Positions 1 through 64,000 of a stretch of DNA of 64,000 bases are shown here, piece after piece. The stretch lies in the IMG/VR virus record IMGVR_UViG_3300042922_000643, positions 62,001-126,000 of that record; one strand, written 5' to 3'. The notes under the pieces are model-generated. The model had not been told where the DNA came from, did no database searches, and saw only the letters and a list, made by a program, of their open reading frames with translations. Numbering within the stretch: the first letter of the stretch is position 1; every line of letters begins with the position of its first letter. The position numbers and the translations under genes were made by a program.

Positions 1-6
1 GGCCGC

Positions 7-198
7 TTAAACATAGTAATCATCGTCCCTCAGATAAAGTAATGGGTAGGACTCTGCGGGTTCATGTTCTTTACTTTCGCAAATCGGACATTCTGGATCA
101 ATCTCATAAGACTCAATATAATACTCATGCCCACAGGATATGCAAGCTACCCATATGTCTGTCGTTACTCTCTTTTTGAATCTCTTTCGTGTTGTCAT
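7..198 (-). CDS. Small zinc-ribbon protein
   Basis: CISC...CPIC motif pair; start overlaps the PhoH stop codon. Confidence 0.7.
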   Translation of the reverse strand: MTTRKRFKKRVTTDIWVACISCGHEYYIESYEIDPECPICESKEHEPAESYPLLYLRDDDYYV

Positions 199-1532
199 TG
201 CAATTTTTCCACTCCCAGTTGAGCCAGTTTGGAGCGGACCACTGTTTCCAATGTGATGTGACCAACGATATCTTCACCTTTGAATTTATCCACCGTGTAT
301 GTAAGACCATTGCTGCTTGGCGTTAGTCGATGATCATCGATCTGTTGTGAGCTAATGTCTCCCAGGAAGACTACCTTACTACCCTCAGCAGCACGAGTAA
401 TGATTGTCGCAGCTTCATGTGCTGTTAAGTTTTGTGCGTCATCCACAATGATGAACTGACCAGGAATACTTCTACCACGAAGATGAGCCAACGCTTCAAG
501 CTCTAGAAATTTATTGTCAATGAGTCTTTGAATCTTATCACTTGAAGCCATGAATTTATCATCTTTATCTTCTTCTTTTTCAAGAAGGTACTCTAGTGCG
601 TCAAAGGTGGAAGCCATCCATGGACTTAGCTTTTCAAGCTTATTCCCAGGTAGATAGCCAATATCTTTACCCACAGGAATCAGTGGCCGCATTACTACGA
701 CTCTATTATATATTCCGTCTTTTCCTAATACTTGTTCTAGCGCTGCTGCCAATGTAAGTAATGTCTTTCCTGATCCAGAAGGACCGATTGCTGAAACAAA
801 TTCAATACTTGGGTCAAGCAAGAGATGGAGCAAGAACTTTTGTTCTAGAACTTCATTGCCTTCTTTATCTTTTTTCGGCTTAATTCCCCACGCACGATAT
901 TCATGTTTCAATGCTTGGATACTATGTGTTCCCGAATCATAAATACCTTGATGAATACCACCCGCTGGATCTTTCATAATTACAAACTGATTATGTACTA
1001 ATCTACGAGTACCTACATCAAAGCCCTGGATCGGATATGAACTATAGAACTCTTTTAATTCTTCTTTTGTAATATCGATATGTCGTACACCTGAATAAAG
1101 TTTACTTACGTTTACATCTTCAGGAGCGAAGTTCTGAGTATCAATTTTCAGAGAGTCTGCAATAACTCGAACATTAATATCTTGGCTGATTAAGGCCGCA
1201 TCTTCATCTCGCGCTGCTTTAATGATTTGGTGATCGTTCTTCTTCAGATCAAGGTCTTCCGCCTTGACAAGGACCTGAACCCAATGGCCTTCGTATGGAA
1301 CACCCGCATCCAGCTGGCCTCTTGTACGAAGCTCATCCAAGAATCTTGTAGTTGCTCGGCAATGTTCATTGATAGGGTCGTGACCCTTCTTGAACTTGTC
1401 TAGCTCGTTTAAAACTACTAGAGGAATAATTACATGAGTGGGTTCACCAAAACTCTTCAGTACGTCATACAGTGGCCGATCTAAAAGCACATTGGTATCA
1501 ACCACGACGCGTTTCAATTGTTGCGCTGCCAA
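195..1532 (-). CDS. phoH: PIN-PhoH (PhoH2/YlaK-like) RNase-ATPase
   Basis: PIN motifs VVVDTNVLL and QDINVR; Walker A GPSGSGKT; IGYLPG, LRGRS and DDAQN motifs; TTG start with AAGGAGG RBS. Confidence 0.93.
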   Translation of the reverse strand: MAAQQLKRVVVDTNVLLDRPLYDVLKSFGEPTHVIIPLVVLNELDKFKKGHDPINEHCRATTRFLDELRTRGQLDAGVPYEGHWVQVLVKAEDLDLKKNDHQIIKAARDEDAALISQDINVRVIADSLKIDTQNFAPEDVNVSKLYSGVRHIDITKEELKEFYSSYPIQGFDVGTRRLVHNQFVIMKDPAGGIHQGIYDSGTHSIQALKHEYRAWGIKPKKDKEGNEVLEQKFLLHLLLDPSIEFVSAIGPSGSGKTLLTLAAALEQVLGKDGIYNRVVVMRPLIPVGKDIGYLPGNKLEKLSPWMASTFDALEYLLEKEEDKDDKFMASSDKIQRLIDNKFLELEALAHLRGRSIPGQFIIVDDAQNLTAHEAATIITRAAEGSKVVFLGDISSQQIDDHRLTPSSNGLTYTVDKFKGEDIVGHITLETVVRSKLAQLGVEKLQ

Positions 1533-1617
1533 TAAGGTTGCCTCCTTAGAATATCTTCATTAGTTATAGGTATCGGGATAATCCAAAATCTAGTGGCAAC
1601 ACCTCTCTCTCTAGTTC

Positions 1618-1646
1618 CATTCAAAACGTTTTTAAGACGTAAGTCA
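1618..1646 (-). promoter_or_regulatory. Candidate promoter for phoH
   Basis: TTGACT-N17-TTGAAT directly after a terminator. Confidence 0.4.
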
Positions 1647-1662
1647 ATACGAAAACAAAAAT

Positions 1663-1690
1663 AAAAAAAGACCCCTTTTCAGGAGTCCTT
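1663..1690 (-). terminator. Rho-independent terminator
   Basis: GACTCCT-GAA-AAGGGGTC imperfect stem followed by a T-run. Confidence 0.75.
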
Positions 1691-1697
1691 ACATGGG

Positions 1698-1919
1698 TTA
1701 TACTGTCCATTCTTCAGCTACGATTTCAATATGAATCCAGCCTGCGCGGACTATGTGTAACTTGCCTGAACTATCTTTTAGCCTATGGTTCCCTGATTCC
1801 CTCACAGAGAGTTCAACAACACCTACTATACGTACAAATTCATCCCCAGGGAAACGATAAGTTCTTTGTCTCTCACCGTGAATAAGAGTTGGTGCAAAGG
1901 ATGTAACAGATACAGCCAT
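1698..1919 (-). CDS. Hypothetical phage protein (73 aa, beta-rich)
   Basis: AAGGAGG RBS; fills the gap between vWA gene and terminator. Confidence 0.75.
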   Translation of the reverse strand: MAVSVTSFAPTLIHGERQRTYRFPGDEFVRIVGVVELSVRESGNHRLKDSSGKLHIVRAGWIHIEIVAEEWTV

Positions 1920-1921
1920 AC

Positions 1922-2653
1922 TTAGACCTCCTTGTCTTTCGTCAGGTCTTCGCCATTAGTCCAGTCACCAACAGTACCTTTGGAACGGTAATTGGAAACA
2001 GCGGTGTCAATAGCATTGTAGGCTGCGAACAAGGCCCCGCCAGAGTAGCCATCTATAAAGTCAGCAGTCAGGTTCCCTGTAGCAATTTTATCAGCTGTTA
2101 TCGCGTTAGACATGATATAGGAAGAAGTAACCGATTGACCACCTGCTCCGCGGGTCATTCCAATACCCATAGCTTGTCTATCTCTCAATGAGCTTTCGTC
2201 TGCTCCAATAAACAGGACTTCCCATTTGCTCTTATTACGTTGTTCTTCGATAAGTTCCTTCACACTGCTCCCCTGGAACTCTCTAGAGCAGTTCTCTTGC
2301 CCGTCAGTGATAACCATGACAATAACATTGGCTGGACGTTTCTTGCTCTCTGTGGCCTTAATACGAGCTCTCACGTCATGGATAGTGCGGCCTACCGCGT
2401 CGTAGAGTGCAGTACTACCACGAGGAACATAGTTAGTATCATCCAGAGGTTTAACATCATGAATGTCTACACCATCATAAAGTAACGTATACTCATGATC
2501 GAAGAGACTTACGGTAACAGAAGCTTCTCCAGGAAGTTCTTTTTGTCTTGCAATGAAAGCATTAAATCCTCCGATAGCGTCGTCTCGCATTGTATTCATC
2601 GATCCACTACGGTCTATAATAACTACGATCTCTGTCTTATTTTTATTTGGCAT
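1922..2653 (-). CDS. von Willebrand factor A (vWA) domain protein
   Basis: MIDAS motif DRSGS, GSTALYDA, ITDGQEN; start moved to ATG 2653 (GGGAGG RBS). Confidence 0.9.
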   Translation of the reverse strand: MPNKNKTEIVVIIDRSGSMNTMRDDAIGGFNAFIARQKELPGEASVTVSLFDHEYTLLYDGVDIHDVKPLDDTNYVPRGSTALYDAVGRTIHDVRARIKATESKKRPANVIVMVITDGQENCSREFQGSSVKELIEEQRNKSKWEVLFIGADESSLRDRQAMGIGMTRGAGGQSVTSSYIMSNAITADKIATGNLTADFIDGYSGGALFAAYNAIDTAVSNYRSKGTVGDWTNGEDLTKDKEV

Positions 2654-2963
2654 CTTCTTGTCCTCCCACAGGTTGAATAACAAAACCATAGTTTTCGAAT
2701 CTAGTACTCACCTTGCTCTTATATAATTCCTGGGCATATGCTGCACCTTCAACAGCTTTTTCTGAAGCAACAGTTTTTTTATCGTAGAGCATGCCCTCTG
2801 GATCATCACGGTAGTCCCAGATACCACCTAGAACTTCTTCTCCGTCTTCGTAGGTAAGAACTTCTAATGCTAGGCCTCGTGGGTGTAACCACTGGCGATT
2901 AATCTCTCTTAAAAGTCCTGATTCACGGAACTCTTTAATATCCATACGTTTGATCTCGCTCAC
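2643..2963 (-). CDS. Hypothetical phage protein
   Basis: GTG start at 2963 preceded by GGGAGGG; INRQWLHPRGLAL motif. Confidence 0.75.
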   Translation of the reverse strand: MSEIKRMDIKEFRESGLLREINRQWLHPRGLALEVLTYEDGEEVLGGIWDYRDDPEGMLYDKKTVASEKAVEGAAYAQELYKSKVSTRFENYGFVIQPVGGQEDAK

Positions 2964-2979
2964 ATCGAACCCTCCCAGG

Positions 2980-3156
2980 TTAATATTCATCTAAGCATTC
3001 TAAAGAAAGAAGCTTGTTGATTTCATCACACATACATTCAATTTCTTTGTCCGAAGCATTACGGAGTTGTTCTAATGTTACGAAGTCACCGAACTCCAAA
3101 AGAATGAATTGGACCATACTCTCACGTTCTTCTTTAGCGTAGGATGTAACCGACAT
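2980..3156 (-). CDS. Small 58-aa protein absent from the ORF track (resembles BH0509-family small Bacillota proteins)
   Basis: Manual translation MSVTSYAKEERESMVQFILLEFGDFVTLEQLRNASDKEIECMCDEINKLLSLECLDEY*; GAGGAGG RBS; fills the intergenic gap. Confidence 0.75.
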   Translation of the reverse strand: MSVTSYAKEERESMVQFILLEFGDFVTLEQLRNASDKEIECMCDEINKLLSLECLDEY

Positions 3157-3207
3157 TTGAAGACCTCCTCATGCTTAGGTATCTATATCAAAGGGATGGC
3201 CCCTGAG

Positions 3208-3639
3208 TTATTCATCAATAGACTGTAACTTATCCAAGTTCTCTTCGTTTGTTGTAGCATCCTTGCTTAAAGTAATATCGATATTGATAAATTGAGGTTC
3301 CATCTTTTTAAAAACATTGGCCGTAAGTCGTATATTTTTATCTCTATATAATGGAGATTCTGATGACGTATTAACACAAAACCATTGATGACTTACAGTA
3401 TCGACAGTTTCAATCTTCATATCGATAAGTAATAGATCCTGCTCATAGAGCATATCCTCTAATTGCTGATACATTCTTTCCCTAGTCCGTCTTTCTATAT
3501 CCCTAGTGTTTTCAGGCCCATATTCAGTGTTAATAGTTGCATTGAGAGCTAACCTTCGCCGAGTATAAGTATCTAGATGGTCAGTGTATTCACTATAATC
3601 GGTTGTATCAATATTAACATTACCATTAGAAAACAACAT
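3208..3639 (-). CDS. Hypothetical protein
   Basis: ORF with GAGGTG RBS and its own upstream promoter. Confidence 0.7.
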   Translation of the reverse strand: MLFSNGNVNIDTTDYSEYTDHLDTYTRRRLALNATINTEYGPENTRDIERRTRERMYQQLEDMLYEQDLLLIDMKIETVDTVSHQWFCVNTSSESPLYRDKNIRLTANVFKKMEPQFINIDITLSKDATTNEENLDKLQSIDE

Positions 3640-3657
3640 CCTTATCACCTCTTCATT

Positions 3658-3686
3658 ATTATATCATACCTTAACGTCATTGTCTC
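3658..3686 (-). promoter_or_regulatory. Sigma-A-like extended -10 promoter
   Basis: GAGACA-N17-TATAAT with TG at the extended -10 position. Confidence 0.6.
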
Positions 3687-3698
3687 TATAGAAAATGG

Positions 3699-3726
3699 AA
3701 AAAGGCCGCCAAATAAATGACGACCT
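3699..3726 (-). terminator. Rho-independent terminator after the GH26 gene
   Basis: AGGTCGTCA/TGGCGGCCT stem followed by a T-run. Confidence 0.65.
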
Positions 3727-3732
3727 GATAGA

Positions 3733-5172
3733 TTATTTAATGTATAAATTAGTCTCAGGAATAATTTCTTTTGTCACCGTAGCACTCTCCCAGTAAAGCT
3801 GCATGATTGCCGCAGCAGAAGCATCATAGAACTCGACAGTAATATCGTACTGAACATCCTTAACCAGATTGATAAGCCCTGAACCCCAGTTTGCACCATT
3901 GGTCCATTTGTTTACGACAAGCGCTCCATTGATATAAACCCTGGCCCCATCATCTGAGTATGTTATAATCTTATACTGCTCTGTAGATTTTGAAACAAGT
4001 ATGCCTGTCCACCGAACAGAGAAGTTATCAATAGGAAGCCCTGTAATAATAACTTTATTAGACCAGTTAAAATCAATCTTAGCATCGCGGCGCTGTCCCT
4101 TAAGCTCGTTAAAAGCAACACCTGAATAGTAATTACCTGATAGTCCATTCTCTCCAGCTACAATTTCATTACGGTTAAAGCTGTAAGCATCCGTATAAAC
4201 TGTCTTGATTGTAGCATCTGAATTATTCTCAGATAGCATTTTCCCCCAGGTCAGGAACCAAGAGTACTTATTCTGTGCTGTGGATAGAGTACTCATCGTA
4301 GGTAGTTCTCCGTTTTCTCCAATAGCAAGTAGCTTTCCACAAGAAAGTTCCGCAAGCTCATCATGGTGAGATTGTTTAAAATCTTTACTGTAGATATCCA
4401 AAGCTAGTACATCAACTCGATCATAACCGACATAGAAGTTCTTTATAGGTTGACACCATTGATTCTTGGCGTTTGGACACCAGACCCATATTAGATTATC
4501 GAGTGCATGTAGATTCACAAAACGATCATACATGATCTCCCATAGCGCTGCGAAGTTGTTCTTGTTTCCCCACCAGAACCAGCCACCATTCATCTCATGG
4601 TAAGGTCTCCACAGAACAGGTACGCCGTAGTTTCGTAAAACTTTTAGAGAAGCTGCAACTAGATCTATATCTCTCAGTAGTGCCTTGTAAAGATCTGTGC
4701 CAGATGTGACGATCTGATCAAACTCAGATTGTGTTGTGGCTCTTTGCACATTGCTCCATATTGAAGGAGTGCCTGGATAGACAGCGTGATAAGTTGCAGT
4801 AATAACTCCGCCGCCATCATGCCAGGCTTTGGCTGCATTAACTACACCTGCTCTTTGAGTGGCTAGAAGCGTATCACTCTGACCACTGATGCCACCGAGC
4901 TCAATGCCTTTCACCATAGGACGTTTGCCTGTTTTAGTGAAGACTTGATCGGAGTAGGAGTAAGGAGCTTCTAAATATTCATGTTGTCCAGTTAATATTC
5001 TTTTTCCTCGGAGGTCATAAAGCTTTTGTAGAAGGTTTTTTGCTGGAGTCATAAGGTAGGGATTCACAGGAGCCCGATTAAGATTCTCAAAATCAGATTT
5101 CCATGTTGTATCAGTCACAATCTTTGAAGCTCTTTCTACTAGATCCCATAATGCTTTGGACTGTTCGTTCAT
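3733..5172 (-). CDS. GH26 beta-mannanase-like glycoside hydrolase with C-terminal PA14 domain
   Basis: ILTGQH, WRPYHEMNGGWFWWG (acid/base Glu), VDVLALDIY, LAIGENG (nucleophile); PA14 motifs DNFSVRWTG and SDDGARVYING. Confidence 0.92.
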   Translation of the reverse strand: MNEQSKALWDLVERASKIVTDTTWKSDFENLNRAPVNPYLMTPAKNLLQKLYDLRGKRILTGQHEYLEAPYSYSDQVFTKTGKRPMVKGIELGGISGQSDTLLATQRAGVVNAAKAWHDGGGVITATYHAVYPGTPSIWSNVQRATTQSEFDQIVTSGTDLYKALLRDIDLVAASLKVLRNYGVPVLWRPYHEMNGGWFWWGNKNNFAALWEIMYDRFVNLHALDNLIWVWCPNAKNQWCQPIKNFYVGYDRVDVLALDIYSKDFKQSHHDELAELSCGKLLAIGENGELPTMSTLSTAQNKYSWFLTWGKMLSENNSDATIKTVYTDAYSFNRNEIVAGENGLSGNYYSGVAFNELKGQRRDAKIDFNWSNKVIITGLPIDNFSVRWTGILVSKSTEQYKIITYSDDGARVYINGALVVNKWTNGANWGSGLINLVKDVQYDITVEFYDASAAAIMQLYWESATVTKEIIPETNLYIK

Positions 5173-5230
5173 TTAGCAATAACCTCCTTCACAATATAGA
5201 CATAATTATAGCTGTTCTGGAATGATATGG

Positions 5231-5518
5231 CTAGTCTTTATCTTGAACCTGTCGTACATTTTGATGAAACCATTTTGTTTCTTTACCTTCATACTGTTTT
5301 GCTATGATAGCTACAACCTCGTCTCGACTTAGGCTAGGGCAGCTTCCATGTATCGCTGCATATTGACGGTGAAAAGACCGCATTTCGTTTGCGGCCTCAC
5401 AGTCTTGTTGTCCTGTCCCGTAACAAGGGCAGTCTTTTTTATTGACGTATCCTTGTCCATCAGGACAGGCGTAGCAGAACACAGATTCTGCTATTATTCT
5501 TTTAATATTGTCCTTCAT
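5231..5518 (-). CDS. Hypothetical Cys-rich protein
   Basis: CYAC...CPC...C cluster; start moved to ATG 5518 to remove a long overlap. Confidence 0.6.
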   Translation of the reverse strand: MKDNIKRIIAESVFCYACPDGQGYVNKKDCPCYGTGQQDCEAANEMRSFHRQYAAIHGSCPSLSRDEVVAIIAKQYEGKETKWFHQNVRQVQDKD

Positions 5519-5798
5519 ACTTATCCAAGTCTCCACCTTTAAATGTTGGTGTGTCTGCCGTTCTGTAACCTCTCGCCTTACAGTGAAGTATGACTTCATC
5601 ATCTGTTTCTTTAAAAAGTATAGAGGGATGTTCAGTGATATCAATATACTCTGCCTTTAAAAATCTATTCATAGTAGAGATCACTTCTTCTCTTGCCTCA
5701 TCTATGGCCTGCTCCAAAGGAGTATCACCAATTTGATTCTTGAATACAGTATGTTTGCATCCAAAACGGGTAGGTCTTTTTTGTTCTTGAGTTTCCAT
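5502..5798 (-). CDS. Hypothetical protein
   Basis: GGAGG RBS; contiguous with flanking genes. Confidence 0.75.
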   Translation of the reverse strand: METQEQKRPTRFGCKHTVFKNQIGDTPLEQAIDEAREEVISTMNRFLKAEYIDITEHPSILFKETDDEVILHCKARGYRTADTPTFKGGDLDKYEGQY

Positions 5799-6092
5799 TT
5801 ATTTTTCCTCCTTCTTAACAAATTTATAACTGTCAACGTACTTTCCTGTGACTACAAATTGCCTAGTTATTTCTTCGTCTCCACAAATTTCGTTCATAGA
5901 ATTGTAAAAGCGATGTTTTTGCTGTTCAATATTCAGGTCTTTCAGCTTAACATTAAATTCCTCTTCATATTCTTTAATCTTTTGAAACAAATTACTGAGT
6001 ATCTCGTTAATCTCTGCTGAATCTAGCACTTTGTCTGCTTGGAAAACTTCCGAAGAGACGGTTACTGTTCTTATTTCTGTAACCTCTACCAT
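5799..6092 (-). CDS. Hypothetical protein
   Basis: AAGGAGG RBS. Confidence 0.75.
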   Translation of the reverse strand: MVEVTEIRTVTVSSEVFQADKVLDSAEINEILSNLFQKIKEYEEEFNVKLKDLNIEQQKHRFYNSMNEICGDEEITRQFVVTGKYVDSYKFVKKEEK

Positions 6093-6131
6093 ATTGACCT
6101 CCTTATATTTAAGGACCCCAAAGGGCCCAGA

Positions 6132-7241
6132 TTAGCCTGAGACAAGCTGATTATATCGTTGTGCTCCAAGAGCATTCACTTCACGGAAGTAAGACATTTC
6201 AGGGAAGAACTCAAAGAACATTCGACCCTTAAAGGAAGTATATTTGTTCTTACGAATATCGACTTCAAATACAGGCTGATTGTCTTCGCTGTCTGGACGT
6301 TTAAAGAAGACCTGTGCCTGCTGTCCGCGAAGACCCACTTCGTTGTAGCACATAAGAACAGCCTTGGCTTCATATCCGATCTTCGTAGATTCACGGATAT
6401 CATCAAGCCCAGGTCTACGGTTACCATTCAGCTTGCGAAGTTCAGCTGAGCAGATGATTGGGCAGTCAAACTTTGTAGCGATGAGAGAGAGTCTATCAGC
6501 AATATAATCGTATCTACCATTTGAATCCGCACCAAAGTTTGTACTAGATACAGTTACGTCATGAAAGTTATCTATGAATACAACGAGTTGATAGGTTTCA
6601 TCAATCCGTGACAATTCGAAGGAATACTGTTCAACAACTTTTTCAATCTCTTCAATAGAAGTTCCATCATTAGAGTCATACAATGCAAAGAAGTCAACTA
6701 GTGCATCGAGCTTCTCTACACCTTCTGCACGTTTCTTCATCTGCTCAATGTTATCTTTATACTTCTCTGGAGAACGAACGACATTGATTGGAATCATTTG
6801 GTCGATAGCGATGAACCGCGGCAACAGTTCATTCGTGTTATCATCTAAAGAGAAGTATACACAGAATGCTTTCCGTGGTCTATCCTCTGTAACAACTTGG
6901 TTGCTGTAGGAAACTTGCTTTGCAATCTGCATCATGAAACCACTCTTACCTACGTTAGATTGCGCAGCCACTAGATGAACTCCAGGGTTTAGTCCTTCGA
7001 ATGCATAGTTAAGCCTTTCGAATCCCCAATCGAGACCACCCATCTTACCACGTCTCCATGAGTACTCGTCCATGGCTTTAATTCTACCAATCATACTATT
7101 GCCAAGAATAGTTTCGCGGAACTTACCAGAGTTAATAGAGATTCTCGGCGCTGCTGCGACCTCTTCCTTCGCCTGTTCTTGTGGAATGCTCTCCCCAAAT
7201 AATACTTCATCCAAAGTTAAAGTCTTTTCATGATCTTCCAT
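6132..7241 (-). CDS. DnaB-like replicative helicase (SF4)
   Basis: Walker A AAQSNVGKS, Walker B VVFIDNFH, ELRK...RPGLDDIRES, RKNK. Confidence 0.9.
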   Translation of the reverse strand: MEDHEKTLTLDEVLFGESIPQEQAKEEVAAAPRISINSGKFRETILGNSMIGRIKAMDEYSWRRGKMGGLDWGFERLNYAFEGLNPGVHLVAAQSNVGKSGFMMQIAKQVSYSNQVVTEDRPRKAFCVYFSLDDNTNELLPRFIAIDQMIPINVVRSPEKYKDNIEQMKKRAEGVEKLDALVDFFALYDSNDGTSIEEIEKVVEQYSFELSRIDETYQLVVFIDNFHDVTVSSTNFGADSNGRYDYIADRLSLIATKFDCPIICSAELRKLNGNRRPGLDDIRESTKIGYEAKAVLMCYNEVGLRGQQAQVFFKRPDSEDNQPVFEVDIRKNKYTSFKGRMFFEFFPEMSYFREVNALGAQRYNQLVSG

Positions 7242-7274
7242 TCCCGTCCCCTCTTCCTTTTCCCCTAGCTATTT

Positions 7275-7475
7275 TTAGTTCATAAGCTCGTCAAGTTCTG
7301 CGGTTAGCTGGTCAAATATGTCGTGCATATCCTTAACGACACGATCAAATGCTCGATCAGTTGGAGACATCTTCTCAAATTCTTTCACGATATCACCCTT
7401 AGCCTTCTTTAAGGAAGCCCTCATTCTTTCAGCCTTTACCCAGTCTTTACCAACGCTTCCGTTTACTACTCCCAT
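7275..7475 (-). CDS. Small helical hypothetical protein between primase and helicase
   Basis: GGAGGG RBS before ATG 7475, which overlaps the primase stop. Confidence 0.7.
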   Translation of the reverse strand: MGVVNGSVGKDWVKAERMRASLKKAKGDIVKEFEKMSPTDRAFDRVVKDMHDIFDQLTAELDELMN

Positions 7476-8488
7476 TATTCTCTCTCCCTCCATAATTTAC
7501 AGCTACTTCCCTCACATGTTGCTAGATTCTCTAGGGTGCTGCATCCGTACTCATAATCTCCTTGGTATACACTTTGCATTACATTCCGAAGCTCACGTTC
7601 ATTCATTGATTCGCGGTTCCATTGAATAAGAAAGTCCCATACTTCCTGCTCACTTAATCCTTTCCTTTTCTGGAAGGAGACTAGCGCCGCTGCCGTATTA
7701 TTGCGCTGACCTTTCTGTGGACCTGCGTCTATCAACTCTTGTACACAAGATGGTGTGAAATCAAGAACCTTGGTTGCCGTTCTATCTCTACTAAACTTTT
7801 TCTCATAGCGCAATTTCCATTGTTCAATGCAATCCAAATACATCGAACGTGCGCGTGTTACCTCATAAGCCTGTGTCCACTTTGGTGCTACAGGTTGTTT
7901 CGCCTTCTCTTTAATATCTTCAAAGGGAAGAGTACGCAGCTCCTCAACGGATAAAGGTATCTTGTGTAAGCCCGTTTTCTGGTGGATGCTATTTGTAACA
8001 CGGAATAATCGACGGCGATCATAAACCTTAAAGTCCAAGGTGCCATTCTTAATGTTCATTCCGATTCGCTCAGCCATGGATTTGTAATGATGATTCAGGT
8101 TTGGCGAAGGTTCAACACCAAAGACTACTGCGGGAATCACAAGATGAATCCCCTTTTGTCCACTAAAGAAGATACGTATAAGAGCCATTGGGATGTTGCA
8201 GAAGAATGGACGAGTTAAGTAATGAACCGCATCTAGCGCATCGTTACGTGCTTTCTCAAAGTCTGCTTCACTATCAAAATCCAGATAAAAATGTCCATAG
8301 AGATTGGCTGTTTTAACGTCAGTAGAATCATACCAGTAAGCTGAAAGGTAAATCCCTTTGTTACCGAATTCTTTTTTGAATGCGGAGATATCTCCTGCAA
8401 CCATCATTCGATTACGCATGAATCTATCTTCTGCGTAGTGGCATCCCCCCTCGACGTAGGCGAAGCTATCTAGGTCTAGGGATGACAT
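7475..8488 (-). CDS. Archaeo-eukaryotic-type primase (AEP) with PriCT-like C-terminal domain
   Basis: YLDFD (motif I), FSGQKGIH (motif II), LDFKVY...RRLFR (motif III); GQRNN...WN...EREL; four C-terminal Cys. Confidence 0.88.
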   Translation of the reverse strand: MSSLDLDSFAYVEGGCHYAEDRFMRNRMMVAGDISAFKKEFGNKGIYLSAYWYDSTDVKTANLYGHFYLDFDSEADFEKARNDALDAVHYLTRPFFCNIPMALIRIFFSGQKGIHLVIPAVVFGVEPSPNLNHHYKSMAERIGMNIKNGTLDFKVYDRRRLFRVTNSIHQKTGLHKIPLSVEELRTLPFEDIKEKAKQPVAPKWTQAYEVTRARSMYLDCIEQWKLRYEKKFSRDRTATKVLDFTPSCVQELIDAGPQKGQRNNTAAALVSFQKRKGLSEQEVWDFLIQWNRESMNERELRNVMQSVYQGDYEYGCSTLENLATCEGSSCKLWRERE

Positions 8489-9173
8489 GGTCAAGGCCCT
8501 CCATTGATAAAGAAGATTTACGCTCTTCTAGAATAAGTTCAGCATTTTTTATATATTTTTCAATATCAAAGGGCATTCTAGGGAATTCGTCTCCCACAGT
8601 TGAATCATCAATGGCGTATAGTAACGCATCAAGATCAGTCTGCCGAAGCATATGTTTAAACGCGCCTTTATCACGGTCACGATATCTACTATTATCGTTG
8701 CCTGTCATTCTATAGAAATAATCTACTAGATCATCTATAGTGAAAGATTCTTTAATCTCCAAAAAGAATTCCTCTTCATCATAAGAGGATCGGAATGTTC
8801 CATCAGGCAGTAGCTCTACAATGGGTGCAGGAGGTGCAACTTGAAGCGCAGGGTGGTGGTAGAATCGCAGAGGCTCAAGGATGTTCTCAGGATTCTTTTC
8901 GGGAAGTTTATTATGGATAATATTAATATTTAGAAAGTGAAAGATATCTTCCATCTTATATGCTTCTTTATAAGTCTCGCATCTGCGAATATACTCGCTA
9001 ATCATTTGAGACATAAGGGATACAGAATTGCCACTTTGCAACAATTGATCGAAGCTTTCCATAACGATCTTCTTATAATTTGCGGGGGCAGCAACCTTCT
9101 TCTGTGAATTCATGGGGTAGCCTTTTACTTCGGATAGAAATTTTACCGTTAATCCAATTGCATCGCTATTCAT
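8466..9173 (-). CDS. Hypothetical replication-module protein
   Basis: 235-aa ORF overlapping the primase start; no motif recognised. Confidence 0.75.
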   Translation of the reverse strand: MNSDAIGLTVKFLSEVKGYPMNSQKKVAAPANYKKIVMESFDQLLQSGNSVSLMSQMISEYIRRCETYKEAYKMEDIFHFLNINIIHNKLPEKNPENILEPLRFYHHPALQVAPPAPIVELLPDGTFRSSYDEEEFFLEIKESFTIDDLVDYFYRMTGNDNSRYRDRDKGAFKHMLRQTDLDALLYAIDDSTVGDEFPRMPFDIEKYIKNAELILEERKSSLSMEGLDHVIPRPR

Positions 9174-9222
9174 TCCTCGTCCTCTCCCTTATCCCGTTTC
9201 CTTGGTGCTTATAAGTTTAGAT

Positions 9223-9250
9223 AGAGAAGGGGGCCTAAGCCCCCATACTC
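9223..9250 (-). terminator. Hairpin or weak terminator after sak
   Basis: GGGG-rich stem around CTTAG followed by TTCTCT. Confidence 0.4.
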
Positions 9251-9254
9251 TTTA

Positions 9255-10151
9255 TTATGCTTCTGGAACTTTTTTTGTCAAGAAGATATTGAATGCAGAA
9301 ATGTTCTTCGGATTCAAATGTGTGTTTGTTGTTGCACTTTGATCATCGAGGAACTCACGAATGTACGGGTCGAGTTGAGCATTGGATGTTACTCCAAGAA
9401 TCTGCTTGAGCTCCTTCATGCGACTGATTTCTTTTTCGTCCCAAGCGCTATCTGTCTTCTTTTCAGTAGAAGCAGTTGTGGCAGCTTGAGTTTTCGCTGC
9501 TGGTGTTGCTGGGGAAGAGGCAGGCGGTGTGCTCGGCTTCGAGGTTGAAGGCTTAGCAGGCGCTTCCTTTTCCTTTTCATCATCATCTTCATATAGTTCA
9601 AGACCGACACCGAACAGTGTTGCACACTTTTTCAAAGCGTCTGTAGAAGCAGACTTGTAAGCTGTTTCCTGTTCCGATGCGCCACCGATAAGTACCTTGG
9701 AGCCATATTGCTCTTTGATACCATAGCCAGGGACGATCAGGCGGCCTGTAATTTTAACGACAGGTGGCTGTTCTTCGTAGACTTGATTGCCATCCTTATC
9801 TAGCTTGTTTACTTTTTTGTTGCTCACATATTCGGTTACTGCCTTTGGAAGCGATGGAACGACTTCTTCGCTTACAATTTCAAAGCTCCATTTGTAATTG
9901 AAGGCTTCGTTCAGCAAGCGGATAACTGTGTGGCCCCCAATATACGAAAGCGTCGTATTCCCTTGCTTGCGCTGCTTGATCAAACTCTTGTCCAGATCCC
10001 GCTCCAAAACTTCCTTGGCGTGCGCAAAGCTTTCTTCAGTTACCTCACTGTTACATACGTCCAGCGCCAGATACCCTGTAGGTTGGGAGTAAGAAGACAT
10101 TCCAGTCAACAACTCTCCTTGGATTGCGGTACTTCCTTGTAGCTCGCTCAT
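9255..10151 (-). CDS. sak: Rad52/Sak-family single-strand annealing recombinase
   Basis: IKQRK...LSYIGGHTVIRLLNEAFN..WSFEI, KEQYG, AYKSASTDALKKCATLFGVGLELY; Pro/Ala/Thr linker; ATG 10151 with GGAGG. Confidence 0.9.
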   Translation of the reverse strand: MSELQGSTAIQGELLTGMSSYSQPTGYLALDVCNSEVTEESFAHAKEVLERDLDKSLIKQRKQGNTTLSYIGGHTVIRLLNEAFNYKWSFEIVSEEVVPSLPKAVTEYVSNKKVNKLDKDGNQVYEEQPPVVKITGRLIVPGYGIKEQYGSKVLIGGASEQETAYKSASTDALKKCATLFGVGLELYEDDDEKEKEAPAKPSTSKPSTPPASSPATPAAKTQAATTASTEKKTDSAWDEKEISRMKELKQILGVTSNAQLDPYIREFLDDQSATTNTHLNPKNISAFNIFLTKKVPEA

Positions 10152-10206
10152 TTGTTTATTCCTCCATTTATTGGTTTGGAAGGGTAACTTCCCTTTCCAT
10201 GTCTTA

Positions 10207-10235
10207 ATTATACTATACGTTATGACAATTGTAAA
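10207..10235 (-). promoter_or_regulatory. Sigma-A-like promoter for the replication operon
   Basis: TTTACA-N17-TATAAT. Confidence 0.75.
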
Positions 10236-10238
10236 CAT

Positions 10239-10397
10239 CTATTTTTTATAGTATACGGTGTTTTCGTACTTCTCGATTAGGTCCTTAACTGCTTCTTCCA
10301 CGAAGGCGGATATTGGAATACGGCTCTTCTCAGAAAGCTCTCTGAGCTGCTGTATAGTTTCTTCTTCAAGGTAAGATGTGAAACGTTGCTTTGTCAT
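10239..10397 (-). CDS. Ribbon-helix-helix DNA-binding protein
   Basis: KQRFTSYLEEETIQQLRELSEKSRIPISAFVEEAVKDLIEKY; ATG 10397 with AAAGGAGG. Confidence 0.85.
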   Translation of the reverse strand: MTKQRFTSYLEEETIQQLRELSEKSRIPISAFVEEAVKDLIEKYENTVYYKK

Positions 10398-10418
10398 GAC
10401 TAACCCTCCTTTTCTTAT

Positions 10419-10447
10419 ATCATAACATGTATACATTTGTAAGTAAA
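10419..10447 (-). promoter_or_regulatory. Sigma-A-like promoter of the RHH gene with an internal palindrome
   Basis: TTTACT-N17-TATGAT with extended TG; ATGTATACAT palindrome in the spacer. Confidence 0.65.
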
Positions 10448-10449
10448 GC

Positions 10450-10471
10450 AAATAAAAAAGCCCCGAAGGGC
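10450..10471 (-). terminator. Terminator ending the late/lysis transcript
   Basis: GCCC-TTCG-GGGC followed by TTTTTTATTT. Confidence 0.85.
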
Positions 10472-11329
10472 TTACTTGCCTTGAATAAATTTCTGTACCT
10501 CTTCAATCACACTCAGTCCATATGCGTAACCTTTTTCGTAAGCCTCAGCGGTTCGGTCAAAATCAAGTGACCGTATCTCAGGTATCTTTGGATAAAGACA
10601 TAGATAGTCTTTAGAGTTGGCAAGCGCGTAGTCCATGTTCTGATCAATCATGATATCCCAGGCACGACCTAATAGGCTTATGATGCCATGTGTTTCTTCA
10701 TAGCTTCCTTGAGTGCTGATATTGATTGCCACAATTTTATCAGCGCCCATAATGTTAAGTAAATTAGCAGGGAGGTTGTTAACAATACTGCCGTCACCTA
10801 AACTATGCGACCCCCAATGAAGAGGCGGGAATATACCTTGTATAGCAGAAGAAGAGTAGATCATCTTACTCAAGCTGATTCCTTCGGAGTATGTAAGTAT
10901 CTGGCTGTGTTCAGGAAGCTTCGTATTCAGGTCCATTGAAGAGAAAATGACCTGTTTCCCTGCGTTCATATCTGAAGATACTATGCTTAAGGGGACTAGA
11001 ACATCCGTAATGGGATGATCAAAGTTCTGATCTAAAAAGCTTTTTAGTCTCTTTCCCTTCATAATACCTTCAAGATTTTTAAACCGCCAAGGAATCCCCG
11101 TGATGATCTTTAAATAGTTGATATCCAGCAGCTTATTATTGATTTGCTGGATTAAGTCGAGACATTCAGCATGGGAGAAGCCCATTGCCTTCGCAGACGA
11201 CACGATAGCTCCTGCACTTGTCCCTGCATACATATCAGCCACAATACCATGCTCTTCAAAAGAATGGAGGATACCAAGGTGTATTGCTCCCCTGGCTCCC
11301 CCACCTGATAGAGCTACTCCGAGTTTCAT
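10472..11329 (-). CDS. Patatin-like phospholipase
   Basis: ALSGGGARG, GTSAG (catalytic Ser), SSAIQGIFPP, DGS (DGG-like motif). Confidence 0.93.
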   Translation of the reverse strand: MKLGVALSGGGARGAIHLGILHSFEEHGIVADMYAGTSAGAIVSSAKAMGFSHAECLDLIQQINNKLLDINYLKIITGIPWRFKNLEGIMKGKRLKSFLDQNFDHPITDVLVPLSIVSSDMNAGKQVIFSSMDLNTKLPEHSQILTYSEGISLSKMIYSSSAIQGIFPPLHWGSHSLGDGSIVNNLPANLLNIMGADKIVAINISTQGSYEETHGIISLLGRAWDIMIDQNMDYALANSKDYLCLYPKIPEIRSLDFDRTAEAYEKGYAYGLSVIEEVQKFIQGK

Positions 11330-11334
11330 CGGAA

Positions 11335-11670
11335 TCACCCCTTCTGATTATAAAGCTCCTCAAGTCTTGGACCAATGAAACTACGGATCATACTTTCTGT
11401 CATCAGTTCTTTTTCGCCTTGAGTGAGAAATTCAGCGGCATCGATTTTGGACTTCACAAACTTGACAGCATAATCTTCAAGCTTGCCATAGCCCATAGCA
11501 TCAGCCTCGCGGATCTTAATCACTTCAGTGAACACTTCGGTAAGGATAGGACGTATCTTATCCCAAGGCAGTTCAGCGCCACTCTGACGGGCTTTAACAA
11601 CAAGAATACCAGCGGATGCGGCGGCCAATGTAATCACGACAGTTAGCACAACAATAGCAGCAATACTCAT
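11335..11670 (-). CDS. Single-TM membrane protein, LL-H-type holin-like
   Basis: N-terminal hydrophobic helix then a charged helical domain; lysis-cassette context. Confidence 0.55.
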   Translation of the reverse strand: MSIAAIVVLTVVITLAAASAGILVVKARQSGAELPWDKIRPILTEVFTEVIKIREADAMGYGKLEDYAVKFVKSKIDAAEFLTQGEKELMTESMIRSFIGPRLEELYNQKG

Positions 11671-12098
11671 TACTCTTCTCCTCCATGCTCAGTAGTGTCA
11701 GCAGAGATACCTGCTGCGGTATTAACACTTTGATCAATAGCCTCATCAATATGTTTATCGATCTTCATACCCAGTTGATTTAACTTCTGGCGAATAGATG
11801 CGTAGTACTTCAATATTACTGCTACACAAGCCAAACCTTGGAGAGCAACAAAGCCACCATTTACCGCAGGAATTCCCGTAGTTGCAATTACTAATGCTTG
11901 AGTAGCAATTAGAAAGATTGTGTACTGCAAGAGAGGATTAATAAAATCAGGCAGAAGGTGAAAGTCGATCTCTTTTGATCTAGCGGCAACAATAATAGAA
12001 AGTGCTAGATTGATCAGGATAAGCAGGGAGAGGCCTGCGATCATATAGACCACAGGCGAGTCACCTAGATATTGAGAGAGTAAAGCGGAAGTATCCAT
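11670..12098 (-). CDS. Holin (holin-4-like, 3 TM)
   Basis: Three hydrophobic segments; ASIRQKLNQLG C-terminal motif; next to the endolysin. Confidence 0.7.
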   Translation of the reverse strand: MDTSALLSQYLGDSPVVYMIAGLSLLILINLALSIIVAARSKEIDFHLLPDFINPLLQYTIFLIATQALVIATTGIPAVNGGFVALQGLACVAVILKYYASIRQKLNQLGMKIDKHIDEAIDQSVNTAAGISADTTEHGGEE

Positions 12099-12110
12099 AG
12101 GAGTTCCTCC

Positions 12111-12947
12111 TTAAAATTTCTCAGGATGTTTAGACGGCGTGTAGTAAACAGCAAGACTAGGGTTCTTGACAATGATAGTAGCATCTTTAGTAGTCTTGTA
12201 AAGATTGTCAGCCCAGGCAATTGCCAGATCAGCAGTAGTGAAGCCTGCCTTCTGTACTTCTTTCTGGAAGACTCTCCATACTTGAGGAGTGGACGGAGTC
12301 GCAGGAGCATTCAGAGCAGCTAGTTCTTTTGCTACAGCATCCTTATAAGCCTGCCAAGCAAGATCCTTGGTTGTGCTAAGATACTTCTTAGCGTAACTGT
12401 TGTCTGTGAAGAATCCTGGACACAGTTTGCCAGTAATGTCATAGTGACGATACATCTGATCTACAGTCAGTCCATGTTCTTTCAGAACCATAGCAGAAAC
12501 CTTTACTGCATTGGCATAAGCCTTTTTAAAGTCGCCGTCAGAATTGACACAGATTTCAAGACCAATCGTGCAATTGTTTGGATATGTACTGCCCAGCTTT
12601 TTAAGAATTCCAGACATGTATTCATCCGCCTCTGCACCAACGTGATAGGCCATCTCTGCTTTTCCCTTTTTCCAAGGAATATTTTCAGTCAGAGTACCAT
12701 CATCTACATTTAAATGTGCAGAAGCCTTTCGAAAAGATACAGGCTTTCCTTTGGCATTGTTATATATTTCGTAAATTTTGCTGGCAATCACGCGCCACTT
12801 ACGATTGAAATAGTTACGGTTAGCAACAGCATTAGAGCCTTTGCCTTCATTAGCTGTCCAGTGAACAACGTGTCCTGTTACCTTATTCATGAGAGTTCCA
12901 GGACGGTTTGGATGCTTAACATCCAGATACATCTGTTTAGTTTCCAT
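12111..12947 (-). CDS. Endolysin, N-acetylmuramoyl-L-alanine amidase (Amidase_2)
   Basis: VVHWTAN, ASAH, AYHVG, IGLEIC, RHYDITGKLCPG; small C-terminal domain after a Pro linker. Confidence 0.93.
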   Translation of the reverse strand: METKQMYLDVKHPNRPGTLMNKVTGHVVHWTANEGKGSNAVANRNYFNRKWRVIASKIYEIYNNAKGKPVSFRKASAHLNVDDGTLTENIPWKKGKAEMAYHVGAEADEYMSGILKKLGSTYPNNCTIGLEICVNSDGDFKKAYANAVKVSAMVLKEHGLTVDQMYRHYDITGKLCPGFFTDNSYAKKYLSTTKDLAWQAYKDAVAKELAALNAPATPSTPQVWRVFQKEVQKAGFTTADLAIAWADNLYKTTKDATIIVKNPSLAVYYTPSKHPEKF

Positions 12948-13527
12948 TGTTCTTATCTCCTTTTTCTTTTTTTCTTACACCATTCAGTAGATGAATTTGG
13001 CGTAAGTGCTTAATAAGCAAACTCATGAACACACAGCATACGGCAATCTCGATGATCGTTTGCTCCAAGCGAAGAGTCATCCATGTATCCCTGTAGGACA
13101 TGTCAAAAGGGATGGCGATAAGATTTTTAACGATGATAGAACAAAAGATTGCGCGGTATACATTGAACGGCGAGTATTTAAAAATCTTTTTAAAACTCTG
13201 ATAGAAGAAGACGATGCTAATAGCAAAGACTTCTCTTACGAAGAGCATAGAATATAAATTCCAATGATAGTAATGAGTGTCTAGATTATAGTGAGTTACT
13301 AGAGACCAAATTAGTGCTAGAGGAATAGCAACTCTATATCCTCCAATCATACAGGCGAACATAGTCGCCACGATTGTAATATCAATGGCCTTACTAGGAG
13401 AAAGTGGTACATATACCATATCTGAGAACCCAGCAAGAATTGCAATTAAACTGAATAGGCCCGAGATGAGTATAGAAAGATAACTTTTACGGCTGATTTG
13501 GATCTTCGTCATTAGCAGACTCTTCAT
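12937..13527 (-). CDS. Multi-pass membrane protein resembling an ECF transporter S-component
   Basis: About 190 aa with 5-6 TM; IDITIVATMFACMIGGYRVAIPLALIWSL resembles the PanT-type S-component helix pattern. Confidence 0.55.
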   Translation of the reverse strand: MKSLLMTKIQISRKSYLSILISGLFSLIAILAGFSDMVYVPLSPSKAIDITIVATMFACMIGGYRVAIPLALIWSLVTHYNLDTHYYHWNLYSMLFVREVFAISIVFFYQSFKKIFKYSPFNVYRAIFCSIIVKNLIAIPFDMSYRDTWMTLRLEQTIIEIAVCCVFMSLLIKHLRQIHLLNGVRKKEKGDKNNGN

Positions 13528-13945
13528 CGGTAGATCCTCCTTTGTTCTTTGTCAGACTAAGGTATAGGTTCCCCAAGGTTTCAGCGAGTTTGTTATGACC
13601 AAGCTTAGCCGTATTCTTTGTTGCCGACACAATTTCAAGTCCCACCAGAGCGATGATCAAAGACAATCGTGCAGTATCAGGCAGTCCAGTCACTCCGTCA
13701 AAAGCATGAAACATGGCGATCCATAGCACATAGGTAAAAACTTTGCCCCAGAATTTCTTCATTAGGGATGGCAACTTAAACTGTCCTTCTTTTCTAGCGA
13801 CCTGTCCTTCAAAAATGAGATCAATAAACATGGCGATAAATAGATAGGAGAGCTGATGGTTGAGCGGACCAATTGCAAAGATAACTGCGCCTTTAAGAAA
13901 TAAAAGCGGCTCTTGTTCGAAGAAACTTCTGTTCAATAGTAACAC
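13487..13945 (-). CDS. Holin, phage holin family 4 (toxin secretion/lysis)
   Basis: LFIAMFIDLI...ARKEG...KVFTY...HAFD...EIVSATKNTAKLG pattern. Confidence 0.8.
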   Translation of the reverse strand: MLLLNRSFFEQEPLLFLKGAVIFAIGPLNHQLSYLFIAMFIDLIFEGQVARKEGQFKLPSLMKKFWGKVFTYVLWIAMFHAFDGVTGLPDTARLSLIIALVGLEIVSATKNTAKLGHNKLAETLGNLYLSLTKNKGGSTDEESANDEDPNQP

Positions 13946-13966
13946 ACCCCTGTGCCGACTCCTCCC

Positions 13967-15217
13967 CTACAAGTCGTCCAAATTTTTGTAAGTATAATCA
14001 ATCTTGATATTTCTGATCGTAGGTATAATATCGCCCTGTTTCTTCAGTATCGTTTTGACATAAATCTTCTGGATGGGCGCAAGGATCTCGTTACCGAAAT
14101 CGAATTCGTTTGTCATGGCCTTGTTATAGTAGAGTTTATGCTCAACCAAATCATCGATAGATGATTCTGCACCCTGAGCCGCACTCACTGTAGGCGTCTC
14201 TATTGTAAAGAACCGTTTCTTTGTTCCTTCAATAGAAAACTCAGTGACGAATTCTGCCACATCACTATTATAGACGCGGTACTCCAAACCGATATCTTGA
14301 AACCCATAAACGAAGTCTCTCTTCCCCTGATTATAAAACCAGTATGGCTGGGTGAAGAAAATCTGTATCTCTGTAACTTCGATTTTAGGAAACGAGAACA
14401 TCAGCTTACCAGCATCTTTAATCGGGATAGGTTTATCATTGTTGTTTTGATCTTTCTCTATGGGGAAATTAGGTAACCTATACCACGTATCACCGTAACC
14501 TTTATACTGAATATCTGCAATAGTCATTGAGTATTCTGGATAGGGATGAAGTGTCAAAATATTGGCAAATATGTTATTTAACATAGTCAAAGGTAGTTTG
14601 ACATGGATAATACCGTATACCTCGCTTACATTACTTTCTTCTGCAAAACTAGAGGTATGTGCCCAGAAGGTATTATTGCTGCGATCTACTGCGCGAAGAA
14701 GCTTGACGTCTTCAGGCTTGTAGTAAGTAGGTAGTCCTGTTGTTTGGTCAATAGCTTGTGTGTTGTTAGATTCAGAGAGCGTTACAGCTAATGAGCTTGG
14801 CAAAATAACTTGCCCATCATCAGTTGTATATGAAAGTTTAGATAGGCGATCACTATCAGGTAGAGTTGCAATACCATACAAGGTATCAATCGTTGCGCCT
14901 AGCGATCCATTATTGATAATACCATCAAGGGTATACATCGATTTAATCAGATGCTGCTTTTGAAGACTTTGCTCTTTATAAAGCAGATCTGTTTTAATCT
15001 TCTCTAGCTGAGTAGTTAATGCGTTGATCTTGTTCTGCAAGAAGAAGTTCTCACGTACCAAGATATCCATGTTCTCAGCGATCTCCTGATCATGCTCGTT
15101 TGCGATATTAAATAGCGTGACTAGGTCCTGATGAAGATCATTTTGAAGTCGATTAAACTCCCGAGAACTAGACGGCCCTTTATGTAGGTTAGGGTTATTC
15201 TGAGATATAGGTTGCAT
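13967..15217 (-). CDS. Virion structural (baseplate-like) protein, paralogous family member
   Basis: N-terminal GPSSSREFN..DL..LF coiled coil, jelly-roll-like core, FVYGFQDI strand, C-terminal IPTIRNI. Confidence 0.7.
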   Translation of the reverse strand: MQPISQNNPNLHKGPSSSREFNRLQNDLHQDLVTLFNIANEHDQEIAENMDILVRENFFLQNKINALTTQLEKIKTDLLYKEQSLQKQHLIKSMYTLDGIINNGSLGATIDTLYGIATLPDSDRLSKLSYTTDDGQVILPSSLAVTLSESNNTQAIDQTTGLPTYYKPEDVKLLRAVDRSNNTFWAHTSSFAEESNVSEVYGIIHVKLPLTMLNNIFANILTLHPYPEYSMTIADIQYKGYGDTWYRLPNFPIEKDQNNNDKPIPIKDAGKLMFSFPKIEVTEIQIFFTQPYWFYNQGKRDFVYGFQDIGLEYRVYNSDVAEFVTEFSIEGTKKRFFTIETPTVSAAQGAESSIDDLVEHKLYYNKAMTNEFDFGNEILAPIQKIYVKTILKKQGDIIPTIRNIKIDYTYKNLDDL

Positions 15218-15229
15218 GACTTCTCTCCT

Positions 15230-16000
15230 TTATAGGTTATCGATAATATTCTGGATTTCTTCATCCAAAATATTGATCTGGGATTTGATAGAACTATTGA
15301 TTGGTTGTAGGTGATATGGATTTCTCTCAACATATGTTAAAGATATATCACTAAAATCAATCTTGACCTCAGGCAGGTTACTACCAGTAGTATATAGATC
15401 TATATTGATTGTGATATCTTCCTTATGAAGACAGGTGATATAAACTCCATAGTAGTCCCCATCATCAAGAACCTGTTCTACTAGAATACCTTCGCCCTGA
15501 TTTACATTACGACTACCAATAGTGAATCCTAGGGGCGAGCCTTGACTACCTGTGGCTTTCATCCGAAGATAAAGAATCTGTCCTTCCTGAACATTGATCG
15601 TTGTCTGTACACCAGAAGGACTCGATGTTCCAGGAGAGTAAAGGCTATAGCCTGTGCTTGTTGTGCCTTTGACACAGCCACCATAAACTACCCATCTACT
15701 ATCACTAAGCTTAATATCTGGTAGCACGGCTTCCCCCTGACGAAAGAGGTCCGCCGCGGTACTCGTACTAGATGTGATCGTCACTTTGTCACCACTGAAG
15801 TAAGCTGCAAAGTTATCCCTGATAAAATCGGTTTGGCCTCTAGTTAAAGAGAAAATGAATTCATCTCGGTCTATCCATTTCCCCAGCAATTTAATATCAT
15901 GCAGGGTTTCATTAACCGTATTCCCGTATTTGATTGTTTCTGTCGGCCCACGAAAGCGAGCGTTACTTCGAATCATCGAAGGCCGTTTTTTGTACTCCAT
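15230..16000 (-). CDS. Virion structural protein with CBM-like insert
   Basis: N-terminal RFRGPTET..HDI motif shared with the 13967-15217 protein. Confidence 0.65.
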   Translation of the reverse strand: MEYKKRPSMIRSNARFRGPTETIKYGNTVNETLHDIKLLGKWIDRDEFIFSLTRGQTDFIRDNFAAYFSGDKVTITSSTSTAADLFRQGEAVLPDIKLSDSRWVVYGGCVKGTTSTGYSLYSPGTSSPSGVQTTINVQEGQILYLRMKATGSQGSPLGFTIGSRNVNQGEGILVEQVLDDGDYYGVYITCLHKEDITINIDLYTTGSNLPEVKIDFSDISLTYVERNPYHLQPINSSIKSQINILDEEIQNIIDNL

Positions 16001-16014
16001 CTTTCATTCACCCC

Positions 16015-18105
16015 TTAGCTGAAACGTAGTCGATAGCTTTTAAGTTTTGGTGAGGCAACAGTAATATCATCATCTCTTGTCAGCACAGCTTTGAAAAGAA
16101 TTTCATCTTTAACGGTGCCATCTATGTAGTTGTAATAGAATTCGTACTCTAGCCCTGGCGTAGCATGATTGAGAATGACATAGGTTGAAGTATTAGACTC
16201 TAGTAGTGAGTACTTTGTATAGTCCGTATTGATCGTATTATATCTTAGATCAAACAGTGACACTTTCATAAGGGCCTTTGCCTGAGAATATACATTTGAA
16301 CCATAGGACTTTGGATCAAAAGATATATCAACTGTTGAGCCATTTACGGTGTTTACACTTTCCCTGGTGTATACAAGGACGACAATTTCGTTCCATCCAT
16401 TTTGAAACAGATAGTTCAGTCGGTTTGTACTGTTTGGAATCCCTTGGAACAAAAGCTTGCCATTCATATAGATCGCAATAGGATCAGTACTTGCAGGCAC
16501 AGCTGTTACAAGTTCGCTAGTCTTTGTTGAAAAGACTCCTAACGTGAACATGTAATTCATGGCTGTGGTTGTGCGCTCTTTATTTAGAACGACACCTGGT
16601 TTTCCGTCAGCAATCTGGACATAATCAATATTGACCTGATTCTGTGGTGCAACCCAGTCGCTCATGCTCGGGAGATGGCTTGCATGTCCACTATGTTGAT
16701 ATTCGTAATGTTTCATACCCCAAGTATTCTTTCCTGCAAATAGCTGTTCTGTGCCATCAATAATCTTTCTATTTGCAACTTCACCGATCTTATAAAAGCG
16801 TATTCCATGTGCATACAAACTTTCCATTTCATATTCGCCAATAGAGATGCTGGTGTCAATAGAGAAGGTGTTCGGGATGGATGTCGAAATATTCTTGAAG
16901 TCGATGATCTGATCATACTTTGGAAGCTCTCGATTCACTGGGGATAGGTCTTTCCACTCAGGTTCTCCAGTCTCCACAGGCAGTGCAATGTAATATTTGA
17001 TATCCGTTCCATTGGGAAGCTCTTCATCAACTAACAATGAGACTTTATCTATGGTGAAGTTCTTTGTGGAGTCTGGTTCAGCATCCAGGACTTTAGAGTA
17101 AAAATCAGAACTTGTAGAATAGATAAAGGTATAAAAGCTAATATTTTTAATCCCCATCAAATAGGAGTACTTAGTTTGGCTGACTCCATTTACTTCTGTG
17201 ATAGTTTCATTATCTGGTTCGTTCTTTGCCATCAAGAAGCGGATTCTGCTTACCTCCAGCATCGGAAAATCAAAAGTATATTCACTATAGACTTCGATAG
17301 CCTCTTCGTAATAAGGCAGTGGAAACCAATTCAGTCCGTCTGAAGTACCCTCTACACGGATAAAGGTTGGTTTAATAGACTGAAGAGATAACGTAATACG
17401 ATTGATTTGCTGCTTCTTCTCAAACACAACATGAAAGTAAGATGGTACGGCAATGCTCTCTGTTGTCAGGATTGTTGTTTGCCAAGTCGTGTTAGACTTA
17501 TCACTTAAGGCATCTTGCGTTGTACCACTGATCGTTTTCACTTCTGGAGTTGGAGAAATTAGCGGCGAAATTTCAAACGCTGTATAAGCCGCAGGAACAA
17601 TCTTCTTACTGGTTTTCTTTACGTCATTAAGTCGTACTTCATGATTCGAGATGTCTACATTCGCAGTTGTCTTTGTCAGATCAATAGAACTCATGTCCGC
17701 AAAAATATCATACACGCTATTCAGATATCCCGAGTTTCCATAAAGCAATATCAGTTCCTTCAGTTGATTCTCCAAAGAAAGTAACTGGTAATCCAGCTTG
17801 TCTTTCTCAACATCAAACTTATTAAAGTGTTTCAGTGATTTGTTCTGTTGATCTACGGCATTTTCATATAGTGTTTCTAAGTCTTCATAGGCTCGATCCA
17901 GAACATTATTATAGTCACCAGAACGTGCTGTACTTTTTGCGCGTACATTTTTGAATTCTAAAGATGGACCACTGAGGTTAGTCTTCTCTAGATATTGATT
18001 TACCTTCCAGATGAATTCCTTGGAGGAAGGGAGGTTCCCCTTTTGGAGTTCCTCCCGTAAGATTTTGTTTACGGCTTTGGCAAAGCGTCTTTCTCTAATA
18101 CTCAA
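16015..18105 (-). CDS. Virion structural (baseplate-like) protein, paralogous family member
   Basis: Coiled coil, DALSD..NTTW jelly-roll start, YLMGIKNI strand, C-terminal SPKLKSYRL. Confidence 0.7.
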   Translation of the reverse strand: MSIRERRFAKAVNKILREELQKGNLPSSKEFIWKVNQYLEKTNLSGPSLEFKNVRAKSTARSGDYNNVLDRAYEDLETLYENAVDQQNKSLKHFNKFDVEKDKLDYQLLSLENQLKELILLYGNSGYLNSVYDIFADMSSIDLTKTTANVDISNHEVRLNDVKKTSKKIVPAAYTAFEISPLISPTPEVKTISGTTQDALSDKSNTTWQTTILTTESIAVPSYFHVVFEKKQQINRITLSLQSIKPTFIRVEGTSDGLNWFPLPYYEEAIEVYSEYTFDFPMLEVSRIRFLMAKNEPDNETITEVNGVSQTKYSYLMGIKNISFYTFIYSTSSDFYSKVLDAEPDSTKNFTIDKVSLLVDEELPNGTDIKYYIALPVETGEPEWKDLSPVNRELPKYDQIIDFKNISTSIPNTFSIDTSISIGEYEMESLYAHGIRFYKIGEVANRKIIDGTEQLFAGKNTWGMKHYEYQHSGHASHLPSMSDWVAPQNQVNIDYVQIADGKPGVVLNKERTTTAMNYMFTLGVFSTKTSELVTAVPASTDPIAIYMNGKLLFQGIPNSTNRLNYLFQNGWNEIVVLVYTRESVNTVNGSTVDISFDPKSYGSNVYSQAKALMKVSLFDLRYNTINTDYTKYSLLESNTSTYVILNHATPGLEYEFYYNYIDGTVKDEILFKAVLTRDDDITVASPKLKSYRLRFS

Positions 18106-18119
18106 GCCTGTCGCCTCCC

Positions 18120-19928
18120 TTATACGCTACCTTCTTTAAACACGATCCTGAGGCTGTAGTCTTCAAGAATAGGCGTAAAGGAAGGCGCATTTGTAATTGT
18201 CGTTGGACGTTGCAAAATGACTTTAAGTCGAACCGCTGTTGGCGCTGGAGTCACTGTTAGATATTCTTTGTAAAGCTGGAAGGAAGATTGAAGGTCCACA
18301 CTTGCTCCATTCAATTCTATAATCTTCGGAGGGAATGTTTTTCCGCTCATAGGCATCTGATGCATTGGAGAGATTTGAGTCCAGTTCACATCGTCAAAAG
18401 AGACATAGTACTGAATCCAATCATTAGCCTTTTTAAGATCTTGCAAGAAAGCTTCAGGGATCTTTTCATTCGCATATAGCATAACCTCTTTAATCGGTTT
18501 GTCTAGAGTAAACTTTTTCGTTATAAGCTCGCTCTTTTCTACAAATTGATAGCTCATAATATTAATATCTCGAATACCAATCGCATATCTCCAGCCGTCA
18601 AATACTTCAATTGCTTTACGAATGTATTCATTCTGGCCGATTAAATACTTCCCTGTTTCTCCACTAACAACACTTTCAGGAACTTTAGACTCTGGAACAC
18701 GAACAGAACTTTCCTTTTCAGCTCCAGTTGAAGAGTCGATAGTTGTTGTGATCCGTTCATAGTAGGTATGTCCAAAGAGTTCTTTGTAAGACTCTACTTG
18801 ATCGAACACAAACTCTACGTATTTAGCTCTACGTGTTCCGAAACTCCATACCCCTTGCCCTGCAAACTTAGAAGCATTGTAATCATTGCTACCATTAAAG
18901 ACTTCATCTTGACGATAGGTCTGTGGCGTTGTATTGATTTCAGCATTGATAATATAATCCCCGTCAGTATAAAGACCTTTATAATCAAAGCCATCTTCAG
19001 AAGTTCGTATGCTATAGACGATCACCTTACCTGTAGACCCTGTAGGATGATAAGGATTAATGTTTATCCAGTTGATGTCTGCAATTTCTTTCAGTTCGAC
19101 AATGAGCCGTAAACGAAGCCTGTCATTGCTTTCCGTTCCTTTAACCCAATCAAAGTCATAGTTCATAGCAACGTCTACAATCTTAGACTCATCAACATTC
19201 ACCATCTGATATTCAAAGATTGTGTCTGGTCTGCCATCTAATACAACCGAAGCGTCATTATTCGGTGTCTGTTTAAAAATGTAGCTCGCGGCTGCACCTG
19301 TCTGGTCTCCAGTACTTGCTCTCTTAACGATGTGTTGGGTACCCGATTCTCCATCACCTTGCAAGAGCTTGATAGAGGCATCCACGCTTCTGTTCACCGT
19401 ATTAGAACGTCCCAGAGTGACGATACCTTCTCTAGTAGAAATCTGAGCGAGGGCACCCATGACCATAGCAGGCTCTATACCATTCTGGTCAACAAAGCTA
19501 TCTTTGATATAAGTAGAGTCGTCTGTTGTTTCATTAGCAATCAGATTTAGATCATTAGTGAGACCCGTCAAACCATGGATTCGGTTCTCAATCCGCAGAC
19601 GCTCGCTCTGTGCATAATTGAAATGATTAACCAGAGTATCGCCGATACGTTCAATTTCTCCAAAAAGAATTGTTGTATCTGCTACAATTTCATCAATCGT
19701 TTGAGAGTAGTCCTCAATGAAAGGAAGATGCCCTTCGTCCATATACCGCTTAATTGTCAATGGCCGACCAAGATTAACATAGTATCTACGGATTGTTTCT
19801 TGGACTAAGATGGCAACCTGCTCTTTCGTGAAAGCATTACCCATTTGACTTGCCATTCTGGTGAACAAGTATGCAGCTTGCATCTCGATGATCCTAGAAT
19901 TGATATTAGTATTAAACTTGTTACTCAT
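18120..19928 (-). CDS. Virion structural (baseplate-like) protein, paralogous family member
   Basis: Coiled coil, VLDGRPDTIFE, YAIGIRDI strand, C-terminal TPILEDYSL. Confidence 0.7.
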   Translation of the reverse strand: MSNKFNTNINSRIIEMQAAYLFTRMASQMGNAFTKEQVAILVQETIRRYYVNLGRPLTIKRYMDEGHLPFIEDYSQTIDEIVADTTILFGEIERIGDTLVNHFNYAQSERLRIENRIHGLTGLTNDLNLIANETTDDSTYIKDSFVDQNGIEPAMVMGALAQISTREGIVTLGRSNTVNRSVDASIKLLQGDGESGTQHIVKRASTGDQTGAAASYIFKQTPNNDASVVLDGRPDTIFEYQMVNVDESKIVDVAMNYDFDWVKGTESNDRLRLRLIVELKEIADINWININPYHPTGSTGKVIVYSIRTSEDGFDYKGLYTDGDYIINAEINTTPQTYRQDEVFNGSNDYNASKFAGQGVWSFGTRRAKYVEFVFDQVESYKELFGHTYYERITTTIDSSTGAEKESSVRVPESKVPESVVSGETGKYLIGQNEYIRKAIEVFDGWRYAIGIRDINIMSYQFVEKSELITKKFTLDKPIKEVMLYANEKIPEAFLQDLKKANDWIQYYVSFDDVNWTQISPMHQMPMSGKTFPPKIIELNGASVDLQSSFQLYKEYLTVTPAPTAVRLKVILQRPTTITNAPSFTPILEDYSLRIVFKEGSV

Positions 19929-19938
19929 ATGTCACCAC

Positions 19939-21783
19939 CTACTTCATCACTTTGAATTTAAGAGCATATTGTAAAACGGTAGGAGAAACAGAGCTAGCTG
20001 CGACCCCGTTACGACGGAGAATAATTTTCATTCGGAAATTAGAAGCCAAGTATTCATACTCTACCGCAATCTCTGCGTTACCATGATTAGTATCTTGGTT
20101 CGTTAAGATATCTGATTTGTTAAATGTTTCAGAGAAGTAGAGCTTATTACCTTCATTCCAGTATTCAAACATTGCATACTGGCTACTTGGTGTCTTACTA
20201 TCCAAAACATAAGGGGCGGGTGACTTCCAAGTTTTCGTTTTATAATCAGTAATGTTTAAAGTATTAACACTCCCATCAACCCCAGTGTACGGAAGGACCT
20301 GAGTTAGCGTAGCCCTATTAGGACCTGCAATAGATGCATTTTGTAGAGTTACGGAGATTGGTCGATACCCCGAAGTATTGGGATTGAAGGTTGTGACTCC
20401 ATTAATAACCTCATAATCAATGTAAGGGTATTTGGAAAGGACTACAGTCTTATTATGATTTGCTCCGTCTTTGAAAACATCCTTCTGTTTGAGACGAGTC
20501 AAACCTTTGCTGTATATATCTACCGTCCATGGATCATCAATCTCCCGATTAGGCGTGTAACTAATGGTATAGATGGAACTAGTAGAACGTTCTTTTGTAA
20601 GTTGCACACTAGTTGCGCCATTGACAAATGCCCAATCATAGAATGGGATACCGTCTTTATAAACCTTTGCTTCAGGATCGCTATAAGTTAAAGCTGGAAA
20701 GCGAAGAGTCGCTGTACGAGCACTATCAAAAATAAGCAACTCGCAAGGGATCATTGTTTGACCTTCAGGAAGAATCGGGTACCAATCTTCTTGTGTAGGA
20801 GTGTTCGCATAAGAGATATAATACTCAATCGAAGTTTGTCGGGAAGTCGCCTCGCCAGAAATCGAATTGAAGTAAGGGTGATCTTCTGTGGCATTCAGAG
20901 ATACCTGCATAACGTTACCATCGATCTGCATTGGCTTGCTTACATAAATGGAGGATGGTAAGTATTCATTACCTCTAATCTGCAAGTCTTTGATGCCATA
21001 GACATACTCATACTTGGTAATCTCTTTCTGTGCTTCCTTCGTGAACTGAGGCTCATCTCTTAAGGTGGGGGGAGCTTGCAACGGCGCTGATGGCGCTTCA
21101 GGCTGAGGAGGTGTATAAGGAGTAGAATGATAAGAGTAGGACACGTTGGCGCTTGTAGTGCCTGTGACATACCCCCATATCGAGTTGGTTTCCATACCTC
21201 CACTGTTTTCCCCAGCGAAGTACCAGCTATTTGGATTCACGTACCAGTCGGCAACATTTTGACCGTTACCGTTTGTGGTATTTAGTTTGTTTCCATTAGC
21301 GTCATACATGTCCTTGCCGATTTGTGTATCAACAAGGCCATCGTTATCCCAATCGAGATTCGCTGGTGGTCGGTAAGTGTAAGACCCTGTATTCAATTCA
21401 TTTGGACTGTAGTTGACAGCTTGATCCAAAGTGTTTGTGTAAGCTGTATACGTAGTCACACCAACCTGAGCGGCCTGAGCACGAGCAGCTTCTGCTGTAG
21501 CATGTGCGGCGGCCATAGCTGCTCTATCTCCACGCTCGTATGCATCTTGGTAGGCTTGCTTTGCTGCTACAACTGTGTCATTAATTTGCTGCGCTGTCTG
21601 CCAGTTAGTCGCAGATGAACTTGATGTTGTAGAACCATTTGTTGTTTGAGTTGTGCTGCTGGACGTGGTGCTTACCACTGTACCAACCACCGTTCCTACC
21701 ACAGTACCAGTTACTGTAGCTGTGACGGTAGGAGTGTAGACGCCGTTCACCGTAGTGCCGACAACATATCCTATAGTAGCCAT
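19939..21783 (-). CDS. Structural protein: low-complexity N-terminus plus C-terminal half of the baseplate-like family
   Basis: T/V/G-rich N-terminus and Pro-rich linker, then YVYGIKDL...VSLNATE...IEYYIS...SPTVLQYAL. Confidence 0.7.
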   Translation of the reverse strand: MATIGYVVGTTVNGVYTPTVTATVTGTVVGTVVGTVVSTTSSSTTQTTNGSTTSSSSATNWQTAQQINDTVVAAKQAYQDAYERGDRAAMAAAHATAEAARAQAAQVGVTTYTAYTNTLDQAVNYSPNELNTGSYTYRPPANLDWDNDGLVDTQIGKDMYDANGNKLNTTNGNGQNVADWYVNPNSWYFAGENSGGMETNSIWGYVTGTTSANVSYSYHSTPYTPPQPEAPSAPLQAPPTLRDEPQFTKEAQKEITKYEYVYGIKDLQIRGNEYLPSSIYVSKPMQIDGNVMQVSLNATEDHPYFNSISGEATSRQTSIEYYISYANTPTQEDWYPILPEGQTMIPCELLIFDSARTATLRFPALTYSDPEAKVYKDGIPFYDWAFVNGATSVQLTKERSTSSIYTISYTPNREIDDPWTVDIYSKGLTRLKQKDVFKDGANHNKTVVLSKYPYIDYEVINGVTTFNPNTSGYRPISVTLQNASIAGPNRATLTQVLPYTGVDGSVNTLNITDYKTKTWKSPAPYVLDSKTPSSQYAMFEYWNEGNKLYFSETFNKSDILTNQDTNHGNAEIAVEYEYLASNFRMKIILRRNGVAASSVSPTVLQYALKFKVMK

Positions 21784-21793
21784 TAATCCACCT

Positions 21794-23146
21794 CTATTCT
21801 AAAGCATTTTTAACTGCGGTATAGTAAGCTCCATAACGATTGTATGAGCTATTGTACTGGCTCACTAGAGACTGATAGGCGCTGTATGCGGTTTGATACC
21901 GAACAACATCTGTTTCGTACACAGCCTTCGCTGCATTATAATTCTGTAGATCTATTACGTATTGAGCGTAGTCGGATTCATATTTGGTTAGTTCATCTTG
22001 ATAGATATCCCAACCACTATAAGTATCAACATCTGTTTGAGAAACGGTTACATTAGATGTTGTTGCTAGGGTAACTTCGGTCTCACGTTTACTGATCTTA
22101 TCCCAAAGGTCGGATTTTGAAATTTCTTTTTCACGAACCAGATATGTATTCTTGGTATAGTTCTTTTGTCGAATAACGAATGTAAATCGTTTTGCAATAA
22201 TACTTGGAAACTGGAATACCATTGTTTGGACTGATTCCTTTGGTTCAGTCACTAGACCTTTAATAGGATGATATGTTTCTACGTCTTCTTCATATCCAAT
22301 GGACACAATCTCCATAGGGTAAGTTGTGAAAGGTGTAATTGAAATTTCGCTTACGATTTCAGGTCTTAGTAGAGTCATCGTAAATTTCACTAGAGCTCCA
22401 CCAGCTTCTACGTCTCCCATTCCAACATTCAAAGGTTCATCTGTGAGAACAATTTCTCCCCAATACGAATCTTTAGAGTCATCAATAGCATTAGCCACAG
22501 GGTAAGAACTTTGAGTCTCAGGCATACCGCGCTGATCGGTGCGTAAGAAAGTAGCTACAGCACGACCACTACTATCATGAACTCTGTCGTTATCAGCGGT
22601 TTTAGATAGACATAAGTAGCTCTTATCATTATTCTTTTGAATTGTAGCTGTCGGAATCTCACTACCGTCTCTATCTTTAAAGAGATAAGGGTACTGAGCC
22701 CGATCTGTTTCCATGTCTGTTGTATTTGTGAAATCGAAGCTCTTTACAATCAGGCCGTCTTCACCTTCTGCGACAAGTCTAAGGCTGCTGATTCGTTCTC
22801 TCAAAGCTTTGACTTCGCTGTCTAGTGAAGATAGTGTTCCATCATATAGACGCTCATAGCTACTAAGAGCTCGTTCTACAAGGTCCGCTTCTGCGAACAT
22901 AACGCCCAGATCCATTTGGAAATTACCAAAGAATTGATTATAGAATCTAGAACTTACTCTCTCACCTTGCTGAACAAACTCTGTTTGCTGTTCATGGTCT
23001 TCAGCAATACGCCGAATAATTTCAGTGAATTCACTTTCGCTAATGGACTCCCCAGTAGTTCCGCCATTTGTTTTAATGATCTCTTGAATCTTATTTCGTT
23101 GCACCTGTGGAAGAATATCTAAGTATCCTTCGAGGTAATTCTTCAT
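21794..23146 (-). CDS. Structural protein: N-terminal half of the baseplate-like family plus Tyr-rich coiled coil
   Basis: Coiled coil, NAIDDSKDSYW, FTFVIRQKNY, then a Y-heptad coiled-coil tail. Confidence 0.7.
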   Translation of the reverse strand: MKNYLEGYLDILPQVQRNKIQEIIKTNGGTTGESISESEFTEIIRRIAEDHEQQTEFVQQGERVSSRFYNQFFGNFQMDLGVMFAEADLVERALSSYERLYDGTLSSLDSEVKALRERISSLRLVAEGEDGLIVKSFDFTNTTDMETDRAQYPYLFKDRDGSEIPTATIQKNNDKSYLCLSKTADNDRVHDSSGRAVATFLRTDQRGMPETQSSYPVANAIDDSKDSYWGEIVLTDEPLNVGMGDVEAGGALVKFTMTLLRPEIVSEISITPFTTYPMEIVSIGYEEDVETYHPIKGLVTEPKESVQTMVFQFPSIIAKRFTFVIRQKNYTKNTYLVREKEISKSDLWDKISKRETEVTLATTSNVTVSQTDVDTYSGWDIYQDELTKYESDYAQYVIDLQNYNAAKAVYETDVVRYQTAYSAYQSLVSQYNSSYNRYGAYYTAVKNALE

Positions 23147-23159
23147 GATCTCACATCCT

Positions 23160-23504
23160 TTAGATTAGCTTTAGGTTTCCTTTTACGCCCTCAACCCAAG
23201 GGGAGACTCCTCCATCGCTCTCCAGAGATCGTATCCTTACTTTTTGTGTTTCACCAATAACAGAATCTGTTTGGGTATAAACCCATTCTCCACCATTGGC
23301 ACGAACTCGGAATGAATCAATCAGAGTTTTTGCAGGAACTTCAATTCGTTCTTGATTCATCACAACGAAAGGATATGCTTCTTCGCCACGAGTCCGCATT
23401 TTATACCTAACATAAGGACCGATAGCTTGATCACTACCCGTCCCCATATTGTAACGTCCATATTTTGCAATCCTACCATATTTGAATCTTCCGTATTTCG
23501 GCAT
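23160..23504 (-). CDS. Small structural protein with KYG repeats
   Basis: MPKYGRFKYGRIAKYGRY; ATG 23504 with GGGTGA RBS. Confidence 0.7.
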   Translation of the reverse strand: MPKYGRFKYGRIAKYGRYNMGTGSDQAIGPYVRYKMRTRGEEAYPFVVMNQERIEVPAKTLIDSFRVRANGGEWVYTQTDSVIGETQKVRIRSLESDGGVSPWVEGVKGNLKLI

Positions 23505-23555
23505 CGTATCACCCACATTATAAAAATAGGGGACCTCCATGGGCCCCCTTGATAT

Positions 23556-23816
23556 TTATCCCAATCTAGCTTTGAACATTTCAACCGCTTGTTGGGCGAC
23601 TCGCGTGTCTCGCAATTGATCGGAAACCGTTCGAGTCAGTGACTCAATCTGAATCGGTTCAAGCTCCTGCGCCCCCTCAGGCACGTTCAGCTGGATGCCA
23701 CCATTACTTAGAACTCTGATATGTAGTTCGGCGGTAACCTCAGGCTCTGCAACTTGGTCAGGTGTGACCCCTTCCTCTGGTACTACTGGTAACTGTGTAA
23801 TTTCTGGCTTCGACAT
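23556..23816 (-). CDS. Hypothetical protein
   Basis: GGGAGG RBS; first gene after a promoter motif. Confidence 0.75.
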   Translation of the reverse strand: MSKPEITQLPVVPEEGVTPDQVAEPEVTAELHIRVLSNGGIQLNVPEGAQELEPIQIESLTRTVSDQLRDTRVAQQAVEMFKARLG

Positions 23817-23850
23817 TATTATTATCCTCCCTAGACCTCTTTATATTTTG

Positions 23851-23880
23851 ATGCTAACCATATTGAGTGAATAAAGTCAA
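23851..23880 (-). promoter_or_regulatory. Candidate late promoter
   Basis: TTGACT-N18-TAGCAT with GGT immediately before the -10. Confidence 0.55.
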
Positions 23881-24231
23881 TCAGTGTACCGTAAGAATTT
23901 CAAAGATAATGTGTTCTTCTCGTTCCATGTCGCCATTAGCAAGTGGACGCTCTTCAAGAAGGTAGAACTTGAAGTTCGCATCGAAGGATCGGATCAAGTA
24001 TTCTTCCCCACCGATCTCTTCATATATCTTGATTGCACACTTGCGTATACTAGATACTTTCCTAGCATTATCGACATCATAGGTCAGCAAGTTCAATGGT
24101 TTGATAATCGTAAGTGTGATTGCTCCCGAGGATTCTACTCGGTAGCTGCTGCTTTTAAAAGGACTCTCGTAGTAGTAAGTTACTGCTGGCTGCTTTGATG
24201 TATCGATAATTTCAATTCGCATTGTACTCAT
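23881..24231 (-). CDS. Hypothetical protein (possible fibre-associated chaperone)
   Basis: GAGGAGAGG RBS; follows a tail fibre gene; function inferred from position only. Confidence 0.65.
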   Translation of the reverse strand: MSTMRIEIIDTSKQPAVTYYYESPFKSSSYRVESSGAITLTIIKPLNLLTYDVDNARKVSSIRKCAIKIYEEIGGEEYLIRSFDANFKFYLLEERPLANGDMEREEHIIFEILTVH

Positions 24232-24262
24232 TACCGATCCTCTCCTCGTTAATTAATGTATG

Positions 24263-25297
24263 CTATGTAGCGTACATATCGTTTCCTACAGGAATGACTA
24301 GCTTTCTACTGATGCGCACACTCTTGTCTCCATACACACCAAGAAGTGGAAGGTATGCTTGAGAGCTATCTCCCCAGTAAGTTGATGCTTCAAAGATCGT
24401 ACTTGCATTACCTCCCCACCTAGTAGCGACAATCATTCCATGATGTCCTGCACCATCATTATTATTCTCTATATAAGCAGCTGTAGTACCTGTACTGACA
24501 CCACCAGGTCTTGGCATAGCATTAGTACCTAATAAAGATGTAAGTCTTCCAATAGGACCAGAAGTTCCCGCCGACATACTTCCATCCGTAGCAATTGTGC
24601 CATACCCCGCATAGATACTCTTACCGTTATAGGTACGCATCCACGTGCTATCTGTCATTTGCCATCCACCACCGTGAGTTTGATGGTAAAAAACTTCAGA
24701 TCCATTTACTCGAAACGATCCTGTGATAAGATTTAGTCCAGAAGTATCTAGGGTAAAATATGTCGCCGTACCATTATGACTTTCAAATGTCATTGCAGGA
24801 GCACCAACATATAGACGGTTTGATCCTGCCAAGAGGTGCATATTACCATTGGCATCGGAAGGACGAAGCCAGCTTGTTCCTGAAGCATTTTGAATCCCAA
24901 CGTTCTTGTTGTTAGGCATTACAATAGTTCCTGCGTCCATACTAATATTGCCTTCTTTAGTGACAGCTAGCACACTTCCACCAAGTCCATTACCGACGAC
25001 AAATGTTGGAACTGTAGTTGCGCCTGGGTTTCCGCTATTCCAGTTGATATAGACACCATGGCCTGTTCCTGCATCTAAGTGAAGGTTACCATTACTAGTA
25101 AAGACATTCGCTGTTGTGGTATTAGCTATTGGAGAGTCACCCCCAACTATGAGGGTGCCTCCATAAGCAGTATTTGGTCCAAACTTCATTCGCTTACTGG
25201 CAGTAAAATTGATGTTACCCATCATGTAAATCTCGGGCATCCCTGTATGCATAATAGGATACCCTGCAATTGTAGATCCGCCTTCTAGTAAAGCCAT
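24263..25297 (-). CDS. Tail fibre protein
   Basis: Gly/Asn/Thr-rich; NGNLHLDA motif; HGGGWQMTDSTWMRTYNGKSIY (PilV/fibre-type motif); ends in LVIPVG. Confidence 0.8.
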   Translation of the reverse strand: MALLEGGSTIAGYPIMHTGMPEIYMMGNINFTASKRMKFGPNTAYGGTLIVGGDSPIANTTTANVFTSNGNLHLDAGTGHGVYINWNSGNPGATTVPTFVVGNGLGGSVLAVTKEGNISMDAGTIVMPNNKNVGIQNASGTSWLRPSDANGNMHLLAGSNRLYVGAPAMTFESHNGTATYFTLDTSGLNLITGSFRVNGSEVFYHQTHGGGWQMTDSTWMRTYNGKSIYAGYGTIATDGSMSAGTSGPIGRLTSLLGTNAMPRPGGVSTGTTAAYIENNNDGAGHHGMIVATRWGGNASTIFEASTYWGDSSQAYLPLLGVYGDKSVRISRKLVIPVGNDMYAT

Positions 25298-25298
25298 A

Positions 25299-28200
25299 CT
25301 ACAGCACCTGCCCTTCTATAATATTCCCTAGTACTTTCGTTTGTCCACTCTTATCGAATCTCATTTTCGTGTCCCACATTGCATTTAGATCTGCGGTAGA
25401 GATTAGTCTCGGAGCAATAAACAAATTCTTGCAATAGGAATCCCAGCAATCTTCATCCCACGAGTATCCACCTACTCTTACGATACCATTAAGACCAGCC
25501 ATTGTTTGCCCAGTGCAATTGGAAGTATAAATTGCTCCACTGGCTCCATAGATTTCCGCGGTCATCACATCTGTTGTGGAGTTATACTTTAAGACATACA
25601 AAGCCCAATCCTTATAATCTTGTTCAGATAGTGCAGAGCCACTACCATATTTGCTGACATAAGTCGTAGCAGTATTGCTATATCCTACAAGTTGCCAGCT
25701 AGCTACAGTTGCAGTAGCTCCCCACTTAAACCCAATACAAGCATCTGACTGACCAAGTACGTAGTAGTCTCCGACTGCAATCGGAACAAATCGGTTTCCT
25801 GTCGTCGTTGTCATACTCCAAATATTAGGCTTCGCGATTACCCCTACGGTCCAATCATTATTTGCATTTATGATGGAAGGAACTGTGTACTTTAAGATAC
25901 TATCTCCAACAGTTGTGTTTGGTGGAATCGATGGATTCTGATAAGGGAGATTTGTGGAGTTCGTCCATTGTACCCCATTAATATAGAGTTCACCAGCATT
26001 TGCAGAGTACCCCCATGAGGGTCCATCCACAAGCAGAGCTCCAGTATAAGCTTCTGATGCCTTGGATGTTCTCCAGAAGTAATGCCATTGCCCGTCAGCA
26101 ATGATAGAAGCATCTCCAGCAATCGTAGTAAAGATTGCGCGTGTCCAGTCAGAGGTGTAGAGACCAGCCGCAGTAAAAGCAGTGACTCCAGCAGCAGCAG
26201 ATGTCTTATACCATCCTGATACAGTTACATAGCTATCTGCTGTTACGGTGAAGAGTGTTCCATATGGTCCTTCCCATCCATGCCACTGGCTTGCCGAACC
26301 TGTCTTGGTGAATTTCCACGTCTTGGAATTTGGAATAGGCCCTGGCTCTGTTAGAGTGACATCAGTAATAATGCCACCATTATTCGTCCAAGGAGCTACA
26401 TCATAAAATAGATTCTTAAAAGAAGCTCCAATGAATACTCCGTTCTGATCATAGATAGTATTTGTTTCAGTGGTTGGCGGATTCAGATGGTTAATATCTA
26501 GAGAATCTACAGTAAGTGGATAGAACAAATCTCCACCTTGTAAACCCATAGGGCCTTCTACAATCCCTTTTGTGATAAGATCTCCGCTAGCCTTCAGTGA
26601 GCTCTTTGGTTTTGCAAGTGCAGAAATCTCTTCCGTATTTAGATTCCTATTGTAAACCGCTAGATTACTAATGGGTCTGTTGGCAGGAGAGCTATTTGTA
26701 CTTGTATCGTAGAACTTCATTCCGCCTACACGGGTTGTTGGCGTTGTTGCGCCCTCGCGGTTGATGAGGAATAAGAGTCTTACGTATCTTGTGCCATATC
26801 GGAACAAGCTTCCTGATCCACCGCCTACACCTGTTATAGTTCCCGTGTACTGCGTCCAGCTCGTTGGCACGGTTACGTTACCTGCGGCGATGTAGTTATA
26901 TCCGCCGCCGTCAGTAGAACAAGCCACCGCTGTTCCAACAGGAAGTGTTGTTCCCGTCCAAGCACTTGCGAGTGTGATCGTTTTTGCTGTGGTATTCAGG
27001 GTAACATAACCTACTGTTCCATCTGAGTATGTATAGTTCTGGTAGTTTCCTGTGATCCACCAAGAGAATTGCTTCGAGTAATGATAGACTCCAGCGGTTC
27101 CTGCCGCCCATCCCGTTGTGCTTGTTAGATACACTACGGTATCTCCTGGCTTCAATGCTTGAGCTAATGTGGTAAGACCCGCGTGAGTGACTCGGTTGTG
27201 CGGAATAACCGCTTTGTTCTTATCAAAGCAGATTACTCCATAGTAGAGTTTACTGGTTGCGGCCATTCCTTTGAACCATCCCGTTAGAGTATAGGGTCTA
27301 GTTGGGTCTACGGGAATATACTCATCAGAATATACCGTAGAGTCTGCACTTGTTCTAGATAAGCAACCTGCTTGCCCATCTGGACTATCTCCAGCTACAT
27401 ATACAAAGGAACTGAAGTTGGTATTATCACCTAAGTTAGCTGATCCATTCTTAATCAGGTTATTATTTACGCCATTTCCTACTCGCATATATTCAATGTT
27501 TGTGGCGTCAATCACAGGAACAGCGACCCCACCATAGCTTCCAGGCATCATAACCCCATCTATCCATAGCTCAAGACGAGTGGGCATAGAGATGACTACG
27601 AAGTGATGAACGCCATCGGTCTGAACAGGAGCAGACACTTCTTTGTAATTCGTAAGACCAGTACCTGAGCGTAGACGGAATGTGCCATCACCCAGCTGGT
27701 GAAGAGATAGAACATTCAAATCCATTGATCCATTATCGAATGAAAAGAGGGCCTGCTCAGATCCTGTAACCGTACGAGAATCTACTTCATAGTCAAGGGA
27801 TATACTAATCGGAGCCGTTGGTTTAAATGGTATCGAAGTGACACTTGCGGTAGGATATGATCGACTACCTATCACATAGGAAGTAGAGAATTGTCTCGGT
27901 TCCATTTGCGGTGCGCACAACCACATCCGCTTGCCTGACGGAATACTAATTACAAAGTCTAGTGAGTCCGTGTCATTGTTAACCTCTGTTCTTACGAAGT
28001 TAAAGACGCATCTCTTCCATCCTTCTTCAGGGTCAACTTGGATTTGGTTTGTCCACTTACCATGGTTCTCTCCAGCAGCAGCAGTAAGTCCTTGGATCTG
28101 TCCAGGAGCTTCTGTCTTCACATAAACTGAGATTGTGTAATCTGTTACGTCAGCCTGAGGAGAGTAATCACCGTAAGAGTAATACCATCCGCTACCACCA

Positions 28201-31200
28201 CTTGGTCCAGTAATACTTACAACAGGTGAGTCGATTCCGTCTGGAGGTGCAATATCATTCCATGTAATATTTAGAAAGTTATCTTTTGTCCAGCCTGTGT
28301 CAAGGTTCGTATTCGTCACGACATTTGTTGTGGCTTCTTCTACTAGCAGACCTTTACTGGATACACTCGCTCCTGATCCTAGAGTCGCAGGCGCAGACTG
28401 TCTAATCTTAAAGTTCCGTAGGTACCCCTTAAAGGCATTATATCCGCCCCAAGCTGGGACGTTTGCATAGTAGTCATTGGCAAGATTACTAACCTGAGAT
28501 ACGTTCGATGTGTATGCTCCGTCAGCTCCAATGAATAATCCCGTACTCCATCGATTTACGATATCTCTCTGACGATATGTTACCCAGTCTCCATTACCAG
28601 GAGTTGTTTCTAAACTGACGTCTGCTAAGGCTGGAGTTGTTGCACTTAAAGCTCCATTAACATAAAGTCTCAGATATTGTTTATCATACGTCAGTCGAAC
28701 AGTATTCCATGTGCCTGCGGTAACGAGCGCAGAGCTTGTTGCTGAAATACCCCATCCATTATTATGATACTCTGCTGGTTCTTTAGCCGCGGCACCGACT
28801 GTGCCTATAAGGGCTCCAGTACTTGAGAGGCGTAGATTAAAGATGTATCTTGAAGCATAATTGTATCCTGAGTAAAAGCTAGCCAATGCATAGTTACCCA
28901 GAATGTCTGCTTTAAACTCAATCTCTACATCTAAGAACTTTGTCTTATCAAAGACTAGAGCTACAGGTAGTCCTCCTGTTTGTGTTCTCAAGTAGCAAGT
29001 ATTATTACCGTTAAAATAACAACCCTCGTTAGAGAATATTGGTGCATCGACTGGTAAGAAGAATTCACCATAGTCTTTTAGATAATTCTCAGTGAGAGTA
29101 GCTGTTGTAGAAACATACCCGTCAGTAGTACCATCAAAAGGATAATAAACAACAGGAGTATTTACTTTTGGACCCCGCTCATTGACCTCCCCCGTGATAT
29201 TAAGACTATTCTTCTTTAGTCTGCCAAGGACACCAGTCACTTTGATAGTATACTCTGAACCGTACACAGTTCCTGCTCCGTTTGTAGCATAGGCTCTAAT
29301 ATAATATGTAGTTCCAGAGGCTAAGTTTTTGATGTTCGATTTAAATATTCCCGTCCCTGTACGAGCACCTAATGATGAATATGTGCCAAGGGCAATAGTC
29401 GGAGCAGTAGCAGTACCCCATACATGGCCATGCTGTGTCACGCCGCCGCCTGTTGCGGTGAGACTCCCACTAATAGATATAGTATTGCCACGGGTTACAG
29501 GAGTTGATGTTGTGACTGTAGCACTAGAGTACGAAGTCGTTGCACTAGCATTAGCTGAGTTTGGACTCTGAAGCAAAGTAGTTGTAGTAGGCAGATAGGC
29601 ATAGGCAGTATATGCAGTGTTTGGCGATAGCCCTGTCCACGCGCTTCCCGTTGTCTTGGTTTGCCCATTACATACGATCATTGATCCCGCTGTAGATGAC
29701 CACACGACAGAAGAGGAAGTGATACTTGAAGATGTTGGCGTACTTGGCGCTGCCTGAGCAGCCTTAGCTGTGGTAAAGCTCAATTCAGGTCCATAGGATG
29801 TTCCGTATTGAGTCGTTGCGTAAGACCTAAAATAGTAAGTCGTCACAGGAGAAAGCCCTGTTGCTGAACTACTATATGCGATAGGGCCCGCCATAGCCCC
29901 TAGCGATGTCTTTGTGGTTAAGGCAACGGTAGGGGCTGTAGAGGTGGACCACACATGTCCGTACTGACTGACAGTGCCTCCATCAAAAGTCGTGACTGCC
30001 CCTGTAAGGGTCGAGGTACTAGCAGTTATGCTATTAGCTACGCCTGTCGTTAGCGTTGCAAGACCACTTTGAATTGTATAATACGTATCTAGTGGGCCGT
30101 TAACATTACCCGCATTATCATAAGATCTCCACTGGAAATGATATTTGCCAAATCCGTTCGTTCTATTGAAGGTATATGTATACTGATTACTGCTCCCAGG
30201 AGTTGTTACGTTCTCGGCCGACCAAGCTCCATAGGTCGATCCATTATCCGTACTCTTTCTCCACCAAGCTGATACTCTATTAATACCAGAACCTGCATCT
30301 GTAGAGGTGGCCGTTAAAGCTGCTGTACCTGTATTAGAAGTAGGACTAGTGGTAATGACATCGTTTGGTTTAGTTAAGCTCGGTACTGTTTTATCGTGGT
30401 AACAATAAGCTCGCTGCATAGTACTAACATTTCCTGCGTAGTCATAGGCACGGAAGTCTATGCCCCAGTTGCCCTCTTGTTCTGCTGCTGGGAATGTGTA
30501 AGTCACTGTGAACTGACCTGGTGCTACAGAGCTAGCATTTTGAATCGGATAGTATGTTGCATCAGGCCGTACCATATACACACTTACATATGATATGCCA
30601 ATTGCGTCAGTAACATTCAGTGCAGCAGCGGTAAATGTACCTCCTGTACTTTTATATTGCTGTGGAGAAACAGACCCAATGACTGGAGCTGTTGTATCTA
30701 CACCAAAGTAGTTATTTGAATAGTTAACATCCCCTGTTCCTGTAGACACGGAGTTGACTTGTCCAAAGTCATCCATAACCTGCATACGAACATAATATGT
30801 ACTGCCATTGGTCAGGATACCTGAAGGTAGCGTAAAGCTTCTAGCAGAGCTATCGTATACCCAACCTGTACCATAAAGGACTGCGCTATATGCAGAGTTA
30901 GCAATCTCTAGATTATACGCTGCTTGATATCCAGCGGCATCAGGGTCGCTAAAACTCCAAGTGAATGTAGGTGTTGTTGTTGGTATCCACGTGTTATTTG
31001 CTGGATAAGTAATTGCTGGAGGACTAGGAGCTGTATTGCTTCGTAATACGATGTAGTCTAGGTCGATGGTGACACCACCAGCTTCACCGACGTCGAACCG
31101 CCAGCCTGTAATATTGCCATAGGCAGAGTTCCACCGTACATGGTCACTCATATGAACTACAGTTGTAACCCAGCCACCTGTCCCTGTTAGCCAGTCGCTA

Positions 31201-31466
31201 AAAACAACTTGTACTTCTGTTGCCGAACCATAAGTACTGTTTAGAAAGTAGATTTGGAATCGTCCAATACCGACTCCAGCAGGTGCTTTCCATCTGATTT
31301 CCATAGCCTTATATGTATTCGGATCAAATGAGCCAAGGCCATTCATATTAATATATGGATCACCATGGGCGGTGGTCAGCGTTAATACACTACCACCAAC
31401 GGAGTAGGTAAATCCATAGTAACCATAGGGCATTGTATCAAAATTCTGGCGAAACGCTTCAGCCAT
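25299..31466 (-). CDS. Large tail fibre/receptor-binding protein with Ig/FN3, LamG and CBM-like domains
   Basis: DTTAP/DKTVP Ig linkers, two GHVW...YY.R.YAT FN3-like repeats, EEATTN motif, several LamG-like segments. Confidence 0.85.
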   Translation of the reverse strand: MAEAFRQNFDTMPYGYYGFTYSVGGSVLTLTTAHGDPYINMNGLGSFDPNTYKAMEIRWKAPAGVGIGRFQIYFLNSTYGSATEVQVVFSDWLTGTGGWVTTVVHMSDHVRWNSAYGNITGWRFDVGEAGGVTIDLDYIVLRSNTAPSPPAITYPANNTWIPTTTPTFTWSFSDPDAAGYQAAYNLEIANSAYSAVLYGTGWVYDSSARSFTLPSGILTNGSTYYVRMQVMDDFGQVNSVSTGTGDVNYSNNYFGVDTTAPVIGSVSPQQYKSTGGTFTAAALNVTDAIGISYVSVYMVRPDATYYPIQNASSVAPGQFTVTYTFPAAEQEGNWGIDFRAYDYAGNVSTMQRAYCYHDKTVPSLTKPNDVITTSPTSNTGTAALTATSTDAGSGINRVSAWWRKSTDNGSTYGAWSAENVTTPGSSNQYTYTFNRTNGFGKYHFQWRSYDNAGNVNGPLDTYYTIQSGLATLTTGVANSITASTSTLTGAVTTFDGGTVSQYGHVWSTSTAPTVALTTKTSLGAMAGPIAYSSSATGLSPVTTYYFRSYATTQYGTSYGPELSFTTAKAAQAAPSTPTSSSITSSSVVWSSTAGSMIVCNGQTKTTGSAWTGLSPNTAYTAYAYLPTTTTLLQSPNSANASATTSYSSATVTTSTPVTRGNTISISGSLTATGGGVTQHGHVWGTATAPTIALGTYSSLGARTGTGIFKSNIKNLASGTTYYIRAYATNGAGTVYGSEYTIKVTGVLGRLKKNSLNITGEVNERGPKVNTPVVYYPFDGTTDGYVSTTATLTENYLKDYGEFFLPVDAPIFSNEGCYFNGNNTCYLRTQTGGLPVALVFDKTKFLDVEIEFKADILGNYALASFYSGYNYASRYIFNLRLSSTGALIGTVGAAAKEPAEYHNNGWGISATSSALVTAGTWNTVRLTYDKQYLRLYVNGALSATTPALADVSLETTPGNGDWVTYRQRDIVNRWSTGLFIGADGAYTSNVSQVSNLANDYYANVPAWGGYNAFKGYLRNFKIRQSAPATLGSGASVSSKGLLVEEATTNVVTNTNLDTGWTKDNFLNITWNDIAPPDGIDSPVVSITGPSGGSGWYYSYGDYSPQADVTDYTISVYVKTEAPGQIQGLTAAAGENHGKWTNQIQVDPEEGWKRCVFNFVRTEVNNDTDSLDFVISIPSGKRMWLCAPQMEPRQFSTSYVIGSRSYPTASVTSIPFKPTAPISISLDYEVDSRTVTGSEQALFSFDNGSMDLNVLSLHQLGDGTFRLRSGTGLTNYKEVSAPVQTDGVHHFVVISMPTRLELWIDGVMMPGSYGGVAVPVIDATNIEYMRVGNGVNNNLIKNGSANLGDNTNFSSFVYVAGDSPDGQAGCLSRTSADSTVYSDEYIPVDPTRPYTLTGWFKGMAATSKLYYGVICFDKNKAVIPHNRVTHAGLTTLAQALKPGDTVVYLTSTTGWAAGTAGVYHYSKQFSWWITGNYQNYTYSDGTVGYVTLNTTAKTITLASAWTGTTLPVGTAVACSTDGGGYNYIAAGNVTVPTSWTQYTGTITGVGGGSGSLFRYGTRYVRLLFLINREGATTPTTRVGGMKFYDTSTNSSPANRPISNLAVYNRNLNTEEISALAKPKSSLKASGDLITKGIVEGPMGLQGGDLFYPLTVDSLDINHLNPPTTETNTIYDQNGVFIGASFKNLFYDVAPWTNNGGIITDVTLTEPGPIPNSKTWKFTKTGSASQWHGWEGPYGTLFTVTADSYVTVSGWYKTSAAAGVTAFTAAGLYTSDWTRAIFTTIAGDASIIADGQWHYFWRTSKASEAYTGALLVDGPSWGYSANAGELYINGVQWTNSTNLPYQNPSIPPNTTVGDSILKYTVPSIINANNDWTVGVIAKPNIWSMTTTTGNRFVPIAVGDYYVLGQSDACIGFKWGATATVASWQLVGYSNTATTYVSKYGSGSALSEQDYKDWALYVLKYNSTTDVMTAEIYGASGAIYTSNCTGQTMAGLNGIVRVGGYSWDEDCWDSYCKNLFIAPRLISTADLNAMWDTKMRFDKSGQTKVLGNIIEGQVL

Positions 31467-31499
31467 CTCTTCTCACCTCTCATCTATCTATGCAATATA

Positions 31500-31528
31500 G
31501 TTGTAACCAAAGGAAGTCACTTCGTCAA
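31500..31528 (-). promoter_or_regulatory. Candidate late promoter
   Basis: TTGACG-N17-TACAAC (GGTTACAAC) right after a terminator. Confidence 0.6.
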
Positions 31529-31554
31529 TAAGAAAAACCCTGCGGTAGCAGGGT
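31529..31554 (-). terminator. Rho-independent terminator
   Basis: ACCCTGC-TACC-GCAGGGT followed by TTTTCTT. Confidence 0.8.
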
Positions 31555-31560
31555 ATATTC

Positions 31561-34500
31561 TTATCCATACACAAAGTCTAGAGAATCCTCTGTGGAGTTG
31601 TAAGTCATTTCAAACTTATTGGCTACACGTACACCCTGAGCAGTATGTATTCGACCTGTACCTTCGATCTGGGCAACCTTGCCTGTGTTTGTAATGAATA
31701 CAAAACCTCGGTTAGTGCCGCCGCCTGCCATTTTGAAGTACATATTGTAGTCCGAGGTTGCTGCGCCTGTAACTCCCCCGCCCCAAGTTCCATCAGTAGT
31801 GCCTGACATCCAGATTTTGAACAGATCACTACCTGACCAGAACCTAACACCATATCCATTGACAGCATCGAGGTCAAACTCTGATGCTCTGACTCTACCA
31901 TTGACATGGAGTTTTTGAGCAATGGTTCCTGTTCCTGTACTGATCCCTACATTACCAGCCTGACCAATTAAGATTTCCCCTTGGTATGTTCTTAAAGCAA
32001 GACCATAGTAACCAGCAACTTGTACCGATGGACCACTACCCGTGGGGATCGTTAAGTTTGAGTTACCAATACCATACCAAGGAGAGTTGTTGACATTATC
32101 TGTATTGCCCTGGTTAGCTACATCAAATTTAGGAGAATAAATACTTGTGGTTACTACTGCTCTTGAACCCATCGTTACGATGCCTGTGAGAGTAGAAGTA
32201 CCTGCAACACTCAATGTGCTACTTAGAGTTGTAGCTCCTGATACGGTTACTGTTGACAAAGTAGTGTTTCCTGTAACTCCAAGCGTTCCGCCCACAGTAG
32301 TATTGCCTGGCATAGAGATTGCTGCGCTACCCCATCCACCATCATAACCCAGGGTTATAGTTCCTGCGCCCGAACGAATATAATCAACTCGATTACCAGA
32401 GTGAAGAAAACTTATAACTGAATAAGTGGCTGCTGTAAGCAGGAGAGTGCTGCCTACAGTTGAATAGTTTGTTGTGGTAGGAGAATAAGTAACGGTTGAG
32501 TTTCCGATACTTAGTCCACCATCTGATAAAATACCAGCTGCATTGGTACCAATCACAACACCGCCCTTAATATCAAGCGTATTACGTACAGTAGCTCCAG
32601 TAGCAATACCAACTCTACCTGATGAGTCAATACGTAGTCTCTCTGTACCATTCGTATAGAGGAGCGTTGTACCGTGAGTATACGCCGCATTAGCTCTACT
32701 CAGCTGGCCGATTTTCAGGATACCGTTTAACGCACCAGCAGTTCCAGGAACGTAGGACATTTCAACGGAGTAATCATAGTTGGGAGTTGCAGACTGAGCG
32801 GACTGTATAAAGAACTTTGCTTCAGCACTATTTCCTGAGATGAGCCATAGTCCTTGCCCATTATTCCATCCATGTAATTTAAGTGGTGTTTGACCAGCTG
32901 TAGCATTCATTATGAGCTCGCCGCCATTAATAGTCAGGTTGCCGCTATTTACCTGTGTAGAGCCACTAAAGAGGGCAGCGTAGGTAGCAGCTCCTTTGAT
33001 GGCATGCATAGCTGCCCAAACTCCAGCACCACTTGTATCTGCAAGAGCACGAAATTCAGTATCTTGAAGGCTCCCACTGTTTGGTGCATAAGAAACTCTA
33101 AAACTTCTAGCACTATTAGCTCCTGAGTTTCCATAGATATCAAGAGTTGCCGTAGGCGTAACTGCTTTACCAATAGCTACTTTAGAAGTATATGTGCCTG
33201 AGTCAGTACCTCCGATTATAATGTTACCTGTACCATACTCAAGACGCATACCATAGTTGTTTTTAGAACTGATTTGTCCAGCAAGCCCATTATCATTCCA
33301 AAGAGTAAGTGTAGCTTGACCAAATGTTGTAGGGTCTACTCCACCACCAACAACAGTAATACCTCCATCCGTTGTCGCAGCGCTACTATTAGACATACCA
33401 AAAGGTTTAAACGCTGTGAGTGCTCGTCCACGTTCCACTTGGAAAGCACTAAAGTACATAATCGTTCCACTACCACCAAGGTTCTGCACTTCAAATCGAA
33501 GATATCTAGCTGTTGCTGGTGCCTGTAAAGTGCCATCATATCGTTGCCATGAAGTCGCAACTGTCACGTCTGTCCCTACGACCTGGCTAATTCTAGTTTT
33601 GCTAGCATCATACCAGTTAAATATGAACTTCATGTTTTTAGAGGTTGTAGTACAGAAAGCATAGCTAGAGAATGTTACCCATTCATTGGGTGAAACATCA
33701 TAGTAATAAGTGTGGTGCGCCCATGCACCAGCACTAGTAGAACTAACCTTAAGTGATCCATATGCGCCTGTACCAGTAGGAGTTTGCGCCGCATCGAAAG
33801 CTATTGTGCCGCCGCCTAGACTCCATTTTGCCACTGAACCACTGGCCATTAATGGATCGGGGAATTCATTCGCACCAATTCCTTTAAGCTCACCTTGAAC
33901 TTCTAGGTCCTTATTGATTGTGACATTCTGACTGAACGTAGGTGTACCTACAATGGAGATAACGTTGCCAGCGGCATTACCCAAATTCACGTTACCGTTT
34001 AGGTAAGTAGACCCTGTAATAGTAGCTCCACCGTTCATAGCCACTGCTCCTACGAAATTCGATGTCGTTCCTACCCATAATGCTTGCTGGATTGCTAATC
34101 CTGCGGGGTCAATAGCTACACGCAGAGTTGAAGATGCTCCCCCACTGTTCGTATAAAATTTATGACCACTGTGTGAGTCATACCAGATGTTTGCAGTCTC
34201 CATACCAAATGCATACACGTTGTTATAAAGTTGGATTTTTGTTCCTGTAGAAGCAGTAGATCCTGTAGGAGGGGCTTCCCCTGGCGCTCCTACGAACGTT
34301 AATTTATTAGGGGTTACACCACTTCCCATAGTGACATCGCCATTAAAAAAAGCGGTATCTCCTGCGAGTCCTTGAGCATATTTAATCGCTGCTCCTAGCC
34401 CTGATTTTGGATCAACATATGTACCTCTAGAGAACTTCTGTTCAGCACTGAAATAGTTCCCAGATGAAACTGTCTGTGAAGTATTTAGTAAGAATACATT

Positions 34501-34695
34501 GGTTGAAAGTCTACCGTCAGCTATAGTTCCGATAGTAATATTCGTACCATTAAGTGTATTCAGTCCAGAACCATTACCTGATATAGTACCCATAACATTT
34601 AGGCTTCCTGCGATAGGCTGAGTTCCTGTTGCGGTCTTGCTTACAAAGGCACGATTTAAATTATCTTTATCAAGAAGTTGCCCCTGAATAATCAT
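31561..34695 (-). CDS. Long tail fibre protein
   Basis: GNGSGLNTL, TNGTERLRIDSSGRVGI and GNVGI...KLHVNG fibre repeats; CBM-like insert; C-terminal FEMTYNSTEDSLDFVY. Confidence 0.85.
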   Translation of the reverse strand: MIIQGQLLDKDNLNRAFVSKTATGTQPIAGSLNVMGTISGNGSGLNTLNGTNITIGTIADGRLSTNVFLLNTSQTVSSGNYFSAEQKFSRGTYVDPKSGLGAAIKYAQGLAGDTAFFNGDVTMGSGVTPNKLTFVGAPGEAPPTGSTASTGTKIQLYNNVYAFGMETANIWYDSHSGHKFYTNSGGASSTLRVAIDPAGLAIQQALWVGTTSNFVGAVAMNGGATITGSTYLNGNVNLGNAAGNVISIVGTPTFSQNVTINKDLEVQGELKGIGANEFPDPLMASGSVAKWSLGGGTIAFDAAQTPTGTGAYGSLKVSSTSAGAWAHHTYYYDVSPNEWVTFSSYAFCTTTSKNMKFIFNWYDASKTRISQVVGTDVTVATSWQRYDGTLQAPATARYLRFEVQNLGGSGTIMYFSAFQVERGRALTAFKPFGMSNSSAATTDGGITVVGGGVDPTTFGQATLTLWNDNGLAGQISSKNNYGMRLEYGTGNIIIGGTDSGTYTSKVAIGKAVTPTATLDIYGNSGANSARSFRVSYAPNSGSLQDTEFRALADTSGAGVWAAMHAIKGAATYAALFSGSTQVNSGNLTINGGELIMNATAGQTPLKLHGWNNGQGLWLISGNSAEAKFFIQSAQSATPNYDYSVEMSYVPGTAGALNGILKIGQLSRANAAYTHGTTLLYTNGTERLRIDSSGRVGIATGATVRNTLDIKGGVVIGTNAAGILSDGGLSIGNSTVTYSPTTTNYSTVGSTLLLTAATYSVISFLHSGNRVDYIRSGAGTITLGYDGGWGSAAISMPGNTTVGGTLGVTGNTTLSTVTVSGATTLSSTLSVAGTSTLTGIVTMGSRAVVTTSIYSPKFDVANQGNTDNVNNSPWYGIGNSNLTIPTGSGPSVQVAGYYGLALRTYQGEILIGQAGNVGISTGTGTIAQKLHVNGRVRASEFDLDAVNGYGVRFWSGSDLFKIWMSGTTDGTWGGGVTGAATSDYNMYFKMAGGGTNRGFVFITNTGKVAQIEGTGRIHTAQGVRVANKFEMTYNSTEDSLDFVYG

Positions 34696-34710
34696 CTCTT
34701 ATCACCCTTT

Positions 34711-36447
34711 CTAATAGCTCACTTTATAGATTCCCTTAGGCCAAAATGGGCTATTGGAATAGTACCATGCTAAGATCTCATCGCTAGTTCGCGCTATCTT
34801 GTCGATCCTTAACTCGTCGAAGATATTATTACCCGTATTCTGACCATCAGCCGAGCCGACTGTTAGTATGGAGATTGGAGCTACTACACCGCAAGTTCCT
34901 TTCTGAATGCCGTTGACATACAGCCTTGTTTCTAAGGTGTCGAAGACCACGGCTACATGACTCCAAGTAAACGCAGTAATATCGCCAGGAGATAAGGCTA
35001 TATCTGTGCCTGCTACTCTAAGTCTATAATAATTCTCCGACACTCTCTTCCATAGAATGAAATTATCACTATAGGGACTCTGCCCCATTACCCAATTTAC
35101 AGAGGCTATGTAGTCATCTGTTACTCGTGGCTGCACCCAGAAGGAAATCGTAGAGGGCCTAGTTATCGAAACGGGGTAGTACAATCTTCCATTTGCCCGA
35201 GTTCCATTTACGAAAGAAGTAGCGAAACTCTTTGTCTCCATCTGAGGTTGATAAGCAAAAAAGTCTAGAGAATCTGCCACGGCAGGAGTATGAAACCTGA
35301 TCTGCCGATTCGATGTGCCATTGCTTGTACCGCTACTTTTCTTATATATCCATCCCATGTCTTTCGTGATCGTTCCCGACAATCCATTGATTTGATTAGA
35401 AAGAATTAAGGAAGTAGAACTATTATTCTTAACCCATAAAGATGCTGTACAGGGAACTGAAGCAGTACCAGGACCTACATCCCCGTAATATTTAAGAACA
35501 CTGGTTCCTCCTGAAGCTTGAATGCGGGTTGCATTATTTCCACCGAAGGGATCTGGGTACCCTTGTGTTACTTGAACACTAGATCCGCTGAATGTATTCC
35601 ATCCTGCAAAGGTTGTATTTGGAGCAAGTAGATTGGTTGTCGCTTCTTCTACCGCAATACCTCCACCGTAATATCCTTGTGGACTTAGTGTACTCACTTG
35701 AACTCCTGAGGTCCACTTGGGATTTGTGATCACACCTGCATTTCCTCTTAAAGAGTAGTCTACAGCAAAAGATCCACTCCCCTCATTGAGTTTCCAATAA
35801 CCTACAAGTCCAGGTTCATCCCCTTTAAGTTCAGCAACCATGTCTGTTTGAATCTGATTTTGAGATCTTGCAGTCCTCCACATCATTAGTCTACTTATAG
35901 ATCCATTCCAGTACTGGCTAGTGAGCCTACGTCCGATATTGATGAAGCTGGAACTTGGAAGATTATTAGAGTGCTTTGGCCCACTAAATACTAGAACACC
36001 ATTTTTATACGAGTATACTTTTGTTCCATCACATACCAAAGCGATGTGATCCCACTGAAGACCATCATGGTCGAAGAGGATTGTACCACTAACAAAACCG
36101 CTATCGGTATACCAACGATAGCTAGTTGTAGTATTATCCTTTTCTATCCGAACAGCGGTACCATCTACTCCAGTATCAAAGGTTAGGATATCCGACCATC
36201 CTACGGGGCTATTGTGTTTGATCCAGAAAGAGATCGTAAAAATACTTGACCACATTAGTAGGTTAGGAATTCTCATATAAGAATCGCCTACACCTACGTT
36301 TAAAGCATAAGGATAACCTATAGGTTGTATTCCGCTCAGTACATCATTTTCATTCACGTCGTAATGGGCAAGGAATATAGTATTTTCATCTACGGGAATA
36401 ACCTTATTCTTTAGAGGGAGATTTTGCTCTATATGAGACTGCGTCAT
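34711..36447 (-). CDS. LamG/concanavalin-like and CBM-like virion protein
   Basis: PGLVGYWKLNEGSG, EEATTNLL, QMETKSFATSFVNGTR, FDELRID. Confidence 0.85.
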   Translation of the reverse strand: MTQSHIEQNLPLKNKVIPVDENTIFLAHYDVNENDVLSGIQPIGYPYALNVGVGDSYMRIPNLLMWSSIFTISFWIKHNSPVGWSDILTFDTGVDGTAVRIEKDNTTTSYRWYTDSGFVSGTILFDHDGLQWDHIALVCDGTKVYSYKNGVLVFSGPKHSNNLPSSSFINIGRRLTSQYWNGSISRLMMWRTARSQNQIQTDMVAELKGDEPGLVGYWKLNEGSGSFAVDYSLRGNAGVITNPKWTSGVQVSTLSPQGYYGGGIAVEEATTNLLAPNTTFAGWNTFSGSSVQVTQGYPDPFGGNNATRIQASGGTSVLKYYGDVGPGTASVPCTASLWVKNNSSTSLILSNQINGLSGTITKDMGWIYKKSSGTSNGTSNRQIRFHTPAVADSLDFFAYQPQMETKSFATSFVNGTRANGRLYYPVSITRPSTISFWVQPRVTDDYIASVNWVMGQSPYSDNFILWKRVSENYYRLRVAGTDIALSPGDITAFTWSHVAVVFDTLETRLYVNGIQKGTCGVVAPISILTVGSADGQNTGNNIFDELRIDKIARTSDEILAWYYSNSPFWPKGIYKVSY

Positions 36448-36449
36448 TA

Positions 36450-38309
36450 TTATGCCTCCCCGCTATAGTCCAAGTAGTTATAAAATGGAGCATTACTCTG
36501 GTACCAGGCTAAGACTTCATCATCTGAAGCCCAAGTTGTGTCGATACGTACTTCACTAAATAGACCATTTGTAGGAATTGACGTGGATGACATATAGTCT
36601 TTACCTATAGAAATAGGATAACCTCCGTAGTCTAATACTGGAATTGCTCCTTCAACCTTCATCGTGTTTCGGATTCCATCTTCTTTAAAGACATCAATAG
36701 AAACTTGAGTAGCCTTCCATCTCGCCACAATGAATACCCATTTTTCAACTTCAAGTATGTTAGAAGTATAACCTGAAGAGAACACAGAGCCTGCTACTCC
36801 TGGCATTCCGTATTCAAAATACAATTGATTCGTACCATTCATCTTGGTAATACTCCAACCATTGAATCCATTAGCCCACCTACCTGCTCGTAGAATTACT
36901 GAGAAGCCAGCAAAGATGTTGTTTGGTTTAAACCAGAGGGCTATTGTCCCTTCCTGCTGTCCAATTAGTGGAGAACTATTATACACTAGGGTGCCGCCTG
37001 GTCTAGAGCCATCTACAAAAGATGTAGCAAAGGCTTTTTGTTCAAGCTGTAGTCCTTCAATCTCAATCCAGGACCCTGCCGTATCCCCAAATCCACGAAC
37101 ATAAATATTTGCTCGTGTAGCTCCCGCTGGAGCAGCTGTAGTGAATACGAGCCTCTCGAAGCTGTTAGATTGAGATACAGGGTTACCTGCTACGTCGCCT
37201 CCGATTGAAGCACCTGAGGTGTCCATCCACCTTACTTGGATTAATCCTTTCCCCGCGTGGCTGGATTTAACGTACGCAGATACCGTATAAGTTGCGCCAG
37301 CTATAATTCCTGTTACGGCCTGAATAAAATACAGCGTAGCACTATTCCCAACCGCAGTTATATCAATTCTCTGTATATTGCCTGGAGTGTTCACTCCTGA
37401 TTTAGTCATACGTGTGAATACTCTTCCAGCATCTATTCCATCTCCTGATATCCCGACGGAATAACCTTCTGCTGCTCCGTCTAGATTAGAATCCAGGAAT
37501 ACTGGATTTGTCATTAAATTCGTAGTCGCTTCTTCTATTGCTATAGCTCCAGTAAACTTTCCATCTGTTCGAAGAGTGGCAACAGATCTTCCGTGAGTCC
37601 AGGTACCTGATCCAATAATTATGCCATCATTACCAAAAGAGGAGTGATCACATACTACTGGTCCACCTCCTTCGTTTAATTTCCAGTGGGCAATCAGGCC
37701 TGGTTCTCTTCCTGTTAATTCTGTATTCATTAAGAGCGCTATCTGAGAGGCGGTTCTAGGCATATTCCAAATTCGGATATCTGATAGCTGTCCATTGAAA
37801 AATTGGCCTGTATCTCGTTTGCCAATCCACGCCCCAGGGTTACTCCATGAGTTTACAGTTGTATACGTTGTTTCAACTCCGTTAATAAAGCAGCTGGGAA
37901 TCCCTGTGTTATCATAACTTACAGCAATATGGTTCCACTCACTGTTAATAAAACCTGTAAGATTGGCAGTCCTATTGGCTACAGGACTCATGATGAGGCT
38001 ATTCCCTCCAAAGAACCCAATGGCAAATCCTTGGGGATTCGTAATCATGAGAACACTAGCGGTGGTAATCGTCCACTTAACCCATAACTCAACTGTCATA
38101 TTTGTAGATATACCAAAGTCCTTTATCTCAATATGGGTCCCTGTCCCATCGAATTTGAGCGAACCCATCTCACCATATGGGGATACTTTACTTCCTTGGT
38201 TTAGTCCATAAACTTTGTTGTCATAACTTGCATGAAGGATAGTGCTTTTATTAATAGGCATACTTTGCCCCTTGGTTGCTAGGGTTTGCCCAATATGTGA
38301 TTGTGTCAT
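36450..38309 (-). CDS. LamG and CBM-like virion protein (tandem paralogue of 34711-36447)
   Basis: Same MTQSHI start, PGLIAHWKLNEGGG, EEATTNL, QLEQKAFATSFVDGSR. Confidence 0.85.
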   Translation of the reverse strand: MTQSHIGQTLATKGQSMPINKSTILHASYDNKVYGLNQGSKVSPYGEMGSLKFDGTGTHIEIKDFGISTNMTVELWVKWTITTASVLMITNPQGFAIGFFGGNSLIMSPVANRTANLTGFINSEWNHIAVSYDNTGIPSCFINGVETTYTTVNSWSNPGAWIGKRDTGQFFNGQLSDIRIWNMPRTASQIALLMNTELTGREPGLIAHWKLNEGGGPVVCDHSSFGNDGIIIGSGTWTHGRSVATLRTDGKFTGAIAIEEATTNLMTNPVFLDSNLDGAAEGYSVGISGDGIDAGRVFTRMTKSGVNTPGNIQRIDITAVGNSATLYFIQAVTGIIAGATYTVSAYVKSSHAGKGLIQVRWMDTSGASIGGDVAGNPVSQSNSFERLVFTTAAPAGATRANIYVRGFGDTAGSWIEIEGLQLEQKAFATSFVDGSRPGGTLVYNSSPLIGQQEGTIALWFKPNNIFAGFSVILRAGRWANGFNGWSITKMNGTNQLYFEYGMPGVAGSVFSSGYTSNILEVEKWVFIVARWKATQVSIDVFKEDGIRNTMKVEGAIPVLDYGGYPISIGKDYMSSTSIPTNGLFSEVRIDTTWASDDEVLAWYQSNAPFYNYLDYSGEA

Positions 38310-38357
38310 GATATCACCCGCTTACATAGGAATAGGAGGGATTTTGTCCCTCCTTTA

Positions 38358-38386
38358 GTCGTAACCTATATGATCTTTCTGTGCAA
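38358..38386 (-). promoter_or_regulatory. Candidate late promoter followed by a leader hairpin
   Basis: TTGCAC-N17-TACGAC (GGTTACGAC); downstream AGGAGGGA/TCCCTCCT hairpin. Confidence 0.55.
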
Positions 38387-38388
38387 GA

Positions 38389-40872
38389 TTAACTTGCTCC
38401 CCAGACCCGTGTGTTCCCAATCAGAATAACATCAACTTGAATTTCTTCTAGAGCGGGATTGTCCAGCTCAATATCAATCCAGTTCTCAGTTTTACCTACC
38501 CAACGGATATGTCGCTGGAAAGAGTTAGAGGAAATAACTACAGAGTAACGTAAAGCTCCATAATCGTGCCTCCATCTCTTAATGGTTTCTCCCACTGCGA
38601 ATGTCATACTCACACCGTTTCTTGCAGCACTGATAAGTCCATTCGAACTGACATAAGTATCCCCTGTGTTCAGGTATATGTTTTTCGAGTTTGTCTGGAG
38701 GTACATGTGATCCTCTGTTGTAATTTCATTTGGGTCAATTAACATACTTGATGTGCCATCTGTGATTTTCAAGTAGTAATTCCCACTAGTAGGTACACCA
38801 GCGATACTACCCGTTGATCTGATAGTCTGTCTACCGTAAAGGGTGTTATTAACAGGCAATGCTAAAGTACCAAGCTGACTGTATTTATCCGTGAGTAACT
38901 TTCCACTTTCCATAATGGTTCCGCCAACTGTTAAGTTAATGTTCGCCGTACTAGAACCAATCTTGAAATCTAGACCATTGAATAAAACGGGTACCCAATT
39001 CTTCACATTGTTGTCAATGTCTGCGTTGAGAATCGTTGCATTCCCTCCAGAGTATTGACCAATAGGCTTAATACTCATCTTCGCTAAAACAATGGCATCA
39101 TAAGGATACTGATAAGTAGTAGGCGACATCCCTTCTGCTGCTCTCGTTGGGACTACTGCCCCAGCTGCGGTATTAGAAGTTGCTGTCCCTGCTACGATAC
39201 CCAATGAGCCTTCGTTACTACCGCTACTTGCTCCATGAATAAAGACAATATCATAGCGGTAGAAGGAGGCACTCGGGGTAGCAATAGACTTCTGCTCCGT
39301 ACCTGTGATCACGACTCTTCTTCCTGACGAGGTATAGATAGTTCCCGCCGTGACTCTTATTGCAGAACTTGGTACAGCAGTTTCTATAACGTTTACGCCG
39401 CTATATACTCCATCTCTATGAATATCGTATACGGATTCTGTACCTGCTAATTCATAAATTGATTTCCCATCTATAAATTGAGCATTCAGACTATCTACTC
39501 GCACTGAATTTGGAGTTTGAAGAATTCCTATACTCACTGTTCCTTTAAAATTTGCATTGCCATCCCCATCCATTGATACATTTGGAGTCGAAGGAACAGC
39601 CCCTGTACGGAGACCGTCTAATCGAATGACCTGATTTCCACCACTATCTTTAAGGCTGATTACACCAACGTTTCCGTTGTTACCTATATTCATAATCCCT
39701 GTCACTGCCAGACCTGAGGCAAAGGTAGTATGAGTATGGTTACCTGCCGCTACTGTCGTTGAAGTAGATCCGAAACTCACTGATAGAGTGCGGTCTGCGG
39801 CAAGTGTTCCCCCACCTGTAAGACCTGTGCCTGCAATAACTGAACGAGTAGTATCAACCTTCGTTGCAGGATCGAAGTTACCATCATGCCAAAGCATTCT
39901 CCAATTTGTCCATGTGCCATTACTTTTTCCACGGAACCCCATAGTCCCCGCATTGAAGTCCCACATTGTCTGGGAATTATAAAGATCATTATGTTTAATT
40001 CCCATCATAAACCGCCAAGACCCACCACTGGTTTGATTGGCTAGACCACTTCCCATAAAGAAGCCTGTACTTGAGTAATCATTCCAATCTCCACCATTGG
40101 TAACGGTAATAGCCTTATCATTATCAGATAGTTTCCATTGCTGATAGTCATGACTATGATTTCCTACCGCTACGGTTGTGGATGTCGTACCAAAGTTGAC
40201 TGATAAAGTTCTGTCTGCCGCCATTGTACCGCCACCCGTGAGTCCCGTACCCGCGATTACATTTCTGGTTTGAGGTGTATATATCGTACTAATATTGACT
40301 CCATTTACTTGAAGAGCAGTGGCTGCATTCACTGTACCTATTGTAAGTAACTTTGATGTTGCAGTAATATTACCAACTACGGTTAAGTTCCCTACTCCGT
40401 CTAAAGTCATGACATTGGCTGGAGTTGCAACGCCTACAGTATTCTGGGAGTACCATTTATGACTAGCATAACTACTGTACCAAACGGCACTTCCTTCAAT
40501 GCCAATTCCCCAAGTGTTAGCATCATTCCATAAGGTTATCTTTTGACCTGCTGAGTTGTTGGTTCCGTTAGGGGCAGCAGATCCATTCACACTAAATACG
40601 ATACGATTTGCGGTTGCATTGCCCATAGCCAACACACCGCCATTAATCTGTAGTCCACCTGTCATTGCCCGAGTACCATCCAGCAAAAGGACGCCAGCCA
40701 TGTTTGCAGAGGAAAGGTTCGTAAGAGCTGAACCATTCCCCGCAAAGCTAGTGGCCGTGATTGTACCCGTACTATTATCTAGTAGAATACTACCACCTAG
40801 AATAATATCATGGGAGGGGACGGTTAAGTCCCCATGTAGCGTGATTCCATAGTCAAAATTCCTAACCGCCAT
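38389..40872 (-). CDS. Tail fibre protein with knob domain
   Basis: AGTGLTGGG repeats; pyocin-knob-like segment DWNDY...GFF.G...FRGK.NGTWTNWR..WHDGNFDP. Confidence 0.85.
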   Translation of the reverse strand: MAVRNFDYGITLHGDLTVPSHDIILGGSILLDNSTGTITATSFAGNGSALTNLSSANMAGVLLLDGTRAMTGGLQINGGVLAMGNATANRIVFSVNGSAAPNGTNNSAGQKITLWNDANTWGIGIEGSAVWYSSYASHKWYSQNTVGVATPANVMTLDGVGNLTVVGNITATSKLLTIGTVNAATALQVNGVNISTIYTPQTRNVIAGTGLTGGGTMAADRTLSVNFGTTSTTVAVGNHSHDYQQWKLSDNDKAITVTNGGDWNDYSSTGFFMGSGLANQTSGGSWRFMMGIKHNDLYNSQTMWDFNAGTMGFRGKSNGTWTNWRMLWHDGNFDPATKVDTTRSVIAGTGLTGGGTLAADRTLSVSFGSTSTTVAAGNHTHTTFASGLAVTGIMNIGNNGNVGVISLKDSGGNQVIRLDGLRTGAVPSTPNVSMDGDGNANFKGTVSIGILQTPNSVRVDSLNAQFIDGKSIYELAGTESVYDIHRDGVYSGVNVIETAVPSSAIRVTAGTIYTSSGRRVVITGTEQKSIATPSASFYRYDIVFIHGASSGSNEGSLGIVAGTATSNTAAGAVVPTRAAEGMSPTTYQYPYDAIVLAKMSIKPIGQYSGGNATILNADIDNNVKNWVPVLFNGLDFKIGSSTANINLTVGGTIMESGKLLTDKYSQLGTLALPVNNTLYGRQTIRSTGSIAGVPTSGNYYLKITDGTSSMLIDPNEITTEDHMYLQTNSKNIYLNTGDTYVSSNGLISAARNGVSMTFAVGETIKRWRHDYGALRYSVVISSNSFQRHIRWVGKTENWIDIELDNPALEEIQVDVILIGNTRVWGAS
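39730..40260 (-). repeat. Two 111-nt coding repeats (39730-39840 and 40150-40260) flanking the knob domain
   Basis: VIAGTGLTGGGT(L/M)AADRTLSV(S/N)FG(S/T)TSTTVA(A/V)GNH(T/S)H. Confidence 0.85.
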
Positions 40873-40887
40873 TATTTATTCCCCTCC

Positions 40888-43800
40888 TTAAGATGTGAAC
40901 TTATCATAAACGATAACCTCTATGTGCTTGATTTGTATAGCTGATCCAGCGGTATTTCTTTTCACTTGGAAGATTGTATCCCCCGTAAAACTGGATTGGA
41001 ACGGGGCACTCGTCCATGTTCTTGCACCGCCGCCAACTCCCTTACCTACATTCGGCAGATCGAAATCCGTTGGGTTGGTCAAAGTCACAGCAGAAGTTGT
41101 TGTGCCATCCTGAACGATACGAAGCGTTGATGTCGAACCTGGCTCATCGTTATACCGAACAAGGAGTACGTACCAGCGTTCACCACCAGAAGGGTGTTCT
41201 AGGAGACGGCCAGGGCCTGTCAGGAAGGTTCCATAATCTTCGATGATGGTATCAAAGGTTGTACTGCTAACTTCGATAGGAAGGTCACCAGGACCGTATA
41301 CAGGGAAACTGAACATCATACGAAGTGTATTCAAGAGCCTAAGCTCACCGTTTACACGAATGATATCTGTCTCGTCCCCTGTACCGATAGTCGTACTTCC
41401 TTGAACGGTCAGATTGCCAGAGATTGTATAGTCGCCATCCACCTGAGTACTACCTACGTAAGTAGTCGTACCTGTAACGTTCAGGTTTCCTGCTACAGAT
41501 ATGTCTCCTTCGGAGTCGATAGTGAACAAGCTTTCACCTGTACTTTTTGCAACCTGCATAAGGACCGTATTTGTCAAAGCCGCGCTTGGTTGGATCTTAA
41601 GCCCGAGTCCTGCTTTAGTCAGGGTTAGTGTATCGACTAAGGTATTCGCCGCACCAAGTCTTGCGTAGTACGTTGAGATATCTGTGATTGTAGATACTGT
41701 TTGGTTATGCGCTGTTGGTGTAAATGCAGAAGGTACACCTGTCAGATCCCCCCAAGCTACCGAAGTCCAAGATGCAGTTCCAGCAGAGGACCACTTCAAG
41801 AAATTCCCTGTTGCTCCTCCAGCGGGAATATGATTGTAACCCGCACCTGTAGGATGCACATAGGTTGCGGTAGAAGAAATTGTCCCGTCTGCTGCGACAG
41901 AGATATTCGCTCCGATCTTCACGCCACCAAGGACAGTTGCAGAAGCAATAGGAGGAGTAAACTCTGTAGGCTTATCACTTACTTCAGTCCATCCTACTGT
42001 GCTCCATACAGCGGTTCCTGCCGCAGACCATTTCAGCACATTCGTACTTGCTCCACCCGCAGGGATATGATTGCTGCCTGCTCCTGTAGGATGAGTGTAG
42101 ACAGTTATTGTAGAAGTTGTGCCTGCTCCATTCGTTAGTGTTATTACTCCATCTCCAGGAGTTGGATCAGTTACCTTGTGAGCTCCTGTTGCGATGTCTG
42201 TAAGTTTAGTACGATCCCCTGGGGCTAAGTGTATCGTTGTATCACTAGCATGAGCAGAGATATCTACGCCGTCTACAGTAAATCCAGATCCCATGATTAG
42301 GTTAGCATTGATCGTCAGATCCGCGGTGATGATGCCGCCAGCACCTACAGATAAATATTCAGGGTGCCAGTGATCCGCACGGGCCATACGTTCTAGAACG
42401 CCGCTATGAGGGAGTTCTACTTTCATAGCATCTAGAATTCCCCACCCATGAACAGTATCAAGGATTGACTTATTATCCAAGAAACTACCATCCTCATGGA
42501 AGTGGCCATGATAGTGAGTATCATAGTTCAAGTCTAGCTTGTACTCGCCAATCTTCGCATAAGGAGAGATATGGTAGTCCATAATCGCACTTGGCAGAAT
42601 CTTCGGACCACGTACTGCGCCGTTTGCCAAATGGAACGATTGGATACCTGTCTTATGTGGGAAGCTTGGGTTCCATGCTTCAATTCTTGATCCTGGGAAG
42701 CTATCTGATGTTTGAGACATACGCCAAGATGTGGATTGTTTTCCCGTCTCAAATATAGCTGAGGTAACATAGATCAAGCCTCGTTCTACTTCAGGAAGAA
42801 GAGATCCTGTTGGATTGTTCAATCCTGCTCTTACTTTGAAACGATACTTAAGTGGAACGCGGAAGTCAGGTAATTGAGTGTCGGGGTTCAGATACACTCT
42901 ATCAAACGCACCTTCTGTAGACTGTTTCCCTTTACCAATATAGTTTCTTGTTTGATCAGCAACAATCTTGTAACGAGTGAATGTAGAAGGAGAAGTATTA
43001 GTTAAGGTTTGTACTGTTGATCGTCCACTGTATTGATAGTCTTCAAAGCGGATTCTGTCGAGTGAAATCTTACCACTATTTTGCTGGATTAAGACTCGGT
43101 GTTTGCCAGGAGGCATGGACATTGTATGTCTGTGCTCAATTTTGTTTAAGTAAGTCGCTTGATAGAACAAACTGTGACTTCCGCCCATAACCGTTGGCAT
43201 TTTAACAAGCGCTTCCCCAAACTCAGGACCAATAAGATAAGTCATGTACCACCAAGATGTGTACTCAATATCGATATCAATAGAGACATACGCTTTAGGG
43301 ATATCCGTTGTTACCACTGATCTGCCATTAGAAGCCATTTGCTCGCCTTCATATTCAGAACCCGCTGGATACATGTAGTCGTACTCTACTTCCCAGTCAG
43401 CGTATGCATGACAGTGAGCAATATCCATGGTGTCTCCTTTGATCTCATTGCCATTGCCATCAAGGAGAACCGTACCTGTATCTGGATCTCTAGCTTCCCA
43501 GCCCGTTGTAGAAAATCTCATGTACCTCGTAGGTTTGGAGATGATGGAGGCATAGAGATTTGTCTTTCCATTCGGTACTTCAGGCTCAATACCAATAGCC
43601 GTGTGCGCACCAAACCAGTTGGCATTCCAGCTGGGCATATCAAGCCAAGTAAACCAAGATACGCCATCTTCAGAAGACTCAATCTTTACGTTCTTGTAAG
43701 TCTTAGTAACGAAGTCTCGTTGCTCTACTCCGCCCCAGAACGTGTAGGTATAGGTTCTGCCTAGAGGGAATTTAGTATCCCATTCCATCCACACATCACA

Positions 43801-46800
43801 GTGGCCAACCATGTAGGTTTTAACGAGGTCTATAGTAACCGTTTTAACTCCTGAGCCTGTTACTGTTACGTATCGCTTAGAGTTATTATGCGCTCCTCTA
43901 AAGATCGCTCCATCAGCATTCTTTCTAAAGTCCCAAGTGAATACGTTTTTTGGATATTTGCCGTCCACGGCTTCAGCCGCACGCTCATCTGTAGGGTCCA
44001 TATCCTGAAGAACCCATGTGCCGTTTGTAGAGATTTGAGCCACAGGTAACTCTCTGCTACGCACGGATTTGTCGGAGCTTGTAAAGCTGTAATGAGGAGC
44101 CTCATATTCTTGGTCTACTCCATCTTCAATCGGAGTAAAGACCCCTGTTGTTAGATTATCCATGACTACAAATTTAGGAACAAACTCTTCTATGATAAAT
44201 TGTGCTGAAAAGTTCTTTGAAGAAGACTCATTCATTGCAATCAGAACTGAACCATTATGGTTTTTATGGTGGGAGTTCAAAATGTATGAATACTTTGCAT
44301 CCACTCGACCTTCGGCTGGGACAACAGCCTGCTGGAATTCTACACGAGAACTCGCAGGATTAGCGAACTTATTATAGTACACTGTATACAGCTCAGGCGG
44401 ACAGATATAAGACTCTCTGTAGGAGTAGCTAACAGCATACACTTTTGTTCCCACGGGAATCGAGGTATCAAATTCGATTTTTGCGCCGTCTTCATAGTAA
44501 ATTTTACTTGGCATATTTGTGTCTTCAAATGTTACACCATTATCTTTACTGAATTGAATGACTGGCGCTGGTTTTTCAACCCACTCATATTGAGGCGTAA
44601 ACACTTTTCTGTTTGTATCAGCGGTAAGTAGCTCTTTAATAATAGGTACTAACACGCCAGTATACACTCTAAACTCTGGAGTCACAGGAGTCATCTGAGT
44701 ATAAGCAGGGTCACTAGGGTCTGCCCAGTCCATTTTCGGGAAGAAGATATGAGAGGAACTACCGATCCCTCTACTCAATTGATCTCTAGCATAAAGGTCT
44801 AGCGTATTACCATTAGAATAATTGACTACGTTATACAAGTCTTGCTGGATTTCCGCTTGCTGTGAATCCTTACCTGCAACAAGCAGTCGCGCATATCCGC
44901 CTTCATTCAGAAACGGTTCATTAACGCGGAACTCAACAAGTGCGTAGTCACGGACATTTTTCTTTTCTGCATCTTCATAGACCCAGTCTGTTCGATTAGG
45001 TGCCCAGTGTTCTGCTCCTTGATACTCTACAGAACCTTCTAGTCCTAAATAAGGGTCTCCGATGTAGTTCCCCTCGGGATAAACAAAGGACAGTGAACCT
45101 GTCCCACCATTATTTACTAAGTAGAGGTATTCCTTGCCGTCCCATCCTACATCTATCGCAAGGCCCATAACGTTCGCACCCGCATCAATGTAACCAACGA
45201 TAGTTTCTGTCGCAATATTAATACGAGCAACTCTATTTTCACCATTAATAGACACAAGGAGTTCGGTTCCTGCGGCATTCACAACCATATCCAAAGGTTT
45301 TAAACCAACCTGTATAAGCTTTCTAGGCTTTGTATCCATCATCACGGTACTCTCATCGAAGACAGCTACAGAATCAGAACCTAGGAGGGTCACGAAAATT
45401 TTACCATTGGCTACCTGTATGAACTCAGGAGAGTCTCCAACTTTAATACGCGCATGAATTTCTCCACCGTAATTAGGAGTATTACGCACAGTTGAATAGT
45501 GAGAGTGACCTCCACCCCCGTCTTCCATTCCGCCTATACTATGATCCATATGCGGAGTGATACGACCAATTGCAATGAGTTCTCCTCTATCATGGTCTGT
45601 AACATACAGCATGCTCTGATCTGTACTTACAGCGATTCCGTGAGGCGACCATTTATCTTCATCCGAAATAGCTGAACCGTATCCGCCATGATTGTGTTCT
45701 CCAGTTGGAGCGGTGGCTTCAGTTGTACTAGCTGCATCCCCACCTACCGCATAGCCTAACCCAAATCGAGTACTGAGTCCTCCGTGATAGTTATCCATCC
45801 CATGAGGGGAGATAGAAATTGACCCTACTGCTTTCCAGTACATAGTAGGGAAATCAGTCATGCTTAGAATCAGAATATCCCCTTGATCTGCTAGAGTAAC
45901 ATATACCAATTTATCATCTGTAAGGACAAAGTCATACGGAGTATTTCCTGTTACTATTTGGTGATGTACATACAGATCGGGAACTCCATCCCCCGTAATA
46001 TCATCTGACACAGGGGGTGCATCAATAACAATGAAAGAATCGGGAGCATTAACATCCGTAGGGTCGGAATTGACGACGAAGAAGTGTTTATGATCCCCAA
46101 GCTTATTTCCTGTATATTTGATGCGTCCTGGACCTTTTCCTAGGTTCAGTGTTTTACCTGTCAAGCTAAAGTTGTTTGGGTCAAGATCTACTTGCACTAA
46201 TGTATCGTTACCTTGAACAGTTACATATGCGTAGCGTCCTACATCGTCTAGCATTGTAGGTGCGCCGAGTGTCTTACCAATTCCGATAAAACTAGGCTTC
46301 TTACCAGGAATCAACAGTTTACCTGCGACGGTATTAGTGGAAAGGTCGATCTTCCAGAGTTCGTGAGCGCCTTCAGTATTCAGACCTGAACCAAGCAATG
46401 CTTCTCCATCTGGGTTCTTTTTTAGGTATCCAAAGCTAGAGGACGCCGTCATAAACATCCCGTTACCAACTAGATTATCTGATTGAATTACCCCGACGTC
46501 AAATCCATCTACACGTAGGTAGCCATCTCCAATAAGAGTTTCCCCCGCCTTACCAAATACAGAGATGATGTTCGCATCGATACCTTGGGCGCTAATATGC
46601 TGAGCAGTAATACTACCTGCCTGGATAATATCACCCGTGATTGCTCCTGCTTGAATGTTGTTTGTGGTAATTGCATTTGCAGCAATCTGAACTGAGGTAA
46701 TCGTTCCTGCTTTGATAGTAGATGCGTCGATAGAACCGATTTTAATACGAGCACTATCGATGTATCCTGAGGTAATAACCGCAGCGTCTAGCCCACCCGT

Positions 46801-49800
46801 GGAGATATTGTCAGTTGTAATTACCCCCGCTTGGATATGCTTAACGGTCAAGGTATCTGTATTGATTACACTAGAATCGAGTTTCCCTGTTTTAATAACT
46901 CCAGCATCTAATCCTGCCGTAGAGATATGAGTAGTCTGGATCGCATTTGCTGCGACTAAGTCAGAAGTGATTGCACCAGCGGCAATGAGATTGGAAGTGA
47001 TAGTACCCGCAAAGATATTCTCTGCCACAATTGAACCGACGGCAATCTTCTCAGCTGTTACAGATCTTGCTGCTAGTGCTTCAGTATCAACAGCTCCAGC
47101 TTTAATATGCACGGTTTCAATGGCATCGGCTGCAATTTTATCAGCCACGACAGCTCCAGCGTGTAATTTATCAGTCTCTATAGCTCCCGCTGCAATCTTA
47201 TCAGCTACAACAGCTCCAGCATCAAGCTTGTCTGTTTCAACCGCACCTGCTGCGATCTTGTCAGCTACTACAGAGCCTGCCTTGATATTTTCAGCTTCTA
47301 CTGCGTCTGCCTTTAATTCTCTAGTTCCGATAACATCAGCAGCAATATTCCCAGCTATAATAGCATCAGCAGCAATCTTGCCAGCAACAACAGCTCCTGC
47401 TTTAATAGTATCAGCCTCTACAGCATTAGCAGCAATCTTATCAGCAGTAATTGCGTCAGCTTCGATATGTACTGCTTGGATAGCACCAGCAAGAATTTTT
47501 TCAGACGTTACTGAGTCAGCAGTAAGTTTTGAAGCGTCGATGCTATCAGCTTTAATATTTCCTGCTTCGAGTACGCCAATCTTTGCGGCATGAATTGTAG
47601 CATGTTCTGTTGATAGATTGATCGCGCTAATAACCGCAGCTTGAATATGATCAGCACCTAATACACCGATGGCAGCCGAGTTAATGATTGCAGCACCTAC
47701 TGTAGCAATACCTGCTTTAAGGTTCACCGCATCTACTACATTTGCTGTCATACGATTAGCATCAATATTTCCAGCCGTGATCTTTTCTGCACTCAGATTA
47801 CCGATTTTTGCTTCTCCGATAACTGCATTTCCTGCATATAGGTTGATAGCATCGATGACGCCAGCTGTGATCTTATCCGCTGTGAGTTCGCCAATCCGAG
47901 CACTATCAATAAGTGCTTGTTCAGTGCTGATATTAATCGCGTGAATAACGATAGCTTCAATACTCCGAGCTTCTAGTTCTCCAATTTTTGCTCCGTTAAT
48001 TTTAGCAGTATCTGCGTTCAAGTTGATCGCGTCGATAACAGCAGCTACGATATGGTTCGCTGTAAGCTCTCCAATAGTGGCCACATTAATTCTCGCGCTA
48101 TTAACATCCATTTGATCGGCATAGATATTAATTGCTGTAACGATATTGGCCCGCATTCTTTCTGCGGAAATATCACTTGCAGAAATATTGATTGCTTCAA
48201 CTACAGTTGCTTTTAACTTTTCAGCCGTAATATTTTCGGAGGAAATATTGATTGCTTCAATAACAGCAGCTTTAATATGGTCCGCAGTTAAGGTGCCAAT
48301 CACAGCGTTACTGATCTGAGCATCACCTGCTTGCATAGTAGCTGCATAAATATTCAGGGCGGACACTACGGAAGCGGAGATACGGTTTGCATCCAATGTT
48401 CCTGTCTTGATATGAGACGCATCGAGATCTCCGATTACAGCACTTTCAATTACAGCTTTGCCGATATTCGCATTGATGGCCTGAATAACATTAGCCTCAA
48501 GGAACTCACTATCAATGCCTCCGTCTCCATCCAGTAAGCCACTGATACGGCTTACACTAAAAGTATATTCAGCGGGAGCATTATTAATAGAAGTAACTAG
48601 ACGGCTCCCATCATAACTTGCGATTTTGATGTCTTCAATAGAGGCATTCATTAATGCAGCACCATCAATAGAGTTTCCGATAAAGCGAATTAGATTCGAT
48701 GGGATACTTGCGCCTTCGACAATAAAACTCTCATTTGACGCATTAACAGTGATTTTCCCGAACACTGTTTCTCTCGAATAAAATGGACTAGCAACTTTAA
48801 TGAGAGGGTTCTTACTATACCAGTTACCCGTAATTGCTGGAGGATAGTACAAGTTAACTTCATTACTCACAGCACCATAGTTTTCATTTGTTACACAAAG
48901 TGCATCCAAGCTAAATAACAAGGCAACTGTGTGTACATATTCAAACAAAGTCGTAGCCTGAGTCGTAGGAAGTGTATCACTAAGGAACGAAGATCCAAAA
49001 ATTTGAATTCCCAAGGAAGTTCTGTATGTATACATCTTTTCCATCTTAGTTTTGATTTCAGATAGTGGAAGGGAATGTTCTCCTATTCTACTATCTATTG
49101 CAAAAGTATCATAGAAATAGATATCTCCTTGCTGAGCCGCAGAGGGGAGCCAGTCAGGATTGTATATAGTGTCCCCAGTTTCAGAGAACAATTCATCTGG
49201 ATTTTCTGCATTCAGTATAGCTACTAGATTCTGTTCGTGAATACTATTCAGGATTTGATTTTGGAGCTCACGAGACACACCATTTTCATATCCAAAATTC
49301 CCACAGTAAATACCTGTAACACCCATAGCTTTCCATTGACCAATCATCGTTTGAATTTCAGCCAAAGTGAGTCCTAAAAATCCTGAGCTTAAGGTTCCAT
49401 AGAACTTTACAGACCGAGCTTCTCTTACTTTTTGAATAAGAGAAATCGTAGTTCCGTGCTTCGAATTGGAAATCATTTGCAAACCTTCAGCCAGAATAAC
49501 ATGGTCATATTTCAGATACTGAGTTACTGCTTCGTCGATATTCAAAGAGCCATTAATTCCGTCAACAACGCCATTATAGAAAAGAACAGGAGGTACTCGT
49601 AGCAGTCGTAATCCTTCAAGCTGGGAAATACGATCTGATACCGAAGTACTTGCTCCTTGTGGATTCAGTCCAAGGACATTCTCAATTGCTGTGATCGAGT
49701 CTTGAAGATCATTTACATCTTCAGCCATGACATAATCACCAAGAGGATCGTTTGCAGAAGTTGCATTTACTTTTGTTTCGAACAGATCAAATTGATTTGG

Positions 49801-49815
49801 GAAATTGCTACTCAC
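40888..49815 (-). CDS. Giant (2975 aa) tail protein: TIM-barrel-like N-terminal domain, repeat shaft, YVTN beta-propeller, discoidin-like domain, fibre tip
   Basis: 10-aa repeats of IAAGAVxADK type; YAYVT/LVYVT/MLYVT/KIFVT blades; KIESSEDGVSW...TRYMRF. Confidence 0.85.
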   Translation of the reverse strand: MSSNFPNQFDLFETKVNATSANDPLGDYVMAEDVNDLQDSITAIENVLGLNPQGASTSVSDRISQLEGLRLLRVPPVLFYNGVVDGINGSLNIDEAVTQYLKYDHVILAEGLQMISNSKHGTTISLIQKVREARSVKFYGTLSSGFLGLTLAEIQTMIGQWKAMGVTGIYCGNFGYENGVSRELQNQILNSIHEQNLVAILNAENPDELFSETGDTIYNPDWLPSAAQQGDIYFYDTFAIDSRIGEHSLPLSEIKTKMEKMYTYRTSLGIQIFGSSFLSDTLPTTQATTLFEYVHTVALLFSLDALCVTNENYGAVSNEVNLYYPPAITGNWYSKNPLIKVASPFYSRETVFGKITVNASNESFIVEGASIPSNLIRFIGNSIDGAALMNASIEDIKIASYDGSRLVTSINNAPAEYTFSVSRISGLLDGDGGIDSEFLEANVIQAINANIGKAVIESAVIGDLDASHIKTGTLDANRISASVVSALNIYAATMQAGDAQISNAVIGTLTADHIKAAVIEAINISSENITAEKLKATVVEAINISASDISAERMRANIVTAINIYADQMDVNSARINVATIGELTANHIVAAVIDAINLNADTAKINGAKIGELEARSIEAIVIHAINISTEQALIDSARIGELTADKITAGVIDAINLYAGNAVIGEAKIGNLSAEKITAGNIDANRMTANVVDAVNLKAGIATVGAAIINSAAIGVLGADHIQAAVISAINLSTEHATIHAAKIGVLEAGNIKADSIDASKLTADSVTSEKILAGAIQAVHIEADAITADKIAANAVEADTIKAGAVVAGKIAADAIIAGNIAADVIGTRELKADAVEAENIKAGSVVADKIAAGAVETDKLDAGAVVADKIAAGAIETDKLHAGAVVADKIAADAIETVHIKAGAVDTEALAARSVTAEKIAVGSIVAENIFAGTITSNLIAAGAITSDLVAANAIQTTHISTAGLDAGVIKTGKLDSSVINTDTLTVKHIQAGVITTDNISTGGLDAAVITSGYIDSARIKIGSIDASTIKAGTITSVQIAANAITTNNIQAGAITGDIIQAGSITAQHISAQGIDANIISVFGKAGETLIGDGYLRVDGFDVGVIQSDNLVGNGMFMTASSSFGYLKKNPDGEALLGSGLNTEGAHELWKIDLSTNTVAGKLLIPGKKPSFIGIGKTLGAPTMLDDVGRYAYVTVQGNDTLVQVDLDPNNFSLTGKTLNLGKGPGRIKYTGNKLGDHKHFFVVNSDPTDVNAPDSFIVIDAPPVSDDITGDGVPDLYVHHQIVTGNTPYDFVLTDDKLVYVTLADQGDILILSMTDFPTMYWKAVGSISISPHGMDNYHGGLSTRFGLGYAVGGDAASTTEATAPTGEHNHGGYGSAISDEDKWSPHGIAVSTDQSMLYVTDHDRGELIAIGRITPHMDHSIGGMEDGGGGHSHYSTVRNTPNYGGEIHARIKVGDSPEFIQVANGKIFVTLLGSDSVAVFDESTVMMDTKPRKLIQVGLKPLDMVVNAAGTELLVSINGENRVARINIATETIVGYIDAGANVMGLAIDVGWDGKEYLYLVNNGGTGSLSFVYPEGNYIGDPYLGLEGSVEYQGAEHWAPNRTDWVYEDAEKKNVRDYALVEFRVNEPFLNEGGYARLLVAGKDSQQAEIQQDLYNVVNYSNGNTLDLYARDQLSRGIGSSSHIFFPKMDWADPSDPAYTQMTPVTPEFRVYTGVLVPIIKELLTADTNRKVFTPQYEWVEKPAPVIQFSKDNGVTFEDTNMPSKIYYEDGAKIEFDTSIPVGTKVYAVSYSYRESYICPPELYTVYYNKFANPASSRVEFQQAVVPAEGRVDAKYSYILNSHHKNHNGSVLIAMNESSSKNFSAQFIIEEFVPKFVVMDNLTTGVFTPIEDGVDQEYEAPHYSFTSSDKSVRSRELPVAQISTNGTWVLQDMDPTDERAAEAVDGKYPKNVFTWDFRKNADGAIFRGAHNNSKRYVTVTGSGVKTVTIDLVKTYMVGHCDVWMEWDTKFPLGRTYTYTFWGGVEQRDFVTKTYKNVKIESSEDGVSWFTWLDMPSWNANWFGAHTAIGIEPEVPNGKTNLYASIISKPTRYMRFSTTGWEARDPDTGTVLLDGNGNEIKGDTMDIAHCHAYADWEVEYDYMYPAGSEYEGEQMASNGRSVVTTDIPKAYVSIDIDIEYTSWWYMTYLIGPEFGEALVKMPTVMGGSHSLFYQATYLNKIEHRHTMSMPPGKHRVLIQQNSGKISLDRIRFEDYQYSGRSTVQTLTNTSPSTFTRYKIVADQTRNYIGKGKQSTEGAFDRVYLNPDTQLPDFRVPLKYRFKVRAGLNNPTGSLLPEVERGLIYVTSAIFETGKQSTSWRMSQTSDSFPGSRIEAWNPSFPHKTGIQSFHLANGAVRGPKILPSAIMDYHISPYAKIGEYKLDLNYDTHYHGHFHEDGSFLDNKSILDTVHGWGILDAMKVELPHSGVLERMARADHWHPEYLSVGAGGIITADLTINANLIMGSGFTVDGVDISAHASDTTIHLAPGDRTKLTDIATGAHKVTDPTPGDGVITLTNGAGTTSTITVYTHPTGAGSNHIPAGGASTNVLKWSAAGTAVWSTVGWTEVSDKPTEFTPPIASATVLGGVKIGANISVAADGTISSTATYVHPTGAGYNHIPAGGATGNFLKWSSAGTASWTSVAWGDLTGVPSAFTPTAHNQTVSTITDISTYYARLGAANTLVDTLTLTKAGLGLKIQPSAALTNTVLMQVAKSTGESLFTIDSEGDISVAGNLNVTGTTTYVGSTQVDGDYTISGNLTVQGSTTIGTGDETDIIRVNGELRLLNTLRMMFSFPVYGPGDLPIEVSSTTFDTIIEDYGTFLTGPGRLLEHPSGGERWYVLLVRYNDEPGSTSTLRIVQDGTTTSAVTLTNPTDFDLPNVGKGVGGGARTWTSAPFQSSFTGDTIFQVKRNTAGSAIQIKHIEVIVYDKFTS
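41740..42100 (-). repeat. Tandem coding repeat Y(T/V)HPTGAG.NHIPAGGA...LKWS.AGTA.W
   Basis: Two copies in the translation; boundaries approximate. Confidence 0.75.
46560..48500 (-). repeat. Degenerate periodic coding repeat region (fibre shaft)
   Basis: IGxLxAxxIxAxVIxAIN units grading into 10-aa IxAxAxxxDK units; boundaries approximate. Confidence 0.85.
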
Positions 49816-49828
49816 GTATTCTCACCCC

Positions 49829-50017
49829 CTATTTCTTTTTAACAACACCATTACGTCCATCAAAAGCCATCCATTTTCTTTTATCTTCATCCCAGTATTG
49901 GATTTCAAAATATTCAATATCTGCACCCTCTAAGTAAGACCAAGACAAGGTCGTTGTGTTTGTTTCCGAGTCGTATTGTTGAGAGATGCCAAGCGGTATA
50001 TTGTTAGGCAAGGACAT
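49829..50017 (-). CDS. Small protein resembling half of an FN3 domain
   Basis: TTTLSWSY...IEYFEIQYWD; AAAGGGGAG RBS. Confidence 0.65.
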   Translation of the reverse strand: MSLPNNIPLGISQQYDSETNTTTLSWSYLEGADIEYFEIQYWDEDKRKWMAFDGRNGVVKKK

Positions 50018-50034
50018 TATTTATCTCCCCTTTC

Positions 50035-50064
50035 AAAAAAAGACTACCCACTTAGAGGTAGTCT
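50035..50064 (-). terminator. Rho-independent terminator overlapping a candidate promoter
   Basis: AGACTACC/GGTAGTCT stem followed by a T-run. Confidence 0.85.
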
Positions 50065-50093
50065 AGTCAAGCGATTATTCAATAATGAGGCCT

Positions 50094-53000
50094 TTATGAG
50101 AATTTCTCCACAGTAATGCGAATATTATGAGTTGCTGGGATCGTAATATCCGCGGCGGTACTGTTTCCAATACGAAGCTTTATCTTACCTGCTTCTGTGA
50201 TATAAGGATTCCACATCAACCCCTCAGGCAGATTATACATTACTACCCGAACATCATCATTCAGTGCTGCATTTGCCATGGTCAAATCAATAGTTGTTGT
50301 GGAGTGGGCTGGAATACTTAAGGTGGGAATCGCAGTCGTCAGGTTATAACTCGCTAATAGAGTAGAGAATACACCTGTTGATACTGTTCCGCCACCGATC
50401 TTTACAGAATCTGCTGCAAAAGAGCCAGTAATAATTCCTGTCCATGTCGTGCCCCAATCTATCGACTGCTCTTGTTTGCCGCTCGTTTCCCGATAGATTG
50501 TTCCGCCCACTAGATATTTTGATACCCAGGAGTCTCTCCAGTGTGCATGGCCAAGTGAGGATTTAGACTGCACAAGCATAGGGGCACTTGTCCATGCTAC
50601 GTTATTAAATTTGACATTTGATTCGTACATCGTTGCTCTTTCGTGGATCTCCATCAAACTACCATTTCCTGCGATATCGATAGCTTTTGCTGATTTCCAT
50701 ACGCCTTTGATCCCATTGTTCTCAAAGATAACACGAGATTGTTGTGCGCCCGTCCCCTTCCAAATTGCCAGAGGTGCAGCGGTAAGTCCAGCACCAGAAG
50801 TATCGGTCATTAAGAAGCTGGAGTTTCGTACAGTCATCGAAACCTGACCAAAGGATCTGAATGCGTGCATATGACGGATACCCTCAAAATCGATACCATC
50901 AAAGATGATATTGCTTGATGTGCCTGTCGCGGAAGTGATTAGATCTTTACCTATAATAACTGCGCCAGAATCATCATCATCTGCGGATCGGAATTGTCCA
51001 CCAGAGATTTGTCCACCGAAGAAGTGCCACCCACCGCCATCAGGAGAGATCTGAATACCAGCCGTATTTCCTGTTAGCCAGAAGTTGTAGAAATTCATAT
51101 CACTACCACTAGATACTCCCGCTCTAAGATTCAAACCAATAGCACCAAGCTGGGCCCTACAGTTGTAATAAACAGTACCGTAGCAGTTATCAATCATGTC
51201 GAAAGCGATAGGTATTCTTTTAACTGTTACACTGTGGACTTCAAACTGACGCATACCTCTTAGAAGTAAGCCCCTATTGGTACCCGTAGCATTACTTGTC
51301 GGTCCTTCGATAAAAATGTCTTTGATGTACCCTGAAGGAGCTACTCCTGATCCACCACCAGAAGTTCCATTCTGGATCGTAAGAACATCATAAGCAGTTG
51401 AACTTGTAGGAAGAATGCGTGTGGAAGTTCCTCCAGCTCCATAGATCATAATGTTCTCATCTGTAGCAGTACCTGTATATTTGGAAGTATCTGCAACAAG
51501 GCCTGCTGAAATCTTATAGTTACCCGCAGGGATGTAAAGAGGAATACGTAACTCTGCCATTTTGTTCAGTGCAGCTTGCAGGGTTACCGTATCGTCAGTC
51601 GTGTTGTCTCCCTTTACATTGAAATCTAAAACGGCATTAATGTATCCTCTATCAGTATAGGTCATAATAGCGGCACCGCCGCCTGCTGCAATGAAATCAG
51701 CAACTTGAGTAACTGTAATCGATTTAGTCGTAGGTAATAGCTGACTCCAGCCTCTACTGGTTTGCCCTATAATCCCGTCGTAATCACCCATCATAGACAG
51801 GTAATAAGTTGAGCCTAGAATGTCACCTTCAAGCTTGTAGTAGTTGGTACACCCATCATAGCTCGGATTTGTAATCATAAACGTACTATTCCCAGCAGAT
51901 AGATCAACAGCTACTGTATAGTTGAAGAATTTAGGTAGACTCAGCTCAAACCCAACTACACGATTCAGTTTAATCGCCATAGGTTGTTTCGTACTTTCCC
52001 AATGTTTAAAGCTACAGTTTCTGAACGAAATACCTGTAGGTGCTGTTCCTTCAAGGTCACCAATCTCTAGCGGTATTCCGCCATTGCCTTCGATATTGAC
52101 TGTATCAAAAGTAACTGTGCGTGTCTGTCCGCCAACGATCTTGACACCTCCAAGTGCATTACGTTCAATTGCACCGCCTACAAAGTTAAATACGTCAGGT
52201 GTATTTAAGTAAATGCCAAGGCCAGCGTTATCCTTGATGATACAGTTGTAGTGATTCGAAGGAGTTGCGGATACCACAAAGTAAGGTAATTCCCAGCCGT
52301 TGAAATTATACTCAACTTTGACATTCTCAAAGTGTGTGTACCAACTACAACGTTCACTGACTCCAAGATAGTGATTACGGATATCAACATTAACTATAGC
52401 TACTGTATGACAGAGGAATAGCTCCAGCGCAATCCTAGTGAAAGGTAGTGCCGTTAGCGATCCCGCATATGCAGAAGTCAGAGTTAAGTTGTTTAATCCC
52501 CAAGTATCAATGTATTCATTGCGAACGTCGGTATATGTATTCCCTTCACCGATAGCTTTAATTGAAGGCCACACAGACTCGTAAGAGACAAGCTTTGTGC
52601 CTGAACGATCTACGCCTCCTAGAGTAACACCATCTTTGAGCCAGATTCTGCCGAAACGATACGTTCCTTCATGGAGCGGGATTCTGCCGCCGCCTTGCTC
52701 AAAAGCATAGTCGATAGCGGCTTGAAGACCTACTGTTTCGTCATGACGAACTACAGCGGTGGAAACAGTAATAGTAGCAGCATCCTCTAGAGTAACGACC
52801 TTCGTTGTAGTATCGATTGCGATGATCTTGGATACAAGTTCTCCAACGCCACTTTTCATTGTCTTAATATCAAGTACGACCCCTGTTAGACCTGGGTCAT
52901 AAGTAAGAGCTGTCTGCGCTCCTGGAGTACTACACTCATATGCCATTACAGTATCGGAAGCGGAATACTTAGTCCAGCCTGTGAGATTAGCTCCTCCATT

Positions 53001-53978
53001 AAGAGTGTTTTTAATAGAAGTAATGCTGCCAGTACCTTCTTGAAACTCTGTGAAGTTTGCATAAAGAGTACCGAACCCAAATACTTGGTGGCCATACTTT
53101 CTAGACCCAGAAGTGTTTGACGTAAAACGAACAACATTTGCTGAGGGATTACTGATTGTCCATCCTGTCCAAAGGTTTGTAAAATAGGAATCTGTCTTCA
53201 ATCGATTAGCAAAAGCTGATGCCGTTTCTCCATTATAGACAGTAATGTACTTGGTATTCCACTCTAAAGAAATACCAAATTGCCCCTCACGATCACTCGT
53301 ACCTACGAATGTAAGGTCCATAATCTGAGGCCTTGCAGTAATTGTGTAACTAGCTGTCGTTGCACCAGAACTAATGGTCAATGTTCCAGACGCTGTTGGG
53401 GGCGATTTGATTTCAATAAAGGACATAAACTTTTCTTTTGCTGCCCCCGCAACAGCAAGGTATTGGTCAACCTCAAAGCTGTCTATAGACGCAAGCGTTA
53501 AGTCTTTGGAACCATCCGTAATGCTCCCAGCCGTTGTTCTTACTGAACCGCTGATCTTATAATCGTCAAGATTAATAAGGTTTTTCCTCTTTACAAACTT
53601 TTGTTCAGAGGTATCAATCCTCGTGTTCATACTCTCTATGTCAGTAAGGATGTCTTGCAGTTCCGTATTGGCCGTTGTAAGACTAACGCTAAGATCATCT
53701 AGGTTAGTGTTGAGCTCTATAACGTCTGCCTCTGTAGAACTTGTTCTTGATCTCAGCTCTGTGTCATCATAGACTGTAAGATTGTAGCCATCAACAGAGA
53801 GTTTCCCATTGATGACTGACGATCCCACAACTGAACCTTTGTTGTCATACAAATACATGTCATTGTCGATAAGCTGCTTCATCGTCTCATTGAAAACATC
53901 CGCGTGGACCTTATCCGTGGTCTCGAATTTACGTAGAAGCTCATTATAAACACGCGAGTTGGTTTCATGGTTAGCCAT
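50094..53978 (-). CDS. Tailspike with two pectate-lyase-like beta-helix (depolymerase) domains
   Basis: N-terminal anchor RKFETTDKVHADVFN..KQLIDND; DETVGLQAAID...GTYR and DFNVKGDNTTDDTVTLQAALN...LYIPAGNYKIS. Confidence 0.85.
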   Translation of the reverse strand: MANHETNSRVYNELLRKFETTDKVHADVFNETMKQLIDNDMYLYDNKGSVVGSSVINGKLSVDGYNLTVYDDTELRSRTSSTEADVIELNTNLDDLSVSLTTANTELQDILTDIESMNTRIDTSEQKFVKRKNLINLDDYKISGSVRTTAGSITDGSKDLTLASIDSFEVDQYLAVAGAAKEKFMSFIEIKSPPTASGTLTISSGATTASYTITARPQIMDLTFVGTSDREGQFGISLEWNTKYITVYNGETASAFANRLKTDSYFTNLWTGWTISNPSANVVRFTSNTSGSRKYGHQVFGFGTLYANFTEFQEGTGSITSIKNTLNGGANLTGWTKYSASDTVMAYECSTPGAQTALTYDPGLTGVVLDIKTMKSGVGELVSKIIAIDTTTKVVTLEDAATITVSTAVVRHDETVGLQAAIDYAFEQGGGRIPLHEGTYRFGRIWLKDGVTLGGVDRSGTKLVSYESVWPSIKAIGEGNTYTDVRNEYIDTWGLNNLTLTSAYAGSLTALPFTRIALELFLCHTVAIVNVDIRNHYLGVSERCSWYTHFENVKVEYNFNGWELPYFVVSATPSNHYNCIIKDNAGLGIYLNTPDVFNFVGGAIERNALGGVKIVGGQTRTVTFDTVNIEGNGGIPLEIGDLEGTAPTGISFRNCSFKHWESTKQPMAIKLNRVVGFELSLPKFFNYTVAVDLSAGNSTFMITNPSYDGCTNYYKLEGDILGSTYYLSMMGDYDGIIGQTSRGWSQLLPTTKSITVTQVADFIAAGGGAAIMTYTDRGYINAVLDFNVKGDNTTDDTVTLQAALNKMAELRIPLYIPAGNYKISAGLVADTSKYTGTATDENIMIYGAGGTSTRILPTSSTAYDVLTIQNGTSGGGSGVAPSGYIKDIFIEGPTSNATGTNRGLLLRGMRQFEVHSVTVKRIPIAFDMIDNCYGTVYYNCRAQLGAIGLNLRAGVSSGSDMNFYNFWLTGNTAGIQISPDGGGWHFFGGQISGGQFRSADDDDSGAVIIGKDLITSATGTSSNIIFDGIDFEGIRHMHAFRSFGQVSMTVRNSSFLMTDTSGAGLTAAPLAIWKGTGAQQSRVIFENNGIKGVWKSAKAIDIAGNGSLMEIHERATMYESNVKFNNVAWTSAPMLVQSKSSLGHAHWRDSWVSKYLVGGTIYRETSGKQEQSIDWGTTWTGIITGSFAADSVKIGGGTVSTGVFSTLLASYNLTTAIPTLSIPAHSTTTIDLTMANAALNDDVRVVMYNLPEGLMWNPYITEAGKIKLRIGNSTAADITIPATHNIRITVEKFS

Positions 53979-53983
53979 TCATT

Positions 53984-56900
53984 CTACCCTCCCATATTTA
54001 TAGTCCCATCTAATGTGTTTTCGCCGTCCATGAGGGTGCTCTCAACTGGATCTGTTGTGGTGACAGGATCTACATACTCAATAATATAGTAAACACCGTA
54101 TGCTACATATTTCTTAAGTATATCTATAACCTGTTGCTCATCGAACTGTCCACCATTTATCTTCAAAATTGAATTAGGCAAATTTAAAATAATTACACCA
54201 TTACTGTAATAAGCTTGGCCATCCCATGGCCCCATATCCCAATGGTTCACCACAAGTGGATTCTTTTTCTTCAGCACATCTTTAGATAGACTCTCTTTTA
54301 CGCCGCCGCCGCGGACACGGGCATCCAGAACAGTAGCCTGATTTACATTGGTATGTTCTCGAAGCTGTGCTACACCGATCAAGAGTGCAATACCTGGCAT
54401 AGACTTACGGATCTGATCCCACTCTGCTTTGGAATAGCAATGACGAATAGTGTATGGGTTTGTATCCCCGAAGCTATTGGACTGCGGTACAATATAGATA
54501 TATACCTCCTTATTCATCAGTTTTGAAGTTGGGACTTCTTCATAGCTGAGGATAGGAACACCTGTGAGCTCTCCATTACGAATTACAGGGAGCGTACAGT
54601 AATGACCTTCAGATGGATTGAGGTCTAGATACATATACTTCTCTAGATTTTCATCGTAGTAGCCATTGTACTCTACAAAGTTTTCTTCATAAGAATAAGA
54701 GCAATAGATCTCGTCCTTGAAACTAATGGGAGTATTCAGGTAGAGAAGCCCGCTTTGTGTGTCATAATCTTTAATCGTAACAATCTTATCTACAGAGTAA
54801 AGATAATCGATATACACACTTTCGTTCACGTCTTCCAGAAATTCAACTGTGCCTTCATCATAATTAATTTGGTAGGTGTTGATATCTGCGATGTGATCCT
54901 GATCATTCGTACTTCCTTCAGGGATACGATAAATGACAGGGCTAGGGTAGAGTAGCCAGTTCTCATGGGTAGATACGAAAGTCTTCTTATCTGTAGTTTT
55001 AAGCATCTCTCTCTTTACTCGACCATTACTGTATGTTCGTTTTCTGAGGTCAATATTGTTGTAGGTATAATCAACCATGATCCGTCCTGGCGCTGTTTCC
55101 TCCAGAATGATACGACCACCTTCATAGTCGATATCATACTCACCTACATAATTAATGAAGACACCGTTACCGTTAGTATCCGAGAGAACAACAGGAGGAA
55201 CTGTTTTTACCCAGTTACCAGATAAAGCTTTGAAGATTTTAGCTGTTTCCCCGTCCATCTTTGTCAGTATCTCTCCAGAAGAGGTTCCTTGCTGGATATA
55301 TAAAGGAGAATTCTGGACACGAACTGTAGTGTCGTCAACGTATTCACAGATTTCCTTGTATATGCGGCGGAACGGTTGTCCTGGTTTAAAGATCTGACGA
55401 TCATATTCAGGTAGAGAGTATCGGTGAGTGCCAAATTGTTTTGTTGCGTATGCTGTAGAAAACTCATCATATTCGGCATAGCTAAGACTGTCCTTCGTAA
55501 AACTTCCGTTATGGACACGAGGCAACCACGGATCTCTCTCATCGACTGTCGCAGGGTAGGTCAGGTAAATACGTTCATCACCCTGAGGCTTTGTAGCGTA
55601 TCTGCGTTTGGTAGCTCGGATCGTGTAGTAGTCAGCCCATGCTTGAACAACGACCTCAAGGCGTGCAGTTCCAGCCATCAGCTCAGAATATCCAATCAGG
55701 TTCTCTCCCGATGTACTATAGAAGTAAACGCCAGTCTTCTTATTAAAGAATGCGACATTAACGAATGCATTTTCGCCGCGATCATCTACAGGGTCAACTG
55801 TAACTTCAAAGAAGATTCGGTCTTGATTTGCCCATTCCGCCCCAGCTTTCAAGTCAGGCAGTAGGGTTGTTAAAAGGTCAATAGTCACGATACCGTCAGA
55901 TCTTCGAATATCCATCTTCTTACGACTATAGTTTCCATACTCACGAATATATCTCGCTAACGTATTATCCCATTTATAAACAAATGACTTAATAATACAA
56001 TAGAAGGAAACAGTAGGGTCATAGGTTGTTACATCTGCCGAAGAGAATCCTTCTGTTTTAAGGTCAAAGGTGTCTCCTTTAGGCTTAACTGCGTATGCAT
56101 ATAGAGCAGAACTTCCATCATTATCTGGAGTCATGTACACACTTCCAATGTTATACATTTCCACATAATCCATATAGACCGTACCTTGTCCCGATGTTAA
56201 GAGGCCGATTCGAATTTCGATATCTGTAACTTCGGTCAAACCGAAATTAACCTCGACTTTTGTCCAGTCGCGATCTCCAATAATCAGATTTCCTGTAGCT
56301 AAAATTTCACCATTAGCTTTACGGATCTGGATTGTTGCGCCAGAAGAACTAACGTTTGATGTTTTGATCCAAGCGCTAGAACGATAAGAACCAAGAGGAA
56401 GTTGAGGGACACTGGAACTCCAGTATGCAGCACCTTCGGTAACTGTTGTAATCTTTAGAGCTTTTTCCCCGCGCTCTGAAATATTCGAGATATGTTCGAA
56501 AGTTGCTGTACCTAGCCCCAAATTTGTGCTCCACCCTGAGATCGCATTTAGGTTGGTATTTGTCCAAGATGTTACTGCGGTAGCTGTTGTGCTATCATAA
56601 CTACCAATCTCAAAGTCATTATTTGTCACAACGACCTGGCTGTCAGCTTGAACCTCGGTTTTAAATATGCCCTTTGCTTTGTAATACGAAGACGGCATAT
56701 AGGGGATAAGGGCATCTCTGATACTTTTATTCAGAATCTTTTTGGCTACGATTTGCGTACTATCCATATCGCTACGGTCATCAATATACACAGAGCGATC
56801 TCCATCGTTGTATTCCTGCTTAAACAGGTTATCTCTATGATAAACATACTCGCGCATCCATGGAGTTGTAACGTAATTCTCTTCAGCAATCCCCAGGATC

Positions 56901-58564
56901 ATATTGATCGTCATCTTGATATCATCGTTATCCTTATTCATTAAGGCGCGAAGGATACCGCAGTTTGAGATTACGATAATACCCTCATCGTAAATAGACC
57001 GAGTAATTACCGCAGGGTCATTATTCTGATACTTCACAATCGTAGTCCAAAGACTTAAGCTTTCACCGTCACCAAACACAATCTTTGGATTCACACCTTC
57101 ATATCCTACTTGAATCTTGGTTTTAGTGAGAAGATACAGACGTTCAACTGCTGAGCGCTCAATAGAATACGGGCTATGATTGTCTAAATCTACGGTGTTA
57201 ATTCCATACGATTTTGGACCTGTAGAAGATTCTGTAGTGGAGAATGATACACTAGTCAGAAAGCGACCAAGATCTAGTCGGTTTGCACCAGCGCCAGCAT
57301 TATCGATCCATAGACGACCACCATTTTGAAGATAAGTACGAATCGTATCACTATAAAGAGAGACGTCAGCAACTCCATATCCTGTAATAATAATAAGATC
57401 GTAATCATTCAAATAATCTGAAGGCATAGACAGATCCGTGATCCAATACTGAATACTTTTATCTTCTTTCGAAGTACCTACTGGTGGATGTGGATTAACG
57501 AATTCCAAGTATCCAGGTTTGGAGCTGTGCTCATAAATCTTCTTGAGTGCTCCCGTTAAATCCTCAGCATTGAACACACTATCATTTAGATAGACTAATC
57601 CAACATTCAAGTATCCCGTGTGTGTAGTATCCAGCTTCGTACGTAAACGACCTTTGATACGGTAGGAAAATTGATGTGCGGGTCTGGTTGTATTATCTGC
57701 AATAATGACCTGGCTTGGTGAATATACTTGGAATTTTTGATCGTCTGTTTCAACAATCGAATATGTCTTCTCGCTTAAAGAAGAAGACCATTCTCCATTT
57801 ATTTTTCGATTCTCTAGAATGTCTTCCATATCTTCCTTCGGAATTTCTGTGAAAAATGGATAGGCATTCAAGACTTCTACAGAGTCACTAATGTGAGATC
57901 CATTTGTATTGTACTTCTCATAACGAATCAAGTAGCTCTCTTCAGACGATCCCTGGAAGTTAGTATATATAAAAATACGATATGCATTCGCTGGGATACC
58001 AACGCCCGATTGTTTAATCAATTGGATCTTATAACGAAGAGAGCTGTCTATAGCTGTGCCATCAAGTTTTGTTACTCGAATTTTGTTTCCAAGATACAGA
58101 AGATTGTCTCTATTAGTAGCCTGAGAATAATCCATAATGTCCGTGATTGGTTTCTCAGTGTACCCACCAGTGTAGTATGCCACAGCAGCTCCTGTCGCAT
58201 CGAATAAGCCCTTTATCTCCGCTCTGTAGTATAGTGGAACTGGAGAATCTTGAGCGCTCTTAGGGGCTGAGAATTCGTCTGTGAGGGTGATGTTCTTTGT
58301 TGGTGCATAGTATGGCTTATTAAGCTCGCGCAACAGAAACGTATCATCTGGGAATACCAGCGTATCTCCCACATTTGAACTCAATGTGTTCTCTACGATT
58401 TGTCCTGACATATCTGTAATCAGCAGGTTTTTAGACGGGCTAATTTCAGGAGTGTGGACATAAGCTAGATTTACGCTATTAGAAGGGACTTTATTCCCTA
58501 CACGAATCGTATAGCCAAGGTCTTCTCCGCCCTGATCAATACGATCCTCATGATTCTTTGTCAT
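53984..58564 (-). CDS. Large virion structural protein with GATase-like/DUF4159-like and CBM-like domains
   Basis: YDLIIITGYG...IRTYLQNGGRLWIDN; NNDFE...VYMDYVEM CBM-like; repeated IDYE.G.I/V baseplate-type motifs; DARVRGGG. Confidence 0.75.
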   Translation of the reverse strand: MTKNHEDRIDQGGEDLGYTIRVGNKVPSNSVNLAYVHTPEISPSKNLLITDMSGQIVENTLSSNVGDTLVFPDDTFLLRELNKPYYAPTKNITLTDEFSAPKSAQDSPVPLYYRAEIKGLFDATGAAVAYYTGGYTEKPITDIMDYSQATNRDNLLYLGNKIRVTKLDGTAIDSSLRYKIQLIKQSGVGIPANAYRIFIYTNFQGSSEESYLIRYEKYNTNGSHISDSVEVLNAYPFFTEIPKEDMEDILENRKINGEWSSSLSEKTYSIVETDDQKFQVYSPSQVIIADNTTRPAHQFSYRIKGRLRTKLDTTHTGYLNVGLVYLNDSVFNAEDLTGALKKIYEHSSKPGYLEFVNPHPPVGTSKEDKSIQYWITDLSMPSDYLNDYDLIIITGYGVADVSLYSDTIRTYLQNGGRLWIDNAGAGANRLDLGRFLTSVSFSTTESSTGPKSYGINTVDLDNHSPYSIERSAVERLYLLTKTKIQVGYEGVNPKIVFGDGESLSLWTTIVKYQNNDPAVITRSIYDEGIIVISNCGILRALMNKDNDDIKMTINMILGIAEENYVTTPWMREYVYHRDNLFKQEYNDGDRSVYIDDRSDMDSTQIVAKKILNKSIRDALIPYMPSSYYKAKGIFKTEVQADSQVVVTNNDFEIGSYDSTTATAVTSWTNTNLNAISGWSTNLGLGTATFEHISNISERGEKALKITTVTEGAAYWSSSVPQLPLGSYRSSAWIKTSNVSSSGATIQIRKANGEILATGNLIIGDRDWTKVEVNFGLTEVTDIEIRIGLLTSGQGTVYMDYVEMYNIGSVYMTPDNDGSSALYAYAVKPKGDTFDLKTEGFSSADVTTYDPTVSFYCIIKSFVYKWDNTLARYIREYGNYSRKKMDIRRSDGIVTIDLLTTLLPDLKAGAEWANQDRIFFEVTVDPVDDRGENAFVNVAFFNKKTGVYFYSTSGENLIGYSELMAGTARLEVVVQAWADYYTIRATKRRYATKPQGDERIYLTYPATVDERDPWLPRVHNGSFTKDSLSYAEYDEFSTAYATKQFGTHRYSLPEYDRQIFKPGQPFRRIYKEICEYVDDTTVRVQNSPLYIQQGTSSGEILTKMDGETAKIFKALSGNWVKTVPPVVLSDTNGNGVFINYVGEYDIDYEGGRIILEETAPGRIMVDYTYNNIDLRKRTYSNGRVKREMLKTTDKKTFVSTHENWLLYPSPVIYRIPEGSTNDQDHIADINTYQINYDEGTVEFLEDVNESVYIDYLYSVDKIVTIKDYDTQSGLLYLNTPISFKDEIYCSYSYEENFVEYNGYYDENLEKYMYLDLNPSEGHYCTLPVIRNGELTGVPILSYEEVPTSKLMNKEVYIYIVPQSNSFGDTNPYTIRHCYSKAEWDQIRKSMPGIALLIGVAQLREHTNVNQATVLDARVRGGGVKESLSKDVLKKKNPLVVNHWDMGPWDGQAYYSNGVIILNLPNSILKINGGQFDEQQVIDILKKYVAYGVYYIIEYVDPVTTTDPVESTLMDGENTLDGTINMGG

Positions 58565-58579
58565 CTTTGACCCACCTCT

Positions 58580-61138
58580 TTAGCCATTTAGTCTATACCA
58601 GTTCTGTATTGCTAGATACTTATTATAAAGGCTTGTCGTCAGCTTGTTGTTATTTAGCCATACAATTTCTTGTATATTTATTAATCCATCCTCATTAAGG
58701 TCGAGCAAGGCTCCAAGCCCATTAGAAAGATCAGCAGCTTTTGTGTTGATATGATCCGTAACTTTACCCAGGATGTAAACTAGGATTTCTTCCCATTCAG
58801 ATTCTTTTAATGTCTGCTGTCGATCCTCGATCCGCTCAATATTACCATAGAATAACGTCATCGGGATTTGAACACCAAGACCACTGACCTGATCGATCAC
58901 GTTGATATACTCTGGCAGCTCGGAGCTTGCGAATTTATCTTCACTGAGTAGTGGAGCACGATAGCGATATAAATGCCTTCCTGCTTCTTCTCGAACACGA
59001 ATACTTCCTGCATCCGTCTTTGGAAGAACTTGCCCATACTTAGCTACTACACTAAGCTTTACATTACTTGCGAAGTTTCCATTCTGATCTAGTGGTTCAA
59101 TACTGATTGCCGACTCTGAAACTCCATCTGCAAACAAGAAGTTTGGAGAGGCTTTCACTCGAAAGACGGAGGTGTTCCCTGGTGTCTTCGTGATGTAAAG
59201 GAAACCTTGATGATTTGGGTTAAGCAATGGATTCAGTTCTATCATCGTAGCCAGCTTCTCTTCAGAATAGCGATTCCCTTCATAGGTAACTTCTACAGGT
59301 TTACCATCATGCTTACCTACAGTGACACGGAAAGAATCAGGCTGCTCAATATTGAAATCTACTGTATAAGCATCTTCTGGCTGATAAGATACGAAGAGAG
59401 GTTTACCTCTAAGTTCTTTCTTTTGCTCCGCAGTTAATGTCAGTAGAATTTTATTATTATCCACTGTATAGGGGTCTCCAACAATTGCACCTGATTGGTC
59501 CTTCACCTGGATTTTGAAGTTTTCATTTTCGATATCAGGATAACCAACTCGGATGTAGTCAGAAGTCCCGTCATAAGGAACGTACTCCTCATTGTATGTT
59601 CGGTATTCTCCAGAGATAGGGTCGAAGAAAGAGACTTTACGCATTGGCGTGCCATCTTCTTTCTGTACAATCACAGGTGACCCATAAGCAGGAGAAGGTG
59701 TAATCTCGATAATTGATTTATTAAAGCTCCCAATAGCATGATCAAACGTAGCCCGAAGAATCATCTGATCTATATTCAGAATCGGATTTTCAGAAGAATA
59801 TATTTTTAGAATATCGACTTCTGTTATTACCTTCGAGAAAATGATCAAGTCATCAATTGCCCCTGTGAATACAGAATTATGGAGACTACTGTGACCAATG
59901 CGAATAACATCAGAAGCTCCTAAGAATGTCTGGACAGCTGTATTGGCTTGGCGCACGCTATTCACCGTAAGGGACATACCATGCTCACTCCAAGTGATTG
60001 CGACGTGATTCCATTCGTTTAGGGTGAGTGATCCTGCGGCAGTTAGAGTAACTCCTTGATATTTAAAAGCGATGCCTAATGCTTGCTGACTAACCGAGAG
60101 CTCTCCGTTTGTGTCTCCATATTCTAAGATCGCAGAGGTACCTTCAGTTAGTGGATACATCCACAGACTAGCTGATCCCTCTTTACTGTTAATATTCTCT
60201 TTCGAGGGGTATGTCAGAAAGGAGGCTTCTCTCGATGCGCTATTCACAAGATCTTCGTTATGTATATACCCTGTGCTATCTTCACCCTTTTCAAGTTGCA
60301 CATTATTCACCTGGATCTCGTCTGTCGCAGAGAACCGAAGTTTGATTTGAGTACAGCCCGTAGAGGTTGTAAAAGTGTAGCTTCGACTCACCCATTCCTC
60401 ACTTGCTGAAAGAACAGAGCTATGTGTAGCTTGGGTTCCATCTACTTCAATCAGTTCAGCCTTTCCGCCACCTGATAAGGAGAAGGATAATGTATAGGGT
60501 TGTAGAGGAAGAACAGTAATAAGCTGCTCTAAATACACACTATCTGTTCCATCACTCTTGATGTGAAGATAGGCATCGTCGTTATCTAGCTTTTGAATAT
60601 CGACAAGAGCTCCAGACACACTATCGACGTTCGAAGTCCACCCCTCTGGGAATTCGGACTTGATCTCGATGGAATCGCACTTTGTCCCAGCTTCCCCATA
60701 CGCAGCGACCTTGCCGCTTTGAAGACCGTTATATTCAATATTGAAGATCAGGCTACCATCCAAATAAACTTTATAGTTTGTTCTTTTGACTTGACAGACT
60801 AATTGGTAAGTTTGTCCAACTACTAAGTCAGGGAGATTACTATTCTCTGCAAGATCAAGTTTGTTTGTTGATATCTGCGCACTTAAACGAGCAATCGTTT
60901 TAGACCCCGAGAAAGAGAGTCCAGAAAGATCAGCGCTTGTATATGAGCCTATGATACAGGAGAGGTATGTAATCTCTGAATTGAAACGTGGGATAATACC
61001 GAATTCTCCACCCTGATAAATCATGTCAGCTGTGAGAGTTAAATCTTTCCATTTACTATCACCAACAGCATAGTAGCCGTCAGTGTCCCATATTAATTTT
61101 CCATTGTCATTATGCGTATCCGCTAGAGTATACAGCAT
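58580..61138 (-). CDS. Virion structural protein with CBM-like, LamG, Ig(Big_1)-like and EF-hand/dockerin-like motifs
   Basis: NNVQLEKG, EWNHVAITW...IDDLIIF, LFADGVSESAISI, DLNEDGLINIQE; start may be 61138, 61159 or 61165. Confidence 0.8.
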   Translation of the reverse strand: MLYTLADTHNDNGKLIWDTDGYYAVGDSKWKDLTLTADMIYQGGEFGIIPRFNSEITYLSCIIGSYTSADLSGLSFSGSKTIARLSAQISTNKLDLAENSNLPDLVVGQTYQLVCQVKRTNYKVYLDGSLIFNIEYNGLQSGKVAAYGEAGTKCDSIEIKSEFPEGWTSNVDSVSGALVDIQKLDNDDAYLHIKSDGTDSVYLEQLITVLPLQPYTLSFSLSGGGKAELIEVDGTQATHSSVLSASEEWVSRSYTFTTSTGCTQIKLRFSATDEIQVNNVQLEKGEDSTGYIHNEDLVNSASREASFLTYPSKENINSKEGSASLWMYPLTEGTSAILEYGDTNGELSVSQQALGIAFKYQGVTLTAAGSLTLNEWNHVAITWSEHGMSLTVNSVRQANTAVQTFLGASDVIRIGHSSLHNSVFTGAIDDLIIFSKVITEVDILKIYSSENPILNIDQMILRATFDHAIGSFNKSIIEITPSPAYGSPVIVQKEDGTPMRKVSFFDPISGEYRTYNEEYVPYDGTSDYIRVGYPDIENENFKIQVKDQSGAIVGDPYTVDNNKILLTLTAEQKKELRGKPLFVSYQPEDAYTVDFNIEQPDSFRVTVGKHDGKPVEVTYEGNRYSEEKLATMIELNPLLNPNHQGFLYITKTPGNTSVFRVKASPNFLFADGVSESAISIEPLDQNGNFASNVKLSVVAKYGQVLPKTDAGSIRVREEAGRHLYRYRAPLLSEDKFASSELPEYINVIDQVSGLGVQIPMTLFYGNIERIEDRQQTLKESEWEEILVYILGKVTDHINTKAADLSNGLGALLDLNEDGLINIQEIVWLNNNKLTTSLYNKYLAIQNWYRLNG

Positions 61139-61172
61139 AAACACCTTCTTTCCAGACATTCTCACTACTAAA

Positions 61173-61201
61173 CTTGTAACCTATACCTCTGAATAAATCA
61201 A
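61173..61201 (-). promoter_or_regulatory. Candidate late promoter
   Basis: TTGATT-N17-TACAAG (GGTTACAAG) right after a terminator. Confidence 0.6.
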
Positions 61202-61202
61202 T

Positions 61203-61228
61203 AAAGAAAAGCCACCCTGAGGTGGCTT
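61203..61228 (-). terminator. Rho-independent terminator
   Basis: AAGCCACC-TCAG-GGTGGCTT followed by TTCTTT. Confidence 0.85.
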
Positions 61229-64000
61229 AAAACGTGAACTTTTGCACAGTAGAAGTCTTCTTAACATCGAAACCTGAGTTGCGAACAAGGTTCTCTGCGG
61301 CAGGCTGGAACTTCGCAGCATTCGAGTATTTGCCAGGAACATACTCTATATTCCCTGATCTAGCCATTTCAGATTCCGTAGGCGCTACAGTAATCGGTTC
61401 GCTAAATAAGTAATATTCTTCACTGCCCAGATAATAAAACCCTGTCTGGATTGTCGGGAACCAGTTGTCTTTAGGAACTCTATCCTGTAAGGAGCCATTA
61501 GCATATCCTATACCTGAATCATAATCGATCCATGTCTTCACCCAAAGGTCATTATCCTCGATAATGTACTCTTTGTTTTTGATCTCTTCATCTTCTGCGC
61601 CTTCCCACTCTGACATCGAAGGAAGAGCTGCTCTGAAGTCCACACCTGGAGAGCATGTGCCTGTGAAGGCTTTAACGTCAGGAGATCTCCAAATTCGATC
61701 TACACCGCTTTCCTCTTGGTAGTCACAACCAATCGTAATTGTAACCTGCTTTGGTTTTAAGCATTTATAGGATACATAGTACGCTTCGCCGCTGTCAGGC
61801 TCTCGACTCATTCCTTCTGCATAAGACCAAGAGATATAGTTTCCACTAAGATCATAATCCACTCCGCTAATGTAGTTTGAAGCCTGTACTACATCCGTGG
61901 CCGAGTCCCATATCCCAATAACCTCAATGACTTTTGCATTATTCAAAAGATCTTTACCGTTCTCTAAGGAGCCGCGGATAATTTTCTCTTTTGTGATAAC
62001 GACTTCCTCTTCTAGAATCTTAAGCGTTCGAACAAAGACGCGATTGTCAGGGACAATAATATCCTTCTGTTTTACACTGTTATAAATAACATCTATCTGG
62101 TAAGGCTGAGCGGATACGATAGCTGCTGGATCGATTCTTGGGAGAATAATCCTAGCAGGAATAATAATTGTCTTTCCAATAGCGACTGGAGTGGTTAAAT
62201 CCCCATTTGCAGATCGCAAATCGTATTCATCGACTTGGAATAATGCAGCGATGCTTTCGTAGGTATCTCCGTTTTTTGTAACATACTTCATCTCGACAGA
62301 GTCTCCCGATTCTGGGGTGACGTGGGTTCGAATATAGTCACCACGAAGATCGTTAAGATTAACTGTGCCTGAATAGATTTTTTCTTCGGAAACCCAATCT
62401 ACAAGGCCCCAAGTCGAATCTATAGAAACGAGTACAATTACCTTATCACTGAAAGTATTTGGGTTCCCGTTAATGATTTTATTATGGGCAGAAATTTCTG
62501 TAACATTTGTTTTCGGTGTATTGATCTGTTCTGAACTCCAATACATGATAACATTATTATTAACCGTACCATTGTTGGGAGCTCCTGTCTCAGGATTGTA
62601 CCATCCAGACATGAGGAAGTATCGATATTCTTTGGTATCATCCAGGGATGGTGTGAAAGAAGGAAGAAGTTCCATCTCGTCACCTTGGTTGATTACAACA
62701 GAGCCACCGCCATACTGGAAATGTTTAAAGACACCTGTTGTGGTTGCGTCTTTCGGCGTTGTATCTACGTTAATTCTAGCCCAAATCCTATCGTTACGAG
62801 AACTGGTATAGTTTGGACGCGAGATAGATGGAGGCAAATTGTTAGTACTCTCTAGATAAAGAACGATATCTCTTGGACGCTCGGTTCTATCTTCAAGATA
62901 ATACAGAGGGGTTGTCGCTTCCGCTGGAGCTGTGAAGCTTAGTGTGCTCATATCAAGAATCATTTGTTCTCCTGTATTTAAATTATCTACAGCAGAGAAC
63001 TTGTATTTGTCTATGGATTTTCGTTCTTCATAGATTAAATTTGAAGTCAGCTGAATCGAGTCAACAACTGGCGTCGCCTTATCTACCCGTTTACTTAGGG
63101 AGATCTTAATCCGATAAGGCTTGTTTGCTACACGGCGACCAATCAAACTTCGATCTGATATATATTTGGGTTGATCAAGAGAAAGTAGCACGTTGTCTTG
63201 TTCATCAAGAAATTCATAAAGAATACGAACGCTCGATTCATCCAGAGGCATATAAGAAGTGTCATCCCAGCTTTCCCAATGGTCAATACGCAGATTAGGG
63301 TTTACGCTGGCGGGGTTAATTAAAGAGGTAATGATATACCCTTCATTAAATCCTTCCTTGATGCGTAGTCGATGTGTTGACTTTTTGTATGGAGCACTCA
63401 TTGCTGAATAGACCGTACTTGATGTTGTAGCCGCAGACCGACTACGTATAGTCAAGTTGGTTCCTGTTGGAACTGTAGATGTCCAGTCGATAGAAACTGT
63501 TTCTTTAAACGTGGTTCCTGTCGGGGTTGCGACATCAATCATGTTGATAGTCCCCGTCCAGCTACCATCTTCAGTACGATTGCTGGTGTCTCCAGCGTAT
63601 ACATCAAGTTCTTCTACGATTGGCGATTTATCATTATCAGAAGAAGCAAGCCATAGTCTGATCTTTACGTGATCCTTACCAGCATAGTTGGGAGAAGTAG
63701 CTGTTAGAGTATAGGCATCAGTACGTCCTGATATAGCTGTTTTTGTAAGTGGGATTTTAACATAAGAAGTATACGTTCCACCACTACCTGTTTTTGCTTG
63801 AATCTCAAGAGTAAACGCGCAGACCCGAGCTTGAATAGAACGAAGCTGCAAAGTCTTATTCGCTGCGTTATCACTTCCCAAGGAGATCTCAACAACCTGA
63901 TTGCCATAAGCCAACTCGTCAATTACATACTGCTTGTTAGTGATAGATACGCTCACACTTGAAAATGTGTAGTTAGTAATCACACTTGCTGTTCCAGGCT
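61227..64000 (-). CDS. Large structural protein with LysM domain (5'-truncated by the window edge)
   Basis: Frame is open to 64000; LysM YVTKNGDTYESIA..F......LRSAN......GKTIIIP at about 62160-62290. Confidence 0.8.
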   Translation of the reverse strand, partial: PGTASVITNYTFSSVSVSITNKQYVIDELAYGNQVVEISLGSDNAANKTLQLRSIQARVCAFTLEIQAKTGSGGTYTSYVKIPLTKTAISGRTDAYTLTATSPNYAGKDHVKIRLWLASSDNDKSPIVEELDVYAGDTSNRTEDGSWTGTINMIDVATPTGTTFKETVSIDWTSTVPTGTNLTIRSRSAATTSSTVYSAMSAPYKKSTHRLRIKEGFNEGYIITSLINPASVNPNLRIDHWESWDDTSYMPLDESSVRILYEFLDEQDNVLLSLDQPKYISDRSLIGRRVANKPYRIKISLSKRVDKATPVVDSIQLTSNLIYEERKSIDKYKFSAVDNLNTGEQMILDMSTLSFTAPAEATTPLYYLEDRTERPRDIVLYLESTNNLPPSISRPNYTSSRNDRIWARINVDTTPKDATTTGVFKHFQYGGGSVVINQGDEMELLPSFTPSLDDTKEYRYFLMSGWYNPETGAPNNGTVNNNVIMYWSSEQINTPKTNVTEISAHNKIINGNPNTFSDKVIVLVSIDSTWGLVDWVSEEKIYSGTVNLNDLRGDYIRTHVTPESGDSVEMKYVTKNGDTYESIAALFQVDEYDLRSANGDLTTPVAIGKTIIIPARIILPRIDPAAIVSAQPYQIDVIYNSVKQKDIIVPDNRVFVRTLKILEEEVVITKEKIIRGSLENGKDLLNNAKVIEVIGIWDSATDVVQASNYISGVDYDLSGNYISWSYAEGMSREPDSGEAYYVSYKCLKPKQVTITIGCDYQEESGVDRIWRSPDVKAFTGTCSPGVDFRAALPSMSEWEGAEDEEIKNKEYIIEDNDLWVKTWIDYDSGIGYANGSLQDRVPKDNWFPTIQTGFYYLGSEEYYLFSEPITVAPTESEMARSGNIEYVPGKYSNAAKFQPAAENLVRNSGFDVKKTSTVQKFTF

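What the first reader, a model, noticed from the sequence alone, without database searches (positions are those of the whole stretch)
23851..61201. Recurring non-canonical promoter motif TTG-N17/18-GGTTA(C/G) ahead of structural transcription units
Seen on the minus strand in four intergenic gaps: TTGATT-N17-TACAAG (61173-61201), TTGCAC-N17-TACGAC (38358-38386), TTGACG-N17-TACAAC (31500-31528) and TTGACT-N18-TAGCAT (23851-23880). All have GGT directly before the -10, and three lack the near-invariant final T of sigma-A -10 boxes. Promoters at 10207, 10419 and 3658 are canonical instead. Inference: a late promoter class read by a phage sigma factor or activator-modified RNA polymerase.
Basis: partly seen in the sequence, partly recalled or inferred. 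Interest (0 to 1): 0.6.

Follow-up and report, generated by a model that had tools for sequence, protein, structure and literature searches.

The report
Conserved GGTTA-box promoter class, jumbo phage
A short two-part DNA signal (TTG, 17 bases, then GGTTA) recurs ahead of the tail and virion gene blocks of a 251-kb soil Bacillus-type jumbo phage and at the same places in at least eight related phages, so it is very probably a phage-specific promoter class, though no transcript data exist to prove it or to show which sigma factor reads it.

Summary
The motif is not chance. TTGAC-N15/16-GGTTA occurs 5, 6 and 6 times in this genome and in Bacillus phages KLEB27-3 and Edson, against 0.6-0.9 expected. 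Sixteen of 17 hits lie on the structural-arm strand. Ten of 17 are intergenic, against 6.5% of the DNA (P 2e-8).

The window is part of a 251,543-bp IMG/VR phage of the 0305phi8-36 lineage. Window site 1 has orthologues in eight genomes; only TATTG ... A..GGTTA.A is invariant there, with a fixed 14-nt spacer of free sequence. Site 4 and three sites outside the window are also orthologously conserved.

The conserved unit is TTGAC(W)-N10-A-R-T-GGTTA-(C/G), not a TAnnnN hexamer. It pairs a sigma-A-like -35 with a GG-led -10 at sigB-like spacing (GTTTAA-N14-GGGTAT).

The genome encodes two sigma-70-family proteins outside the window and no YonO-like RNA polymerase. Motif-bearing genomes carry both sigma types; motif-free relatives carry only one.

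Best reading: a promoter class of the structural arm, read by host core polymerase with a phage sigma. There are no RNA data, so start sites, timing and the reading factor stay untested. It also heads a RuvC-sigma operon, so it is not purely structural.

The parts
61173..61201 (-). It heads the unit of an ~852-aa Laminin_G_3 virion protein, a 1526-aa protein and a 1294-aa beta-helix protein.
   Evidence: Read. PWM score 21.0. Orthologous sites in 8 genomes, where only TATTG...A..GGTTA.A is invariant.
61202..61228 (-). Intrinsic terminator just upstream of site 1 (8-bp stem 61209-61228). Its U-run (61202-61208) runs directly into the -35 element.
   Evidence: Folds at -13.6 kcal/mol, z -4.6. 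The stem ends 32 nt before the A of GGTTA, as at sites 3 and g178896 and at KLEB27-3 61274; the KLEB27-3 63285 stem ends at -27.
61136..61138 (-). Probable true start codon (ATG) of the gene after site 1. It is preceded by GAAGGTG. This leaves a leader of about 28 nt from the predicted start site.
   Evidence: N-termini of orthologues P0006-P0012 align with MLYTLADTH.
50044..50070 (-). Probable fifth, variant site: TTGACT-N15-GGGTAG. It is embedded in a terminator hairpin (50041-50064) followed by U7. It stands ahead of a conserved 62-aa gene and the 2975-aa gene.
   Evidence: PWM score 17.3. Hairpin -12.3 kcal/mol. A nearly identical element lies at the same place in relative L055:17092-17157.
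38358..38386 (-). Site 2: TTGCAC-N14-GGTTAC. It heads the 619-, 578- and 1044-aa genes (variable tail-fibre-like genes).
   Evidence: Read. PWM score 14.1, the weakest of the four.
38334..38354 (-). Hairpin (8-bp stem) that begins about at the predicted start site of site 2. It is followed by a weak U-run.
   Evidence: Folds at -13.8 kcal/mol, z -2.75. The same arrangement occurs at KLEB27-3 61274 and 77364 and at Edson 51176 and 60004.
31500..31528 (-). Site 3: TTGACG-N14-GGTTAC. It heads the 2055-aa Ig/Laminin_G tail-fibre-like gene.
   Evidence: Read. PWM score 21.3. Pfam hits of the gene.
31529..31554 (-). Intrinsic terminator just upstream of site 3 (stem 31537-31554). Its U-run abuts the -35 element.
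   Evidence: -13.3 kcal/mol, z -4.9.
23851..23880 (-). Site 4: TTGACT-N15-GGTTAG. It heads the 86-, 126- and 450-aa genes and a run of virion structural genes that continues to the holin/amidase lysis genes.
   Evidence: Read. PWM score 21.8. Orthologous sites are KLEB27-3 77364 and Edson 60004. Gene functions.

Best explanation
The four sites (plus a variant fifth in the window and at least three more elsewhere in the genome) are promoters of one phage-lineage-specific class. The consensus is a-TTGAC(T/A)-N10-A-R-T-GGTTA-(C/G).

They start or re-start transcription of the long minus-strand arm. That arm carries the terminase-to-tail-fibre structural genes, the lysis genes and a RuvC-sigma operon.

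The proposed mechanism is inferred, not shown. Host core RNA polymerase carries a phage-encoded sigma-70-family factor. Its C-terminal domain reads a sigma-A-like TTG(AC) -35 element. Its region 2/3 reads a GG-led -10 element (GGTTA) 14 nt downstream. This is the geometry of sigB/sigF-type promoters.

There are two candidate genes, both outside the window:
- sigma(a): genome 218282-218950, plus strand, in the early-looking arm.
- sigma(b): genome 52434-53285, minus strand, next to RuvC and itself behind a motif copy.

The sites are tied to intrinsic terminators in two stereotyped ways. Either the terminator stem ends about 32 nt before the A of GGTTA (27 nt in one case), or a hairpin begins about at the predicted start site. 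Each unit would therefore be insulated from read-through and restarted by the phage factor.
For: Shown:
- Sites and coordinates.
- Enrichment, strand bias and intergenic bias in three genomes.
- Unbiased k-mer recovery of the motif.
- The 20-site alignment, with invariant TT, GG and T and near-invariant G, A, T and A, and a spacing of 14-15.
- Orthologous conservation. Site 1 is kept in 8 genomes with only the two boxes invariant. Site 4, g178896, the RuvC-sigma operon site and a site inside the portal gene are kept in 3-5 genomes.
- Canonical sigma-A-type promoters sit in the other arms and at the replication-gene end, not in the structural block.
- The terminator arrangements.
- Sigma-70-family genes are present. 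Sigma(b) is syntenic with RuvC across the lineage.
- No YonO/RdRP-like polymerase is found here, in KLEB27-3 or in Edson.
- Phyletic pattern: the motif-bearing genomes (this one, KLEB27-3, Edson, G001) have sigma(b) plus a second sigma above the TIGR02937 cut-off. The motif-free relatives (0305phi8-36, MTATph1, G003) have sigma(b) only.

From the literature:
- SigB promoters are GTTTAA-N14-GGGTAT (PMC9847131).
- Group-5 sigma promoters are TTTACA / GTTATA (PMC4031146).
Against: - There are no transcript data of any kind. Only three DNA soil metagenome runs hold the sequence.
- The -35 element is the host sigma-A consensus. With TA placed at -12/-11 the geometry is also sigma-A-like. In Edson every site also has T at -7 (read from the alignment). 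Host sigma-A, alone or helped by a phage factor, is therefore not excluded.
- The sigma(a)-class proteins of the motif-bearing phages are only about 20% identical to each other. That sits badly with a shared specificity.
- Sigma(b) is also present in relatives without the motif.
- The phyletic pattern may reflect a single clade split, so it is weak evidence.
- Sigma(b) scores below the curated sigma cut-off (34 against 42.9 bits), and its AlphaFold model was too poor to use (pLDDT 52).
- Some hairpins just after the motif could terminate transcripts that start there.
Confidence: 0.55

Rival explanations
1. The sites are promoters read by the host housekeeping sigma-A holoenzyme. They are made deliberately weak by a poor -10 (TAnnnN) and switched on late by a phage co-activator or a polymerase modification. 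The conserved GGT would be the activator's contact or an unusual extended -10.
For: The -35 element is TTGAC(A/T) in 15 of 20 sites. The spacing to TA is 17-18, the sigma-A optimum. T at -7 is present in 13 of 20 sites and in all six Edson sites (read from the same alignment). The first-pass sigma-70 scan already picks up site 4 at 9 of 12.
Against: Three of the four window sites lack T-7, which established knowledge of sigma-A promoters treats as near-essential. The invariant GG sits one base off the TG of an extended -10. Hexamer positions 3-6 are unconstrained, while GGT is invariant. No activator-like dyad or repeat accompanies the motif. The phages that carry the motif also carry extra sigma genes.
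Confidence: 0.25
2. The sites are read by a host alternative sigma of the SigB/F/G group, for example the general stress factor induced by infection.
For: The geometry, hexamer-N14-GG(G/T)TA, matches GTTTAA-N14-GGGTAT (PMC9847131). The variant site in the window has GGGTAG. The RuvC-sigma operon site reads GTTTAC-N15-GGGTTA here and GTTTAC in L050.
Against: The GTTT of the -35, which that paper treats as conserved in SigB-dependent promoters, is absent from all four window sites and from most others. The third base of the -10 is T, not G, in 19 of 20 sites.
Confidence: 0.05
3. The motif is not a promoter. It is some other DNA or RNA signal at operon boundaries, for example a binding site for an antiterminator or terminator-modulating protein, a processing site, or part of the terminators themselves.
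For: About half of the sites touch an intrinsic terminator on one side or the other. In two cases (window 50044-50070 and KLEB27-3 95246) the box lies inside the hairpin.
Against: Many sites have no hairpin at all. The hairpin can be on either side. The two-box structure with fixed spacing, a -35 identical to the sigma-A consensus, and a location 25-180 nt before start codons all fit a promoter. Copies inside genes (the portal gene) carry no hairpin.
Confidence: 0.07
4. The sites are chance resemblance among a few AT-rich intergenic gaps.
For: There are only four sites in the window. Site 2 has a weak -35 and a PWM score (14.1) within reach of random sequence, where 3-10 hits at 13 or more occur per random genome.
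Against: See the statistics, the k-mer test and the eight-genome footprint.
Confidence: 0.01

Closest known systems
SigB/SigF-type (group 3) promoters of Firmicutes, GTTTAA-N14-GGGTAT (PMC9847131)
   Same: Both are two hexamer-sized boxes separated by 14 nt. In both the downstream box begins with GG and contains TA. The variant site in the window even reads GGGTAG. One phage sigma, sigma(a), has weak SigB/F/G and SigK/E model hits.
   Different: The -35 is TTGAC(W), the sigma-A consensus, not GTTT. The third base of the -10 is T. The motif is carried by a phage and confined to one arm of its genome.
Promoters of the clostridial group-5 sigma factors TcdR/BotR/TetR/UviA: -35 TTTACA, -10 GTTATA or GTTAAT (PMC4031146)
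   Same: The -35 is near the sigma-A consensus; the RuvC-sigma operon sites read TTTACA. The -10 reads GTTA(C/G/A)A, within one base of GTTATA. The factors are small, divergent sigma-70 relatives.
   Different: The SRQ signature of region 4.2 named in that paper is absent from this genome's sigma(b) (YRQ) and sigma(a) (TRS). No family model links them. The G before GTTA is invariant here.
Phage sigma cascades of large Bacillus phages (SPO1 gp28 and gp33/34) and the T4 gp55 late promoters (from my own knowledge)
   Same: The logic is the same. Host sigma-A promoters serve early genes, and phage-encoded sigma-family proteins redirect host core polymerase to a phage-only consensus ahead of middle or late genes.
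   Different: The consensus sequences are unrelated (as I recall them: SPO1 middle AGGAGA/TTTNTTT, SPO1 late CGTTAGA/GATATT, T4 late TATAAATA with no -35). Here the host -35 is retained.
Candidate 21-bp phage-specific promoter class of Bacillus phage 0305phi8-36 (Hardies et al. 2007, PMC2147016)
   Same: It comes from the same phage lineage. It is the same kind of claim: self-similar motifs in promoter-sized gaps, proposed to be read by a phage-directed polymerase.
   Different: That class lies in the non-structural right arm and was tentatively assigned to a YonO/RdRP-like polymerase. The strict GGTTA motif is absent from 0305phi8-36. This phage has no such polymerase. The published logo is a figure and could not be compared.
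Late transcriptional regulators of Gram-positive phages (RinA / ArpU / LtrC superfamily; from my own knowledge)
   Same: They are small sigma-region-4-like phage proteins that switch on the packaging, structural and lysis genes. Sigma(b) has a weak ArpU-family hit (E 0.0016).
   Different: As I recall, those act at a single promoter ahead of the terminase genes. Here a multi-copy bipartite motif is spread through a 130-kb arm.

Membership tests
Bipartite sigma-70-family promoter (any sigma) | Two conserved boxes at a fixed distance | tested here: met
   TTG(AC) and GGTTA are 14-15 nt apart in 20 of 20 curated sites. The spacer is 14 nt in all 8 orthologues of site 1, and its sequence is free.
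Bipartite sigma-70-family promoter (any sigma) | Lies upstream of, and in the same direction as, genes, at operon boundaries | tested here: met
   16 of 17 strict hits are on the arm's coding strand and 10 of 17 are intergenic. Sites lie 25-180 nt before start codons. They adjoin terminators.
Bipartite sigma-70-family promoter (any sigma) | Transcripts start about 7 nt after the -10 box | not testable with these tools
   No RNA run holds the sequence.
Housekeeping sigma-A promoter | -35 TTGACA with a 17 +/- 1 spacer | tested here: met
   The consensus is TTGAC(T/A). The spacing to the TA of GGTTA is 17-18.
Housekeeping sigma-A promoter | -10 TATAAT with A at position 2 and T at position 6 | tested here: not met
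   T at position 6 is absent in 3 of 4 window sites. Hexamer positions 3-6 are unconserved across 20 sites, although T is present in 13 of 20.
Housekeeping sigma-A promoter | If extended: TG one base before the hexamer | tested here: not met
   The invariant bases are GG then T directly before TA. The TG lies one base too far upstream.
SigB-type promoter (GTTTAA-N14-GGGTAT) | GTTT in the -35 box | tested here: not met
   Absent from the four window sites. Present only at the RuvC-sigma operon site of this genome and of L050.
SigB-type promoter (GTTTAA-N14-GGGTAT) | GG-led -10 box 14 nt after the -35 hexamer | tested here: met
   GG is invariant, and the spacer is 14 nt (15 in a minority). The reference consensus is from PMC9847131.
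Group-5 (TcdR-like) sigma promoter | -35 TTTACA and -10 GTTATA | tested here: inconclusive
   TTTACA is found only at the RuvC-sigma operon sites. The -10 reads GTTACA, GTTACG or GTTAGC in the window. The reference consensus is from PMC4031146.
Group-5 (TcdR-like) sigma promoter | The cognate sigma has the SRQ signature in region 4.2 | tested here: not met
   This genome's sigma(b) reads YRQ and its sigma(a) reads TRS. Only the Edson sigma(a)-class protein reads SRQ.
0305phi8-36 21-bp candidate promoter class | Same sequence motif | tested here: inconclusive
   The strict GGTTA motif has 0 hits in 0305phi8-36, and the word is not enriched in its arm gaps. The published logo itself is not held as text.
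Sigma-70 protein family (for the proposed readers) | Regions 2 and 4 detectable by curated models | tested here: met
   Sigma(a): TIGR02937 50 bits against a cut-off of 42.9, and Sigma70_r2 24.9 bits against a cut-off of 24.
Sigma-70 protein family (for the proposed readers) | The same, for sigma(b) | tested here: inconclusive
   TIGR02937 34 bits, below the cut-off, though the match spans regions 2-4. Region-4 matches to FliA, ECF and SigF structures have E about 2e-3. The AlphaFold model was unusable.

The most novel reading that the evidence does not exclude
The GGTTA box is the regulon signature of a previously uncharacterised, highly divergent phage sigma family: sigma(b), always next to RuvC, with only three relatives of 42-53% identity found by the word-indexed search of 5.8 billion proteins. 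This factor amplifies itself from its own GGTTA promoter. The promoters overlap intrinsic terminators so that transcription starts inside the terminator stem. Such a compact unit would stop read-through from upstream yet be invisible to its own transcripts. Further copies are kept inside long structural genes (portal, baseplate J) as internal boosters.
Probability: 0.2. Interest if true: 0.6.

Novelty: new variant of a known kind. Interest (0 to 1): 0.45.

Why it matters
Phages of the 0305phi8-36 lineage are large Bacillus phages (roughly 180-260 kb) whose transcription programme has never been mapped. I found no paper on this motif in the library, and the name KLEB27-3 does not occur in it.

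A conserved phage-only promoter consensus gives three things:
- A first map of the structural-arm transcription units.
- A simple handle for finding late or middle genes in related metagenomic contigs.
- A clean test case for how a small, divergent sigma can keep the host -35 element while changing the -10.

Cultivable relatives exist (KLEB27-3, Edson, WH1), so the prediction can be tested directly. The stereotyped terminator-promoter junctions may also serve as compact insulating parts for Bacillus genetics.

It remains an ordinary kind of thing, since phage-specific promoters read by phage sigmas are textbook. The interest is therefore moderate.

Tried and rejected
- Megablast of 16 kb of the window against GenBank phages found no match. 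Relatives were found only at protein level.
- An IMG/VR search with the 450-aa virion protein found no relatives. The sigma(b) alignment did find some.
- PHROGs and Pfam left several genes behind the sites unnamed.
- AlphaFold2 of sigma(b) with a 4-sequence alignment gave pLDDT 51.6 and pTM 0.30. It is too poor for any fold search, so none was run.
- The search for sequencing runs found only three soil DNA runs and no RNA. Read laying was therefore not used, because DNA contigs cannot show starts.
- The genome search does not hold the records behind the Logan, JGI and NCBI loci L055-L058. Their sigma content could not be checked.
- 7-mer enrichment over all gaps of the genome showed no second phage-specific motif. 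It returned only ribosome-binding sites, terminator tails and TATAAT-like words.
- The only good motif copy in the plus-strand arms (genome 36276) precedes an unnamed 118-aa gene, so it is uninformative.
- A phage RNA polymerase as reader was considered and set aside. PF05183 is absent here, and the large non-structural ORFs are a Pnkp/RNA-ligase fusion and a DNA polymerase III alpha.
- Orthologous motif-like strings inside the sheath gene and another structural gene were considered. They were put down to protein conservation (Ile-Ala ... Gly-Tyr codons), not function.
- The big representative protein search, the complex prediction and the atlas searches were not used. They would not have changed the verdict.

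Full report
**What the window is.** The 64-kb window is bases 62001-126000 of a single 251,543-bp IMG/VR virus record with 42% G+C. The same sequence is held by three soil-metagenome DNA runs. Genes run on the plus strand from 1 to about 51 kb, on the minus strand from about 51 to 180 kb, and on the plus strand again to the end.

The window lies wholly within the minus-strand arm. Read from high to low coordinates, it holds:
- very large virion, tail and tail-fibre-like genes: 918+, 861, 1526, 1294, 2975, 827, 619, 578, 1044 and 2055 aa. They carry Laminin_G, Ig and pectate-lyase-like domains and PHROG 'tail' or 'virion structural' hits;
- a run of virion structural genes;
- an amidase endolysin and a patatin;
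- Rad52, primase, DnaB, a GH26-PA14 protein, a VWA protein and PhoH.

There is no nucleotide match to GenBank phages. At protein level the phage belongs to the lineage of Bacillus phage 0305phi8-36. The closest relatives are vB_BauM_KLEB27-3, then Edson and vB_BceM_WH1. Phage 0305phi8-36 itself and Moorella phage MTATph1 are more distant.

**The observation.** GGT precedes the TA in each, and three of the four lack T at the sixth hexamer position. The canonical promoters quoted for contrast are also real.

**Is it more than chance?**
- The strict pattern TTGAC-N15/16-GGTTA occurs 5 times in this genome, 6 times in KLEB27-3 and 6 times in Edson. The means in second-order Markov genomes are 0.73, 0.87 and 0.63. 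The pattern read backwards gives 1, 0 and 0 (the Edson hits were first seen).
- Sixteen of the 17 hits are on the strand of the structural arm.
- Ten of the 17 are intergenic although only about 6.5% of the DNA is (binomial 1.7e-8).
- A hexamer enrichment test over the arm's gaps, made without reference to the motif, returns GGTTAC (this genome and Edson) and GTGGTT, AGTGGT and TGGTTA (KLEB27-3). These rank directly after the Shine-Dalgarno words. Nothing comparable appears in 0305phi8-36 or MTATph1.

**What is conserved.** I aligned 20 intergenic, co-oriented sites from the three genomes.
- The -35 box is TT(20/20) G(18) A(18) C(15) followed by T or A. An A usually precedes it, and the region upstream is A/T-rich.
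- The downstream box is A(16) R(17) T(15) G(20) G(20) T(19) T(20) A(19), then C or G (15).
- The boxes are 14 nt apart, or 15 in a minority.
- The four bases that would complete a TAnnnN hexamer are not conserved.
- T at the sixth position is present in 13 of 20 sites overall. Reading the alignment by genome gives 6 of 6 in Edson, 5 of 8 in KLEB27-3 and 2 of 6 here. The loss of that T is therefore a trait of this genome, not of the class.

**Phylogenetic footprint.** This is the strongest evidence.

Window site 1 stands before an ~852-aa Laminin_G_3 protein. Its true start is most likely ATG 61138, judged from the N-termini of orthologues. The orthologous gap was recovered from KLEB27-3, Edson, four metagenomic contigs (L055-L058, proteins 41-46% identical) and a 264-kb IMG/VR genome, G001. 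In the eight-way alignment the only invariant columns are TATTG, an A, and GGTTA-n-A. The 14-nt spacer has no conserved sequence, and the flanks are unalignable apart from the terminator tail and the ribosome-binding site.

Other orthologous sets:
- Window site 4 corresponds to KLEB27-3 77364 and Edson 60004.
- The site at the head of the arm (genome 178896) corresponds to Edson 131476 and to a TGGACA-N14-GGTTA site in KLEB27-3.
- A site with TTTACA or TTGAAA as its -35 stands before the RuvC-sigma operon in this genome (54711), KLEB27-3 (101459), Edson (15773), contig L050 and G001.

Sites 2 and 3 precede genes without clear orthologues (variable fibre genes), so they cannot be footprinted.

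**Where the motif is and is not.**
- Canonical TTGACA-N17-TATAAT-type promoters cluster in the two plus-strand arms and at the replication-gene end of the minus arm (window 3658, 5205, 10207, 10419). One more lies at the very head of the arm.
- In the 18-kb stretch that holds sites 2-4, sigma-70-type matches are no more frequent than in shuffles: 35 against 40.7.
- A position-weight scan of the whole genome puts the best-scoring hits on the minus strand of the arm. These include a fifth, variant site in the window: TTGACT-N15-GGGTAG at 50070-50044. That element lies inside a terminator hairpin followed by U7. It recurs almost base for base at the same place in contig L055.
- The motif is not restricted to structural units. 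It heads the RuvC-sigma operon here, and in KLEB27-3 it also precedes the DnaB and PhoH genes.

**Relation to terminators.** A simple stem-plus-T-run search over the 20 sites shows two stereotyped arrangements.
- In four sites (window sites 1 and 3, genome 178896, KLEB27-3 61274) a terminator stem ends 32-33 nt before the A of GGTTA. At KLEB27-3 63285 it ends at -27. The U-tail then runs straight into the -35 box. The window hairpins fold at -13.6 and -13.3 kcal/mol.
- In five sites (window site 2, KLEB27-3 61274 and 77364, Edson 51176 and 60004) a hairpin begins 5-11 nt after that A and ends about 27-28 nt after it. This is at about the predicted start site. Most are followed by a T-run.

If transcription starts where a sigma-70-type geometry predicts, the transcript would lack part or all of the 5' arm of that stem. 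The hairpin would then stop read-through from upstream but not the promoter's own transcripts. This is inference and needs 5'- and 3'-end mapping.

**Who reads it.** The genome encodes three proteins with sigma-70-family signal.
- Sigma(a), 222 aa, genome 218282-218950 on the plus strand. It lies in an arm of small genes. It scores above the curated cut-offs and has weak SigK/E/F/B-type hits.
- Sigma(b), 283 aa, genome 52434-53285 on the minus strand. It scores below the cut-off, but the match spans regions 2-4 and region 4 is clear.
- A third protein is only a weak helix-turn-helix match.

Sigma(b) is conserved and syntenic with RuvC in all five named phages. The word-indexed search of 5.8 billion proteins found only three other relatives, at 42-53% identity. 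It lies behind a motif copy in five genomes.

The sigma(a)-class genes score above the cut-off in this genome, KLEB27-3, Edson and G001, which are exactly the motif-bearing genomes. They are missing from 0305phi8-36, MTATph1 and G003, which lack the motif. However, these proteins are only about 20% identical to each other, and the split may be a single clade event.

A YonO/RdRP-like polymerase, which Hardies et al. proposed as reader of their 21-bp motif (PMC2147016), is present only in 0305phi8-36. A phage sigma working with host core polymerase is therefore the best candidate. I cannot say which sigma. Host sigma-A with or without a helper remains a serious rival, because the -35 box and the spacing to TA are those of sigma-A.

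**Comparison with known systems.**
- The geometry (hexamer, 14 nt, a box that opens with GG and holds TA) is that of SigB-type promoters, GTTTAA-N14-GGGTAT (PMC9847131). The -35 here is the sigma-A consensus, and the third base of the -10 differs.
- The box also lies one base from the GTTATA of the clostridial group-5 sigma promoters, whose -35 is TTTACA (PMC4031146). The SRQ signature of those sigmas is not present in this genome's proteins.
- The overall logic is that of the SPO1 and T4 cascades (my own knowledge), with unrelated consensus sequences.
- I found no description of this motif. KLEB27-3 does not occur in the library, and the recent papers that mention 0305phi8-36 are, by title and abstract, on other topics; none was read.

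**Verdict.** The element is real and lineage-conserved, and it is very probably a promoter class (about 0.85). Its reading by a phage sigma is the best-supported mechanism but is untested (about 0.55). 'Late' timing is plausible from gene content but not shown. It is a new variant of a known kind and of moderate interest. It is directly testable because cultivable relatives exist.

Noticed in passing
Its downstream box forms the 3' arm of a terminator hairpin followed by U7. The whole ~35-nt element is almost identical in a relative whose neighbouring proteins are about 46% identical.
   Followed up: partly
genome 169775-169799 minus strand (window coordinate 107775-107799, outside the window); KLEB27-3 12315; Edson 121640: A perfect motif copy lies inside the portal gene, about 600 nt before its end, in three phages. 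The codons TTG (Leu) and GTT (Val) are fixed, although each is a minority or non-exclusive choice. The joint chance is about 1e-4 if synonymous sites are free. It may be an internal promoter for the protease, scaffold and capsid genes. A similar copy lies in the baseplate-J gene of five genomes.
   Followed up: partly
window 38334-38354; KLEB27-3 61274 and 77364; Edson 51176 and 60004: Hairpins, mostly with a T-run, begin at about the predicted start site of the motif promoters. The start would therefore fall at or within the 5' arm of the stem.
   Followed up: partly
window 1533-1697 (minus strand), upstream of the PIN-PhoH gene; L050:2735-2861: A different two-box element, TTGACT-N17-TTGAAT, is shared by this phage and a relative at the same place. 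In KLEB27-3 the PhoH gene has a GGATA-type box instead.
   Followed up: no
window 50094-53978: The 1294-aa pectate-lyase-like beta-helix gene has no counterpart in KLEB27-3 or Edson. It lies between conserved neighbours and is closed by the terminator/variant-promoter element. It looks like an inserted receptor-binding or depolymerase module.
   Followed up: no
genome 52434-54658, minus strand (outside the window): The gene order RuvC, then a divergent sigma-like protein, is kept in every member of the lineage examined. In 0305phi8-36 that protein (ORF193) is annotated as hypothetical, and the 2007 paper reported that no sigma factor was recognised.
   Followed up: yes
window 3733-5172 and 10472-11338: The phage carries a GH26 mannanase-like domain fused to PA14, and a patatin-like phospholipase next to the lysis genes.
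   Followed up: no
0305phi8-36 (NC_009760) 15993-16101, 21310-21380 and 77212-77289: The string TCAATTCTGA(C/G)A recurs in three left-arm gaps of 0305phi8-36. It may belong to that phage's own promoter class and is unrelated to the GGTTA box.
   Followed up: no

What the first reader, a model, noticed from the sequence alone, without database searches (positions are those of the whole stretch)
58580..61340. Second split module: a LamG-CBM unit begins at the end of one gene and continues in the next, across a terminator and promoter
Seen: the 578/619-aa proteins use the nested pattern 'GKFTGAIAIEEATTNL.TNP.F - CBM - QLE.K..ATSF...R - LamG'. The LysM protein ends with the matching opening piece (PGKYSNAAKFQPAAENLVRNSGF) and stops 13 aa later. 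The next gene carries the rest (PEGW...NNVQLEKG..STGY...SREAS.LTYP...LamG). It also has the ILRATFD strand after its LamG, whereas ILHASYD/IFLAHYD lies at the N-terminus of the paralogues, i.e. a circular permutation. Inference: donor-strand complementation hooks these two virion proteins together. With the 19939-23146 split, this suggests a general 'split-domain clasp' assembly principle in this phage.
Basis: partly seen in the sequence, partly recalled or inferred. Interest (0 to 1): 0.68.

Follow-up and report, generated by a model that had tools for sequence, protein, structure and literature searches.

The report
Split LamG-CBM clasp joining baseplate proteins
In this jumbo Bacillus-type phage one sugar-binding-type fold is divided between two neighbouring baseplate genes, and relatives that carry the same fold as one fused protein, together with a controlled complex prediction, indicate that the short tail of the first protein plugs into the second protein to fasten it to the virion.

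Summary
All genes lie on the minus strand. The LysM/DUF4815 baseplate protein (1037 aa) ends in a roughly 49-aa tail. That tail carries two LamG-type strands, a CBM-type first strand and one more strand.

A hairpin terminator and a conserved promoter-like element follow. The next protein (852 aa) then has a CBM66-like domain, a CBM-like sandwich without its first strand, a conserved linker, and a LamG that begins at the strand after the two in the tail.

Four lines of evidence agree:
- **Conservation:** the tail is as conserved as the folded domain before it in 53 homologues, and most of them end at the tail.
- **Fused form:** a syntenic 1435-aa orthologue, seen in two independent datasets, joins both proteins through one intact LamG. 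Its junction sits exactly at the split.
- **Matching architectures:** two distant relatives break the chain at the same hairpin with no CBM parts on either side. Tail type and partner architecture match in all 16 loci examined.
- **Complex prediction:** ipSAE 0.81 against a best control of 0.00. It pairs the tail's NLV with the CBM's last strand (QLE) and the tail's last strand with the CBM66-like domain.

The fragment-complementation reading is supported by computation only. The proposed circular permutation is not needed. Gene adjacency is not conserved, because 0-4 cargo genes can sit between the two genes.

The parts
61227..64000 (-). LysM/DUF4815 baseplate protein gene. It is a relative of the tripod protein. 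It runs off the window, and the full protein is 1037 aa (P0015).
   Evidence: Pfam DUF4815 E 3.5e-13 and LysM E 8e-6. The full ORF was read from the genome. The only significant fold match is a Staphylococcus phage 812 baseplate chain, 9eui_Q (E 3e-6), with a sequence hit to 9euf_0, a DUF4815 protein.
61230..61376 (-). C-terminal tail (residues 989-1037), the proposed plug
   Evidence: This is the only part of the 78-aa partner chain that lies in the predicted interface. AF2 does not fold it in the monomer: pLDDT is about 40-65 and below 50 for the last 26 aa. Its column conservation of 0.59 equals that of the folded domain at 0.58.
61305..61352 (-). Two LamG-type strands in the tail (residues 997-1012: NIEYV, GKY, AAKFQ)
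   Evidence: In the fused orthologue P0122 these are continuous, through a turn of about 4 aa, with the strand that matches P0003 residue 306 onward.
61269..61292 (-). CBM first-strand equivalent in the tail (NLVRNSGF, residues 1017-1024)
   Evidence: N1017-L1018-V1019 pairs with Q281-L282-E283 of P0003 at the lowest expected error, 0.3-0.5 A. N, N, S and F are nearly invariant in 53 homologues.
61230..61250 (-). Last strand of the tail (TVQKFTF, residues 1031-1037)
   Evidence: It pairs with residues 158-161, the last strand of the CBM66-like domain of P0003. Twenty-seven of 53 homologues end exactly here.
61199..61228 (-). Intrinsic terminator: a stem of 8 pairs, a loop of 4, then a T-run
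   Evidence: Equivalent hairpins with T-runs follow the LysM gene in the relatives.
61177..61201 (-). Promoter-like element: TTGATT, 13 nt, then TATAGGTTA
   Evidence: It occurs once in the 251.5-kb genome, against 0.05 expected. Nine of the 11 relatives' upstream regions carry a like element (a TTG hexamer, then GGTTA) at the same place before the LamG gene. Function is untested, and the sigma-70 consensus scan does not call it.
58580..61138 (-). Downstream virion protein gene (P0003, 852 aa), the proposed socket. The ribosome-binding site AAGAAGG is at 61144-61150.
   Evidence: There are 65 homologues. The homologues in KLEB27-3 and WH1 are annotated as structural proteins.
60644..61138 (-). 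CBM66/DUF1080-like jelly roll (residues 1-165)
   Evidence: AF2 pLDDT is about 80. Foldseek matches 4b1m_C at TM 0.73 and rmsd 3.1. Its last strand (154-167) lies in the predicted interface.
60284..60643 (-). CBM-like beta-sandwich (residues 166-285). It starts at PEGW, which is after the position of a CBM first strand.
   Evidence: AF2 strands span 167-284. BLASTP aligns residues 270-342 with the post-CBM junction of the 619-aa paralogue (E 3e-5). The last strand, 277-284, lies in the interface. There is no Pfam CBM hit.
60182..60283 (-). Conserved linker (residues 286-319: ..TGYIHN..SRE.SFLTYPSK.NI)
   Evidence: It is more conserved (0.57) than the flanking domains at 0.45-0.46. AF2 gives pLDDT of about 30 in the monomer. 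Residues 289-313 are all in the predicted interface.
59789..60181 (-). LamG body (residues 320-450)
   Evidence: Pfam Laminin_G_3 covers residues 308-443 at E 2e-18. AF2 pLDDT is 81-90. Sequence hits include PTX3 pentraxin and an S-layer LamG.
59669..59788 (-). Conserved segment after the LamG (residues 451-490, including ILRATFD at 459-465)
   Evidence: Conservation is 0.66. Residues 451-452 and 463-466 touch the tail in the model. Confidence is low in the monomer.

Best explanation
**What it is.** The two genes encode the two halves of one nested LamG[CBM] module, and the module is re-formed in trans.

- **The plug.** The LysM/DUF4815 protein is a baseplate protein whose DUF4815 part resembles the tripod protein of Staphylococcus phage 812. 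It ends in a roughly 49-aa tail that cannot fold alone.
- **The socket.** The next virion protein lacks the corresponding strands. It is built of a CBM66-like domain, a CBM-like sandwich and a LamG.

**How it most likely works.**
1. The tail lays its two LamG strands beside the first strand of the partner's LamG.
2. Its NLVRNSGF strand lies beside the last strand of the partner's CBM.
3. Its final strand lies on the edge of the partner's CBM66-like domain.

This orders the partner's conserved linker and fastens the protein to the baseplate.

**How it arose.** The loop between the third and fourth LamG strands accepts a chain break (two distant relatives), a nested CBM (the in-cis paralogues), or both (this phage and about 60 relatives). 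One lineage keeps the unbroken form.

**Shown and inferred.** The homology, the conservation, the fused and minimally split forms, and a controlled complex prediction are shown. Binding in the virion, stoichiometry and any receptor-binding role are inferred.
For: 1. **Fused orthologue.** P0122 is 1435 aa and sits in a syntenic baseplate cluster.
   - Residues 1-950 match the LysM protein up to residue 1011 (E 2e-41 and 7e-39).
   - Residues 955-1432 match P0003 306-772 (E 1e-65).
   - About four residues lie between the two matches, inside one ordinary LamG start.
   - A second copy, P0127, comes from another dataset and is 99% identical at the junction.
2. **Minimal split forms.** In L012 and L013 the upstream protein ends after the two LamG strands. 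The next protein begins exactly at T.P.KNNI. Neither has CBM parts.
3. **Co-occurrence.** The CBM-type strands in the tail go with the N-domain plus CBM in the partner in 13 loci. Both are absent in 3 loci.
4. **Conservation.** The tail scores 0.59 and the folded domain 0.58. The partner's interface segments score 0.57 and 0.66, against 0.45-0.46 for its domains.
5. **Monomer folds.** The tail and the partner's linker are unfolded in AF2 monomers.
6. **Complex prediction.**
   - ipSAE was 0.81, 0.83 and 0.81, with the best of 3 controls at 0.00. That mark was reached by 58 of 80 solved complexes and 2 of 110 mismatched pairs; because my own alignments were used, these counts hold only roughly here.
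   - The runs agree in at least 82% of contacts.
   - Partner pLDDT is 67-72, and 30 with an unrelated chain 1.
   - Chain 1 pLDDT is 82-84, and 69-70 with unrelated partners.
   - The pairings are those expected for CBM first and last strands.
7. **Precedent.** In the phage 812 baseplate, linkers of one protein fill gaps in the sheets of another (PMC13433997).
Against: - There are no experimental data.
- The fused form is known from one lineage only: two near-identical sequences, with none found in IMG/VR.
- The co-occurrence pattern may reflect only two or three evolutionary events.
- Structure predictors readily pair exposed edge strands, and the alignments used were my own, so the calibration holds only roughly.
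- The LysM protein is probably oligomeric, and its conserved 960-981 segment is also unfolded in the monomer. Part of the C-terminus may therefore serve self-assembly.
- P0023 carries a linker, an FN3 and a complete LamG after the tail. This shows that the tail can be internal.
- The CBM label for residues 166-285 rests on fold and pattern, not on a Pfam hit.
Confidence: 0.72

Rival explanations
1. The tail belongs to the LysM protein's own fold or to its homo-oligomer, for example an intertwined trimer end. It has no specific link to the downstream protein.
For: - The whole last ~80 aa, including the very conserved 960-981 segment, is poorly predicted in the monomer. That is typical of oligomer interfaces.
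- Tripod-type proteins are trimers (PMC13433997).
- In P0023 the tail is followed by a Pro-rich linker and further domains.
- Adjacency to the LamG gene is not conserved.
Against: - Only residues 989-1037 contact P0003 in the model, at 0.81 against 0.00 for the controls.
- In the fused orthologue the tail's strands are part of the partner's LamG.
- Tail type follows the partner's architecture.
Confidence: 0.13
2. The resemblance is a relic. An ancestral gene was broken or recombined at this point, and the leftover strands are carried along without taking part in a joint fold. The two proteins assemble through other surfaces or not at all.
For: - The junction is a recombination-prone slot that accepts 0-4 foreign genes, each with its own terminator and promoter-like element.
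- LamG and CBM lead-in motifs are common in this genome.
Against: - A relic would decay. The tail keeps nearly invariant positions across 53 homologues at 28-61% identity and is as conserved as the folded domain.
- The partner's contact segments are its best-conserved parts.
Confidence: 0.1
3. The split is an error or a pseudogene in this genome, or the two ORFs are joined during expression by read-through, frameshift or splicing.
For: One lineage has a single ORF, and in L013 the two genes overlap by 8 nt.
Against: - The break has the same terminator and promoter-like arrangement in 10 or more relatives, and whole genes lie in between in five.
- The downstream gene has its own ribosome-binding site and a 165-aa N-terminal domain.
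- The 88-nt spacer holds a strong hairpin.
Confidence: 0.02

Closest known systems
Donor-strand complementation in chaperone-usher pili (for example PapD-PapE, FimC-FimH)
   Same: A beta-sandwich encoded without some of its strands is completed by strands from another polypeptide, and this joins the subunits of an extracellular fibre.
   Different: - The fold here is a LamG jelly roll with a nested CBM, not an Ig-like pilin.
- About four strands spread over three domains are supplied, not one.
- No chaperone or strand exchange is evident.
- The donor is a C-terminal tail of a different protein family.

It works like this system but is not a member of it.
Strand insertion in Herelleviridae baseplates (Staphylococcus phage 812, Listeria phage A511)
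   Same: [quoted passage not shown] Docking loops hold the tripod trimers (PMC13433997). The LysM/DUF4815 protein here shares its DUF4815 part with a phage 812 baseplate chain.
   Different: - The resemblance covers only about 100 residues.
- The C-terminal tail and the LamG/CBM partner have no counterpart in the solved chains.
- Here a recognisable single domain is divided, with a fused orthologue as witness.
Gene fission/fusion ('Rosetta stone') pairs
   Same: Two separate proteins in one genome are a single chain in another. This is a standard predictor of physical interaction.
   Different: The break falls inside a domain, at a beta-hairpin, rather than between domains. The same hairpin also hosts a nested CBM in paralogues.
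Nested LamG[CBM] paralogues of the same phage (578 and 619 aa, window 34711-38309)
   Same: They have the same lead-in, the same CBM position and the same QLE..ATS(F/Y) exit into the LamG.
   Different: They are complete in one chain and have an extra N-terminal LamG. They lack a CBM66-like domain.

Membership tests
Laminin_G_3 (PF13385), downstream protein | Score above the Pfam gathering cut-off across the profile | tested here: met
   The score is 67.3 bits against a cut-off of 27.6, E 2e-18. Residues 308-443 cover profile positions 7-150 of 151. The strands held in the LysM tail lie N-terminal to what the Pfam profile covers.
CBM_4_9 (PF02018), residues 166-285 of the downstream protein | Pfam match above the cut-off | tested here: not met
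   P0003 has no hit. The 619-aa paralogue scores only 17 bits against a cut-off of 25.9. 'CBM-like' therefore rests on the AF2 beta-sandwich and on motif position.
CBM66 / DUF1080-type jelly roll, residues 1-165 | Fold match to a solved CBM66 | tested here: met
   Foldseek matches 4b1m_C at TM 0.73 and rmsd 3.1 over 164 columns. The profile hit to levanase is only E 0.22.
DUF4815 / tripod-type baseplate protein with LysM | DUF4815 and LysM above their cut-offs, and similarity to a solved baseplate chain | tested here: met
   DUF4815 scores 49.2 bits (cut-off 30) and LysM 26.1 bits (cut-off 20.9). The profile hits 9euf_0 at E 2e-12, and Foldseek hits 9eui_Q at E 3e-6. I infer that this chain is the tripod protein from the paper's description of a LysM-like hook domain. 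This was not checked chain by chain.
Donor-strand complementation (chaperone-usher type) | The acceptor fold lacks strands that its single-chain relatives have | tested here: met
   The fused orthologue and the in-cis paralogues carry the strands in one chain, and P0003 does not.
Donor-strand complementation (chaperone-usher type) | The strands are supplied in trans by the partner | tested here: inconclusive
   This is predicted only: ipSAE 0.81 against 0.00 for the controls, with the expected pairings. There is no structure or binding assay.
Donor-strand complementation (chaperone-usher type) | Ig-like pilin fold, a periplasmic chaperone and an usher | tested here: not met
   The folds are LamG and CBM. 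No chaperone or usher genes are present, and the context is a phage baseplate cluster.
Gene fission/fusion pair | A single-chain orthologue in the same genomic position in another genome | tested here: met
   P0122 lies between the same flanking baseplate genes. An independent second copy, P0127, exists.

The most novel reading that the evidence does not exclude
The tail and socket form a conserved, portable plug-and-socket standard for the outer baseplate of this large group of Bacillus-type jumbo phages. The break in the LamG hairpin created both an attachment clasp and a genomic landing site. Receptor-binding cargo genes are exchanged at that site without disturbing assembly: a beta-helix enzyme and three other kinds were seen. 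Breaking a domain between two genes may be a repeated assembly device in these virions, because the 19939-23146 pair is also one gene in 0305phi8-36 and in a Moorella phage.
Probability: 0.25. Interest if true: 0.75.

Novelty: new variant of a known kind. Interest (0 to 1): 0.66.

Why it matters
**Assembly.** Fibre and receptor-binding proteins of jumbo phages are mostly unannotated, and how they attach is unknown. This finding gives a concrete, testable attachment rule for a family of more than 60 phage genomes and contigs. A roughly 49-aa tail of the DUF4815/LysM protein completes the LamG-CBM module of the next structural protein.

**Protein evolution.** The family shows one beta-hairpin of a jelly roll existing in four states: intact, with a nested domain, broken, and broken with a nested domain. 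A natural series of this kind for fragment complementation of a beta-sandwich is rare.

**Practical uses.** The tail could serve as a tag to load foreign domains onto such baseplates. It also helps to annotate which large ORFs sit next to each other in the virion.

Tried and rejected
- **Near-identical DNA:** megablast of 58000-62000 against the phage collection found nothing. Relatives were reached only through protein searches.
- **First homologue search:** the word search with the N-terminal half of P0003 returned only 9 proteins because LamG words saturate it. A search with the C-terminal half returned 65 and revealed the fused form.
- **More fused forms:** the IMG/VR scan with the fused junction found none.
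- **Promoter:** the sigma-70 consensus scan does not call the conserved intergenic element. The element, as I defined it, occurs once in the genome, so it is not a general late-promoter consensus.
- **Monomer fold of P0003:** AF2 with 8 sequences was only moderately confident (pLDDT 66). It cannot by itself show an open edge, because no coordinates are returned.
- **PHROGs:** the hits were uninformative.
- **Literature:** searches for donor-strand or strand complementation in phage baseplates, and for KLEB27-3, found nothing relevant. The jumbo phage BpSp paper concerns an unrelated phage of 25.9% GC.
- **Readings rejected:** read-through or frameshift joining, and a pseudogene.
- **Circular permutation:** considered and not adopted, because the fused orthologue has the same strand order.
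- **Not used:** reads tools, other genetic codes, and the large representative protein search.
Full report
**Setting**

The window is bases 62001-126000 of a single 251,543-bp contig, a jumbo phage genome of about 42% GC. All large genes in the window lie on the minus strand.

Protein searches place it among Bacillus jumbo myophages: vB_BauM_KLEB27-3, Edson and vB_BceM_WH1, and more distantly 0305phi8-36. No near-identical DNA exists in the phage collection.

In relatives the two genes of the finding sit in a baseplate cluster. The order is sheath initiator or baseplate-J-like, two or three proteins, a VWA protein, the LysM/DUF4815 protein, the LamG protein, a protein of about 1500 aa, a 62-aa protein, and a protein of about 3000 aa.

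**The observation**

- **LysM protein.** Its stop is at 61227-61229. It runs off the window, and the genome gives 1037 aa (P0015). Pfam finds DUF4815 and LysM.
- **Tail.** The last residues read as a LamG lead-in (NIEYV, GKY, AAKFQ), then NLVRNSGF, then 13 more residues ending TVQKFTF.
- **Paralogues.** The 578- and 619-aa proteins carry the same lead-in inside one chain. It is followed by a beta-sandwich, by QLE.K..ATSF, and by the rest of a LamG.
- **Intergenic region.** After the LysM stop comes a hairpin of 8 pairs with a T-run, then TTGATT-N13-TATAGGTTA. This element occurs once in the genome. Nine of the 11 relatives' upstream regions carry a like element, a TTG hexamer followed by GGTTA, at the same place before the LamG gene.
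- **Downstream protein.** P0003 most likely starts at the ATG at 61138, judged by its ribosome-binding site and by homologues. Its order is a 165-aa jelly roll like CBM66, a beta-sandwich that starts at PEGW, a conserved linker with QLEKG..STGYIHN..SRE.SFLTYPSK, a LamG (Pfam E 2e-18), and ILRATFD at 459-465.

**Is the tail conserved?**

Yes. A search with the C-terminal 318 residues found 53 proteins.

- About 50 carry the same tail.
- Twenty-seven end exactly at its last residue, and most others add 1-18 residues.
- Mean column conservation is 0.59 for the tail and 0.58 for the folded domain before it.
- In P0003's family of 62 aligned members, the linker (0.57) and the segment after the LamG (0.66) are more conserved than the CBM (0.46) and the LamG (0.45).

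AF2 folds residues 760-959 of the LysM protein with confidence but not the last ~80. It also leaves P0003's linker at a pLDDT of about 30.

**Fused and minimally split relatives**

The search with P0003's C-terminal half found P0122, 1435 aa, which carries DUF4815.

- Residues 1-950 match the LysM protein up to residue 1011.
- Residues 955-1432 match P0003 from residue 306.
- The local alignments leave about four residues between them, inside an ordinary LamG start.
- The gene lies between the same neighbours as the two separate genes.
- A second copy from a different dataset, P0127, differs by one residue near the junction. The fusion is therefore not an assembly error.
- The fused form has no CBM66-like domain, no CBM and no NLV/TVQK strands.

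Two distant relatives show the opposite simple state (L012 and L013). There the upstream protein ends just after the two LamG strands. The next protein starts exactly at the strand equivalent to SFLTYPSK, again without CBM parts. In L013 the two genes overlap by 8 nt.

Two further divergent loci keep an NL-type strand in the tail and have CBM domains in the partner (L011 and L016). Across 16 loci the tail type and the partner's architecture agree without exception. The number of independent events is small.

**Complex prediction**

One job was run. Chain 1 was P0003 residues 1-560 with 62 aligned rows. The partner was LysM residues 960-1037 with 53 rows.

| Measure | True pair | Controls |
|---|---|---|
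| ipSAE | 0.81, 0.83, 0.81 | best of three 0.00 |
| Partner pLDDT | 67-72 | 30 with an unrelated chain 1 |
| Chain 1 pLDDT | 82-84 | 69-70 with unrelated partners |

- The mark was reached by 58 of 80 solved complexes and by 2 of 110 mismatched pairs. These counts hold only roughly, because my own alignments were used.
- The runs agree in at least 82% of contacts.
- Only residues 989-1037 of the partner are in the interface.
- On P0003 the interface covers the last strand of the CBM66-like domain (154-167), the last CBM strand (277-284), the whole linker (289-313), parts of the LamG, and residues 463-466.
- The tightest pairs are N1017-V1019 with Q281-E283, and T1031-K1034 with E158-S161.

This is the arrangement expected if the tail supplies the missing first strand of the CBM and the missing LamG strands.

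**Adjacency**

The two genes are adjacent in the window, Edson, WH1, L008, L009, L014 and L016. They are separated by other genes elsewhere:

- one gene in L004 (95 aa), L005 (248 aa) and L006 (434 aa);
- one gene in KLEB27-3, a 623-aa beta-helix protein;
- four genes in L007;
- a Rep3_N gene in L011.

Each unit has its own hairpin and promoter-like element. The split therefore does not rely on co-translation, and the site behaves as a slot for cargo genes.

**Interpretation**

The most economical reading is fragment complementation of a nested LamG[CBM] module that docks P0003 on the C-terminus of a tripod-like baseplate protein.

- It works like donor-strand complementation, but it is not a member of the chaperone-usher system.
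- The nearest structural precedent in phages is the filling of sheet gaps by scaffold linkers in the phage 812 baseplate (PMC13433997).
- The DUF4815 part of the LysM protein is the only part with a solved relative, in that same baseplate.

I do not adopt the circular permutation, because the fused orthologue has the equivalent strand after its LamG.

Three rivals remain:
- the tail serves self-assembly only (0.13);
- the tail is a relic without function (0.10);
- the split is an error or recoding (0.02).

**Limits**

- Everything is computational.
- The fused form comes from one lineage.
- The CBM label lacks a Pfam hit.
- No coordinates were available to inspect the sheets directly.

No reads tool, alternative genetic code or large representative search was used.

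Noticed in passing
between window 61138 and 61227; L001:7427-9298, L004:5619-5906, L005:5138-5884, L006:4587-5891, L007:384-5910, L011:12767-13591: The gap between the LysM gene and the LamG gene is a variable slot. It is empty here and in Edson and WH1. Relatives hold a 95-aa, 248-aa or 434-aa protein, a 623-aa beta-helix protein (KLEB27-3), four genes (5.6 kb), or a Rep3_N gene. Each has its own terminator and promoter-like element. The 95- and 248-aa proteins share an N-terminal region.
   Followed up: partly
This pair is therefore also a fission/fusion case. Whether the break lies inside a domain was not tested.
   Followed up: partly
window 58649-58711 (P0003 residues about 810-830): A conserved D.N.DG.I...E loop of EF-hand or dockerin type lies near the C-terminus of the LamG protein. 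L812, N815, D817, G818, I820 and W827 are invariant in four phages. It may be a calcium site or a docking element.
   Followed up: no
P0018, P0019, P0022, P0028, P0031, P0045, P0055, P0059; L005 and L006 upstream proteins: A subset of LysM-protein homologues adds 12-18 residues after the tail, ending in a shared ..(A/E)(G/E)LG(I/L)T. motif. Another subset (P0021, P0024, P0026, P0027) replaces the last strand with ..W(R/K).(F/Y)N.. and ends in ..LGK/LGT.
   Followed up: no
P0023 (769 aa, from a 3-kb contig): One homologue continues past the tail with a Pro-rich linker, an FN3-like stretch, a complete Laminin_G_3 and a further domain. The tail can therefore be internal to a longer chain.
   Followed up: partly
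window 38361-38370 (minus strand): The same TATAGGTTAC core lies about 50 nt upstream of the start of the 619-aa LamG-CBM paralogue, ahead of its ribosome-binding site. It may be a shared promoter element of these genes.
   Followed up: no
window 61138-61165: There are three possible starts for the LamG protein: GTG 61165, ATG 61159 and ATG 61138. The public protein cluster uses ATG 61159 (859 aa). Homologues and the AAGAAGG site favour 61138 (852 aa).
   Followed up: yes
L013:10495-10502: In the minimally split relative the two genes overlap by 8 nt in different frames at the exact LamG hairpin. This suggests translational coupling.
   Followed up: no
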